Positions 1 through 64,000 are shown, counted from the stretch's first letter. The stretch: 64,000 bases of DNA from Oculina patagonica (GCF_052425735.1 NC_135763.1:3658001-3722000), one strand, 5' to 3'. The notes: generated by a model not told the origin, from the letters alone. Numbers and translations are program-made.

Positions 1-287
1 GAATTTCAAAATTCGCGTTAATTTTATTGATGTTAATTAATATAAACACGTTTACTATAAGCATTTAACCAGAACTTTTCTTAAATTCGCGTTAATTTTA
101 TTACGCGTTCATTTTGTTCGCGTTGTTAAAATGCTTCGCTATATTCCTATAATAAGGTATAGCATAACCGCCCGCACCCACAAAAAACTTTCATACGAAA
201 ATAACAGTAAAAACAAAGTCATTTTTTATAGAAAGTTCTGCACTAAGGCGTGGTTCGAAACAGTACCTGAATATTTGGTGCCCGTAC

Positions 288-431
288 CAGTAGCAGTGAG
301 TTGAGCAGCTTGAAGCGCAGCCTGCAGTTCATGAATATCTCTTGTGCTTCCACTTGCTTCATAATCAGGTCCTGTTCTTAGCAAGGATGTTTGTCCTTCA
401 GCAGTCTTCGGACTTGGTTCTTCACCAGAAA
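288..431 (-). CDS. CEP162: CEP162-like exon 11 (VSGEEPSPK...ELQAALQAAQLTAT)
   Basis: tttcag|TT...CTG|gtacgg, 144 nt; donor position less certain. Confidence 0.7.
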
Positions 432-3400
432 CTGAAACACACAAGACAAATTATCGCGACTTAAGTTTTCAGTAGCGTTTTCACGATGGTTTTAAAGTTA
501 ATAGCAAAAATTTGACGTCGTGAACAAAAAAGTCGCTTTTAAATTACAAGAAAAGTTTGGCAACATTCGCGAAATTTAAATGTCGCAAAATACTACTTTC
601 GAAAATCGCGATATTAAGGAGTCGAGGAAATATCATGTAATAAATACACCTTATTCGATGGTTAAACATAATAAGCGCGGATATTTTGCGACTTGCGTAG
701 AATTTTCCCGCGCCCCATGGGGGCGAGGAAAAATACGAGCAATGGTCAAAATGTCCGCGCTTGTTATATGTTAAACCATCCATCAATCAAAACGCTCGAT
801 CGACACTACCGACTTACTTGACATTATTGATCGTATTTGTACCTTGTTTCTTGATGGCAGGCAAAATATGCGCTTGAGTTGTAGAAGTCACAAATGTATT
901 TATTATCTCTGTTTCAGATAAATTGTCGTAAATAAACTTAACCAAACCTTGTTCTCGCTTGCGAAATCGCATAATTTGTACATGTATACATTTCATTCAC
1001 GTGGAGGTATGGGTACGTTTCATTTACTGACAACGGAGGTTTTATATGTTCGATTCAGCGATTGTATCTTTGAAGGTTTGTTTGGCCATTTATATCTAGT
1101 AGAATATTCTGTATAGAAATTACTTCAAGTATATTACAGTGCGAATACTCGAACCGGGACAGTTGCAACAAAGTTAACCAATGACAACGTTAATCGAGAA
1201 CAAAGGATGTCGACCTTTTTCGTTAACAGACCAATGACGTTCAAGAACGCAAACAATAGATTTACAGAAAAATTTGAAAACTCAACAACGTTGCAAATAG
1301 TTGCGGACCTCTCAGGAAACTCGCCTTGTTTTTGACTGGTTAGTTTCGACCCTTAATTTTCAAGAGGTCGTAGATGGAGATCGTAGATAGATAAAAGACA
1401 AGTTATACAAGATGTATGTTACAATATCATCTTCGCGAAAAGTTTACAAATCAAACTACGAACCGTGAATTTTCTCTTCACGGCCGGAGTTTTGAATTGA
1501 ATATTCCACTGTTCGCTCTTGTTTGAAAATTTTCACTCCGGAAATAAAATGAAGACTGTGAAATCAAATTCACGCCGTAATTATTTTCATTTCGCTCTAG
1601 CTTTTCAGTAGCTTTGCTCTGTCTGTTGCCTTGAAATCGATGCGAGTCACTTCCTCGCCAATGTTAAAAAATTGCTTTTACACCTTCGTATGACTATCAA
1701 ATTCACGAAAACAGATTACTTATATCGTCGGTCAATGCCGTATAACTGTTCACAAGTTACCACTTTACCTTTTTGACACGATTTGAGGCCACGTGAAATG
1801 TAAACATCAGGTCGAATGTTGTTTTCGCTTGTTTGCCCACGGACTCATTTTCTGTCGGTTATCTACTGTTACAACTTTGTAAACTCACGGTTTTCATGAA
1901 AGAGGAGTTTGATCCGTTTCGTCATTGAGTCTTCAATCTTTCTGTGGTTTTATAAAATTACCACAGGCTAAAGTCATTGAAACTTTTATGGGAGAAAATT
2001 CATTTCAAGCGGCGAAAGCAAAATTGTCATTATTAAATAAAATATGCAAGGTCAGTTGTGGCTGTGGCGGCATCCCAAATCTTTCTTGCATTGTCTTTCG
2101 TCAGAAACAAAAAATAATCACAACAAACACGAGTATGTAACTTAGAAGAGTGAAAACAACTGACTTTTCAAACATGATATCTAGAACGTTTCTATTCACT
2201 TTCTGCTCACATGCGACACAAGACACTGCATACGACGGAATAGGCACTTGAGACGTCCTTTGAAACAATTCCATCCCGTTTCGCGTCTTCGCGCTTGTCG
2301 TGAATAAAAGCGTCCTTCGTTACCAACGAAGAGCAATACAATTTTATCAGAAAATTTCTTTTGAAGAATTTTTCAGCCTGTGAAAGCCAACTTTTGATTA
2401 CGGTTTTACAAGCGCTACTGAAAATTCGGTGCAGTCAGTGAAAATTTAGGATCGAAATTATCCAATCAAATACAAGGCAAGTTTCCTGAGAGGTCCGCAA
2501 CTGTTTCAAACGTTGTTGACTGTTTAAATTTTGTTGCAAATCTATTGTTTGCGGTCTTGGACGTTGGTCCATTTCTAAAAAAGGTCGCCATTCTTTGTTC
2601 TCAATTAGCGTTGTGATTGGTTAACTTTGTTCCAACTGTCCCGGTTCGAGTATTCGCACTGTAAACATGATCTTGTAACGAATCGACTTTGACTTGTATC
2701 AAAACGACCGGGCTATGATCTGGAGATGAAATCACTAAAAATTATCTTATTGCCATAAGGCCACCTTCCTAATGGTTAGCGCGCTCGACTCCGAGTCGAA
2801 CATCCCGGGTTCGAGGCCTGGCCGGGGCGCTGCGTTGTGTTCTTGGGCAAGACACTTTACTCTCACAGTGCCTCTCTCCACCCAGGTGTATAAATAGGTA
2901 CCGGCGAACTTACTGCTGGGGGGTAACCCTGCGATGGACTAGCATCCCATCCAGGGGGGAGTAGCAATACTCCTAGTCGCTTAATGCCACGGAAACTGGG
3001 ATAAGCTCCGGCTGTATGGGCCTCATGGCTCGGAGACAGACTTTACCTTTTTTACCTTACCATAAGGCCACCTTGTTCCCCACAGGGAAAAAACAGTGCT
3101 TAACAGAAATTAAATACTGGCACGGTACTGACCTTCACTAGAGACAGCAGCAGCTTGCGGCTTTTTCTGTTCTAACAGAAGATTAAGAGCTGCAGCAGGT
3201 CTCTTGGTTTCCAATGTAGAATCCAACGACTCCATCAGAGAAACTAAATAAAGAAGTAAAAAATGGTATTTATTTACAAATCCAGTATATCAGACTTTTG
3301 ACTAATAGAACAACGTTACAGTGACATTTGGACTATTCCTGCTTATAATGTATTACAAGGTTAACTAACTAGCGTGGATCGGTGCATAGTTTATTTTGTA

Positions 3401-4612
3401 TCTTATCTCTAGGATAAGGTTCGGGTTATTTTCAAGGCCAACATTTATGAGGGGAGAAAATTGCTTTTTCACCATTTTTTTTTATGTATGACTTTTCTTT
3501 GGATGCGACATAATTTATGTATATCATTTGCCGGGGGGATACCCCAGACCCCCCTACATATGAGCAGACTTTACAGGCCAATTAGCTAAGCCTACGAGTC
3601 TTCAAAAAAGCTAGCTACGCCCCTGGAAGTCCACTTAATTCACTTTTACATACTGGTATATTGCTTTATAGTTACAGGCACCAAGTTGGGAGTAATCCTA
3701 TTCTCTATTATGACGAACAGCCTCCTATGTGCTTGGAACCTTAGAATTAAGTTTGTCGATGACACAACAGCCTTAGAAATCATCCCTAGAAATAGTGTAA
3801 GCTTGCTTAACTTTGCTGCCAACGATATTTTTGAATTTTCAAACGAGCACAAGATGAAGCTTAATCCTTCTAAATGCAACGAAATGTTGATCAGTTTTAT
3901 GAGTAACCATAATTTCGTAATTAATCCTATTATACTTGGAAATAACGTAATTGAACGAACCTCAAAATACAAACTCCTTGGGGTTTACATCAGCAGCGAC
4001 TTAAAATGGGACTACCACATAGACTATATTGTTAAAAAAGCGAACAAAAGACTCTTTTCCCTAAGGATACTAAAGCAATGCGGTGCCACGCCGGTAGCAT
4101 TAGCCAAAGTATTTGTTACAATAGTGCGTCCTATTTTAGAATATGCCGCCCCTGTCTGGCAGAACATTCCTGACTTTTTAGATAATAACATTGAGAGAGT
4201 CCAGAAGAGAGCCATGTTTATTATTTGTCCTTCCCTCGACTACAAGGAGGCATTACGGCTGCTCGACCTCACTTCAAAAGTTCATTGAGAGAACGGCGCC
4301 AACATCTTTGCCGGCAGTATGTCTGTAAACTTCAGGATGTAAATAGCCCTCTTCATTTTCTTTTGCCTCGACGTGAGGAGATTGTACATAACTACGACCT
4401 AAGATCCGGCACAAGTCGTAACACCATCAAGCCTTGCAGAACGAAGCGTTCCCAGGACTTCGTCACTTTTCGATATTAAACCCTGTTTGTTTATAATAGA
4501 ACATTTTATTGTACAGTATATATATATTGTAATTAATAGTTTATATTTATACCTTAGCTTGTTTTTTTACTCTGTAATTCAGTTATTAATAGTGCAATGA
4601 GTGTCTATTTAA

Positions 4613-4678
<66 letters not shown>

Positions 4679-7600
4679 CAGTAGCGTCGTCAATGTTGTC
4701 GCCTTCAATCATACAAACCTTTAGACAGCATACTTGGTTTGGCTACTTCAGCAGGTTCCTGTATAATTACAAAAAGAAAATAAAGAAATCCTTCTTATAT
4801 AAAGTACAACAATTTTCCCAGACGACAAATAAAAAGAATGCTTACTCTATGCATTCTCTGACACCCTTTTTATCAGATAATGAAAAAACCTCCCCGACCA
4901 GATGCTCTCTCATTATCTGGTTTTATAGTCTGTTTGCTGTGTGGCAGGGCCCAGCCACAAGAAGAAACTATGAAGTAATGTTTGTTCTTCAAAGCTAACT
5001 AGTCCCCTGCTCAATACGGCCAGCAAGCCAGCCAGTCAGCCAATGATACATTCTCTGCACCCCTGTAGTGAATTATACATACCGGTGCTGAAGGTCTTGC
5101 TGGTTCTTCAGTATGTTCAATGCTAAGCCTCTCAGGGCTCCGTGCATCTTCAAAGTTATCACTGTATTCTTCCTCCTCTTCCTCCTTGTCCACTTCTCTA
5201 GTAGCTTTGTTCATTTTGTCAGTGGTGCCTAAAATAAGGGTTGAAAAATGGGGTTGCTTTCAGGGAGTTGCATGTAAAACTATTTATAAGTACAGCGCGT
5301 GTATTTTTTTTATATTAAACAGTATTCAGAATAATTTATAATACATTTTTACAATTATATAGTTTATTTATTTTAACAATTGGTTCATGCTTTAGTTTGC
5401 ACACTCGAGTTATGGTGTACAACCAAATGTGAATGGGAAGTTTGGAGAGCACAAAAGAAGTGTAAGAGTTGCTCGAGGTGATAGCCGAGAACAACTCTAC
5501 CTTCTTGAGTGCTCTCCACACTTCCCAAGTGTACTACTGTGTAGCTCAATAGTTCACGGCTAATACCATGAACCAATTTTTTATAACAATGCCGGTGGAA
5601 ATGTACTTCAAAATCCACACTAAAAAACTTGCGTGAGAAAACATTTTCTGGGGAGACAATCTGCTCACACTATCAGTGTGTACTATTGGATTATGTTACA
5701 CACATAAGTACAAGTATAAATTGGATTGTGCGACTCTGGTCTCCAATGGACACCTCCTGTAAGGTGAAACTTACTTTATTTATTCCACTATTATGCCATC
5801 TTACCATATCAGGTCAAGAGAACATGCAAAATTTGAGCCAGTAACACTGCAGAACAGGGCAAAAATACAGATGGAAAGCAGAACAACAAAATGGCTAAAT
5901 TAAATTATCCAAACTTTGACTTTGGCATTAAATGGCACAAACAAAGTCGGCACTCTTAAAAATGACACTTTTTCAGGTTACAAGGAGGTTACAAGGGTCT
6001 TGCAAACAGGAAGTTCATCTTTGCTGGGAAATTTGTCATTTGCAGTTATTTTACCACTACAGAGTTACAATATTTTGCTGTAAAAGTTCCTACCTGTCAC
6101 ATTGAATATAGAGTCACCCAGTTCAGCTCCAGTGGCCTGGAATCTCTCATCTTCCCACCTTTGCAAACACAGTGTAAGTTAAGAGTTAACCACCTTGGCA
6201 AGGAAAAAATATGACTTGAACATACATCTACCAATAAATACAGGGTGAATCTACTTTACAACACTCCAGTCAGACACGTCCAACAATACACCCGCTTTTA
6301 GTGTTACCTGCATAGTGGCTTTCTATCAACATCCATCTCTGATGTGGTAATCAAACAAAATGGATTTAAATCTGCCAATCACAGCCCACTAGCTAGCATG
6401 ACTTTTTGAACTTGTCGGCTCATTTGCATGAATCCAACACTGGTATGCATCGGTTTTGACCCAGGGGAGGAACTTGCTGTATACAGTGTACATGATGGGG
6501 GGGGGTCCGACGGAGCTTCATATTGCGAACCCCAAAAAAATACATGAGCCTGAAATTTACACCCAAAAAATACCTGACATCAAAATTTTCTACCCCAAAA
6601 AGTACAAGACCTAGCACCTCTATACTGATTTATTCAATAAAACAGACTTTAAGACCTAAAAAAATATATCACAGATCTCTTGACCCAAAAAAAATACCGA
6701 GGGTGTAAATTTTCAACCGAAAAAAATATGTCGGACCTCCCCGTCATGTATACTGCAAGTACCCCCCCCCCCCCTGGGTTTTGATTGGCTCATTTCCAAC
6801 AGCATGTTGAAAAACAACGTCAAAAGGTGGATGTAGAAAGATAGCTATGGGCGTTACACTGAAATCAGCTGAAAAACCTCACATCTGATGCAGAAAACAC
6901 TAGCAGGTATGTCTGGTAAGACATCAGGGATCCCAACAATGGAAAAACCTACCTGTTTTGTGTATTACCAGTAACTGAATCAGAAGTAGAAATTTCCCCA
7001 AGTTTTTTGTTATAATCCACAGCAGATGTCCCATCCTCCACATCATGAAAGAACTTCTCCTTGTCTGCTAGCTCATTCATAGTGTCCAGTCCCATGCCAG
7101 CAGGTTTGGCAACAAACGGCTGGGGAACTGGAGGGGAGGGACTAGCAGTTCCTCCTGTTTTGGGTTCATCTATAAAACAAGTTAAAAATTCATTATACAA
7201 TGTATATTAAAATAAGAATAGATTTAGGACATGAAAAAAATATGCTGCCTACAGTAAAAAGAAGAGTATTTTAATAAAATACATGTAGCTGAGATTCTCT
7301 TAGCTATCTTTCTCATAGAAAAAGCTATTCTTAATCAGTGTACATGTATGAGTCATGATTGTTGTTTATTAATTTATAAGTTCATGTACATATAAGTATC
7401 TTGCAAAACAATTATTTGCATTGCCAGAGCTGTGCTCTAGCAGAGCCCAGGTGCCTCAGGAAACTTACTTATGTCTTTGGGCGATGTGAATAACTTTCCT
7501 ATCATAAAAGCTTCTAAGAGCTGGGCACCCAAGATTTCTTATACAAATGCCTTTGGGCACCCTGCAATCATTCAAAGAGCGCAGCTTTGATTGCATTTTA

Positions 7601-10600
7601 AAAATGGCTTTGGGATAGGTAGGGGTAAATAATTAATTGCTCACCACTGACAAATTACAATATCTTGATAAAGTTTGTCCAGTAGTACTAATGAATATAA
7701 TTTTATTGCTTTAGATGTGGAGTGCCATTTTATAATAATGTTTGCAACTTTTACAAGTAAGGCCATCAAAAACCCTCTGCTGAGATACAGTTACATACCT
7801 GTACTGTAGGTAAAAGTGTCTTCAAAGTCCTCTGATCCAAGCCTAATACATTACAAAATACAATTACACGTATGTCATAAAATTAATGTAAACTAAGGTA
7901 GCATCAAAGAACTACCAATTAAAAAAAAGATTTTTCAACCTTTTTAGTATTTCTTCAGGTGGTGGTTTTGCCTTTTCTGTGGACTTTGCCAGACCTGTCA
8001 GTGAAAGGAAGACAAATTAACTAAAAGAATAGAAATAGAAAATGGCTTAATGTGTGGTTCCAGAAAATGTCCATACAGCTGTACTCCCCCGCAGAAGGGA
8101 TTGGAAATTCCTCGGGGTGCGAGGGGTCTCAAAGGCCAAAAACGGTAAGGAAATGATTGAAGATTAATTGGTATATCCAGAGGGGTTGGGGGGGGGGGGT
8201 AGGTCTAATAGGAAACATCCCTTTCATGGAGGAGGTATGGACAATTTATGGTACTACACAATGCACATCTACCAATCATGATAAATTATTACATGCAATT
8301 AAAGTGAACACCTCCCTGACACAGAGGGAATCTCTTTAGGGCAAGGTGAACATGTTCCTCTCCCAGGTGTACACCTTTCCAATACAGACATCACTTCAGG
8401 TCATACACCTATCCAAGCTGAACACTTTTCAAGGCAGACAACTGCCCAGAAAGACCAAGGTGGATACCTTTATGTCTCACAGAGAAACACCTCTAAGGAA
8501 GACACTGAGCTCTAATTAAAGCAAGACAAACACTCCTTCCCAGTGGAAACTGAGAAATCCTTCCAAGTTGAATATCTCTATAAGGTGGACAATTAATTTG
8601 CCAATGCAGACAGCTCATCAAGGTAAACACGCCTTGTAATGTGGACACCTCTACAAGACAGACACTTAAGACTTGATGGACACGACTTCAAGGTGGATGT
8701 CTATTGACAATGGACAGTTGAAGGTGGTCCTTAGACTGAATGCCTGTTACTTTACTGTTAGGTATTTAAGTTTCACATTTAAATACTTACATTATAATAC
8801 AATCATGCATACCATTATCAAGATTATATCGCAAGGATGCATTAACTGACCTTCCTCAAGGCTGTCTCTACTGATAGACAGAGCTGAGCTGTCAACATAA
8901 CTTCCAGTAGACAGAGCAGTTACCTGGCCCTTTATCAGAGCGTACATGTGGTGTGGGGACTGCTGGAGTAGAAGCCTAAAAATAATAAATTAACTTGCTG
9001 CATCACAAATGTGTTCTGGTCACCAAGTACCCTAGGGCTTAATTAACACACGTCCAGCTGAACACTAATGTTTGCATTGATTTTTTGAAATAACGTTGAT
9101 TTTTTAAAGAATAAAAAAAATAAAAAACCAATACTGAACAGGGATTTTGTTATTTACTTAAAAGGGCTTTTGGAAAAATATCATTAATTAGGTTAAGTCT
9201 TTTAATGTGTAAACATACAGATATTTTAATAACACTTTTACTAAATTAAATATAACTACTAATATTATGGATAAATTTACATTTTGTTTGGTTTCAATTT
9301 TAGAAAACCAGTTAAAGTTCTTGTTTTTTAAGTCATTTTCTGTTCCTTTAAACTTTGCCTCTGTTTTAGTAAAAAGCCTTGGTACAAAACCAATACAGTC
9401 AAACTTCGATTATCCGGACTCGTTGGGACTAGGCTAAATAGTCTAGATAATTGAAAGTAGTGATTGCCTGCCCCATATTAATGAGCCAAAAACAAAACCA
9501 GAGCATCTGACAGGATGTGGTGGTGCGGATCCGCATAGTTCACTAAATTCTGAATCCATTCGCATCTTCGGTGCACGATGGGAAGGTTGGGTTGAATACT
9601 GTCGAACATACAACAGCATTCCTGTATTCTGATTGGCTGTATTATTTTGCCCCCCCCCCTATGGCATGGTATAATAAATGATAAATTTACAAAAGTTCTG
9701 TTTAAACCAAAAGATATTCATCTTACATTATCCAATGCCTCTTGTTCCTGCTTATTTACTTCTGGTTCTGTAATCTTTGGTTTTATCCAACTCTTTCGAG
9801 CAGCTTCTCTTTTCTTCCTGTCATCTTCATTGTCTTCCTCTGCCCACCACGGCAACTGAGCACCTCTCGGCTTTGCATTCAAATCAGGAGTTTTCATACG
9901 TGGGGAGCCCATGGAGGACTCGTCCGACATAGACTAAAAAAGACAGAAGAATAATATTTTACTGAATAATCTTACTTACAAGTAACATGTTTGCCTTTCC
10001 TTTTAGTCAAATTATCCAATGGACATTAAAGTTATAATGATCAGAAAAATAAAGCCATAATACAGTCTTACCAAGGAACTTAAGGGCACTGCATTAATTG
10101 TTTGCGTGCATCCTTATTACTGCACACCCAATTCATGTTAATGCAATGTCACGCCAAGCCATACACTGAGCATCAAGTATAATCATGCAGATTATACCTT
10201 CAGTTGTTAGAAAAACTTAGGGTTTACCTCGATGTAAAAACCTGTGCGATTTTTCTTTGATTTGGAGCTATTGTTTTCCTGCTCTACAAATGTATCTTGT
10301 TTAAAGGTTCCTTGTTGTCTTGTTTCACAGGTTTTGCCACCGAGGATGAGCCAAAACAGCGTGCAAAGGAGTTAGTGTCCACTAGCCTAGGACTAGTGGA
10401 TTTTGCGGTCGGGCTAGTGGACTTAATCTTTCACTTTTGCCGTTCATAGGCAACGTGTGTATGAAAATCTTATTTTGGCTAGTAAAAATGACTCTTGGGC
10501 TTGTACGTTCTGGCTAAAAATTCAATTTCTTTGCATCCTGCAAAACTTGAAACAAATTAACCATTTCCGATTAATTTAACAGTAGCTCAATCTCAACTAC

Positions 10601-11597
10601 AAACTAACTGTGGAGAAGGATAATGTGATCATCCCCAATATAAACTGGGTTATTATCCCGAAAAAAAAAAAACCCGTAAAACTCCAAACTGTCCACTTAT
10701 CCTTCTCCAATTATAATTATGCATACAATTTTGCGAGTCTCGTTTTATTCATGATACAGATAGCAGTTCGTTTGCAAAATTAAGTATGGGACTATACGGA
10801 ACTATTAAATAAAATCAACAATTAACAAATGGTAAACGTCACAGCGTGCACTATTGAGTTACAGATGCACGCGGGAGGTTGCTAAGCACGAAAGATGCGT
10901 AAGAGTCGCCCTCGGCTATCGCCTCGGGCGACTCTAGCTTCTTGAGTGCTTAGCAAACCTCCCAAGTGCATCTGTAACTCAATAGTGCACGCTGTGACGT
11001 TTACCATTTGTTTTATAGCACAACTTTTAGGCGATTTATTAAAGTTTCTTTGAGGTAAAAGTGCGCGCGCTTATTTAAACAATTGCGTGTAGTGCTCGCG
11101 TAAGCGCTGACGAACACCCAAAAGAAAAAAACAAACAAAACAAAGTTTTGAATTATTTCAAACTTGCATTATACCTCAAAGTCTTCAGCGTTATGGAAAA
11201 ATGGGTTTCTTATGTTTAGCTTTTCAAATTCACAGGAAAATCGAGAAAACAAGTAAAAACTCGTTAAGTAGTGGCACTTTCTTGTGCCATGTCGCAACAG
11301 ATCAGCGCGCGCGCTCAAGTTGAAGCATACGTCAGCGTGCACCCATGGGCAAATAGTAGACGCTAAATTAACCAATCAGAACGCGCGCTTTACTTTAGTT
11401 GTGCTATAATAATATTTAGTAGAAACTCAGCTGTGTTCTATTGGAAATCCGCGAATCTGATTGGTTCTCCTACTGTTTTCTATTCGCCGATAGAAAACAG
11501 TCGCGCGCGAGTAGCTCCTTAAGCGGTAAATTTTCTTGATTTTTGTCTTCAAAGTGCACAATATTGTAGGTTTTGGACTGCAATGCTTTAGAGTTTC

Positions 11598-11633
<36 letters not shown>

Positions 11634-11634
11634 T

Positions 11635-11670
<36 letters not shown>

Positions 11671-11677
11671 TTGCTCA

Positions 11678-11712
<35 letters not shown>

Positions 11713-12010
11713 AGCAAACATTTAACAAAAACCAGTTCTTACAGGTACATGTCATCAATGAATCATACTAGCTGTAAAATGCCTTATTAAAAGTATAAAT
11801 TAGAGCATTTCGTTTTCAGAATTAAAAAGAGTTGATAACAAACACAATTCCTCCTAGAAATCGTTTAACTGTTTTCACTACAAGAAGCAGTCAAGCTCAA
11901 ATATTCTATGTTGTTGTGCTTACCTCATTTAGAAACTTTTCAAATTCGGCATCCAAATCGATATTCTTTGTCTTAAACTGATCTCGTAACTTTCCCCACC
12001 GATCCGCCAT
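288..12010 (-). CDS. CEP162: Centrosomal protein 162-like gene (QN1/KIAA1009), first 11 coding exons; continues beyond the left edge
   Basis: Manually spliced GT-AG exons with consistent phases give MADRWGKLRDQFKTKNIDLDAEFEKFLNESMSDE...LPWWAEED...ISRDSLEE...GMGLDTMNELADKEKFFHDVEDGTSAVDYNKKL...YSDNFED...PSMLSKVSLMESLDS. These blocks match, in order, recalled vertebrate CEP162 N-terminal motifs (LDEEFEQFMKE, PWWITEDD, GVGLDTLEEQEEKEQFF..IDY, YSDDFED, GMLANVVLLDSLDS). Confidence 0.85.
1137..2661. mobile_element. Non-autonomous Tc1/mariner-like DNA transposon, ~1.5 kb
   Basis: TIRs cagtgcgaatactcgaaccgggacagttg / caactgtcccggttcgagtattcgcactg extending ~190 bp imperfectly; TA on both sides; no transposase ORF. 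Confidence 0.8.
2768..3059 (+). mobile_element. tRNA-derived SINE (family A) with 15-bp TSD
   Basis: A/B-box-like tggttagcgcg...ggttcgagg, (tttacct)n tail, TSD ccataaggccacctt at 2753-2767 and 3060-3074. Confidence 0.9.
3133..3243 (-). CDS. CEP162: CEP162-like exon 10 (VSLMESLDSTLETKRP...VSSE)
   Basis: tag|TT...GAAG|gtcagt, 111 nt, phase 1-1. Confidence 0.8.
3676..4675 (+). mobile_element. 5'-truncated non-LTR retrotransposon (CR1/L2-group-like RT C-terminal half), frameshifted, with (TTA)n tail
   Basis: ORF 3686-4288: GTKLG...KFVDDTT...LNPSKC...KLLGV...LKW...RPILEYAAPVW...IERVQKRA; continues in another frame (LRERR...YDLRS...RTKRSQDF); tail at ~4613-4675. Confidence 0.9.
4719..4758 (-). 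CDS. CEP162: CEP162-like exon 9 (EPAEVAKPSMLSK)
   Basis: cag|GAA...AAG|gtttgt, 40 nt; joins the next exon to give MLSKVSLMESLDS. Confidence 0.75.
5083..5228 (-). CDS. CEP162: CEP162-like exon 8 (GTTDKMNK...YSDNFED...PSAP)
   Basis: tag|GC...CCG|gtatgt, 146 nt. Confidence 0.85.
6094..6158 (-). CDS. CEP162: CEP162-like exon 7 (WEDERFQATGAELGDSIFNVT)
   Basis: aag|G...CAG|gtagga, 65 nt, phase 2-1. Confidence 0.7.
6460..6778. mobile_element. MITE with G/C-run termini and 6-bp TSD
   Basis: cccagggg...tacatgatgggg..gtccgac / gtcggac..ccccgtcatgta...ccctggg; ttttga flanks both ends. Confidence 0.7.
6953..7169 (-). CDS. CEP162: CEP162-like exon 6 (DEPK...GMGLDTMNELADKEKFF...QNR)
   Basis: tag|AT...CAG|gtaggt, 217 nt; conserved GLDT/EKFF/DY block. 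Confidence 0.85.
7799..7842 (-). CDS. CEP162: CEP162-like exon 5 (LGSEDFEDTFTYST)
   Basis: tag|G...CAG|gtatgt, 44 nt, phase 2-1. Confidence 0.7.
7940..7994 (-). CDS. CEP162: CEP162-like exon 4 (GLAKSTEKAKPPPEEILKR)
   Basis: cag|GT...AAG|gttgaa, 55 nt, phase 1-2. Confidence 0.7.
8851..8962 (-). CDS. CEP162: CEP162-like exon 3 (...SALSISRDSLEE); acceptor uncertain
   Basis: Donor GAAG|gtcagt. An in-frame acceptor ttctactcccag| gives an exon start at ~8962; the stronger AG at 8977-8978 would require an extra upstream exon. Confidence 0.6.
9727..9933 (-). CDS. CEP162: CEP162-like exon 2 (SMSDESS...PWWAEED...ALDN)
   Basis: Acceptor tttttag|TCT, donor AAT|gtaaga, 207 nt, phase 0-0. Confidence 0.85.
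10824..11012. repeat. Long near-perfect palindrome (foldback MITE-like)
   Basis: aacaaatggtaaacgtcacagcgtgcactattgagttacagatgcac ... gtgcatctgtaactcaatagtgcacgctgtgacgtttaccatttgtt; a decayed relative lies at ~5395-5560. Confidence 0.75.
11604..11707. repeat. Hairpin terminus of a foldback repeat
   Basis: aacaattagactac..ttttctatgagc..atagtcaac / gttgactat..gctcatagaaaa..gtagtctaattgtt. Confidence 0.7.
11924..12010 (-). CDS. CEP162: CEP162-like coding exon 1 (MADRWGKLRDQFKTKNIDLDAEFEKFLNE)
   Basis: ATG at 12010, 29 codons, donor GAG|gtaagc. Confidence 0.85.
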
Positions 12011-14009
12011 AATTCTTTCGTATATGTTTATATTCCCGTTGTCGGTAAAAGTGTATACTAAGAAAGATTTAACACTATGCGAGGGAATGCACTGAGCAAA
12101 GATTCTGAAAATTCTAGCGCCATGTTTTCAAAGTGTGTCAACAGCTATGCAACCGAGCTTTACTGGTGGTCGTGAGAGGACTCGGTCAGAGCGCTTTTCT
12201 GGCGGATTTCCGTTTTGTTTGTCTTTGTTTTAGTTTTGTTTTGTTGTTTTTCTGTTGTTTTTGTTGTTTTGTTTGGTTTGTTTTCGTTTCTGTTTTTGAT
12301 TTTTTTTTCTCTTTATCTGTTATTTTGTTTTGTTTTTGATCCTGAAAATGGTTCGATTTTCAATTCGAAATTCTACATATCTTTGTAATGCACACAACTG
12401 ACATGATTCCCTTTTATGCAAGACTTTGTAGTTTTTATCATTGTTTTTAAGAATTGAGAAAGTGAATATAATTCCTCTAGTTCAATATAAAGCGATTTGA
12501 CGCTGTTCAAGCGAGGCTGAACACGACTGTTATTTTACACGGAAAAACACGAAATAAAGTGTGCGACAACTTTTCATTTTAGAAGAGCGACATTGTTTAA
12601 CATTTCTTTTATTGAATAATCAAATTTTGGTTTGTCCTGACATAAAATTTTCGCAATATTCGCAAAGTAGAAAAATATCTATATCTAAGCCTGATCAGTG
12701 ATCATACTGATGGAAATTAAATCGACAAGAAAATTATAATCGATATGGAGAGGATTTCTTAGTTTAATCGGACTGAATTGGCTTCTTTTTCATGTTCCAC
12801 TGTCTTTGTGACTCCAGCAAATATATAGATGTTATTGTAACTTCGCCTTCGACTCGCTCCATAAATTTGCAAAAATTAAACTCGACTACGGTATTTCTCA
12901 AATACAGCGGGCCTCGCGCTTGTTCAATGAAGATTTCATTACGACGGCTCTTTTAAAACTCTCCTGATAAATTAAGGCATCCATTCTCGACAAACGCACA
13001 CGCCAAACTGAAATATACATTTGCGTTTTTCAGGCAGCTTTCGTGTCAAGGTTGCACCGAAATTGTCCGCCAGACATGAAGGAAAAAATATTTGTTAACA
13101 GCAAATTGCTATCATGCTTTGGAAAAAGGTCAAAAAGCAATTTGGCGAAACGAATTTGTGAAAACGACTTCGAAATAATGCTCGTAATGAAATTGCTTTC
13201 TTTAGTAATCCCTTGCATTTACCGACTTGTCTATTTCAAATGCTTTTTTCGAAACTGAAATACGGTCATCAATTTTTAACAAAGTACTGTAAATCGATTC
13301 TGAAAAATAACGAATGGAGATTCGTTGTCATTCGTGCAGGCCGAAATTTGTCATCAAGCAATTTTCGTGTCAGGATTCTCAGTCGGGTTATTTAGAGAAC
13401 GATTATATGATTTTAAAAATATGTTCCCAACGAGCTGTTAGAGGCAGTTATCCTGATAACTGTGGAAAGTAATGAAACCCATCGCCATGTAGATTTACCG
13501 GACTTAAATTTAATCTGCGAAAAAATTCAGTCTTTCGTTTCGAAACTACCCATTTACCTAATGGATTATAAAGACGATTTTTTTTTCGCTTCGAAGTCGC
13601 GTTTCTCATTTATTTCAAATCCATTAACACCAGACTAAGGCAAGCATCATCTAGCACGGAAAATGTCTTAAAAGGAAAGAGATATGATGCCAGTCTTTAA
13701 TTCAGTTGATCGGAATAAACCAAGTTACGACAGATGTCCTAAAGACCGTGCTTTCCCTTTTTTGTGATTGGCGGAATGGTCATTATAAACTAAGCGAATA
13801 TTTTCGAAAAAGTGTAAAAAGCTTAGGGGAATTAATCAACAAAAATTAGTGTCGATTATAGTAAAAATGCAAGGATTTAAAAGGTGCAATGATTTTAAAC
13901 GAAATCAATCACCGAGTGCTGCCGGCATAAAGTGGTTTTCTACACTGCGGCTTTCCACACGAAAATATCGTTTGTTTCAAGGATATATTAGGTTGGCATT
14001 AAGCTTCGA

Positions 14010-14154
14010 TCCCAGTAAAATCTTTAATCGGGACGGTAACTGATGATCTTTATCTGAGTAGAAGTTACTGGTTGGTCGTTGTTTTGATTAAAACCACACA
14101 GCGACGAAAAAGTTAACACCAGCCAAGAATCACAATCATTTTCAACATTTCTGG
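14010..14154 (+). other. Probable non-coding 5'UTR exon of GPCR-1 (start approximate)
   Basis: Donor catttctg|gtaagt; homologous to minus-strand 33825-33960 upstream of GPCR-2; matching acceptor ttcttgtag| at ~15796. Confidence 0.55.
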
Positions 14155-14298
14155 TAAGTAGTGAGCTGTGTTTAATTTCTTCGGTGAGACTTTCAACTTA
14201 TGAAAGATCTCCTTTCAAAAAGCAAAGCGTTATTTTTTGCTTAATTGTGTACCAAAAATAATTTTTGTACCGCTCCGTCACAGAAATGTTCTTAACTA

Positions 14299-14467
14299 CA
14301 GTACAACCCCGATATCTCGAACCTTCAAAGGAAACGATCGAAAACTGGTGCGAAGAATCGCGGATAAAATTGTAGTTTTCAAATAAGAAAATGAAATAAA
14401 AATGAATCTTGGTTAGAGTGATCGGGAGATTTGAGAAGTCGAGGGCACGAAAAATCGGGGTTCACTG
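14299..14467. mobile_element. Short Tc1-like MITE
   Basis: ta|cagtacaaccccgat ... atcggggttcactg|ta. Confidence 0.55.
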
Positions 14468-14554
14468 TAATAAAATGAATAAATAAATATTGTTTTAGTG
14501 TCATGCACTTAGCAACGAGAAGCTAGTTTACAGGCATGCCACGAAAAGAGGAAA

Positions 14555-14734
14555 CAAATATTTTAAATGAACATAACAAAGTTAAAAATCGCACTGGCAG
14601 GAGGCAGACCAGGGCATAACAAAGCGGTCGAGGATGACCGGGACAACGAGAAACAACCAGCAGTGGCAAGGAGGGCTGAACCGGGAACCCCGAATTACAA
14701 CACCAGTGCCCTAAACCACTCGGCCACGCTTGCC
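14555..14734 (-). mobile_element. Decayed tRNA-derived SINE
   Basis: Minus strand ggcaagcgtggccgagtggtttagggcactgg...ccggttcagccc resembles tRNA A/B boxes. Confidence 0.55.
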
Positions 14735-15420
14735 TACCTAAAAGGCATAAACCATAATTTTCTTGGCCACGGTCAAATTAACCAAGTGCATCTTGTTCGT
14801 CTTTTGCGGCACTTGAAATCCTGACCACTCATTCGATGATGGGATTGATCGCGCGGCTTTGTGTTCTTTGCTCTACCATCTGGAGTCTCGATGGGAACAA
14901 CGCGTGAATGAATCCCATTTGATCTTGCATGTTACTAACATCTTCTTTGCATGTTGTCTAGCGCATCAGTGTTTTTTTTTTAAATATAGGTGAATAAATT
15001 AATTGATTTTATGATTATAATCACGACAATCTGAGAAAAGCTGACTTTCCAGTTCGCGTTACGAAAGGTACATTACACTTTAAAAAATTAAAGTCTCCTT
15101 TGAAATATTGTATGAGTTTGTAAGGTTGATTTTTAGTTGTTTTGAGCAGCTGATTTCCAAACCAGTTTTTGCCAACTCCTTTACCTTCGTCTCATGCAAG
15201 TTTTTCTTTCTATCTTGTGAAATTTCATATACTTTGCCAGATTTGCTCAAAGCTGGCTAATAAAGGAAAACGTCCCCTTCACTTTCCGAGTAAGAACTTA
15301 TCAATTCTAATGAACTGAAAAAAAATTAAAAGAGTTGACCAAGACTTAAAAAACGGTAATATTGCAAGTTCCTTTGCGCGTCAAGCACGGCCAAAACACC
15401 ATTTAAAAATATATAGCTGT

Positions 15421-15720
15421 GGGGAAGGCGCGGTGGCCTTATGGTTAGCGCGCTCGACTCCGAGTCGAACTGCCCGGGTTCGAGACTATGCCGGGACGCT
15501 GCGTTGTGTTCTTGGGCAAGACACTTTACTCTCACAGTGCCTCTCTCCACCCAGGTGTATAGATGGGTACCGGCGATCTTGCTGCTGGGGGGTAACCCTG
15601 CGATGGACTAGCATCCCATCCATGGGGGAGTAGCAATACTCCTAGTCGCTAAATGCTACGGAAACCGGGATAAGCTCCCGCTGTATGGGCCACAGTCTCG
15701 GACAAAGACTTTACCTTTTT
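15421..15720 (+). mobile_element. tRNA-derived SINE (family A)
   Basis: Highly similar to 2768-3059, with full head gggaaggcgcggtggcc. Confidence 0.9.
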
Positions 15721-15863
15721 ATACCACTATGTCATCTCTCAGTAGAAGGTATACGTAAATGACGAATTAAATTTTTCCCCTTTTGTTTTCTTGTAGATTT
15801 ATCGAAGAAGTGATAGGCAAGGGCGACCTTGAGGAATAAGAGCGCTTTATCCTGCCGGCAAAT

Positions 15864-16937
15864 ATGAACATCTCTAACTCATCCACAGCTGCACCGAACC
15901 AACCTCCACCTGGAATAACTACCTTCACACGTACAACATACTCCATCCTGGCCGTCGTAGGTCTGATAGGAAACACTTTAGTCATTCTTGTCTTCGTGTG
16001 GGACAAGAAGCTTTTGAAGAAGTCTTACAACATGTTAATCCTGTCCTTGGCCATTTCTGATGTCCTGACCGCCATCCTGCTCATCACAAACCCAGCTTTT
16101 GTTCTTGGTGACGCGTTTCCTTATCCAACCAATCCCATTCTGGGAGACATCTTCTGCCGCGTCATATGGAGCCGTGTGTTTCTCTTCCAACTGGTGGTTT
16201 TCTCGGCGTATATCTGTATGGCCTTGGCGACGGAACGGTGGTACGCAGTGATCAAGCCTCACAAATACAGCGAGACCTTCAACCAGAAGCGAACCCTGGT
16301 TTACATCTTCCTTGTATGGCTGTGGTCCGTGATCCTCTGCGGCACCTCCCTGTTCGAAGTTGCATACGTTACGTCGAATCCTCCAAATCGACGATGCAAA
16401 TGGCAGCTTTTCTGGGGTAAACAGCCAGTCCGTGCTATTGTGGGAACCATTCAAGTCCTGCTAAAAATGGTGCTTCCAAGCCTCACCATGCTGTTCTTGT
16501 TCATTCATATGGTTTACAAGACAAGCAAGTTCACAGTCGCTTCAGCTGAGAGCAGGGCTAAAATACGTGGGAAAATGACGCGGATGGTCGGTGCCGCCTG
16601 CATTATGCTGATCGTTTGTTTCGCGCCAAATCAAATCAACTACGCGTTGGCAATGGCGGGAAAAACCCGGCTGGATACCAAACTGCATCATGGTCTTTCT
16701 CTTCTGGTGATTGTCAACAGCTGTATAAATCCTTTCATCTATGGGCTGAGCAACAAGAATTACCGCCAAGGCTACCTGAAAATCCTGTTTTCAATCTGCT
16801 CTAAAGGAAGAAGAGCCGGAAACAGGGTGGAGGATGAAAGTGTACTCACTGTGAGAGAAAACGTTCAGGAAAATTCAAGCCGAGATGCCAATACAGAGGA
16901 GACTCACGAGCGAGGAAGTCAAAAACATAACATGTGA
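15864..16937 (+). CDS. Class A (rhodopsin-like) GPCR, galanin/allatostatin-A/somatostatin-receptor-like, 357 aa (GPCR-1)
   Basis: Seven hydrophobic segments; N-glycosylation sequons NIS/NSS; GN (TM1), LAISD (TM2), C at top of TM3, ERW for DRY, W (TM4), P (TM5), CFAP (TM6), NSCINPFIY (TM7). Confidence 0.95.
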   Translation: MNISNSSTAAPNQPPPGITTFTRTTYSILAVVGLIGNTLVILVFVWDKKLLKKSYNMLILSLAISDVLTAILLITNPAFVLGDAFPYPTNPILGDIFCRVIWSRVFLFQLVVFSAYICMALATERWYAVIKPHKYSETFNQKRTLVYIFLVWLWSVILCGTSLFEVAYVTSNPPNRRCKWQLFWGKQPVRAIVGTIQVLLKMVLPSLTMLFLFIHMVYKTSKFTVASAESRAKIRGKMTRMVGAACIMLIVCFAPNQINYALAMAGKTRLDTKLHHGLSLLVIVNSCINPFIYGLSNKNYRQGYLKILFSICSKGRRAGNRVEDESVLTVRENVQENSSRDANTEETHERGSQKHNM

Positions 16938-17172
16938 AATTAGATCATTATTAACAGGGAAGGCTAGCATTAACAGGGTAGGGTAGGAGAGATCACGTTT
17001 TTCAGTGAAGAGTATACAACTAATGAATCTCACCGTCAAGTTAATATTAATGTAAACAGTGTACATATGATAAGGTACCATTGAAAATTAAGGTGACAAG
17101 AAAGTTATAGTTTAAAAGCTTTACTTTTCAAGTGTTAAGGCTCAATTCAAATTGGCCCGAAAATGTGTGTGT

Positions 17173-17497
17173 AGGGCTGCTTACCATTTAAATTCAAATC
17201 CCGTAAATTTTCGTTGGAAAGCAAATGAAACAGTAATTTTCTGGAAAATCCGTTCGGAACTTGTGGACTTCGTTTTGAGGTAGTCCTTTCATTCTGGTTG
17301 GTGTGAACCGTCAGAAAATTCTGTACCATTTGTACATTTCTCTCGTTTCCAGTCTTCCATCAAGGGAAACCAATAACCGGAAACTAAATTATAAATTAAA
17401 TGGTAAGCTGCCATGTCGTTCGATCGGTCTGCTGATTTAAGAAAACACTATTCAACGGTTAGTCCAACCGGTCTATTCCTCTAAATGGTAAACACCC
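17173..17497. mobile_element. Decayed MITE
   Basis: gggctgcttaccattta ... taaatggtaaacaccc imperfect TIRs. Confidence 0.5.
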
Positions 17498-18004
17498 TTG
17501 GTGTCGGGAATATTATATGTAATGCTATTTAGTAGAGCTAACAAAAAAGTTTATCTTTAAAAATCAAAATTAATATAGATACTGAAAAATTTCTTTTTTT
17601 TTTCTTATTAGTATTTTCTCTCATTATCTGTTTGATTTTATTTATAGAATTAAACAGTAGCTTGTTTCTTGTCCTATTACATTACATTAATTAATAAACG
17701 TAGATTATCATAATTTAACATATCACCTGAGTAAGTATTGACTGTTAGTAAAGGGGGTCTCCTCGATAAACCTAGAAAGGCTTCTGAGACTTCCTGCTCA
17801 AGACTGTAACTAAAGTGATGAATGGTATATTGTAACTATAATAGTGTATGATCATGGGAAAAATAAATAAATATGTAATGACTAAATAAATAAATCGATA
17901 ATAGACGAATATTGTTAACTGTAATGTGTAGGTGTCAAATAATAATTATTTTTCAGATAGATAATGGTGGAATATTTTCAGCTCTAAAAATGTATTGGTG
18001 AAGT

Positions 18005-18290
18005 GATTAGTTGTTAGTGCGTTGGACTCCGAATCTACTGGCCTAGGCTCGAGCCCAAGTCAGGGTCATTATATTGTGTTCTTAGGCAAGACTCTTCACT
18101 CCCACACTGGTAGTGTACACTGTCTCTCTCTACCTTCCCGTGTAGCAACAATAAATGCTGGGGTAACCCTGCGGTGGACTAGAATCCCAAGGACTAGGAT
18201 CGTATCCTTGGCTTCCATAGAATTAAGAAACTAAGCGTTGGTCCGATGGCCATGTTTCACTGGACTCGATTGCGAACGAAGACTTTACCT
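18005..18290 (+). mobile_element. Old decayed SINE family A copy
   Basis: gttagtgcgttggactccg...ttgtgttcttaggcaagac...ggggtaaccctgcggtggactag...gactttacct. Confidence 0.7.
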
Positions 18291-18766
18291 AATGATAGAT
18301 AATGCCGGGACGCCGGTTAACTGCAATGTGCAGGTGCTTTGATTAGTGTTTACGCTGGACTGAATACTGTTTACTGTAGTTTGTTGTGTTATTTTGTGGA
18401 TAGGTAATACTAGACTCTTGTTCACTATTAGATACAGGTTTAGTGATTAAGACGGTTTCGCTGAACAGTCGAGCAATAAAGGCAAAAATTAAGTTACCAA
18501 AAAGATCTCATATCATTGTAACAGTTTGAGTACACTTAAACGAATCGAAACTTTAGCACTCAAGCTGACCCCGCACATTACCATTTACCACTAAGCACTT
18601 TATTAGTGAATAATTTCGAATTCACAGTCGGACAACAAAAGTGGACTGATTGCTGAAAACAAATCCACTGCTTCAACTTGGAAATTTTATTCAAGGAGGT
18701 CACTGTTTAGGGGGCCAAGCATTCTTCGAAATTCAAAATGTCACATCTCATTTAACATTTCAGGTA

Positions 18767-19636
18767 CAGTAAAAACCCGCGAGTAAGGACCTAACATTTA
18801 AGAACCTGTTAAACTAAAATTGGCAAATTTAGACCCCATTTTTACCCGGGGGGGGGGGGGTACTCGAAAAAGTTTTGTACGGGGAGGCTCCGCCCGAAGA
18901 TCCAACCCCTTACCCTTTTATATACCATTTTGATAGAAAAGGTACCCCTTTTGTATACCTTTTATTGCTTAAAGGCACCCCTTTCATATACCTACACGAC
19001 ATCACATTTACCTAAAACGGGATGTTTTCTTGTAATTTTTATGTAGTGCTTAATAAATTAAAACGATGCATCCAAAAGTTGCGTCTGCTCGAAATATTTA
19101 ATGAAAAGGCCTTTTAAAATATCATTATGGCAGATTTCCCTACCCTTTCATATACCTAAATTTGTGAAATCCCTACCCTTTTATATACCTGGAGCCTGAA
19201 AAAGGTACCCCTTTCGGGCGGAGCCTCCCCGTATAGGCCACAATAGGGAGTACCCCCCCCCCCGGGCATTTTTATAAGAACCTATTAAGCCTAAAATTTA
19301 AAAACAGGTTCTTATTTTCTAAAATTGATTCAAAATGTTTTGTTTTGGGAAAATAAGTTTAGTTTGGACAAGGTTTTACTGTACATGTATACAATCTCAT
19401 GTTCTAAATGATTAGTGCCTTATTTTTACCTTAACACTTGTGTGGTATGCATAATTTATACAAATAATAGGCCGAACATCACTAAAAGTTCTATAAGCAA
19501 CAATGTAAATTTTTTCCCAGAAAAAAGTACCTATTAAGAACCTAAATAGCCTAAATTTGTGTTAACTACTGTTTATGTAAGAACCTGTTTAGGCTGACTT
19601 GAAAAAACCTAGGTTCTTACTCACGGGTTTTTACCG
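18767..19636. mobile_element. Tc1/mariner-like MITE carrying a nested MITE
   Basis: ta|cagtaaaaacccgcgagtaaggaccta ... taggttcttactcacgggtttttaccg|ta. Confidence 0.75.
18845..19266. mobile_element. Nested MITE with 8-bp TSD
   Basis: cccggggg..gtactc..tacggggaggctccgcccgaa / ttcgggcggagcctccccgta..gagtac..cccccggg; TSD cattttta at 18837-18844 and 19267-19274. Confidence 0.8.
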
Positions 19637-20932
19637 TATCGGAAAACGGTTTTCAGATTTTATTTATTCTTGATGTCCTCTTTCGAATATGAGAGTAAGG
19701 GGAGAGAGACAAGCACCAGTAGATGGCCACATCCCGTCTCCGAGAATCGATTGAGCCCGCAAGTATCGTCCCTGAAGTTGCTTAGCAACATGATGTAGTC
19801 CACCGTAGTACTGGTGAGTGCTCATGCTAGTCTGTGATTGGTTAATAAGAGTCGGAAACACTTCAGGAGCAAAAACGCTTCATAATGCTTCAACGAGTTT
19901 ATGCAGGGATTTTAGCCAGTAAAATATCACATGGATGTCTATCTCTTGACAAATGGGATACGTTTCGACTCCCCTAACTCGAGGACGTGACTTGAATTAT
20001 GAAATCGTGACGTCATTAAAACAGTGCAATTAGTCGTCATGGTAATGTGTAAACGTATTGTTCAAGCTAAGCTGCATGTGACGTAAGTAATTTGAATCGC
20101 GAATATAGGATAGAAAACAAAAAAAACAGATGCAACATGTTTCATTACAGGGTTGATAAGTACCGATAAAACTATAACTCTTTGAACACCGAGCTTAAAG
20201 TTTTACGATTCTGGATGCACCAAGTTTGAATGTCACGATGCGATCAGCTAAACGTGAGGTGAATAACTTTGGAGTGCGGCAGCGAACTCTGAGCGGTCCT
20301 TTTCATTTGATAGGTTTCCACCGTTCCTATCACTCACTTTTGGAAGAAATACAACAGAATTGAAATTTAAAAAACACTATCAAAATTACAGTTAACTGAC
20401 CTTTTTTACAAGAACTTCCAGAAACCTGTTTTAGTAGTAAACTTTACAAACCGTAAGAAACTTCCTCGGTCAGTGAGCAAAAAATAAAAACCTGATGTCA
20501 AAACAATACTGTAACTTATGAAATTATAACTAGTCAAGTTCATATAGGAGAAACGCAGCTTTGAACAGAAATTTTTGATTAGGTTAAAAAATCTACCCTG
20601 GCGAATTTAGTTGACAAGCCAAGATAGTGGCCATGAGCGGAGAGATTTATAACCGTGTATCGTAGGTTAAAAGGTCAAAAAGAGCGACTTGGAACTTCAT
20701 TCTTTCTCGGTCAGATCGAAGTGTTCCCTTAAAATATCAACAATAGCAGTTAAGCTGATTTATTGATGCAAAGACAAGATCAAGAAAAAACACATGAACA
20801 TCGTTTACAAGATTTCTAAACTCGCAAGTCGTTCGTAAAAGATATGACGCGCTTTTCAAAATTCAAGCTAAAACAGATATTTCAATTCAATTCAGAGCAG
20901 TTCAGTTTTATGCTAAGGTAGCTGTGACTTCG

Positions 20933-21253
20933 TCACAACAGTTCAATATGAATCAAGAGATACCGAAGTATAAGCTCACTTCGTAACTCTGCAAGTGAAA
21001 ATCCATGGCGCTCGTCTTCCTCTTCCATCACAGAACAAATCGCTGCTCGCCTGGCTGCTTTAAATTTGGGCGGTTGGTTGTGGCTGTTTCTTTCATCAGT
21101 CATCATGATACTTGGTCCTTTCACTTCAACTCCACTATTTCCATTTGCTTTACTCTTTGAAATACGTACATTTAATCCTTTCGCTCGGCGAAATCGAGTT
21201 ACAGGAGGCGTTTTCTTCTCAGATGAAACAGTCTTCAGATGACTTTGCTTCAT
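20933..21253 (-). CDS. Microprotein family copy 1 (106 aa; RRAAIC pseudosubstrate-like motif)
   Basis: ATG-to-stop ORF conserved among seven paralogues; AATAAA at 20759-20764 (minus). Confidence 0.7.
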   Translation of the reverse strand: MKQSHLKTVSSEKKTPPVTRFRRAKGLNVRISKSKANGNSGVEVKGPSIMMTDERNSHNQPPKFKAARRAAICSVMEEEDERHGFSLAELRSELILRYLLIHIELL

Positions 21254-23272
21254 GGCTCCTCAGGCTCTTCAGACTCGTTCAGTTGAGTTCTGTTAACTAT
21301 AGGCTGTGTTGTGATCGAACTGAGCGAACTGTGAGTGACTAAAAAATAAGAACGTGTCGTTATAAAAACAGTTGGTGATTTCGAGTCCTCTGACTCCTTT
21401 GTCAGCGGTTGTTCGCAAGGGTTTTCTCGTGCTCAACTCGTGCTTCAGCGACTACTTCAGCTAAAAGGCTCAGCAAAAAGAGAGAAATTTTTCAGGAGTA
21501 TGGCCGCCAATATTTGAATCTCGTCATCCTAGCACATCTCTATCATTCTCGTTCACGGCTTTACTCGTGAGGAATGTAACCCCATGTTCAATGGGGTTAC
21601 AAATGCAAACAAATGCCACCGGAAAAATGCTTCAAATAATATAACGTGAAATAAAATAATCAGTTCACGTTGCTTCTTTGTTCTTCCTCGCTTTTCGTCT
21701 AGTTGTCAACTACAACAGTATGACATTAGTTAACATGATCAGATATTTTCTGAACTCTGCAACCTTTATCCTATGGGGCTGAGAACAAAGAATGCGCATA
21801 AACTGCCACACATAAAACTGAAAAGTGAACGGTGAACCCTACTGACAAAGTAGTTACATTACACTACTAACGTGCTGATTCTTCAAAGGGCCAGACTTGT
21901 TGTTTCCATCACAAATCCACCCTTTCTCACTATTTTAAATTTGAGGAAGTATTATCCGTTTTTTTACCTAGAAACAGTCGGGGGGTGGGGTAGGGGGCGA
22001 ATACAAGTACCAATAGATGGCCACATGTCGTCTCCGAGAATTGACTGAGCCCGCAATTAACGTCACCGAAGCTGCTTAGCAACATGACGTAACCTTATTT
22101 CGCCACGTAGACTGTATTCGGAATAGTCGTGAGTACTGGCGCTAGTTTGTAATTGGATGATAAAATTGATATCACTTCGAGTTCTCAACGAAGATTTGCT
22201 GAAAATGGCATTTGGTGCACGACAATATCAGTAACTGATATTGTCGATTTTCGAGCAGAACAATATCAGTAACATCACACGGACGTTTATCTCTTGACAA
22301 ATTGAATACCTTTCGACTCCCTTAACTCGAGGACGTGACTTGAATAATGAAAACGTGACGTCATTTTATTAGTCGTCATGGTAATTTAGTATAGGATAGA
22401 AAACAAAACAAAAATACCGACACAGCATGTTTCATTACGGGGTAATAAGTACGTACCCACAAAACTATACTTCTCTGAACATCAAGACTATAATTTTAGA
22501 TTTTAAATGAACCAAGTTTAAATCTGACGATACGATCAGCTAAACGTGAGGTGAATAACTTTGGAGTGAGGCGGCAAACTCTGAGCGGTCCTTTTCACTT
22601 GAAAGGTTTCCACGTTTCCTAAAAAAGTATCACTCTCCTTCGCCAGAAATACAAGAAAATTGAAATTTAAAAAACTCCATTAAAACATTACAATTAACAA
22701 GGCTTTCTGTTCGTTCTTGTACTTGAAATCGTAAATAAAAATCCTAAATCATTGAGCAAAAACTTAAAAATACAAGACCATGCTACTTCTAACTGTAATC
22801 TGTTGTCAAAACAAATTTTCATAAGCTCAAGTTCATAAAGGAAAAACAAAACTTTAAAGGGAAATCTTTTCAAAATCTGCAATGGCGAATTTAGCTGATT
22901 GGCCCAGATAGAGTGTCCCTGAACGGAGAGATTTATGAGAAAAGTGACTTGGGACTTTCATTTCCTCTCGGTCAGATCAAAGGGTTTACTTTACTTGAAA
23001 CTATCGATAATTTGCATAGATATATATATAATGTAATCAAGCTGATTTATTGATGCAAAGAATACATAGACTAAAGCACATATACATCGTTTACAAGATT
23101 GTAGAAGATTTGACTCGCTCATGAACGCTTATCCGCAATCTGAGCTCCTTTAGCTGGCAATGAACAACCAGTTACCAACTTTTTTTTTCAAACTTCAAGC
23201 TAAACAAATATTTCAATTCAGTTCATTTCAGATCAGATCAATTCACTTTATGTTTAGAAAACAGTACATTCC

Positions 23273-23602
23273 TCACAACAGTCCGACATTGATTAAGAGA
23301 TACCGAGTTATGAGGTCTCTTCGTAACTCTGCAAGTGATATTCCATGGCATTGGTCTTCCTCTTCCATCACAGAACAAATCGCTGCTCGCCTGGCTGCCT
23401 TCAATTTGGGTGGCTGCTTGCTGCAGTTTTCCTCGTCAGTCAAACTTGGATCTTTCTTCTCAACATTTCCATTTCGCCTTGCTTCAGTCTTGAAAATACG
23501 TAATCCCTTTGCTCGGCCAGAATAGGAGCACAAACGTCCCCATCGAGATACGGGAGGTATTTTCATTTCGGATAAATCAGTCTTCAGTTGACTTTGCTCC
23601 AT
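23273..23602 (-). CDS. Microprotein family copy 2 (109 aa)
   Basis: Paralogous ORF, same stop position relative to motif; AATAAA at 23046-23051 (minus). Confidence 0.7.
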   Translation of the reverse strand: MEQSQLKTDLSEMKIPPVSRWGRLCSYSGRAKGLRIFKTEARRNGNVEKKDPSLTDEENCSKQPPKLKAARRAAICSVMEEEDQCHGISLAELRRDLITRYLLINVGLL

Positions 23603-23810
23603 TGCTCTTTGACAGATAATTCGGGTTTGTTCAGCTCAGTGTCGTTAGAGAATAGGTGTGACCAAATTAAAAATATAGGTTATAAGAATGAAGAGAGATA
23701 GCGGCAAAAACTGGCATCGAAAAAACGTGAGTGATCGAAAACGTGAGTAGTAAAACACGAGCGACATAAATGCGTGAGCAGTAAAAGTAGTATAGTACGG
23801 ATGTTTTAGG

Positions 23811-24111
23811 CCCATGCTCGTGTCATGTTGAATTCTTCTTCTTCATTATTTATTACTGAGCTTAAAATTTGCCATCTTTATTATTTACTACAAACTTGAT
23901 GATTTCGACATTGCTGATCCTAGCAGTATGCAAGACGCGTGTCACATATCAACCTAGTAAATGGCCCAGCTCACAACGAGTCTCTCGTAGCTCAGTTGGT
24001 TAGAGCGCCCAACCGATATCTGGGAGGCCATGGGTTCGATTCCCGTCGGGGACTCAGAATTTTTTTTTTGTCCCATGCTCGTGTCATGTTGAATACTTCT
24101 TCTTCATTATT
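23811..24111 (+). mobile_element. tRNA-like SINE-type repeat (family B) with ~40-bp terminal direct repeats
   Basis: tRNA-like core 23978-24057 (gtagctcagttggttagagc...gggttcgattccc); cccatgctcgtgtcatgttgaat..ttcttcattatt at 23811 and 24072; second copy at 53054-53211. Confidence 0.75.
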
Positions 24112-24375
24112 CAAAGATGAAATGTTTTGAATAATTAAAGCTGATTTATTGACGCAACGAAAAGATTTGCTAAAGCACAAGTATATCGTTTACAATATTG
24201 TACAAGTCTCGACTCGTTTGTGAATGCTAAGCAGCGCCCCGAGCTCCATTAGCAGACAGTGAACAAATGACTGACAATCAATTACAAATTTTTTTTTTAA
24301 ATTCTAGCTTAAACAATACTTCAGTTCAGTTCCGAGATCAAGCACCAGTTTATTGTTTTGTAAGCGGTGACTTCG

Positions 24376-24648
24376 TCACAACAGCCCAACATTAATTAAG
24401 AGATAGCGAACTATCAGCTCTCTTCGTAACTCTGCAAGTGATGTTCCATGGCGTCGGTCTTCCTCTTCCATCACAAAACAAATCGCTGCTCGCCTTCGCC
24501 TAGCTGCTTTCAATTTGGGTGGTTGGTTGCTGCAGATCTCCTTGTCAGTCACACTTGGTCGTTTCTTCTTAACATTACCATTTTGCCTTGCTTTACTCTT
24601 GAAAATCTGTGATCCCTTTGCTCGACTAAATCCAGATACGGCAGGCAT
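24376..24648 (-). CDS. Microprotein family copy 3 (5' end replaced; 90 aa from first ATG; RRRRAAIC); possibly a pseudogene
   Basis: Homology to copy 2 ends at a TTAA near 24672; first in-frame ATG at 24648; AATAAA at 24145-24150 (minus). Confidence 0.5.
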   Translation of the reverse strand: MPAVSGFSRAKGSQIFKSKARQNGNVKKKRPSVTDKEICSNQPPKLKAARRRRAAICFVMEEEDRRHGTSLAELRRELIVRYLLINVGLL

Positions 24649-26027
24649 TTTCACTTTAGATAGATTAGTCCTTAAGCAGTTTAAGGCGTGAGTCAGGAGT
24701 TTAAAGCAAACTAATGGTTGATCAAGCAAATCTCTGGTAGCTCCAACGAGTTACTGCAATGATTTTGAGGGATTAAAATATCAACAACCTCAGGGCCGTT
24801 TTTAGCAATCTTCGTTTAAAAACGATGAGTTTCCGATTTTTATTAACCAATCAAAGAAAAGCACGAGCACACGAGAGAGCTACGAAATTTGTCACGCATT
24901 TACGTTACGATCAGTTGCTAAGCAACTTTATGCCGAAGACTGTCCGCCGGACAGAGGATTGGTCTTGGACTCCCGGTACTTGTTCCCCTGTCTGCAGAAA
25001 TAATTACTTGTGTCATTTCGACTTTACGTAATCGTTTTATGTATAATTTTGTGACAGAGAGAATTTGTTTCTTTTAATTTTTTATAAAGAGCAATTATTA
25101 CTCCTTTTACTCTAGGATGTCACTTCAAAAATGAAAACGTGACGTCATTAAAACAGGCAATTAGTTGTCATGGTAATTAATTATCGTTTTGTTCTAACTA
25201 AGCTGTGACGTAAGTAGTTTGAATCGCGAAAATAGGATAGAAAACAAACAAACAGACGCAGCAAGTTTCATTTCTCAGTCGACAAGTAAACTCCAAAAAA
25301 CTAAAACTGTTTGAATTCACTCTAATTTATGAAATGAAACAATTTTGAGGCGAATAACTTTGGAGCGAGGCAGCAAATTTTGGGCGGTCCTTTTCAACTG
25401 GCATGGCGGGCTTCCGCGTTTCCAGTCGATCGTAAACATTACTCTCTTTTGCAAAAAAAAAGGCAAGGAGATTGAAAATGAAAAGCGAAAAAAACAAAAA
25501 CTCGAGCATGCTATAACTTACTGTAGTCTGCAATCAAAATTGTAATGACAACCGGTTTTTAGCTCCGTTTTCAGTAATCTGTTGATGATAAACTCAGAGA
25601 AAAAAAATCTTAGTAGTTTTTTTTGTTGTTTGTGGTAGTTTTATGTAGGAGAAAAATAACCTTGAAGAGAAAGCATTGGTAAGGTTGAAAAATTTTGAGT
25701 GAGGAACTTAAGTGACTGGCCCAAAATGGGTTTAAAAAGTGACTCGGGACTGAGAAATTTAAGTTGGCAACGTATACTATATTTAAGAGGTAAAAAAGCG
25801 ATTTTGTGATTTTATTCCTTCTCGATCGATCCGATCGAGGTGTTCTATTTACTTAAAAATAACAATAATAGAAAAAGATTTAATGTAATAAAACCGATAT
25901 ATTGATGAAAAGAAAAGAGCGAGAAAAACACACGTATATTCAAGTTAGCATTACTGCAGTGTTTGAACAAATTCTTCAGTTCAGTTCGCTTCATATCAGT
26001 TCAATAATTCAGGTGACAGCGACTTCA

Positions 26028-26348
26028 TCACATCAGTTCGATATTGGTCAAGAGGTACCTGATTATCAGCTGTCTTCTCGACTCTGCAAGTGATATTCCA
26101 TGGCGTCCGTCTTCCTCTTCCATCACAGAACAAATCGCTGCTCGCCTGGCTGCCTCAAATTTGGGCAGTTTGTTGTTGCCGTTTCCTGGTTGTTTCACTT
26201 CAACTGCGCCTTTTCCGTTTGTTTTATTCTTGGAAAGACGTAATCGTTTTGCTCGGTTCAGATGTGAACTCAAACTTTGGCGAAATCGTCTTACAGCAGG
26301 CTTGTTCATCTGAAATGTAACAGTCTTTCGTCGTCGACTTCGCTTCAT
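26028..26348 (-). CDS. Microprotein family copy 4 (106 aa; RRRKTVTF and RRAAIC)
   Basis: ATG at 26348 aligns with the copy 1 ATG and gives the same 321-nt length. Confidence 0.7.
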   Translation of the reverse strand: MKRSRRRKTVTFQMNKPAVRRFRQSLSSHLNRAKRLRLSKNKTNGKGAVEVKQPGNGNNKLPKFEAARRAAICSVMEEEDGRHGISLAESRRQLIIRYLLTNIELM

Positions 26349-26699
26349 GGCTCCTTGCATTTGGGCTCTTCGGACTCGTTCACTTGAGTTCCGTTTAAGT
26401 AACGTTGTGTTGTGATTGTTTCGTGTTTTGAGGGATTGAAAAACAAGAACGTGATTTATCAAAACAATCAAGGTATCTTGAGTCCTCAATCTTCTCGAAC
26501 AGCGGTTGGTCGCCGGGAGAAACTCTGGGATGATGGAGATTTTTTAACCGGGCGGGGCCTGGTTAAAATTTCCGACAAGGACAAGTAAGTTTGCTCTATT
26601 TCAACTATCGCCAGCGACGGTAAATGCGATAAAACAGCGACAAGGTACATTTTTAAATTTAGACATGCGACACGGGATCTTCCTTGGCAGGGCCTCTAA

Positions 26700-27218
26700 G
26701 GGCCTGTTTACATGATTTCGGAATGACTTTCATTCCGGAACGAAACTCGTTCTGGAATGAAGTTCGTTCTGCATTTATATGACAGAGTCGCCCGGTTCAA
26801 CCAAAGGCATTTTCACGTGCGTGGTTTTCGCGCGAGATCAAAACAAGATGGCGCATGCTTCGCGCAAACATGTGTTTGTGCTCATGAATGAGTAAATCGA
26901 CCATAGAGCTGCTTCTTTGGGCTAAACAGTAAATGCTATTACGTTTTTTCGCTCTGAATTCAAACTGTGGAGTCCGTATGCGGTTTCACGAGTTGCGGTT
27001 TCATCTCGGAACGAAATTGGTTCTGTGTTTACATGGTACCAGAATGAAATGTCATTCCAGAACGAAACTTTCATTCCGGAATGAAAACCGGAATGAACTC
27101 ATTTCGGAATGACCTGACGTTCGTCTCGGTATCATGTAAACAGATACAGAGAAATGTATGGGCATGGAATGAACTCGTTCCGGAATGAAAGTCATTCCGG
27201 AATCATGTAAACAGGCCC
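26700..27218. mobile_element. PIF/Harbinger-like MITE
   Basis: taa|gggcctgtttacatgatt..ggaatgactttcattccggaacga ... catgtaaacaggccc|taa; TAA TSD. Confidence 0.85.
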
Positions 27219-28694
27219 TAACTAGCAAGAGGCAGAAGGAAGAATCCTAGCTTCTAGTTTGCCAACTTTTCTGGAGGGAATGCTCTTAAAACCTCCCATC
27301 AAGATCTTGCCTCGTCTGTGCCAAAGGTCTGGATACGGGCCTGCAAGCCACAAACGATTACAAAAAAATCATGTTGACAGGTAAAACCTCTCTTCAACAC
27401 CATGTAGAAGCTTCCACTTTACTGTCACTGATCAGGTTCCAACTTTTTGTGCTTGGTAAACAGAATAAACGTGTTAAAATGGACTGTGTGAACAGAATCA
27501 CTTAGACAGATTGGTGGCAAGATGTCCGTAACTTGACCCAATTATCACAGGATTGGTCGACTTCCAACCGAAATACAGTATTCCGATCCCATTTCGATGA
27601 TTTCATAACATTAGCAAGGTCGTCCGCAGTTTTCTTCCTACTCCTCTTGAGTACACAAGAAGTTCAGGCGCAATTGTTGTTTTTAAATTTCTGAACTTTT
27701 TTTTTAAAAAAAAAAAAAAACAATTCTACCGTCTTTTTTTAGCCTGGCAGCAAACACGTTTTTTCTTTAGTGACTGAGTGTCTTTCGACTTTGTTAACTT
27801 GTTCAAGTCTTTGAGTCTTAAGACTCGTTTTGATTTTCTGCATCAAGCGGCGCCACTAGTCTTTTCTTGCAACAATAAAGACACGAAGCCACAAGAAGGA
27901 ATATTATAACACCTGTTAGTCCTATGACGGCGGGAACGTTCATTATGTACACGGCGGCTTTATCCGGGCAAACGCATCCTTACATGGTAAAATAAGAATA
28001 CCAGAGTCGTATACTCCACAAAGCACAGCTAAATGGGAAGGACTTCCAGTGTGGTTAAAAACATAAATAACGGCTCAGAAAAGCTAGTAATAAAATAATT
28101 GTAAATGAAGTTGAAGGTCATAAATATTTAACGAAGAGCAATTGATCGAGCTTGTCCCTCTATTTGTGCACACATTGGAACAGTTAATTTATTCAAACTG
28201 CGACAAACACTGTGACAACAATATCAGTTTTTTGAGAATGAAAACTGTCAGATATTCAAAATAAACCAGTATATGTATGAAAGCATGGTGAGAATTTATG
28301 TGAGGATTGTCAGGCATCGTAGAGTTTTGATAACTCCGAACATGGAAGCATTAGAAGCCTCGTAGTAATTACACAAAACAATAAACTACCTATACCTGCC
28401 TATAGCACCTAGGATTCTATCGAAACAATTGTTATACTCAAGGAGCTTTGTTTTTGTTTTCTTCGATGAAAGTACGTTTATGCACCTTGTTTGCCAATGA
28501 AAAGTTTCCAACTGCGTTTTGAGCCACATAAATAAAACACCTTTCTCAAAGTAAAAAATCTGTCAGTTCAAAGGTACGTTTATAATAAATTGTTATTTTT
28601 TATCAGCGACGCAGGCAGCGATATGTATTTTGAGATGTGATTTTTCAGCGCTTATGCACCCTTGTTTTTATCAAAAATTCTGACAAAGGGTCTC

Positions 28695-29293
28695 TAATCC
28701 AGCATTACAACCGATTACCTGTACATTAGAGTTGACAGTATTTCAGCATTATCTATCTACAACATTAATCACTTCTACACATTAGGGTAAACAATTTTCC
28801 TCCGAGATTTGGCGTTAATCACTACACAGATACATTAGTGTTGACAGTATTCCCATAATTATCTACTTACATAAAAACATTTACACATTAAAGATAACAA
28901 TACTTCAACAGATCTATTACCAAACTGGCATTCATCACTACAGTGGCTATATACATTAAAGTTAACGACATTATAATTATGGAAATCTAGAATTCGACAT
29001 ATTGGGCTGATTTGGAACTCACAGATTTAACTCTATTTGTAAATAAGGCCGATATAACACTACCATTAATATTACTGTTTGCCTGGACGCAGACATAGTT
29101 CTATTCAATTGGTGGCTCCTCACAGTAACATAAAATTTTCAAGAAGTTTTGAGTTTTCTTGGCTGAGTTATTTACATTTTACCGCATAAGTTATATTCTA
29201 TGTTCTTGACTTTCGCCCTCCAGAGTCTTCTTTTTTTCGTCTCTTGGATTGACATAAGTTTCCCTGGACGTTTTCTTCCCCTATCCTGTTCCC
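28695..29293 (-). pseudogene. Duplicated fragment of the GPCR-2 C-terminal tail and 3' flank
   Basis: Aligns with 30418-31022; encodes GNRIGEENVQGNL then shifts frame. Confidence 0.8.
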
Positions 29294-29388
29294 ATAGATT
29301 TTTACCCAAACTTCGCTTACTGGTTTTAAATTTTGAAATAAAAAAGGGGGGCACCACATTCGTTTAGGAGCAGGAAGACCTTGTATAT

Positions 29389-29685
29389 ATAATAAGGTCA
29401 GCTTCGAGCCAAAGCGGCACATACTGCCGGAGCTTATCCCGGTTTCCTTAGCATTAAGCAGCTAGGAGTATTTCTACTCCCCCCTGGATGGGATGCTAGT
29501 CCATCCCAGGGAACCCCCCAGCATTATTTCGCCGGTACCCATTTATACACCTGGGTGGAGAGAGGCACTATGAGAGTTAAATGTCTTGCCCAAGAACACG
29601 ACACAAGTGACCCTGGCCAGGGCTCGAACCCGGAACGCTCGCTCCGGAGTCCGACGCGCTAACCATTAGGCCACCGCGCCTCCCA
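29389..29685 (-). mobile_element. tRNA-derived SINE (family A-related) with 18-bp TSD
   Basis: Minus-strand head gggaggcgcggtggcctaatggttagcgcg; TSD caggaagaccttgtatat at 29371-29388 and 29686-29703. Confidence 0.9.
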
Positions 29686-30288
29686 CAGGAAGACCTTGTA
29701 TATTCCATATAATTCCTTTATAATTCCTCTGCGAGTACTGGCAAAGTACACGTTTTTAGCGATATTTTTCATTTTAAACATAGGAATTGTTCTGTTTTCA
29801 TTTTACAGAAAGAATTTGATTGTACACCCAAAATATGAGAAAAAATTGATAGGTCACTATACTCGTTTACGAGAAAGCGACAATTTACTTCTCTCGCGGA
29901 CTAAGCCGTTTAGAAAAAAGCCGCCATTTTGTTTATGTGCACGCGCTATAAATTACGCGTAAAATTCTGCGCAGCAAGGATGCGCAATGCAATACAGGGC
30001 AATGACCTTTACAATACAAGAGTGTGTGTGAGACAATGTACCAATGATTTTAGAACCCGCAATTAATATAAACCTTATTCTTCTACCAAAGAACCGTGGG
30101 CTTTTCACTTTTTCATTATTATTTTCTCACTGCACCGATACATTAGATTTATTAGATTTAACAATATTCCAGCATTATCTATCTACTAAAAAAAAAACAT
30201 TAACATCTACACCTATACATTACCAATGTTTCGAAGGAACATAAGGTTTTGACAAACAACACGATGCTTTACAAATACATTTTTCATT

Positions 30289-30331
30289 ACAAGACGTGTT
30301 TCTGATGAAACATCATCCATCCTCAGTTGCT
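30289..30331 (-). ncRNA. Minimal type I hammerhead ribozyme motif (Penelope-type)
   Basis: Minus strand gcaa CUGAGGA ug gaug auguuu cauc a GAAA cac GUC uugu. Confidence 0.55.
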
Positions 30332-30926
30332 ACAGAAGTCGCGTTGTTGAGTGATGAGTTTGCAATAAGTAGGATTACAAAGTGTGATGAAAACTAGAAT
30401 AATTACAGGCCGGCCTGTAATCCAGCATCATCTATCTACAAGTTCAGAATCACTACACCTGCACATTAGGGTTGACAGTTTTTCAGAATTATCTATCTAC
30501 AACTTTAAACACTTCTGCACCTTAGAGGTAACAATACTTTTCATTATCTGTGGTTAATCACTACACAGATACATTAGTGTTGACAGTAATCCCAATAATT
30601 ATCTAGTTAAACATGTTACACATTAAAGATAACAATACTTTAACAGATCTATTACCAAAATGGCATTCATCGCAAGAGTGGCTATATGCATTAAAGTTAA
30701 TGGAAATCTGGCATTCGACATGTTTGGCTGATTTGGAACTCACAGATTTAACAATATTCGGAAATAAGGCCAATAAAGCACTACCATTAATATTACTGAT
30801 TGCCTGGACGCAGACACAGTTCTATACAATTGGTGGCTCCTCACAGTTGACATAAAATTTTAAAGAAGTATTGTTCTTTTCTTGGCTGAGCTATTTACAT
30901 TTTACCTGCATTACCTGCATTACATT

Positions 30927-31976
30927 TTATGTTCTTTCTTGACTTTCGCCCTCCAGAGTCTCCTCTGTTTTCATCTCTTGACTTAAATTTCCCTGGACGT
31001 TTTCTTCCCCTATCCTGTTCCCGCCCCTTCTTCCTTTAGAGCAGATTGAAACCAGGATTTTCAGGTAGCCATCACGGTAATTCTTGTTGCTCAGCCCATA
31101 AATGAATGGATTCAAACAACTGTTGACAAAAACCAGAAGAGAGAGGATGTGGTGCAGTTTGGTATCCAGCCGGGTTTTTCCCGCCATTGCCAACGCGTAG
31201 TTTGTCTGACTTGGCGCGAAACAAACGATCAGCATAATGCAGGCGGCACCGACCATCCGCGTCATTTTCCCGCGCATTTTAGCCCTGCTTTCAGCTGAAG
31301 CCACTGTGGACTTGCTTGTCTTGTAAACCATGTGGACGAACAAGAACAGCATGGTGAAGCTTGGAAGCACCATTTTGAATAAGACTTGAATGACACCAAC
31401 AATACCGCGGACTGGTTGTTTACCCCAGAAAAGCTGCCATTTGCATCGTCGATTTGGAGGATTTGAGGAAACATATCCAACTTCGAACAGAGAGGTGCAA
31501 CAGAGAATCACCGACCACAGCCACACAAGGAAGATGTAAACCAGGGTTCGCTTCTGGTTGAAGGTCTCGCTGTATTTGTGAGGCTTGATCACTGCGTACC
31601 ACCGTTCCGTCGCCAAGGCCATACAGATATACGCCGAGAAAACCACCAGTTGGAAGAGAAACACACGGCTCCATATGACTCGGCAGAATATGTCTCCCAG
31701 AACGAGATTGGTTGGATAAGGAAACGCGTCACCAAGAACAAAAGCTGGGTTTGTGATGAGCAGGATGGCGGTCAGGACATCAGATATGGCCAAGGACAGG
31801 ATTAACATGTTGTATGACTTCTTCAAAAGCTTCTTGTCCCACACGAAGACAAGAATGACTAAAGTGTTTCCTATCAGACCTACGACGGCCAGGATGGAGT
31901 ATGTTGTACGTGTGAAGGTAGTTATTCCAGGTGGAGGTTGGTTCGGTGCAGCTGTGGACGAGTTAGAGATGTTCAT
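30927..31976 (-). CDS. Class A GPCR paralogue, 349 aa (GPCR-2)
   Basis: Same 7TM motifs as GPCR-1; N-terminal half almost identical. Confidence 0.95.
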   Translation of the reverse strand: MNISNSSTAAPNQPPPGITTFTRTTYSILAVVGLIGNTLVILVFVWDKKLLKKSYNMLILSLAISDVLTAILLITNPAFVLGDAFPYPTNLVLGDIFCRVIWSRVFLFQLVVFSAYICMALATERWYAVIKPHKYSETFNQKRTLVYIFLVWLWSVILCCTSLFEVGYVSSNPPNRRCKWQLFWGKQPVRGIVGVIQVLFKMVLPSFTMLFLFVHMVYKTSKSTVASAESRAKMRGKMTRMVGAACIMLIVCFAPSQTNYALAMAGKTRLDTKLHHILSLLVFVNSCLNPFIYGLSNKNYRDGYLKILVSICSKGRRGGNRIGEENVQGNLSQEMKTEETLEGESQERT

Positions 31977-32675
31977 ATTTGCCGGCAGGAGAAGCCCTCG
32001 ACTGCTGAGATAACACTCTAAGTTATTTCTTGGTGTTCACATTAACTATTCACAGGTATAATTTGCAATTTCAGATTTCCCTCGCCTTTCATTATTCTTC
32101 CTTTGATAAATCTACAAGAAATAAAACAAGGAGATAATGGTCATTAACACGCATCTTAGAGAAGACGCATTCCTACCTTGATATTTGTATTGTGTCTTGA
32201 TGCTGGACCATCGATATTAGCCCAGCAACGCTTTTGAGTTGACCCTAAACCATTAAACCGATTAAAACTGAATGACAGTCTTAAACGGAAATTATCACGT
32301 CGCTCTTGTAAAACAGCGATCTATTCCATTTGAGTACGGCTACAAGTCTGTGATTCGTCAACAAGAAACCAGAAAAAGCCACTAAATAACTAAATATTTT
32401 GACAGTGTTTAAGATTCCGTGCGTTAAAAACAGTCTATTGACTGACTTGCTTCCTTGTATGAACTCAGTGAGTCAAAGCTTTCAAATATTTTCAGTATTT
32501 TTTTTTTGAAGAAATCGCTTCAATGCAAGTGATTTCCCTGGTTAGTTCGGAATCAAATCAAGATCTTAGGAAACCCAAATTGAATACTGTTTTCAGTTTT
32601 GAGGAATTTACGATCAATGGCGAGGTTCAAATGGAAACACGACATGAGCACACAAACGTGAAAATGCGAAGATAA

Positions 32676-32919
32676 TAGAGAGATTTAGCATGACGTTATA
32701 AGGCAAATGGCAAACGCGAGCTTGCCTTTTATTTTGTTACCTTTATATCGAATTCTAAAATTAATCGCCCATAAAAACAGGGAAAAAATCCCACATTCAC
32801 AACAAACACAAAACTACTCATTTTTGCATATGAACGCCAAACCGCAGACGGCAGAAGTTAAATTTTTCGAGTATTTTTGCCGTTCGCGGGAAAAATAAAC
32901 GTCATGCTTAACCTCTCTA
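32676..32919. mobile_element. MITE
   Basis: tagagagatttagcatgacgtt ... aacgtcatgcttaacctctcta. Confidence 0.6.
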
Positions 32920-33624
32920 AAGTTTGCACGCGTCTCTTTTTGCCACGCGGAAAATGATACTTGCATCATTTTATAAAAAATTATTAAGTTTTTATTCCAT
33001 AAATCGTGGGAATTTTTTTTCCTTTTTCAGCCGACTTTAACGGTTAATCTAATAAGCCGTAAGAGCAGGCCTTGGATTAAACTTGTTTGGAAGTAGATTA
33101 TTTAGGACAAATTAAAAAATCAACTTTGCAAATATTTCAAAGGAGTTTTCTTCAAATGTAGATCAGTGGATCTAAAAAGATTCGAAGGAAAGTGTGGTTT
33201 CTTCAGATTGTCTTTATATGAACAAGAAGTTATTCGCTTAACTGCTTTTCGCCCAGTTCAGCAAAAAATCTTCAACACCCTGATTAATGATCAACTAATA
33301 GCATTTTTCAGCTGTGGTCAACGATTTCAGTTTTCCGCCGTTTATAGTTTAGAATTGCTCTGTAAGCGAGTGAACGAAAATATTTTAGTACCGACAATTT
33401 AGCAAACGATATGGCATGAATCTTCGTTTCTTGAAAGCAGATCGTTCGTAAAGTTGACCGTCTCACTCAGTAGAAATCCAACTCAGTCACTACTTATACA
33501 ACAACAACAACCACTTTACTTTGCCAAAATAAATAGAAATAATTACAGCATAAAATAAATTAACCAAAAGAGGCAAAAAAACTACCCAGAATATATATTT
33601 CCAATTACCCCCGATCTGCTCCCG

Positions 33625-33720
33625 TCTGGCCTTGTAGCCCAGTCGGTAGAGCAAGGGTGATCTAATGTGGAGGTTCTGGGTTTGAATCCTGCTGCGGTCA
33701 AAGAATTTTTCTTTGCCTCG
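33625..33720 (+). mobile_element. Decayed tRNA-like SINE head
   Basis: ggccttgtagcccagtcggtagagca...gggtttgaatcc. Confidence 0.5.
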
Positions 33721-33823
33721 TTTAGTACCCGATTTCCTTTATTGGGCTTAACGTCAGAAGGGAATCCTGGGTTATTTTCCAGCACTATAATTTACCTTAG
33801 CTAACTCTTTTCTTTCCAACTTA

Positions 33824-33960
33824 CCAGCAATGTTCAAAACTTTTACTAATCTTTTACTGCTCCGCTTATTCCTCGGTGGCTGTACGGTTTAATCCAGAAA
33901 ACGACCGGCCGTAAATTTTAACCATCTGCGGATCACCGTACCGATTGATGTTTTCCATCT
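33824..33960 (-). other. Probable non-coding 5'UTR exon of GPCR-2 (start approximate)
   Basis: Donor cattgctg|gtaagt; homologous to 14010-14154; acceptor ttcttgtag| at ~32112. Confidence 0.55.
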
Positions 33961-34603
33961 AGATGAGCTTTCAGTTGCTGTGATCTGCTTTATAGTAAGA
34001 CAAATGATATGTCAGTATGGAAAAGGGTTTTAATGCTAGCGTTGATTTATAGTTGTTAATTTCATTTCACATCCATTCACCTGCCCTGATACCGGCATTA
34101 AATGTATAATGCAGCCTTTCATTGGCCCACAGGTACGAAGTGATATGATGACGATGCATTGGGTGACAAGAGAAGATATCCTCTCTTTCGGATAATTACT
34201 CTGACTCATTGTTTTTCAGTTAAAACTCTGATTCATTGTTTTTCATTAAAAACTTTAGTTTGATGAATAAATCTGTACTAATGGTCGTAACAAACAAATT
34301 TCAGCTATGGTCGGGAAAGTACAAAAGGCTCAAAAGAACAGCTACTTTATAAAATATATTTTCTTAAGGCAAATAAATCAAAAGCACAAATGTACTGAGT
34401 TAAAGCATTCAGAAATCTGAAGTACAATCAAGACTCTGGCTTTGTTTTCAGATTAAAAAGAAATGCTGTTCGCCTTAAAAGAGGCTTTTTAATACAGAAT
34501 ACGGTAAGACGAAAAAACCTCTCAAAACAGAGTCAAGCAGAACGTTCTTCACATCCTGCTTGTTCAATTTTTAAGACCGACAACTTTCAGTTTACAGCAC
34601 TAC

Positions 34604-34782
34604 TAGCCAGCATAGCTTGGCGTTCTAGTCAGTCGGGGAGAGCGAGAAATCGCGCGCGCGAGCAAAAGCGACTTCTAGTCAGTCGGGGAGAGCGAGAAAT
34701 CGCGCGTGCGAGCGTCGCTTTTGCTCGTGCGCACGATTTCTCGCTCTCCCCGACTGACTGGAACGCCAAGCTACGCTGGCTA
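34604..34782. mobile_element. Palindromic MITE with 9-bp TSD and internal arm duplication
   Basis: tagccagc.tagcttggcgtt... / ...aacgccaagcta.gctggcta; TSD cagcactac at 34595-34603 and 34783-34791. Confidence 0.85.
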
Positions 34783-36961
34783 CAGCACTACTTATTAGAT
34801 TTTAAGAAAATATTCATTGACTGATGGTTGTATTACATCACTTCACTGTTGTTGATTAAGGTTGGTTCACCCACCCCTCTGGTCTGGTGAAAACTGTCCT
34901 TGGCCCGGTGACTTTTTATCTTCCCTAGTGAAACGTAAAAACTCCTTAGCCTTTGTAGATTTTAAAATTTCCTGGTCAGTTTTTTTTCCATCCTCCCGTG
35001 CTGGGGTGCAAATTGTCAAAATTTCTGAACCCGAGAATTGAAGGTCTATGATGTATTATACGTTCACCATACGTGTATCGGAAAAAATGTTTACTTTAAT
35101 GTTGCTTTGACGGTCCTGATTTGGGTACTTTTTTGTTAGCTTCATTTAAAGATGTTTTTGTTTGTCCGCCTTCTGTCGAGAAAAACTCCATTGAATTTTT
35201 GTCTGAACTGATGAGGTTTTCGAATCCCTGGCGAATATCAAGACTTCACCAGGTGTCGGGCTACAAAGGGGTGTCAACAGGCACTGAACGAACAAAAACT
35301 TGGATTATGGTCATCTAATGTTGTTTTCTCAGCCAGGATCACGGATGTTAGTAACTTATGTCGGTTTTGACCGTTCATTAGTTCACAATAGCTTTGTCAG
35401 CGAGTGAAATAAAAAATATTTTGGGGCCCCAAACCAAATCTCTACTTACCGGCCGGCAATAAATGATTATTTATATTCGTTCGTTAGTCACAGGCAGACC
35501 ACCCTATGTGTTCGCAGTTAAACCTCTGTTGACATCAATCCGAATACTTCAGTTGAGTTAAATGGAATGTTATTCTACTCGTGTGTGACGTTTTATCCGC
35601 TTTTCTGCGCCATTTAAAGCGTCATTTCACTAAGAATCGCTTTCGAACGTTGGCTTTATATGTAAGAGGAGAGACATTCCTTGATGAAAGAATGGATATG
35701 AGAGAATTAAATACAACAATTGTACAGAATTTTCCGACGGTTCGTACAAACTTAGATGAAAGAACCTGACTTCAAAAATGTTATTCACAATTACTGTTCG
35801 AATTCTTTTCAACTGAAATGTCCGAATTGTTACTTTTTTTTCTGGCTATTTTAATAATTGAAGTTAACATCACGTGTCATTTCCAAAGCTTTCATTAATG
35901 AGCGCCTATTCCAACAAATCAAAACATTCCTCGGTGCTGGCCTGAATACAAGCTTTCTCCCGACATTGTTGAGCTTACATTCAATACACAAAAATGTTGA
36001 ACATTTCGAAAAAGGTATTAATGGAGCATTTTTTTGTTCAAACCACATTTGTCGTGGCATATTTGAATGAATATTAATTGCGTATAAGAGTTTAAGTGTC
36101 ATGGCACACCCATAATTTTAGTGTTGGTCATCGTTGTTCTTTGAAGCAAACGGCGAACATCTTCCTCCTTGTGCTTCGTTCAGATAAGTCAACATTTTCT
36201 CTCCTCTTTGTAAAATGCTATTTTTTGAGTTGTTATGTAATTACGCTAGCCTTTAAGTTTTGCCTTGTAAACGGTCTAATATAGCCAAGCAGTAGAGTTT
36301 AGTTCAAATTACTCATCGGCCACGCCGCGGAAATCGTTAAAGTGTAATTGTTGAAATACTGGGTTTCCAAACACGTGTTTTTTTCCGTGAGTAGTTACTG
36401 TATTATACTGTTAGGCCAAGCGCGGACTGTTTCTCACGCCACTAACCTTTCGTTCGCGATTTGTTATAATCGTATCGAATGTAAGGGTTGTTTTAAGTTT
36501 CTATACTTGTCGGTAAGTTGGCATCAAACCAAACTCCTTCGACGCCTCCTTCCCGTCCCAGACGGAAAATAGGAACTTTTGACTGGTTTAGAATACAAAT
36601 ACCTAATTTTTTCTTGTGTTTTTCGTTAAATTTAGCAGCTGCAGAGCAGTAGAAGTGCTCCCAAAAGAATCTTCAAACAGAGCGGCCATGTTCAGTGTTG
36701 GCGCCAAAAAACTCGTGAATCAGCAACAAGCAAGTGGGACGTTGTTATTCCATACTCGCCGACCTCTTGGCGTTACAAACAATTGCAAATTCAGGTAAGG
36801 TGATCGTTCGATGATTGCTGAACAGTTAATTTGTCATTTACAAGATCCTGTCTCAATTTAAGTCTGTCTAAAAGCCTAGATGGTATACCGGGGCAGCACT
36901 GATGTGATCTACTTTCATAACAAGACTGCCCTGAATGGTGATAAAATTTTAAATTGACTTA

Positions 36962-37160
36962 CCGTAAATGATCGATTAAGCGCCGCGGCGCTGATTTAAT
37001 TTTCCCTGTTAAGGTTCGGCGCTTATTTGAGAGCGCCGCTTATTCCAACTACCGGAGAGGTTACATAAATACCAAAATTAGCGCCGGGGAGCCAAGAGCT
37101 TATTAAATTATTTTCGGTAAAGGTGCGGCGCTTATTCGAATAGCGGCGCTTAATTTACGG
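36962..37160. mobile_element. Tc1-like MITE
   Basis: ta|ccgtaaat..ttaagcgccgc ... gcggcgcttaatttacgg|ta. Confidence 0.65.
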
Positions 37161-39344
37161 TAATTGCTTCACGTTGAAGTGGTGGTAAATTTGGTGAAAC
37201 GAGCTCAAGGATATCCTTGATTATTTTTTAATACGCCTTAGCCAATAAGTGTCTTGTTATACACAGCAAAGACTTTTAAAGAAAGGCGGTCGTTGTTCAA
37301 CATTTACGACCAACAATGCACCCTCTGACGTCAAGATTTTGCAGTGTTGCCCAATCTGCGTTTTTTGGCGGGAAACAGTTTTATTGTTAGTTTTCTGTGA
37401 CCTCGAGGTAGCTTATGAGAGCGCGCGCAGCTGGGGAAAAAAATCAGCTCTATAAAAAAAAAATATATAACTTAAGCTAAATAAAGAGCAAATTTCAAAG
37501 AACGGGAAACGTCCATTTACGATAACCTCAGTTCTTATTGTGTATAATTGGCTACATTTTTTTCTTCAGTTGGTTGAAGAGATCAATATTAAAGAACGTT
37601 CATCAAGTGCAACTATTGTTTTGTAGCTCGTCGCCTCTGGATCCAATTGACTATTGGATATATCTTATTTCAGATAAGTATTTTTCGAAGTTCTTCCGGT
37701 TTTTTTTTTTATTACTATATGCTATTGTCCTGAATTACCACCAAGAGGAATTAATGAAAATCAGTAAGAAGAACGCAAGATTGCAGTTGATTGTTTAGTG
37801 TAATTCTAGTTCGTATAACGCAATGATGAGCAAACCAAACTTCAAACTTGTTTAAAATAGAAACGGGAAATGTGTTCTTTTAAAAATAAGGCTAAAAACA
37901 GTGATACACCGGACTAGTGTTTTCGACATCTTGTCATACAATGAAAAGTACCTTGATTAAATTTATATCAAATCATCTTAGTAACGTTTACCAAGTACTT
38001 GGGAATGAGAAAAAGTCGTTATCTGAAGGATATATTCTTATACCACCAAATTCTTATAACTAACATTTAAAACAGTTTTGTATTGAAAGGATTGACATCT
38101 AGTGCCGCGTTTTTCCAAAACCTGTTAACTGAGGCTCTATTATCTTTCGCTTCGCTCAGCCGAATAGAAAACATAACTATTATAAGTAATGACGCAAACA
38201 AACAATACAAAAATTATGGACGGTGCCGCCAGCGATCGAGTTTATAAGCGAAAACTGAAATGTTACAGTGTATGTACTGACGTTACCTGAATATAAGCTA
38301 CAACATAAACAGTGAAGAAAAATCTGAGTGAGTAAAAATTACAACCTAAACGCAGACAGCGAAAAGGAATGTAAACGTGACAAGTACAAAATTCCAACTA
38401 TTACAGGCTACAGTGAAAACCAAACTTGGTTAAGAAAAATACACACTATTTTGAACAAAGATAAGAAAAAAAATTCGAGTAACCTAGTCGGCGTTAAGTG
38501 GTGTGAGTTCATAAGGAGTGCTTCATAACGGGGTTGATAACCCCAATAGGAATAATTTGCAATACATGCTTATTAATTAAAAATTATAACAACTAAAAGA
38601 ATTACGTTTTTACTTTTTCTTGCATAAAAATGTTTTTGCACTGTTTATGTTTCGTGAGTATTAATCAAAAGCATTTGACATCAGTCGAAGCAAAACTGAA
38701 CCAAACCATACTGAAATGTTACATCGACGTTTTAACAGACACGATACCCCATGTTTAACACTATTCCTGTTTCAAACATTCGTTCAGCGTCTTTCTTAAT
38801 CCTGCTTGTAAATGAGAAAATAAGGAAATCATATACCTTACTCTCGTGGTGAGTAATATATGTTTGAAGTTTGGGATTGCAGAATACCAAAATAGCTAAA
38901 ACCAAATCTCAAAACAGTGTGCCGGAACGATTGGATACGGCTACCTGCATTAGTAAATTAAAAGTATTCAACAAAACTTGAACGGCAAACTGGTTATGCA
39001 GACAGAGATAAATAAATGATGCCAAAACAAAAATACATTCGTAATTTTAATAACGCCTAATTGATAACATTACCTGATTTATGAGACATGGCCAGAGCAC
39101 GTTTGTTCAAGATCTGTGACAAGCGTATTTTTTAAATTCTCAGATTTAAACAACACAGCAAGCAAAAATGGTGAATGAAAAAAAGGGCTTTGTCACGGGG
39201 ATTTTGGGATTTTTGTGTATTAAACTGTTCTGAAATTAGTGGTAGGTAATTAAACCCGTAAATACTTCATCTCTCAGTGATCTCTGAACATCTGAAGGAA
39301 GATATAACCTAAGTTTGCAGAAAGAAATCAAACCACGACTATAA

Positions 39345-39686
39345 GAGGGTCTCAATGGGGTTAACCGTTAGCCGTAAAACGGCCAAAAATGTAGCCGTTA
39401 GGCGTAAAAATTGGAAAATTTTAACCGTTAGCCGTAAAATATGTTAACCGTAAAAAATCGGTCAGTAATTATAAATAAACCAAACTAGTTCACTTCATCG
39501 TCCCAGAATGGCCCTGAGACCTAAAATATGTTTTTCAACAATTGAAATAAATTTTTAACCTTTTAAGACAATGAAAATAAACTTTTAACATCTGTTTACC
39601 GTTATGGAAATAAATTAAACGTTAGCCATAAAAAAGCCAAAATTTTAACCGTTAACCGTTAAAGCCACCACCCCATTGAGACCCTC
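39345..39686. mobile_element. MITE with 6-bp TSD and internal ttaaccgtta repeats
   Basis: ctataa|gagggtctcaatgggg ... ccccattgagaccctc|ctataa. Confidence 0.85.
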
Positions 39687-39736
39687 CTATAAATATGGAT
39701 TTTTTGAAGACGCGCGGAAACAACTTGAAAAGTTTA

Positions 39737-39940
39737 GGGACGGACCATTATTTTTTTGGAGGGGGGGGGGGATGAAAAATATTGAAAAAAATTGTTTGCA
39801 AAAACGATATGTATAGCAAAAAATAGTAAGAATCTCGAAAAAAAAAATGTTTGCAGAGGTGCATAAACTAAAAAAAAAGTTTGCAGAGGAAAATTTTTCA
39901 TCCCTCCCCCCCCCCCTCCAAGAAAATAATGGTCCGTCCC
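39737..39940. mobile_element. PIF/Harbinger-like MITE
   Basis: tta|gggacggaccattattt..ttggagggg ... cccctccaa..aaataatggtccgtccc|tta. Confidence 0.85.
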
Positions 39941-42886
39941 TTAGTCTTAATTTTTCAAGTTGTAATCTATTTCTTTTTTAGCCATCTGCAGCAAAGGGCG
40001 CTTGTAAATAATTTCAGTGCTCTATGGCAATTGTTAATGAAAATAGACCATTATCTGAAGGTTTCCTACGACCGAATATATATTTGGCTGTTCAAAAACC
40101 TGTTAAAATTTACGACAAAGCCCCTTCAAGTTATATTGAAGTTTTCTTTGTTTCTTCAGATGGAACAGATATAAAAAAAAAAAGAGAATGCAAGGGGTCC
40201 GATCCGGAGTGCAACCATTATGGGTCAAAGTGACGATGGTGTAGCTGTTGGATTCTGAAGCAAGTTGACTGTTGGCAACTTCGTTTTTCGAAGATAAGTC
40301 AATTGTTTTCTTACTTCTTCTGTACAGTTTCGCTGGGGGATCGGAGTGTACGTACTGTTTCAAATTAAAAAGCAACAGTTGTAAAGTATTGCGTAAAGAA
40401 TACTATTACTGGAGAGTAATGTCTAGTCTCTGTCTTACCATAGTTAATAGAGGGAACTGGTTATGAAGCTCGGTAAACATCAAAGCAGAAAACAAAGAGG
40501 CCAAGATTTAGGTTGAAAGGTCCACGAAGGTGCACATCTTTTGTTTTTCACTCATACACTATGCATGAATTACGTAATCGCAATCTTTCTATTGGTTAGT
40601 TGTATGAACACACGTAACCACCTATTATGTTTCGCCAGGTTTTGTGCACTCTCAACGCCCAAAATAGCGAACAAAAACCTACAACAAAGAACTTTGCGGG
40701 GTTTCATAACCATTTCCCTCTATTAACTATGGTCTTACTGACAAAACCAACACTAAGAGATTTGGTAGGCAACCCGTAATTACTGAAACGTAATTTCTGA
40801 TCCTGTTCATAATCAGTTCAGGTGTCACATGAAGTTGTTGAATATTATGTTCACTTTTCTTTGTACAATTTTAATGTTAGTCGAATGACGCATTGGTCGA
40901 TAAACAAACACGAAAATGTGTTAACACCTTAAGGGAATTCAAACAAAAAAAACTCTCTTGTCAACCCATTCCTTGCAACTCAAAATGCATGAATTAAAAC
41001 TTAAACAGTTACTTGAAACAGGCCTTGGACTGTTAACAGCTCATCAACTCCTCGTCATTGCTAAAATTTGTTTAATAACAACTATGAAATGTTACAGACA
41101 CCTTGATAATTTGACAAATCAAGAATGTTAGAAATCATCATTATTGTCGTTCGTTTTTAGAAGGATTTAGTTAAATCACAAGGGATAGAGAAAAGAATCG
41201 TTTTTTATAACTTGTACAAAGAGTATCGTTATTAATAATGTATGTTCAGTTAATTTTTCTATCAAACATGTTGAGGTGATAAACACCAGGAGGATATTGT
41301 CTTGATTTACTGCCAAAATCTCACAAATAACATTGAAATAAATGTACAGCAATCAGTCAGCAGAACAGATATTTTGATCTAGTATTTTTTTATCTAGTAT
41401 TTTGAGCGTCATCCGTGTGACGTTTCTGTAGTACGAACCAAGCCAAGAACAAAAGCTAAAAACAAACTTAAACTAACCTGTTCGAAAACTTCTCAGGGAA
41501 GTATTTGTAGTGTTTACAAAAAAGGATTTGTGATTGTTCTGAATTTGAATTCATTCAAAGAAACATGCAGCTTAAAACATACTTACGTTTCTTTGTAAAC
41601 GATAAAATTGGTAACTTTCTTATAAAATGATTGGTAATTTCTTGTAAGACGATTTGCGTATGAAATGACTGAAATGAAATTAATCACTTGTTTTGAAAGG
41701 CTTGGAAAGGCGTTTTTTAGCTGATTCTTGCTTATTATAAAAGAGAATTTGTACCGTTTATGTATTTTAGGACTTTGATGCCAGAAAAAATTCAGAGTAC
41801 AACTTACGGCTCTGTAGCATTTTTTTGTCGTCGGGAATATATTTGGAAATATTCAAATATTTGGAAACGTGTGTAAATTTGTTTTTCTTTAGCAATAAAT
41901 AAAGTAAGTATCAATAACATGAACATAACATTACTTTGACTTAACTTTATAAATAATGTATTTTCTGTGTGTTTGATTCTGTCGGCCATGGAAATCTTGG
42001 ATTTGGCTCGACAAATGTTTTCAAAACGCTCACCACAAAAGTTTAATAGTGGGTATTTATACGCCTGATGTAGCAGTATATTGAATGGAAACAAGAGTTT
42101 GGTGCGGGTTGAACCAGCGCATACTTCTTGAACTTTTCAAACACAAAAGGAACAGCCAAATTTTGTCAGATTTTGCAGTTCAATTTTTCCATTTATCAGT
42201 AATAATAGGAGCTTTAACATCTTAAACGCGGCTTCTAATATATCAATATTCTCTCGATATAGGAACGAAGAGAGGAGATGGATGTTGCAAGAATTGAATA
42301 GTGAAGCATCACAAACGTATAGAATTGAGCATGAAGAATGTGTCAAATTAAACTTTAATAAGACTGTTGAAAAAAAGGATTGGCTGCTTTTTGTCATCTT
42401 TCGTTACATGAGTTTGCTTATTTACCGAGAACTCAAAATGGCGGTATTTACGGAAGCCAATATTGACAATGAAATATTACTATTTCATGATTATTCCTAT
42501 TACATGATTATTATTGTTATAAGTTTCGCTTTAGTTTAGTTGTACGCTTTTGCAATACTGTATTTACTTTTAGTCATGCAAATAAAGCTTGTTATTGTTG
42601 TTGTTGAATCAACAAAAAAAGAACTGGTTTTAAGTTGGGTAATGCAATACAGAAATTAAAATAACTTTCGAAATTCAACTCGTGTAAAGAAGGTGTAAAG
42701 AGCATAATAAAAGAAAACGGATGAAACGCTCTTAAAAGCTTTCTACTAAAAAAATAACTCGTAATTGAAAATAAAATATAATAAAAGAAGACGTGCGTTC
42801 TAAAGGGAATGCTGCGTCAAAACATGTCTCCTTGTGTTCTACTTAACTGGTATGTCAAATGTTCGAACAGCCTTTTAGGAACTCCA

Positions 42887-43391
42887 GAGTGAAGGGTGGG
42901 AGGAACAACGACTCCCCCACACCCTTCTCCCACTCCCCTCCGGAGAAGGAGAGAGTGAAGGGGGAGGTACTCCCCCACACCCTTCTCCCACTCCCCTCCG
43001 GAGAAGGAGAGAGTGAAGGGGGAGGTACTCCCCCACACCCTTCTCCCACTCCCCTCCGGAGAAGGAGAGAGTGAAGGGGGAGGTACTCCCCCACACCCTT
43101 CTCCCACTCCCCTCCGGAGAAGGAGAGAGTGAAGGGGGAGGTACTCCCCCACACCCTTCTCCCACTCCCCTCCGGAGAAGGAGAGAGTGAAGGGGGAGGT
43201 ACTCCCCCACACCCTTCTCCCACTCCCCTCCGGAGAAGGAGAGAGTGAAGGGGGAGGTACTCCCCCACACCCTTCTCCCACTCCCCTCCGGAGAAGGAGA
43301 GAGTGAAGGGGGAGGTACTCCCCCACACCCTTCTCCCACTCCCCTCCGGAGAAGGAGAGAGTGAAGGGGGAGGTACTCCCCCACACCCTTC
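42887..43391. repeat. 58-bp GC-rich minisatellite, ~8.5 copies
   Basis: Unit gagtgaagggggaggtactcccccacacccttctcccactcccctccggagaaggaga; units identical from ~42911. Confidence 0.95.
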
Positions 43392-46300
43392 CTGGATTAA
43401 TTTATTCATATATTCAGGAAACAGAAAAGCGAAACAGCGGTGTCTTCTGTAATATTGGCGTTGTCATCGTTTTTTCTTTTACATTTAAATTTTGTTTACT
43501 CCGTGTGGCAACTCGTCTAAGAAGATTTAACAGCTAGAGATATATACTTCCTTAGTGGGAGGGGCTGTTTATTCCATGTAAAATTTTCAACCTTCTTTGA
43601 GCCGATAGTTAAGGGTTGGAAGTTAAACGTTTACCCTCAAACCTCTCCCGCTCTCAAGGGAGACAACTGAAACTTGAGTTTCAACTCCCTTCACAATCAT
43701 CCCAATTTTAGAAGTGAAGATTACTAGAGAGAATATTTCTCCTATCCACAATCGTCCACTATACCAGATTAGAAGACTGTTGGTTGAAGTTTAAACTTCA
43801 TCTACTAGCATTCATTCTCCAATCCAACGTCCTTCGCTGTCTCAGAGGTGAACATGTTGGGAGGGATTGCAGCCCTATCCACAATCCTCCTCTCTTACAT
43901 TGAAAATGGTTGAGATTGTGGATGAAGGTTACACTTCTTCCCACTGTCCTTTCCTCTGGAAAGTGCAGGATTGTGGAAGGGATGAAAAGGTCCTTCCATA
44001 ATCTTCTCCTTTAGGAGAATGAAGATTGTTGATGAAAGTTAAACTTGCTCAATGGGAAAGTAGGGATTGTGAACGAGAGTTAAATTACCCCATAATCCTC
44101 ACTTCTAGGTAACGTGGAGGATTGCGGGCAGCCAACTGTCTCCCCAGGAAGTTGGAGGAATGTGGATCAGAGTTAAATTCCCTTCCATAATCTTCCCCCA
44201 ATGAAAGTGGAGAATTTTTAAAGGGAGTGACACTTTCCTCCACAGTGGGCATATATATCCCTTCTTGAAGAACTTTCTTTGGGCAAAAGGGAATTGCTCA
44301 TCGGAGTAAACTAAATTTAAATGTAAAAGTAATGGACAGCGACACAAGTTTCATCACATTCACTTTTCAAGTGACGTGGTAGATTTATATCCTTATTATT
44401 TTTGTGACTTAGTCAGGTTACATTAAGAGCATTTGGGTCAAGCCTTTAATTTGCTCTTAGTATCTTCTTTACAGTCGTGAAGTTGATTTTATTTATATTG
44501 ACTCATTTATTGTGGCGATTACTGATAAGAATAAGGATTAAGGATGACTCACTGTACAATAAAACTATTTTCTCCGTCAAGTTTACAAAGCCATATTTAT
44601 CAATTGCCAACCCAGCAACGGGCGGTGTTTTGACATATTCCTGACACTCTTTACCGAAAAAAATTAATATCCAAAAGAACAAGAGAGATGACTAAAACAC
44701 AACTTAGCTAACTTTTTTTAAAATACAAATGGCATTTGTTTGTAAGTTATCATTGAATTATTTTTTTGTTTATTTTTTTCCTGCTTTTTCTCATTGTTTT
44801 TTACATTCATTATATTTTTTTCTCTCTTCAACAAGTTATAAAAACACATGTGAAGTAAACATCTCCTATAAGGTACAACATGTCAAACATTTGAAACGAT
44901 CCCTTATTTACACTCAGTGTTTGTATCATTATTACTGTTGTAATTACAAAGTGTGGTTAAAAGTCCTGTCGGGAATAAACGACGTTTCCAAGCGTTCTTC
45001 TACGTCTCGTTAATTCACTCAGGCGCCGTGTTGTTGTTTATTTTCTTGATTGTTCCCTCCCTGAGTACCTGCTGAGAGGATCAAACATTGACAATATATT
45101 AGAACACATAACCTAGAATAAAGGTAAGCAATGTAAGAATTAATCATAAATGCAGCTATCAAATCCTGGGATCGTCCTGTTGTGTTTTAGTCATTAAATC
45201 TCATTTCATTGTGCTGTCGTTTGCTTTTATAATTATAAAATAAGACTAACTTTCATTCGAAACGAAATAAAACGTTCCTTTACTGACAAGTACGTAATTT
45301 GTTGTAAAGAAAAATAGTAATTTCTATTTCACCAACATTTAAAATACCCAAGTTAGAGTGATCAAAATCTAATTTCTCTTTTTTGAGGGCAAGAAACAAA
45401 ATTGAGATTAACAGCAGGAGAAAAATTACCCAAAATTGTTTCGCCTTAAAGAAACAATCTATTAGGAGATTTAACATTGCATTTGCATAAGTTGCAAGTG
45501 ATGAACAAGACTACAGAATTTCAATTTGGACAAATTGAGTTATTCTACCAACTCTACGCATTGCAATTAAATCAAACAAATTCTCAGTTGCTTTCCTTTC
45601 ATTACAAATCTTACTTGTTAATAGCAATTCTCCATACTACTGTATTCGCCATATTTTTCAAAATTTTACCAAATGTTAGATGAATGAATTTACTCCTACA
45701 TCGAGATAATATTTAACAGTAAGTTAATTTATATATTTCATATTTGACAGCGTTATTTGCGATTTCCATATTTATTCATGATCATATTTGACAGAATTGA
45801 TGATTTTCTCATATAACCTCTTTTTGGAAACTGTATATTGACATTGTAAAGGAAAAATAGAATTTGCATCTCACTTTAATACTAGGTTATCCGAAAGTGA
45901 ACATGTAATTGTTAAAGGCGCTGTTATTATTGACATGCCACTAAAATCACTGCAGATGTTTTTAAAAGTCGGTGAATACTTTGTATGCATTTTGCTATCG
46001 ATATAAGTTTCTAGTACATTGTAATCAGAAAATTTAGTTGTGAAAAGTTGAAAGTTCTCTTACACCTATTTAAAGTTTTTTTTTCTCGCAATTTTACTGA
46101 GCGTTGCTGTATAATTTATAAATTGTAACATAATTTTTTCTCATTATTCTCATGCAAATTGATAACGATGTTCATCTTTCGTCAAGTTCGACTCTTAAAT
46201 GCAAATAATTGGTTTCACAAATGACACATAAGCCTGTTTATTTTTTGCCCGCGAATTGAAAATTTCTCCAATCGAATAACTAGTAATTTGTAAGAAAAAT

Positions 46301-49182
46301 GCATGTGTACGAAAATTCATTTAATATGAAAAGTAGAAGGAAGGGTTGGGAGGGAGAGACATGAAGACTTTGAGGGGGGATACGCATGTATATGGGGGCT
46401 GTGGAAAAATTATGTGGTCACAAGGGGGTGCAGAACTTTTTTCTTTTGATGTTCACACTTTAGTTTTTATGTTTTTTTTTCTTCTACAATCATAACTTAC
46501 AAATGTCACAAGAAATATTTCTAAAAGTTGAGCTTTGACGTTTTATTTAATCATTTCTAACAGAAGTTTCAATGACATCCTCCTCATCTTTTTTTCATTG
46601 ACGTCATTGGCTTCACACTGTCATTTTCAGGAGTCTGACTCTTGATCATGTGACATCGTCTGATTTGTCTTTTTTGCTATTTTCCACGGTTTTCTTGCCC
46701 ATAGCAGGTCTGAGTATACTGTGGTTTGCTCCACGTCGTCCATCACATCTGCGTCACGTCGATGAGATATTCTACGGCCTTGATGTAAAACCTTGGGTGG
46801 AGCTTGATCCTTGCCAACTTAGCTTTTAACCACACAATTTCCGGTTAAGGTCTCCTACCAAGACTGCATTTGCGAGGACTTCACCATAGATTTTTAATTT
46901 GCATTCCTGCTTTTTCCCATCTCTTTTTGCCGTTTGACGTTTTTCTTCTTTGCTCTTTCTTTTTTCTCTCCATTCTTTTCCTTTCTTCAGCAGGCAGCAG
47001 CTGTATCCCAACCAAAAATACTACCTAGTATTTTGTATTTATAACTAATGCAGCGGTGAAAAGAACTGATTTGCCTATTCAGTTCTTTATTCGCCCAGTT
47101 TTTAGTAGGTGTAAGTGTTGAATCATTCAAGAAATATTTCGGCCCTCCTGAACTATATATGGATATATGTCCAAGTATTGATCCCATGCAGTTGGAAAAC
47201 ATGTTTCAAGGTACTTGGTGAGTTTTTTTCGTAACTAAAACTTTTGTTTACTTATAAATATCATGGTCAGTGTTTTAGATTGTGGAAGTTGTGAGTGTGT
47301 GTGCTGTTAGGGAATAGGTGCCCTGAAGTTTCTGTTGCAAAGGGGGGCCTTGGATTTTTTTCGGGTCAATGATGCCCCATCTTCATGTACCGCCCCTCTC
47401 CTCCACTTCCTTCATATTAAATGAACTTCCTCTTAGCCGACTTTTGACAAACAGGTTTTGTTCTTACTTGTTGATTAAATGTGTAATTTAATTAGAACTC
47501 TAAATCTGCATTAAAAAAAATTAAACGAATGCTTTAACTCACTATATTTCTTTTAATGTCGCTGGTACATCAAGACAATCTTTCCTAGTTAATGATTTTT
47601 TTAGAACATAATTGGCAATGTATCGATATGGTAAGGAGATATTAGATTTGATCACTATTGTACTTAACCTTAATTGTTTTAAATGGAATGTTTCCGGGGT
47701 TTTTTAACTGCTTGCTCCATGTCGTAGGTCTATCACAGTGAACTTGTACCTGAATGATGCCAGATTTGAAACTGTCGTTTTCTAAAATAAATTGCAAGCG
47801 ACGAAGAATACTATAAAGCATCAATTTTGTCGAATTGCGTTCATATTTCTACTCTATGCCATGCAATCAAACTGTGGTTCTCTTTCAGTAATGATCTTAA
47901 ATATTAATTCTCCACACAATTTCAAATTGCCATATTGTCTGATAAATTAGATCTGAGAGTTTAGAACTACATGGAGACAATATCCCCTAGTTGACATTTT
48001 TTTCCCATCACTTTTTGGAATTATGTAGAAATATTTTAAATAGAAAATAGACTTTTCATCTTATCTCGATAGCTGGTTGCCGGAAACTGAACATGCTATA
48101 GGCGCAGTTATTATTAACATGTCAGTGATTAAAAGGGAATGGTTTGAACTGAATTTTTACCTTTTACTGATAATTTATAAAGCTGCTCAGTAACAAGTTA
48201 TAATCAGAAAATCCACTCGCATCTTTAAACTGATTTGTTTTGCTGCCTCTGATGAGGATTGTATAAATATAGTGAAGTGGAATTGGTCGTCACCTTAAAC
48301 TTAATTTTTATCTTAATATGCTTTCACAGTTACACGATCACTATGTCCTTCGTTAAAAACTTCTACTTCTTTTCAATGTAAGAAATCACAAGTTTGTTTC
48401 ACAATTTAAGCGTAAGCATAATTTTATGATTTGCCTGTGTACAAGTAGAATACTTCCAAGTTTCGTTCGACCACTTTTATTAACATTTCTTGTTTAGTCG
48501 AATTTTTACGAGAAATTTTGATTCTGGTATTCTAGTTAATACGTTATATGAACAGCACTCCAATTTTGAATTGATATTTAGAAAAAAATAACTTACTCGA
48601 AATATTCATTCTGCATCTTTTCTGATTACTTTGTATTTTTTTGTTGCTGGTAAATCAAGACAATCAGGTTTCTAGTTAACGACTTTCTTCATCTCTTGGA
48701 CTGAAACTTTTTATGACAAACAACAGAACAAAAAAACAAGTTAACTATGATGAACTTATCTTAAATAAGATGTTTCCGATGTCATCTTTGGCCAGTGTCC
48801 AAGAGCAAATCATGCAAAGTAAATTGGCGGCACATTCTTGCAAATATTTGCCTTCAACCTGGAGAAAAAAGAAAACATGGTTAACTTTGGCTATTTTTCT
48901 TTGTTTAGTCAAAAGTTTAGGAACGCCGATTTTATTCACGTTGACTGATCAATACGAAATAAGAATAGCACTCTAATATTTTACTAATGATGCGAATAAT
49001 ATTGGCTTACTTCTAAAGTATCAAGGCTTCATAGCTCATGTGGTAGAGCAACGCACCGATGTCGCGTAAGTCAAGGGTTCGAATCCCGTTGTCTCTTTTT
49101 ATGAATATAATAAAAAAACTGAAATATCACAGCGACAAACCGATGAGTGGTGCCGGATCTATTGCTTTTTATTTTCCGCCCA

Positions 49183-49223
49183 GCCCCTGAGGAAGGTTTG
49201 TTCTGCAAACCGAAATATAGGGC
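49183..49223 (+). ncRNA. Minimal type I hammerhead ribozyme motif in a Penelope-type terminal repeat fragment
   Basis: gccc CUGAGGA a gguuug uucug caaacc GAAA uaua gggc. Confidence 0.6.
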
Positions 49224-51239
49224 AAAGTTTTTTTCAATATTTTTATAGTTTCTTTAATTTTTATCCACTCTGTTTATTTTTGACCGCTTTAGCCGTCAGG
49301 ATCAGTTTGCCTTCTATATTTTCCGTTTCTTTTTATGGGAAACGACAAAACAAAAAGACAGGATTACGAAGAACTTATCTTACAGAGCATGTTTCCAATG
49401 TCATCTTTCGCCAGAGTCCAAGAACTAATGAATCATTTCAATCCAAATGGTTGCACATTCTCCCGAAATATCTGCGTTCAACCTGGAGAAAAAAAGAAAA
49501 CATTATTAAGTAAGGCCATTTTTTGTTTCGACGAACGTTTAAGAACGATCTCAGTTTCCGTCTATTAATCAATACGACATACGAATAACACTAATATTGT
49601 ACCAATCAATTGACAGTTTCAAATTAACCAACTCAAAATATCAATTCTTAAACCTACAGTTGACCATGCAGCTACTTCATAGCTCAGCTGATAGAGCAAT
49701 CAATGGTATCGTGGAGGTCATGGGTTTGAGTTCCGTTGTAGCCTTGAATTTTTTTCAGACCAAACAAAGTACTTATTTAAAATTGTTTGCTCACTACCAA
49801 GATCATTTCTGTCCTTCATTTCTCAATCCTCACTTATTACTTTATAATTCTTTTTTTGCTAGTATATCTGGACAATATTTCCTAGTTACAGTTTTTTACA
49901 AGATATAATGACAGATATCGATATGGTAAGGAGATACGAGATTTTGATCACTCTTGGACTGAAAGATTTTTTAGAAAACGACAAAACAAACAGACGAGAT
50001 ATAATGACTTCTTACATAAGATTTTTCCAGTGTCAACTTGCACCAAAGTCCAAGAGCTAACCACTGCCAACCAAAGTGGCTGCACTTTCTTTCAAAATGT
50101 CTGCGTTCAACCTGGAGAAAAAAAATCATTAACTTAGGCAATTTTTCTTTGTCTAGTCGAACGTTTAGAAGTGTAGTAATCCCGTTTATGGATTAATACA
50201 CAATGCTATTGTTAGTTTTGCATTGACTCCCGAAAATAACAATCTTTATGTAAAGGTTACTCCATACCTTCGCGATAAATTTCACATAAATCTGTCAAAC
50301 CTCATACCGTAAAATCCCGGTTATAAGACACACCAACCAACAACCCACCCCCCCCACCCCCCTCCCACTCCCCCCCCCGCCAAAGAATGTATACTGTGAT
50401 TATGAGCTCCCCTCCCCCACCACGTTTCCATTGTTTTTCTTACAGATTTTTGAACAATTTGCATCAGACAATGTGTAAATAATGATAATACAAGTGCCGT
50501 TTCTGGAAGCCCCCATGCACGTTTTATTCACTTCCATTCACCACCAAAGGTGTTGTCCGGTCAAATTTGTTTCAGCTTATAAGCACTGAAGATTTCAGCC
50601 TTCCTCCGTCTCCCAATCAAAGGACTCGAGAACTGCTCGGTCAAAATTGTTGTTTTCGACATATTTTTGTCCAATCAGTGGAGAAAACTTTTTTACAATT
50701 TTTTTTAAAAAAATCTGCAAGTGAGGTTCAGAGCTACGTCATTTTTTTATAAATCTAAGGTGGCTGTGAAACCATCTACAGTTTGTTAAAATGGCTGTAG
50801 AAATATATAAATATATACTTTTTGTTTTTTAAATGTATAAAAAACAAAATCTTTCGCAACATTTTAAATATGTAAATAACCTAAAACGCCAAAAATAGAG
50901 TATCTTTGACCCTTTTTGACGTTGCCATGGCAAAAAATTTTGACGTCATTTGGATTTGACTGACAAATGGTTTACTTGTTTACAGTAAACTATTTTCAGC
51001 GGTATTATTGAGCTAGCCATAGAATACATAGACTACACTTATGATCTTAACTCAACCTAAAGTATTGTGAGCCAACAAGTTGGAATTTCGTGAAAACTTC
51101 TATTGTTGTTCTTAATAGTAAGACACAATGATAAGGCGATATCGTTTGCCTCACGATGCAGTCACTTGGGAGGTAGATCGCGAAGTTTCAATTGCTTATA
51201 GTTGCTAGTGTTTATCAGGCGATAAGGGTGGACTGATGA

Positions 51240-51510
51240 GGCGTTACCATATTTATAGCACAATGGTCAGCTGTGATTGGCTGATTTTGATCCTCACTGT
51301 CCTGGCGAGCCTTTCCCGACAGCGGCCCACTGCCGTATTAGTGGGGTACATGCTTCTGGATCTCAATTCTACTATGCCTTTTGATGTTGTTTAGGTGAAG
51401 TCTAATCAATCACTCAATCAGCTCTGAAACGAGGTAGGCATGCGGACGTGCTCCAAGATTCTTTCTTTCATCCATTCCTCAATCTCGCCGGGATAAACTT
51501 TATTTTATTC
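51240..51510 (-). mobile_element. Decayed Penelope-like GIY-YIG endonuclease fragment
   Basis: Minus-strand translations KVYPGEIEEWMKERILEH and LHLNNIKRHSRIEI resemble the recalled Penelope motifs (VYIGET..M.ERIKEH; LHPNNINRDSGIEI); stops and frameshifts present. Confidence 0.55.
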
Positions 51511-53053
51511 ATAGAGAATTCTGTAAACCACGCCATCTTGCTAAGTTGGGTAGACAGCGTTCTTCGCTTGCAGCAAGGGTGACTTGGTGTGGCGTTGGAC
51601 TTGAAAATGGCGCTTTTGCCTTGTTGATGTAAGCGTTCTTTACTTCCATAAAAGATTTATAACACTTCAGGCTTCCTCGGAGAATAATGCAACTTAACGA
51701 TGAGCCACCAAGCAAGGAAGATTAAACAGTATTTATAGTATTTAATTAAGTATTTCAGTAGATCTGTATTTTAAATAGGTGATGTTTTTACCGTGTAAGA
51801 ATGTGTTTAGCTTTTATGAGGGTTTTTGTTTGTTTGTTTGTTTGTTTGATTGATTGATTTGGTTTGGTTGTTTTTTTTTTCTCTTTTTGTTTTGCTCTTG
51901 TGTGCTCTTGTGTGCGTCTAAACTGAGAATGAACTGAGAAATTGAAACTAGCGAAGGTATGGAGTAACCGTACCTTAACCGTTTGTATTTCAGGTTAAAA
52001 ACGAAACTTCTCCTTGCTCATTTTTTTACATATCTTTCAATGTTTGTTGAGAGAATTTCGCGATACATCAAAGCAATACCCTACAGTTGATGATTTTCAT
52101 TGTAAGATACTTGATAATAAATTGACATGGTAAGTAGACATTACCCCTAAACGACAAAACATGGCAAACAATAACAACAAAGGCAGAGAAACGAAAAACT
52201 TATCTGGAATGAGATATTTCCAATAGTCAGAATAGTGACTAATAGTCAACTTGCGCCAGAGCCCAAGAGCTACAGACTGCAACATGATCAAAATGGCTGC
52301 ACTATCTCTTTACCATATCTGCAGCGTTCAACCTGCATGAAAAAGGCGGAAACATCATTAAATTATTAGTTTTATCAAGTTTTTAACATTTTTAACATTC
52401 ATTTTAGTTTTTAACGGTTGGTGTGATATCTCTAGATTTTTACCGACCTACTTAAATGTAGATGTAGAATTAACGGCTAATTTCTGTGTATGGTTCTATA
52501 CTACTGATAAATACGCCATTGAAATATAGGAATGTAATTCTTAAATAGCCCTTATGCATGTTTACATCAGACTGGCCAACATCATAGGGATAGTTCTCAT
52601 GATAGGAAGTTATTACAAATTCAACAATAGTTGACAGTTTGGATGAAGATGATGAACTAGAGATGCTAACTTTTCCAGTCTTACGATCGAAAAAGAATAC
52701 CGATTGCCTTACTATTTCTAAATTATGATTTCTTATATTTTGATTGTCAGTTAAACTTCAGTAAATACCCTAAAGCTAACTACCCTTCTTAAAAGATCGA
52801 AAATGTATCAGATTTTGATCACTCTTAGACTGAAACCGAATCGTTGACGGGTAAACGACAGATAAAATACCAAAACAATTTTGTTAGAACTACCTGGATT
52901 AAAATGTTTTTTCAATAATGAAGTGTCCTTGTGCCCCAAGTCCAAGAGCTTCACACTGCAATCCAAAATGGCTGTACTGTCCTTGATTTAACGTCTGTGT
53001 TAAATCTGGAGAAAAATAATTAAAGCCTCAGCATCAATGAAACATTGTTTTAG

Positions 53054-53211
53054 CTAGTAAAATGGCCCAGCTAACAACGAGTCTCTCGTAGCTCAGTTGG
53101 TAAGAGCGCCCAACCGGTATCTGGGAGGCCATGGGTTCGATTCCCGTCGGGGACTCAGAATTTTTCTTTGTCCCATGCTCGTGTCATGTTGAATACTTCA
53201 TCTTCATCATT
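53054..53211 (+). mobile_element. SINE-type family B copy (truncated)
   Basis: Near-identical to 23955-24110. Confidence 0.8.
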
Positions 53212-54171
53212 GCTTTAGCTATTTATTTTCTCTTGGCTAGTTTTCTTTCATTCAGCAAACTCTCAGTCGTGAAAATTTTATAATTTTACCAGAAAACAAT
53301 TATACACTGTAGAAGCATCTTGTAGTGACTAAATAAAGCAACATTTTTGACTACTATTCACTGATAGACATGTTAGTTCTAAGAATTTGGACAGTTCCCT
53401 GAAACATTTAGATATAATTATCTTTCAGGCTTAGTTTATTATTAAAAACCGCTGTAATTATCGAAACTAACTTATCAACCTCACATAAGACAGAGTTTCA
53501 AAAAAAACCGACTTCTAATGTACCATTTTTTTAAATTCAATATTAAGACAAATCAATGGTAAACAATTTTCTTTTACCTACAATTGGACGCAAGGTTTAC
53601 CAGCGTAAACTTGCACAAAGGAATGCGTCCTGAAGGCACGCCTACTTCAGTCAATTGCAGCAGTACCTTGCTCGCTGTCAAAAAGTCTCATTCAACCTGC
53701 GGAAAAAAATGGTTCAAGTTATGGGAATGACTGCCGTTATGTAAACAAATTCTCTTTCCAATACAAAATTTGAAACCGACCTTTCACGGGTGAGAAATGT
53801 GCAGCAGCACTCCAAAGCAACTGAACAACGAACGAAACTTGAGTATAATGTGTAGCAACAATGTAAACATGCCAACCAACAGCCATTCGTAAGAAACACT
53901 CTAACCAATGGATTGCTCACGAAGAAAATTTTTATCTCTGATTCAATGAGTATTTCAACAACTAAACTAGCTGATTGAGTAACGATTTCTTTATAGCGTC
54001 ACCGATAAGCACGCCAAAAATTTCACAGCAGAATGGTTCAGTACTAGTTTAACCGTTAAGTGCCAAAATTGAACCGAAATCTACACAAAACGAAAAGCCA
54101 CACAAGCTATAACAAACTAGACGAATAAACAACTCTGAAATAGAAAATACAAAAAGAAAACGCTGGCTTAC

Positions 54172-54275
54172 CAGAAGCGGGAGCACATGGAAGAAGATGA
54201 AGAACTCAGCTTCACAGCACACAGCGGTGAACAACACCAAAATGATCGGCGTGTCCTTTGAGACTTCTTTATATA
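54172..54275 (-). promoter_or_regulatory. TATA box, initiator and short first exon
   Basis: TATATAAAG at 54275-54267; TCATT Inr with A at 54243 (TATAAAG at -30); donor CTG|gtaagc at 54172/54171. Confidence 0.55.
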
Positions 54276-57200
54276 CGCGATTAAAATTCATCGCAGCTTC
54301 GACTTTTGTACATTAAATGAATAAGAACTTAACAAATGTCGCTTGAAAAGCATGCACTTTGAATATTAATGAGGAATATTATTTCTGTTAGAAATTTATG
54401 GTAGAAGTCACAAAAGTGTGTCGCTGAATTGAAAAAAGTTTTGGCGGGGTTTAAAATAGGGTGATGAGAAGTGGATTGTCACTGTTGCGTAATTTAACGT
54501 GCGTAAAAAATATGAAATAAACGTTAACGTTATATCTTTTGAGTGGATAGACATATTTCAAAAATGTTTCCGGCAGTTTTGAGATCCTTGTGAAAGGTGT
54601 TTTAAATAGTATCATTAGATATCCCATATTACTAAAACCAAAATTTGGCGTCAATTTTGTAACGTCATTTTCCTTCAAAAATGTCAAAATCTTGCAAACT
54701 GTTGTATCGATCCATACTCTTTATTTTGACTCCTTGATAGATTCTGTAGTGTTCCGCACTACAGAAATAGATCAATGTCCGCACTAGACTCCTTTCCGTT
54801 CTCTCTGATTCCTTGCGCGCGTTTTAAAGTGTCAATCACGAGACTCGACTCAGACCTCGCAGGTCAAAATCGGCCCCAGTCCCTAACTTATTTACAACAC
54901 AAACTAACAAGATAGGATTTTAGAGAACGACGAGTTGTTTATTGGCGCCCAGTTATAGGATAACTAATTTAGCACTAAGGACGTTATTTACACCATGAGT
55001 GCATCCCAGGCTCTCTATCCTTTCCTCCCTAGTCGGGTTCCCGTCGTCGTTGTTACTGATATGACAATTGAATTAGTAAATGGCAATTTATTTATTTTGC
55101 TTATTTAATAAATCCCTTTTACGCTTTTTCTTCTAGTTATCGTTCGCAGTCGAACGATGACTTGACATACGCGCTATGAAAAAATAATGAAGTTTTTTAA
55201 GTTGATCAGGTATTCTTAAATATGAGAAGATATTGCTCTTTCAAAATAACTATAATATGGACTGAAGAGACCATTTAAAATTAACTGACTGTGTTCAAAT
55301 CAACTTTGTGATCTTGCATTTGAAAAATGAAAAATAAAGGGTGAAAATCTGCCAACTTCAAAGTTGTTATACTTGCAAACAATTTAATCTATTTAACTGA
55401 AACTTTGTCAGTCAGTCTCACTCTGTTACAGACTGTTATTACATATTTGAGCCCTAAAAAACTCCTAGCACTTATTCTCTTGATTGTTTAACTACAAAAA
55501 ATTAACTTTCATAGGTTAATTATTACCAAAAATCATTTATGACGTCATAACTCCATAGACGTTCACCTGACAATCAAAATCTCATCAACAGTGGAGAGCA
55601 AATTCTGTGCTCTTAAAAACCATATATAGTTTACCATGCTTTCAACTGTTAGTTGATACCAGTGACAACAAACCTTCTTAGAAAATCCCACAACAACAAA
55701 AAACGGTTAAAGGGTTAAGTGCTAATCGTTATCTGGATTTTTAATCGGGCGTGGCCGATTTATAGTTTACCCTTTGGTCGTCCTAGACGATAGTCTCCTG
55801 TCGGCTAAAAATGACGGGGATAGCCTGGGCCAATCAGTTTCATTTCAGTTTTGACAGTAAATCGTTGTAGGAACACTGGGTCGACTTTTGGGCTAATCTG
55901 CAATCTGGTTCTCTTCTTTGCTTCGGCGGGAGGACAGAGAAAAAAACTTAAGGGGGTAAAGTACTAATAATCACCATTGTGAAACTGTAACTTTGACAAC
56001 TTTGACAAGTTGAAGCTATTTTTGTAAATAAAAGGGGTAACGTCATTCATGTCACGCAATGTTTTTGTGGGAAACTTTAAAACTAGACGCTTTGCTGATT
56101 TCTACAAATAGCAGTGTGATCTGGCGGTACATTTTTTTGAGGCGGACTCCACTTTAAAACTATTTTTTATATATTTAGCAAGAAGTATGTCGATTTTCAT
56201 TTCCGCACAGTGGGGCGTCAAAGTCGCCTGTCACAAAGAGTAGAATGTTTGCACAAGTTGGTTTGGATGTATTTTAGATTTGACTGGTGACGTTAGTAAG
56301 ACAGTTCTCAAGACGTCAGCTAAACATTGGCAATGTACAGTATTGGTGTGAACTTGAATGGAATTTTTTTAAGAGATCAGTAAAGCTATCGAATGAAAAG
56401 ATGACTTGAAAATGAAAACTTCGAATAATTATAATTAAATACCAATTGAATTTTAGATGAGAAATTCCGGAAGTGACATCTGTGTTCAAAATAGGAATTT
56501 TTGTACAACTTAGTTCCGAAAAAAAGACCACATGTTTTGTAAAAATTACAGACAAACATGATCAGGAAAACAAAACAGGCCAATGGGTTTTATTCACGAA
56601 AATACAACTTTGTTAAGAAAGAGTTTGTAAACAAGACAATGGAATCGAATTACATTTCACACGAAATTTGCATACATTTGAACTTGCAAAAAAGAAGTAT
56701 CTCTGCCGAGACATAATAGCGAGACCTTACATAAATAATTATTGTATTCTGATCTGATTGTTATTTTTTATGCATTAACTATTTGAAAGTGGTTCTCATC
56801 GATGAAAACAAAACGGTTTTTCATTCACTGCTTGAAGTATTTATAGACGTGAAAACATTCGCTTAATCAAATTACATTCTGCACGAAATATTTTGTATCC
56901 ATTTGTCCCGAAACTTTGAGGAAATTGAAATCTTTGTGGACAGTACTGCATAAAAGCAGTTCATAGAATTGAATAAAAAGATAAGAACCATATTGATAAA
57001 GGAAATTTTAAAACTTTATTTTGGCTCATTTTGACGAAATTCAGGATTTTCAAAGACTGCCAGTAAACGGCTGTATCTTGTCTGTCTCTAACGATTTTGC
57101 TACGGTTTCAAACGAGCTAATGTTTCAACATGATATCATGGTAGCGGGCAGAAGTCGGTTCGTTCTGAATTTTTCATTACGGTATACAAGTTACAGGTCA

Positions 57201-57548
57201 ATATACAGACCCTCTGTATAGTAAAAAACGTTTTGGGAACAAACCATTGTGAGCTTATTTTCTATGTTGATCAGTAAAAATCATTAGTACGACATGGGGT
57301 TTGTTATCAAGTTCGTTAGTACGTTAATACTGCAAGGTGTATAAAAGTAGAGAATTATTATCAAGTGTGTTTTGTTTTATTAGCGGTTTATACTCTAAGG
57401 TCTTGGTATGGGAGATCAAAATTAAGGCAAATTTCTGGTATTATCTGATTGCTTGGCAAAGATTAGTACGATACTGACTTGGTTAGGAAATGTAAACAAA
57501 CATCAAATTGAATAAGAGTAGAAAGGGAGGGACAGGTGGGGGTGAAAG

Positions 57549-58136
57549 TAGGGCTTTCCACAAGTTGCTCGAGATTTCCCAAAAAATTGCCCGTAATTTC
57601 TCAAAAAGTTGCTCTAAAGTTGCTGCAAAAATTCAAAAAAGTTGCTTCTGACAATAAAAGTTGCTCGAAAGTTGCTCCAAAAAAATCCAAAACGTTGCTT
57701 CTAATCAAGAGAATTTCTCTAAATATATGCTAATTTCCCTTTGAGGGTTAGATTCCTAAGCAGTTTTCTGCAATTTTACAGCAAAAAAGTATCTAAATAA
57801 CATATTAAGGAGAAAATTTGTTAAATAACAAGGTTTTCTTTAATTGAGAAAAATCGCGAAGATATCGATGACGTTATGTTTGCTGACGGCAGAATGAGGC
57901 GAAAGTTGAAACGTCTTTAGATGTTCCTCGAAAATCCTCGGGAAACTTCGTAAATCTTCGGAAACGTTCGTATGCCCTTTGAACAACACTCGGATAATCT
58001 TCGGAGATCTTCGGTCTGGAAATTGCACAAAATGTAACAAGTTGCTCGAGAGGAAAAAAGTTGCTCGAAGGAGATAAAGTTGCTCGAAATATTAAAAGTT
58101 GCCAAAAAGTTGCCGAGCAACTTGTGGAAAGCCCTA
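57549..58136. mobile_element. hAT-like MITE with 8-bp TSD
   Basis: ggtgaaag|tagggctttccacaagttgctcg ... cgagcaacttgtggaaagcccta|ggtgaaag; subterminal aagttgct repeats. Confidence 0.9.
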
Positions 58137-59709
58137 GGTGAAAGGCTAAGGAGATGGAAAGGGAGGGAGAATTAAAATCCATGCTTGGTTATATCACACA
58201 ACCTTTGACTTCTGTTGTTTTCTCACAAGAACAAAACTTAAGGTGGGGTTCTACCTGAATTTGAATGGAACTTTAAGAGATTTAAAGAAGGGATTGAAGA
58301 AAAGAATGGAAACACCTCCAAACAGTTGACCCCCTCGCAAGAGCACTCCGGGTTGTCAGGAGACTGTTTGGTGTCCGTCCACCAATTTTTAACTTCAAAC
58401 TTAACTTTTAACTTTTTATCTCCAATATTTCTTATTTGTCTAAATTTTACTAATCCTTTGAGAAAAACTATCGCCTCCCAGACATCCCCCAAAATCGTCC
58501 AAAAATACAAAAGACGACTAATTCAATCGTTTATTTGTATTGCCGTGCGAAATATATTTTTATAAATTGAGACCATTATGTCATTAAGTAATAATGCAAT
58601 ATTGAAAACATTCCAGATTTTCATTATTAAATAGAAACACGAAAAATTCAAATTTGGGAAAACAAGCCTGTCAAAATGACGTTGCCATGGTGATTCAAGT
58701 TACTGGCACAATAACTAATCCTGCCAAATTATTGCGAGATAAATTTTAGATAAACGCGCAAAGTTTGGCAGCGTTTGGTTGAATTTTGAAAAAGTTATAA
58801 GCGTCCAAAGTCAGCGCGGGCCTCAAACCCCCCCCCAGCCCCCCCGCCCAGAATAGGTTTAAGTGACTGTTTTTCCAGTGATTTTTACTGTACTGTACCC
58901 TGCCTTTCAAGTCAAAACAGATAGCTAATTATTAAGCGCCCGATTTTAAGCTTCTCAAGCTTCTCAAGCTTCTTGTTTTGACTAAGAACTACAAGGAAAC
59001 ATGTTACATGACAAGAAACACCCAAAATTTTCGCTGCCGTCAGAAGTTCATTCAGTACCACGTCCGTTGCTTTTTTTAAAGAGCTAGAAACTACTGTTAG
59101 ATTCATTGCGATTCAGAAAAGGAAACTTGTGGCGGGTTTGTTTTTTGCTGCTGTTGTGTTTGTTTAGATGTAAAACATTACAGATTACCATAGCAAGTAA
59201 TTAAATGGTTATAACGATAATTGAGTTACCTATAACTACATAATTATCAGGCTTCCGTAGAAATCGGCGCCATCTTTTTATTTTTCAACTTCTTTTTGAC
59301 ATCGTGTGTTCTTCAACAATTTATCCATTCGTTTAGGTTGATATTTTCCCCTCAGTTTGCTGCTTGTTATTTCAGTCGAAAGGCCAGCAATCTTTATATT
59401 ATGATGACTTCTTTTCCATCGGCGTTGTTTAACAATAATTAATAATAATAAATGAACTTATATTGCGCAAGTATCAGTTAGCGATTTTCACCTGCGCTTT
59501 ACAATATTTGTAAAATTAAAAAGCCCTTAAAATTAATTTTGCCCAATCGGGTTTTCTTTGGATTGTTTCATCTCTTTTTATCACTTGCCGAACAATTAGT
59601 ATTGATTAGTATTATTAGAACGTTAACAACAAATCAATTTGCCAAAATAATAATAATATTTTGCCAGAACGTTTTAGTATGTAGCTGACACGAGTGAACG
59701 ACATTAAAG

Positions 59710-60015
59710 ATGGAAAAGGCTGAAGTATCTCGCTCGAGACGCTGGAGGTTCTGGTTAGGCCAAAAAGAAAGATCGCAAAGATTGCAAATCTCGAAATGCG
59801 AGAATGCAGAAAGTGATGGAGTCAAGACGGAAGGATCGCCACGTTCGACTGATACAAGAAACATCAGCAACCAGCCGCCGAATTTAAAACTGAGTAGACG
59901 ACCAGCAATTTGCACCGTGAAAGAAGAGGAAGACCAGCACCATGGAATATCACTCGCAGAGTCAAGAAGACGGCTGATTATTGTATATTTCTTGGACAAG
60001 TCCGGACTGTTATGA
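59710..60015 (+). CDS. Microprotein family copy 5 (101 aa; RRPAIC; no RVxF segment)
   Basis: Paralogous ORF, NQPPNLKLSRRPAICTVKEEEDQHHGISLAESRRRLIIVYFLDKSGLL. Confidence 0.7.
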   Translation: MEKAEVSRSRRWRFWLGQKERSQRLQISKCENAESDGVKTEGSPRSTDTRNISNQPPNLKLSRRPAICTVKEEEDQHHGISLAESRRRLIIVYFLDKSGLL

Positions 60016-61952
60016 TAATGAGAACTGAACTGAAGCGTTTGGAGAATGTTGGCTTGTAATCCCATAGAAATGATGCCATCGAAGAAGAAGTGAACAGTTT
60101 CCTTTTTTCGTATTTACATCGAGCATGACCTTAGTAGTTTTGACTTAACTCAGTGAATTAACACAGTTGTAACTCAGTTTCGAATTAACTCAGTCGTGTA
60201 TCAGTCGTGTAACCGTATAATTAGGGCAATAATAAGGTGAAGGAAATATGAAGAAGAGAATACGAAAGACCGGAATGTGAAGAGGGAAATATATGGTCCA
60301 TTGTCAAAATGGCCGTAGTCCCGTCCCCTGTCACAATCAAAGTCGCCTCACAGCGTTTTGCTAACCTGCGATCAGGCGCGCGTTCTTTTTGTTCGCTGCG
60401 GGAGGAAAGAGAAAAAAAAAGAAACGCCTGACAAATTTACTTTACGAGTGGTCTGCCAGCCCCGTATTAAAGTATCTGTCAACGGGAATGTCAGCGATGC
60501 TTCCCCAACCCGCAACTAAAATTAGTAGCCGCTAAAAATAGTAACCTTTAGATAAGTTTTAGCACTTGCCTGCGGCTCGGACTAAAATCAGCCTGAGTCG
60601 GACCAAAATCATATTTACGCCCGCCGATATCAACTCTCCTCATTCTGTCATTTATTAAAGATATTAAGGTACATTTTTGGTATATAGGTTGGAAAAAAAG
60701 AAGGGTCTTTTGATTGTCACACAGAAGAGAGTAGTTTCGCTTGTTGTCCCGACAAAGCTCACGGCCTTCACAACGTTAACAGAACTTCGTATTGTAAGCA
60801 TGTTGGATGAAAAAATTATGGGCGAGCAATAAAACATTATAACTGTGAACTGCGAAACAAAGCTTTTTGATGAAAAGGAATTTCCGAGGCTGTTTCAGAC
60901 TTGCTTTGCAGTGCTATTTTTAATTATACGGAATTCCTCGAATAAGCGCCACATCAGGAAATTTTGTCCCAAACGTAGCGCTTATACGGGGGCGGCGCTT
61001 ATTCGACTAAATACGTTACGCGCATGCTTGAATTAAACTGTGCTCTTTGTTCGTCAGCCAATCAAATTCACCCGCTCCCGACCACGGGAAAAACTGTACG
61101 TGTCACAAGAAGGTCGGTTAAGTTGTGGAAGGTGGCCTTCCGACGGAACCACGTTCAGAAATGGCTGACTGTGTGAGCCTCTGCTCTTCGATTAGAAACA
61201 ATTTCTTCAACAAAGCCGCGCAGTAAATATAAGGCGGATAGGGCTGGAGCAAGTCGGCATGTTTCTTTGTCCTCATAGCGGGGCCTGGGTACAGTGACGA
61301 AATGCTGTCAATCAACCTATTGCTAAGAATGGCATCTTTGCTATATTCCTCGCTTATTTCGTGCGCTAAGGTTGAAGGCCTAAAAAATTCTCTGTTGTAA
61401 TCCTTAAGATCTGTTTGCTCTTTAGCTAAATATCTAGAAAAGCAGCTTTAAAGTCGTGAAAGAAGCATGACAAATTATTTTTCTCTATAAAATATAAAAA
61501 TTTCTCTTTAGCAAGTTGTTGTTTTGTGTTTTGCATAGGTGAGAAGATCTCGGGAAAACGCTGTGACAGAATTTACCCGTCGACTCATTTTGCATACAGT
61601 GAACTGACACGCGTACGCATTTTTCGGCAAACCTATCATTCAGAATTCTAAGTTTCAGAATTCTAATCGGATTTCTAAAGAGGATAAACCCAAATTCCCA
61701 AGGTTTATTTGGACGTATATATATACACTGTTTTTACATATTAGGCTACTAAGCGATCTTGACAATCGTGAAATGGATCAGTGATGTCATCGTGGTTGTT
61801 TACTAGATGTCGATCTAAGCCGACTGAGTTCAAAACTACCAAGTTCATGCTCGATGGAAACTAGAAATATAAACTGTTCACTTTGTTCAATGGCATCATT
61901 TCTCTAGATTACAAGCCAACATTCTCCAAACGCTTCAGTTCAGTTCTCATTA

Positions 61953-62279
61953 TCACAACAGTCCGGACTTGTCCAAGAAATGCACAATTATCAGCCGTCT
62001 TCTCGACTCTGCGAGTGATATTCCATAGCACTGGTCTTCCTCTTCTATCACAGCGCAAATTGCTGGTCGTCTGCTCGATTTAAAATTGGGCGGCTGGTTG
62101 CTGATGTTCCTTGCACCAGTCGAACGTGGTGATCCTTCTGTCCTGACTCTATCACTTTCTGTTTTCTCGCATTGCAGTTTCTCTTTTCGGCGTAAAGAAG
62201 GCTTCAAACTTCCCCAGCGAGACACTTTGGCCTTTTCCAGTTGAAATGAAACAGTTTTTTTGCCTTGTTTTTGTTTCAT
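61953..62279 (-). CDS. Microprotein family copy 6 (108 aa; KKTVSF and RRPAIC)
   Basis: ATG at 62279 (MKQKQGKKTVSF) aligns with the MKQS/MKRS starts of copies 1 and 4. Confidence 0.7.
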   Translation of the reverse strand: MKQKQGKKTVSFQLEKAKVSRWGSLKPSLRRKEKLQCEKTESDRVRTEGSPRSTGARNISNQPPNFKSSRRPAICAVIEEEDQCYGISLAESRRRLIIVHFLDKSGLL

Positions 62280-62481
62280 GACTAGCTCTTCGACTTCCTT
62301 CACTCGTGTCAACCAATACTACAATGTTTCCTCAAAGTATTTTGTAATAGGTAATTGAGTTATTGTTTTGACCATTTAATTAGCTGCTATTAGTTATCAA
62401 CTACATCCTACAATGTTTTGACAAAATATTTTTAGTTGCTATGGTAATCTTAATTAGTTGTTATCATTATCAGTATTATTT

Positions 62482-62616
62482 TCACTTGGTTCGGTTTTCT
62501 TTGTTCTTTTTGGGTAAATATTTTTGGCATAAAGACGACTTTAAACGTCTCCAGCAAGACACTTTGGCCTTTTCCAATTGAAATGAAACGGTTTTTCGGC
62601 CTTGTTTTTGTTTCAT
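62482..62616 (-). pseudogene. 5' fragment of the microprotein family (44 aa, MKQKQGRKTVSFQLEKAKVSCWRRLKSSL...)
   Basis: Duplicate of ~62195-62310; homology lost after ~30 codons. Confidence 0.65.
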
Positions 62617-62841
62617 TACAAGTTCTTCGATGTCCTTCACTCGTGTCAATTACATAATACTAGCTACAATGTTTTCACAAAGTATTTTGTAATAGATAAT
62701 TAATTATTGTTATGACCATTTAATAAGTTGCTATTAGTTATCAATTACATCCTATTTTGACAAAATATTTTTATTATTTACTATGGTGATCTTAATTAGT
62801 TGCTATGGTAATCTTTATAAGTTGACAAAATATTTTTAATG

Positions 62842-63207
62842 AGTTGCTATGGTAATCTGTATTATTTTTCACAAAATATTATGTACTAGGCAATTGAGTT
62901 AGTTATGGCCATTTTATTAGTTGCTATGGTAATCTGTATTATTTTCACAAAATATTATGTACTAGGCAATTGAGTTAGTTATGACCATTTTATTAGTTGC
63001 TATGGTAATCTGTATTATTTTCACAAAATATTGGGTACTAGGTAATTGAGTTATTGTTATGACCATTTCATTAGTTGCTATGGTAATCTGTATTATTTTC
63101 ACTAAATATTGGGTACTAGGTAATTGAGTTATTGTTATGACCATTTCATTAGTTGTTTTGGTAATCTGTATTATTTTTCACGGAATATTGTGTACTAGGT
63201 AATTGAG
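62842..63207. repeat. 76-78-bp AT-rich minisatellite, ~4.7 copies, with decayed units back to ~62330
   Basis: Unit tagttgctatggtaatctgtattattttcacaaaatatt..gtactagg.aattgagtta..gttatgaccattt.at; starts at 62918, 62994, 63072, 63150. Confidence 0.9.
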
Positions 63208-63657
63208 GGGGAGGGGGTGAGGGGGCTTGGTGAAGCATCGCTGACATTCCCGTTGACAGATACTTTAATTACAATAGGGGGTGGCAGACTACTCATCATG
63301 TAAATGTATCAGGCGTTTCTTTTTTACTCTTTCCTCCCGCAGCGAACAAAAAGAACGCGCGCCTGATCTCAGATAAGCAAAACGCTGACGGCGACCTTGA
63401 TTGTGACAGGCGAGGGCGGGGCTGAAAACAATGCTTGATAACAATGGAAAAGCAATGGACCATATATTTCCCTCTTCATATTCCGTTCTTTCGTATTCTC
63501 TTTGTAATATTTTCCTCATCTTATTGCCCTAATAATGAAGTAACACAAACAGAAATTAATACAACATTGGGCTTAACACGGAAAACACGCTTTAATCAAT
63601 CTTTTCTACATAGTAGCGACCAAAAAAACACACGAGAGACTTCAGTTCAGTTCTTCA

Positions 63658-63963
63658 TCACAACAATCCGGACTCGGCCAAGAAATACTCAATCATCAGC
63701 CGTCTTCTCGACTCTGCGAGTGATATTCCATGGCGCTGGTATTCCTCTTCTATCACAGCGCAAATTCCTGGTCGTCTTCTCGATGTTAAACTGGGCGGCT
63801 GGTTGCTGATGTTCCTTGCACCAGTCGAACGTGGTGTTCCTTCCGTCCTGTCTCCATTACTTTCTGCATTCTCGCATTTCGGGATTTGCAATCTTTCAGA
63901 TCTTTCTTTTCGGTGTAAAGAGGACTTCCAACGTCTCCAGCGAGATACTTTAGCCTTTTCCAT
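63658..63963 (-). CDS. Microprotein family copy 7 (101 aa; RRRPGIC; no RVxF segment)
   Basis: Paralogous ORF; inverted duplicate of copy 5 including distal 3' flank. Confidence 0.7.
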   Translation of the reverse strand: MEKAKVSRWRRWKSSLHRKERSERLQIPKCENAESNGDRTEGTPRSTGARNISNQPPSLTSRRRPGICAVIEEEYQRHGISLAESRRRLMIEYFLAESGLL

Positions 63964-64000
63964 CTTTAATGTCCTTCACTCGTGTCGGATACATACTAAA

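Follow-up and report, generated by a model that had tools for sequence, protein, structure and literature searches.

PP1 specificity comes from hundreds of short-motif partners, almost all of which have been charted in vertebrates and yeast. Inhibitor-1 and DARPP-32 (PPP1R1A/B, PF05395) are small, disordered proteins with an N-terminal KIQF and, about 22 residues downstream, the sequence RRRRPT, whose Thr is phosphorylated by PKA; in inhibitor-1 it is the phospho-Thr which confers PP1 inhibition. RVxF-like strings frequently fail to bind PP1. The sequence RRNAI is found in PKI and RRGAI in the inhibitor site of PKA RI-alpha. In PNUTS, the TVTW motif has basic residues before it. The RVxF motif of human PNUTS (PPP1R10) spans 398-TVTW-401 (bioRxiv 10.1101/2023.09.20.558696). 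Inhibitor-3 (PPP1R11/Ypi1) carries 40-KVEW-43; its 54-GRR-56 and K59 lie in the acidic groove, and its 60-CCC-62 covers the metals of the active site (PMC10066265). Ser or Thr occupies the x position in more than half of RVxF regulators, and RV[S/T]F motifs regulated by phosphorylation are frequent (PMC10066265).

The window analysed here is a stretch of 64,000 nt from Oculina patagonica (NC_135763.1:3658001-3722000) in which seven paralogues, all intronless, are accompanied by one truncated fragment (Table 1). The paralogue products are about 100 residues long and intrinsically disordered, and belong to an unannotated family. The stop position is identical in all seven copies and in the distant paralogue L010. 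Copy 3 has CTG in place of the canonical ATG, its earliest ATG being at 24648 (MPAVSG...), and reads RTNLS at the aligned motif site. The core of copy 7, RRPGIC, has Gly at the Ala position. The fragment matches the beginning of copy 6 at 87% identity over 129 nt; it lacks the C-terminal module and probably represents part of a pseudogene. Copy 4 has an additional in-frame ATG at 26360, the interval 23.84-24.10 kb is a high-copy repeat as judged by read mapping, and conserved CRE palindromes are present in each tandem unit of the cluster.

Table 1. Paralogues, fragment and motifs in the window (positions counted from its first nucleotide)
Feature	Position	Strand	Description
Copy 1	20933..21253	-	106-aa ORF; C-terminal module 20936-21052
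Copy 1 N-terminus			MKQSHLKTVSS; one base (TCT vs TTT) from KTVSF; without RVxF
Copy 2	23273..23602	-	109-aa ORF; C-terminal module 23276-23392
Copy 2 N-terminus			MEQSQLKTDLS; without RVxF
Copy 3	24376..24729	-	C-terminal module 24379-24495
Copy 4	26028..26348	-	106-aa ORF from MKRS; module 26031-26147; RRAAIC 26130-26147
KTVTF, copy 4 residues 8-12	26313..26327	-	Strict RVxF match, RRR just before; segment docked on PP1c by model
Copy 5	59710..60015	+	101-aa ORF, orientation inverted; starts MEKAEVS; module 59896-60012
Copy 6	61953..62279	-	108-aa ORF, starts MKQKQGKKTVSFQLEK...; RRPAIC core; module 61956-62072
KTVSF, copy 6 residues 8-12	62244..62258	-	Strict RVxF match
Fragment (truncated 5' duplicate)	62482..62616	-	44-codon ORF MKQKQGRKTVSF... 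then stop; KTVSF 62581-62595
Copy 7	63658..63963	-	101-aa ORF, starts MEKAKVS; module 63661-63777

The copies in the window are real genes, and their common stop position speaks for this. Related corals have colinear genomic loci with these genes, several copies being present in L002 and one in L001, and the clade of copy 6 has a dN/dS of about 0.4 over a dS of 0.5-0.7. An unspliced, colinear contig of 821 nt, assembled from reads whose RNA nature is a guess only, spans copy 4 from 25928 to beyond 26600; the reads of this probable RNA run give zero cover of copies 1-3. A further candidate reading, in which the ORFs are alternative first exons spliced at AG/GTACCT near the ORF end to common downstream exons, was rejected on account of the common stop position in all copies and L010, the C-terminal location of the module in 85 representative clusters, and the colinear contig over AG/GTACCT.

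The family, with these 85 clusters, is anthozoan and has the module at the extreme C-terminus; its members include Nematostella A7RPG0, a Stylophora LOC and an Oculina hypothetical protein. Its sole invariant part, by which alone it is defined, is the C-terminal 39-41 residues, comprising RRxA[IV]C, an acidic run and an amphipathic helix ending in LL. Within the core, RRxA[IV] is near-invariant and the Cys is invariant family-wide. The P0 residue of RRxA is Ala or Gly across about 170 family sequences, the two noted exceptions being P0084, with Ser (RRGSIC), and P0173, with Thr. A structure model of copy 6 has one confident helix (residues 89-105) and coil elsewhere; since there is no secondary structure before residue 89, the RVxF site lies in an accessible disordered region. 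In a long paralogue the RRxA core is modelled inside a helix. Pfam searches with the seven copies, the long paralogue and ten long relatives returned nothing above noise, and for the seven copies there were zero matches at E<=10, PF05395, PF02827 and PF07491 included. A profile search against PDB sequences gave zero matches, a fold search with the long-paralogue model found none (Foldseek E>1; VIA Z<4), and the protein atlas offered nothing usable (scores <=0.81; MACIR and INKA1 are leads only). Neither a PKI from cnidarians nor an inhibitor-1 from invertebrates turned up in the literature searched, and in the resources searched no cnidarian regulator of the pseudosubstrate or active-site-blocker kind is annotated.

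Parallels can be drawn with each of the described systems. Like inhibitor-1 and DARPP-32, the coral proteins are small and disordered, carry near the N-terminus (in copies 4 and 6 and in the fragment) a motif of the RVxF type, and have an Arg-rich site downstream. Unlike these proteins, with which there is no sequence homology, they have a non-phosphorylatable Ala or Gly in RRxA[IV]C as against RRRRPT, the RR begins about 56 rather than about 22 residues after the motif, and the RVxF, present in two of the seven paralogues, does not appear to be ancestral. The resemblance to inhibitor-3 lies in the disorder and in the succession of RVxF, RR and a Cys four residues past the second Arg (GRRSSKC, R56-C60, versus RRxAIC); inhibitor-3 differs in having three Cys rather than one, in the lack of a PF07491 match to the coral copies, in the fact that most coral family members are without RVxF, and in spacing, with 60 residues from Phe to Cys in copy 4 as against 16 from the Trp to the first Cys. 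With PKI and RI-alpha the coral core shares Arg at P-3 and P-2, Ala at P0 and Ile at P+1, set in small, disordered proteins in which a helix adjoins the core. In contrast to PKI (PF02827), to which there is no homology, the coral helix is C-terminal rather than N-terminal of the core, there is an invariant Cys at P+2 together with an invariant acidic run, and the core falls within a helix in the long-paralogue model. Finally, RRRKTVTF of copy 4 resembles the PNUTS TVTW in its T-V-T-aromatic core; the likeness is confined to the short motif, and the PNUTS domains are absent from the coral proteins.

We tentatively propose, as a quite possible rather than a probable reading, that copies 4 and 6 are lineage-specific dockers of PP1c through RVxF, that they are not homologues of inhibitor-1/DARPP-32, and that their RRxA arm is fixed. 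The two copies would bind the RVxF groove, whose two hydrophobic pockets would take up Val10 and Phe12, and the remaining copies would be unable to dock. The Ser or Thr at x and, in copy 4, the surrounding RRRKT would give a kinase the means to turn docking off. As RRxA is not phosphorylatable, the second arm is a fixed element and not a phospho-switch; it may mimic the substrate of a basophilic kinase, PKA for instance, or it may work as in inhibitor-3, the RR lying in the acidic groove and the Cys reaching the active site. It is these two functions, kinase pseudosubstrate or inhibitor-3-like PP1 active-site blocker, that we infer for the module.

The sequence-only reading had recognised the RVxF class in KTV[ST]F, and this is supported by a strict match and by the predicted docking. 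The PP1c genes of the Oculina genome are multi-exon, and an unaltered full-length ORF resembling metazoan PP1-beta, taken from a metagenome contig (L065, 325 residues, of which 1-300 were modelled), was therefore used, with residues 1-45 of copy 4 as the partner. The models reached ipSAE values of 0.85, 0.85 and 0.84, against 0.00 for the best control, with a partner pLDDT of at least 45 and contact agreement between runs of at least 38%, the tool's performance on peptides and disordered chains being untested. The mark for this score is one that 51 of 78 solved complexes and 2 of 108 mismatched pairs attained in calibration. The modelled interface joins copy 4 residues 7-15 to PP1c residues 165, 167-168, 241-242, 260 and 287-292, which form the RVxF groove, with zero contact by a PhiPhi-Phe-Arg extension. 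The score may reflect recall of the many solved complexes of PP1 with RVxF peptides.

Foremost among the alternatives is that the leader (KTVSS, KTDLS, KNILS...) evolves fast and KTV[ST]F is one of its neutral variants, with PP1 unbound in vivo, a reading that is possible but somewhat doubtful. A loose RVxF pattern, [RK]-x(0,1)-[VI]-{P}-[FW], is matched by 11-13% of composition-matched shuffles, which favours this reading. The strict pattern, [HKR][ACHKMNQRSTV]V[CHKNQRST][FW], is however matched by only about 1%, and yet it has been gained or kept at the same site in two lineages. It occurs in five of 49 small-family rows, at the same aligned site every time; copies 4 and 6 along with P0002, P0049 and P0060 match both patterns, whilst copies 1, 2, 3, 5 and 7 are without RVxF. 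About 90% of small-family members lack the motif, as do most clades other than that of copy 6, which suits a chance origin. In the long paralogues nothing canonical corresponds to it either, and RVxF is thus outside the core function of the family. Conservation in orthologues, the check which the sequence-only reading had set for its motif, is divided. Copy 4 and its congener orthologue both have KTVTF; between the two, the N-terminal 60 residues show an almost neutral dN/dS of 0.94 (from few changes), so that retention of the motif there is uninformative and sits well with neutrality. In the copy 6 clade, on the other hand, KTV[ST]FQ is a fully kept block between copy 6 and the diverged P0049 and P0060 over a dS of 0.5-0.7, the N-terminal 25 residues being otherwise about half identical. 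This conservation argues against chance, as do the basic flank, the disordered setting and the confident docking model.

The history of the motif bears on the same question. All the motifs that the earlier reading had placed in copies 4 and 6 and in the fragment hold, with their coordinates, on the minus strand; copies 1 and 2 read KTVSS and KTDLS as it had described, copy 1 having TCT where copies 4 and 6 have TTT. Column alignment places Ser where Phe stands in most clades and relatives, and Phe therefore most likely arose twice, through a TCT-to-TTT change in a KTVSS-like leader; that such a precursor is one C-to-T transition from a Ser codon to Phe is also in keeping with a chance motif. 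Two changes suffice at the Phe position on the tree, and AU tests reject the Phe-bearing rows as a single clade (p 0.008 and 0.004). Copies 5 and 7 do lack the motif segment, as had been noted: the DNA alignment shows them to be without exactly 47 nt, holding the ATG and KTVSF, which are found in copy 6 and the fragment, and in both an ATG is recreated at the deletion junction (AAAGA/TGGAAAAGG). P0039, an orthologue in another species, shares this deletion, which is one old event; that the ORFs of copies 5 and 7 and P0039 are nonetheless intact is a further point for a motif of no consequence. Parsimony favours two gains and one old deletion over the repeated loss of an ancestral PP1 arm that had been suggested, and these comparisons show the putative docking motif to be lineage-specific and not ancestral.

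It is unlikely that the segment is mainly a phospho-acceptor for a basophilic kinase, with its RVxF fit secondary. RRRKT*V of copy 4 fits the PKA consensus R-R-x-T-hydrophobic, and the idea posits homology to RRRxS[ST][VA] sites which lie 13-25 residues upstream of RRxAIC in many long paralogues (RRRNSTVTW, RRRYSTVTFQELK, RRRSSAFQ). Such RRRxS sites do occur upstream in several long subfamilies, and RRRYSTVTFQELKLP of P0104 is close to RRRKTVTFQMNKP of copy 4. Homology between the leader and the long-form site is however putative, and the copy 6 clade keeps KTV[ST]FQ but not the basic cluster (GKKT, QVKT, HVKT). The phospho-acceptor and RVxF readings are in any case compatible, given how common phospho-regulated RV[S/T]F motifs are (PMC10066265).

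More speculative, and if anything less likely again, is a broader version in which the module represents a new cnidarian class of phosphatase/kinase regulators. Copies 4 and 6 would then be bipartite inhibitor-3-type PP1 inhibitors in which the module cooperates with the acquired RVxF, its RR occupying the acidic groove of PP1 and its invariant Cys sitting over the active-site metals; across the cluster a PP1 anchor would have come and gone as a module while the inhibitory warhead stayed fixed, and the CRE palindromes would point to a possible cAMP-induced feedback brake. Very improbable is the scheme of the sequence-only reading, in which an ancestral, repeatedly lost RVxF arm cooperates as in inhibitor-1/DARPP-32 with a PKA-controlled site (RRPA for RRPT), since the bipartite layout of copies 4 and 6, the disorder and the hint at cAMP from the CRE palindromes are set against the zero DARPP-32 Pfam match, the family-wide Ala/Gly at the phospho-acceptor position (P0084 and P0173 apart), the unequal motif-to-RR spacing, the derived Phe and the single loss in copies 5 and 7.

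Should copies 4 and 6 prove to be lineage-specific PP1c dockers, this coral-specific tandem cluster would provide natural variants with and without an RVxF anchor on one scaffold, and hence a comparison system for the birth and loss of PP1 partners. The functional claims made for the coral family are computational. The analysis has exposed an unannotated family, widespread in anthozoans, whose strictly conserved RRxA[IV]C tail resembles either the pseudosubstrate of a kinase or an element that blocks the active site of a phosphatase.

The seven ORFs, of 101-117 aa, are alignable over their full length and share a common end position. Searched in all six frames, the 529-Mb genome yields no member beyond these seven except a distant paralogue, L010 (173 aa), which lies on a different contig. 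The occurrence of AG|GTACCT near the end of each ORF raised the suspicion of alternative first exons. This is disfavoured by the termination of L010 at the same residue, by the extreme C-terminal position of the family module described below, and by an 821-nt contig, from a run guessed to be probably RNA, which stays colinear with the genomic sequence between 25928 and a point past 26600, and hence through the AG|GTACCT site. Copies 1-3 have zero read cover. Colinear genomic loci with the same genes exist in related corals, with several copies in L002 and one in L001. For the copy 6 clade, where dS spans 0.5-0.7, the dN/dS ratio is ~0.4; between copy 4 and its congener orthologue it is 0.6. 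On sequence evidence, the copies are real, fast-evolving genes.

The sequence-only reading described an RVxF motif, the docking class for the PP1 catalytic subunit (PP1c), present in some copies and absent from others; its motifs, their coordinates and their absence from copies 5 and 7 are borne out in all details. The minus strand is the coding strand for all genes but copy 5. Copy 1 carries KTVSS, its last codon being TCT against TTT in copies 4 and 6, and the site is KTDLS in copy 2 and RTNLS in copy 3. In copy 3 the first ATG comes 27 codons inside the listed ORF (MPAVSG...), an arrangement also found in the relative P0003, so that the product would be without the entire leader. The 5' end of copy 6 is duplicated in the truncated fragment (129 nt, 87% identical). 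Exactly 47 nt of copy 6 and the fragment, from the ATG through KTVSFQ, are missing from copies 5 and 7, where the junction makes a new ATG. Beyond the variable KTVxx site, small-family N-termini (window copies, P0040 and P0165-P0178) share another conserved leader block, K-K-x-A-V-[ST]-x-W-R-x-L-K-S-[YF]-F, which is present even in copies 5 and 7.

Features of the window and related loci
Feature	Position	Strand	Remarks
RRRKTVTF in copy 4	KTVTF 26313-26327	-	reverse-complement reading
KKTVSF in copy 6	KTVSF 62244-62258	-	reverse-complement reading
Copy 6 5' fragment	62482-62616	-	44-codon ORF MKQKQGRKTVSF...; stop precedes any C-terminal module
Copy 3, start	24646-24729	-	CTG at the paralogues' initiator ATG position
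L010 ORF	1495-2016 (G000:C5:13633316-13633546)	-	173-aa paralogue
CRE TGACGTCA	20008-20015, 22356-22363, 25140-25147
CRE TGACGTCA, further sites	37326, 46599, 50941, 55540
CRE TGACGTCA, related loci	L001:1757; L002:1666 and 3308
GPCR paralogue	15864-16937	+	7tm_1, E 8e-30
GPCR paralogue	30927-31976	-	7tm_1, E 2e-32
Interspersed repeat	23840-24100		high copy; contig word depth in thousands, four runs; many rearranged joints
Tandem array	62791-63211		~78-nt units, 4-6 copies, between copy 6 fragment and copy 7
Related 64-nt pieces	62327, 62671		related to the 62791-63211 array
Tandem repeat	42817-43409	-	serial GEGCGGVPPPSLSPSPEGSGRRVWGSTSPFTLSFSGGEWEKGVGEYLPLHSLLLRRGV units encoded by overlapping ORFs; probable repeat element rather than gene
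Retroelement remnant	3686-4288	+	reverse-transcriptase fragment (RVT_1, E 8e-5)

K-T-V-[S/T]-F matches both the loose and the strict definitions of RVxF. Composition-matched shuffles contain the loose motif in 11-13% of cases and the strict one in ~1%; the strict motif is found in 5 of 49 small-family rows, all at the same aligned site. Its setting is a basic N-terminus, disordered in the copy 6 structure model. The RVxF motif of human PNUTS is 398-TVTW-401 (bioRxiv 10.1101/2023.09.20.558696), and Ser or Thr occupies the x position in more than half of RVxF regulators (PMC10066265). Since the PP1c genes of O. patagonica are split by introns, residues 1-300 of L065, an unaltered 325-aa PP1-beta-like ORF from a metagenome contig, were modelled with copy 4 residues 1-45. 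The models score 0.85, 0.85 and 0.84 against 0.00 for the best control, values which may reflect recall of solved complexes; in the calibration of the test, which does not extend to peptides, 51 of the 78 solved complexes and 2 of the 108 mismatched pairs attained the score mark. Partner pLDDT is at least 45, and contact agreement between runs at least 38%. The confident interface places copy 4 residues 7-15 (RKTVTFQMN) against PP1c residues 165, 167-168, 241-242, 260 and 287-292, which form the canonical RVxF groove. We read the model as suggesting that the copy 4 motif is structurally competent for this groove, which does not amount to binding. PP1 docking is plausible, with in silico support from the complex model for copy 4 and from motif identity for copy 6.

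The further proposal, that an ancestral PP1 arm has been lost repeatedly, is not upheld. Most clades have Ser at the fifth position of the aligned leader (KTVSS, KTDLS, RTNLS, KN[IV]LS, RNGLS, ATNSS), and Phe appears only in copy 4 and its orthologue and in the copy 6/P0049/P0060 group. KTVxF is kept in some orthologues but not across the family. On a tree built with the motif columns left out, Phe versus not-Phe takes two changes, and copy 4 groups, with good support, with copy 1 and P0038, each of which reads KTVSS. An AU test rejects the grouping of Phe-bearing rows (p 0.008, or 0.004 with P0055 and P0065 added), although in both cases the groups were named after the tree had been seen, which weakens the test. 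Taken together, the prevalence of Ser, the two changes and the AU rejection make two gains of Phe from a KTVSS-like leader more parsimonious than an ancestral Phe with at least three losses. The 47-nt deletion is, to judge from its distribution, a single event, since copies 5 and 7 are inverted duplicates and the deletion is shared by P0039, an orthologue with ~83% identity to copy 7 that comes from another species. The indications of constraint on the motif are mixed: the copy 6 clade fully retains KTV[ST]FQ amid an N-terminus of only about 50% identity, and the N-terminal half of copy 4 has a dN/dS of 0.94.

Nor does the suggested DARPP-32/inhibitor-1-like architecture hold. Pfam reveals no homology between these proteins and the seven copies, and the motif lies ~56 residues from the second site, compared with ~22 in inhibitor-1. 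Inhibitor-1 becomes an inhibitor through a phospho-Thr, whereas the second site here is Ala or Gly, so that phosphorylation there is impossible. The likeness goes no further than small size, disorder, an RVxF motif and a second, Arg-rich site.

The window contains 7 instances of the palindromic CRE TGACGTCA, where 0.75 would be expected. Three of them are embedded in almost the same ~60-nt surroundings within the tandem units of copies 1-4, and both the congener and a more remote coral locus retain the element. These palindromes hint at a possible, unproven cAMP link. The copy 1-4 subcluster is flanked by two intronless rhodopsin-family GPCR paralogues in inverted orientation.

The copies belong to a wider family. 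Among 1.84 billion representative proteins, a profile search matched 85 clusters, in almost all of which the module reaches the last residue or two. The family spans lengths of 62 to 625 aa and includes Nematostella A7RPG0, a Stylophora LOC entry and an Oculina hypothetical protein. The common part comprises RRxA[IV]C, an acidic run, Gx[ST]L and an amphipathic helix with a terminal LL, the RR lying 39-41 residues before the C-terminal end in most sequences checked. Pfam gave no match for the seven copies, the long paralogue or 10 long relatives, a profile search of PDB sequences and fold searches with the long-paralogue model were equally without match, and the protein atlas offered no usable family name. 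The copy 6 model has one confident helix (residues 89-105), the rest being coil; that of the long paralogue has helices across the last ~50 residues (pLDDT ~80), one of which contains RRHAIC. L010 is conserved across Scleractinia down to 47% identity, with an almost invariant C-terminus, RRRSSAFQRLxNWVKPExRRxAICEQMEREIETRGVSLRQYRKFLATTYILYDLKML, which includes a PKA-type RRRSS site; a match to the loose RVxF pattern, [RK]L[IV]NW, is present in about half of its orthologues.

The position after RRx is taken by Ala or, rarely, Gly; Ser and Thr hardly ever occur there (Ser in P0084 and Thr in P0173 being the noted exceptions), and many long members have a true RRRxS site 13-25 residues upstream of RRxA. 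The PKI core is RRNAI and that of RI-alpha is RRGAI, both of which the family core RRxAI resembles in sequence. In inhibitor-3, 54-GRR-56 sits in the acidic groove of PP1, with 60-CCC-62 positioned over the metals of the active site (PMC10066265). The RR-x3-C spacing is equal in inhibitor-3 and the coral family, and the Cys of RRxA[IV]C is invariant across the latter. A PKA-type pseudosubstrate and inhibitor-3 would seem to fit the invariant core better than DARPP-32 or inhibitor-1, and an unannotated family with an invariant RRxA[IV]C tail is a more notable result than the PP1-docking reading.
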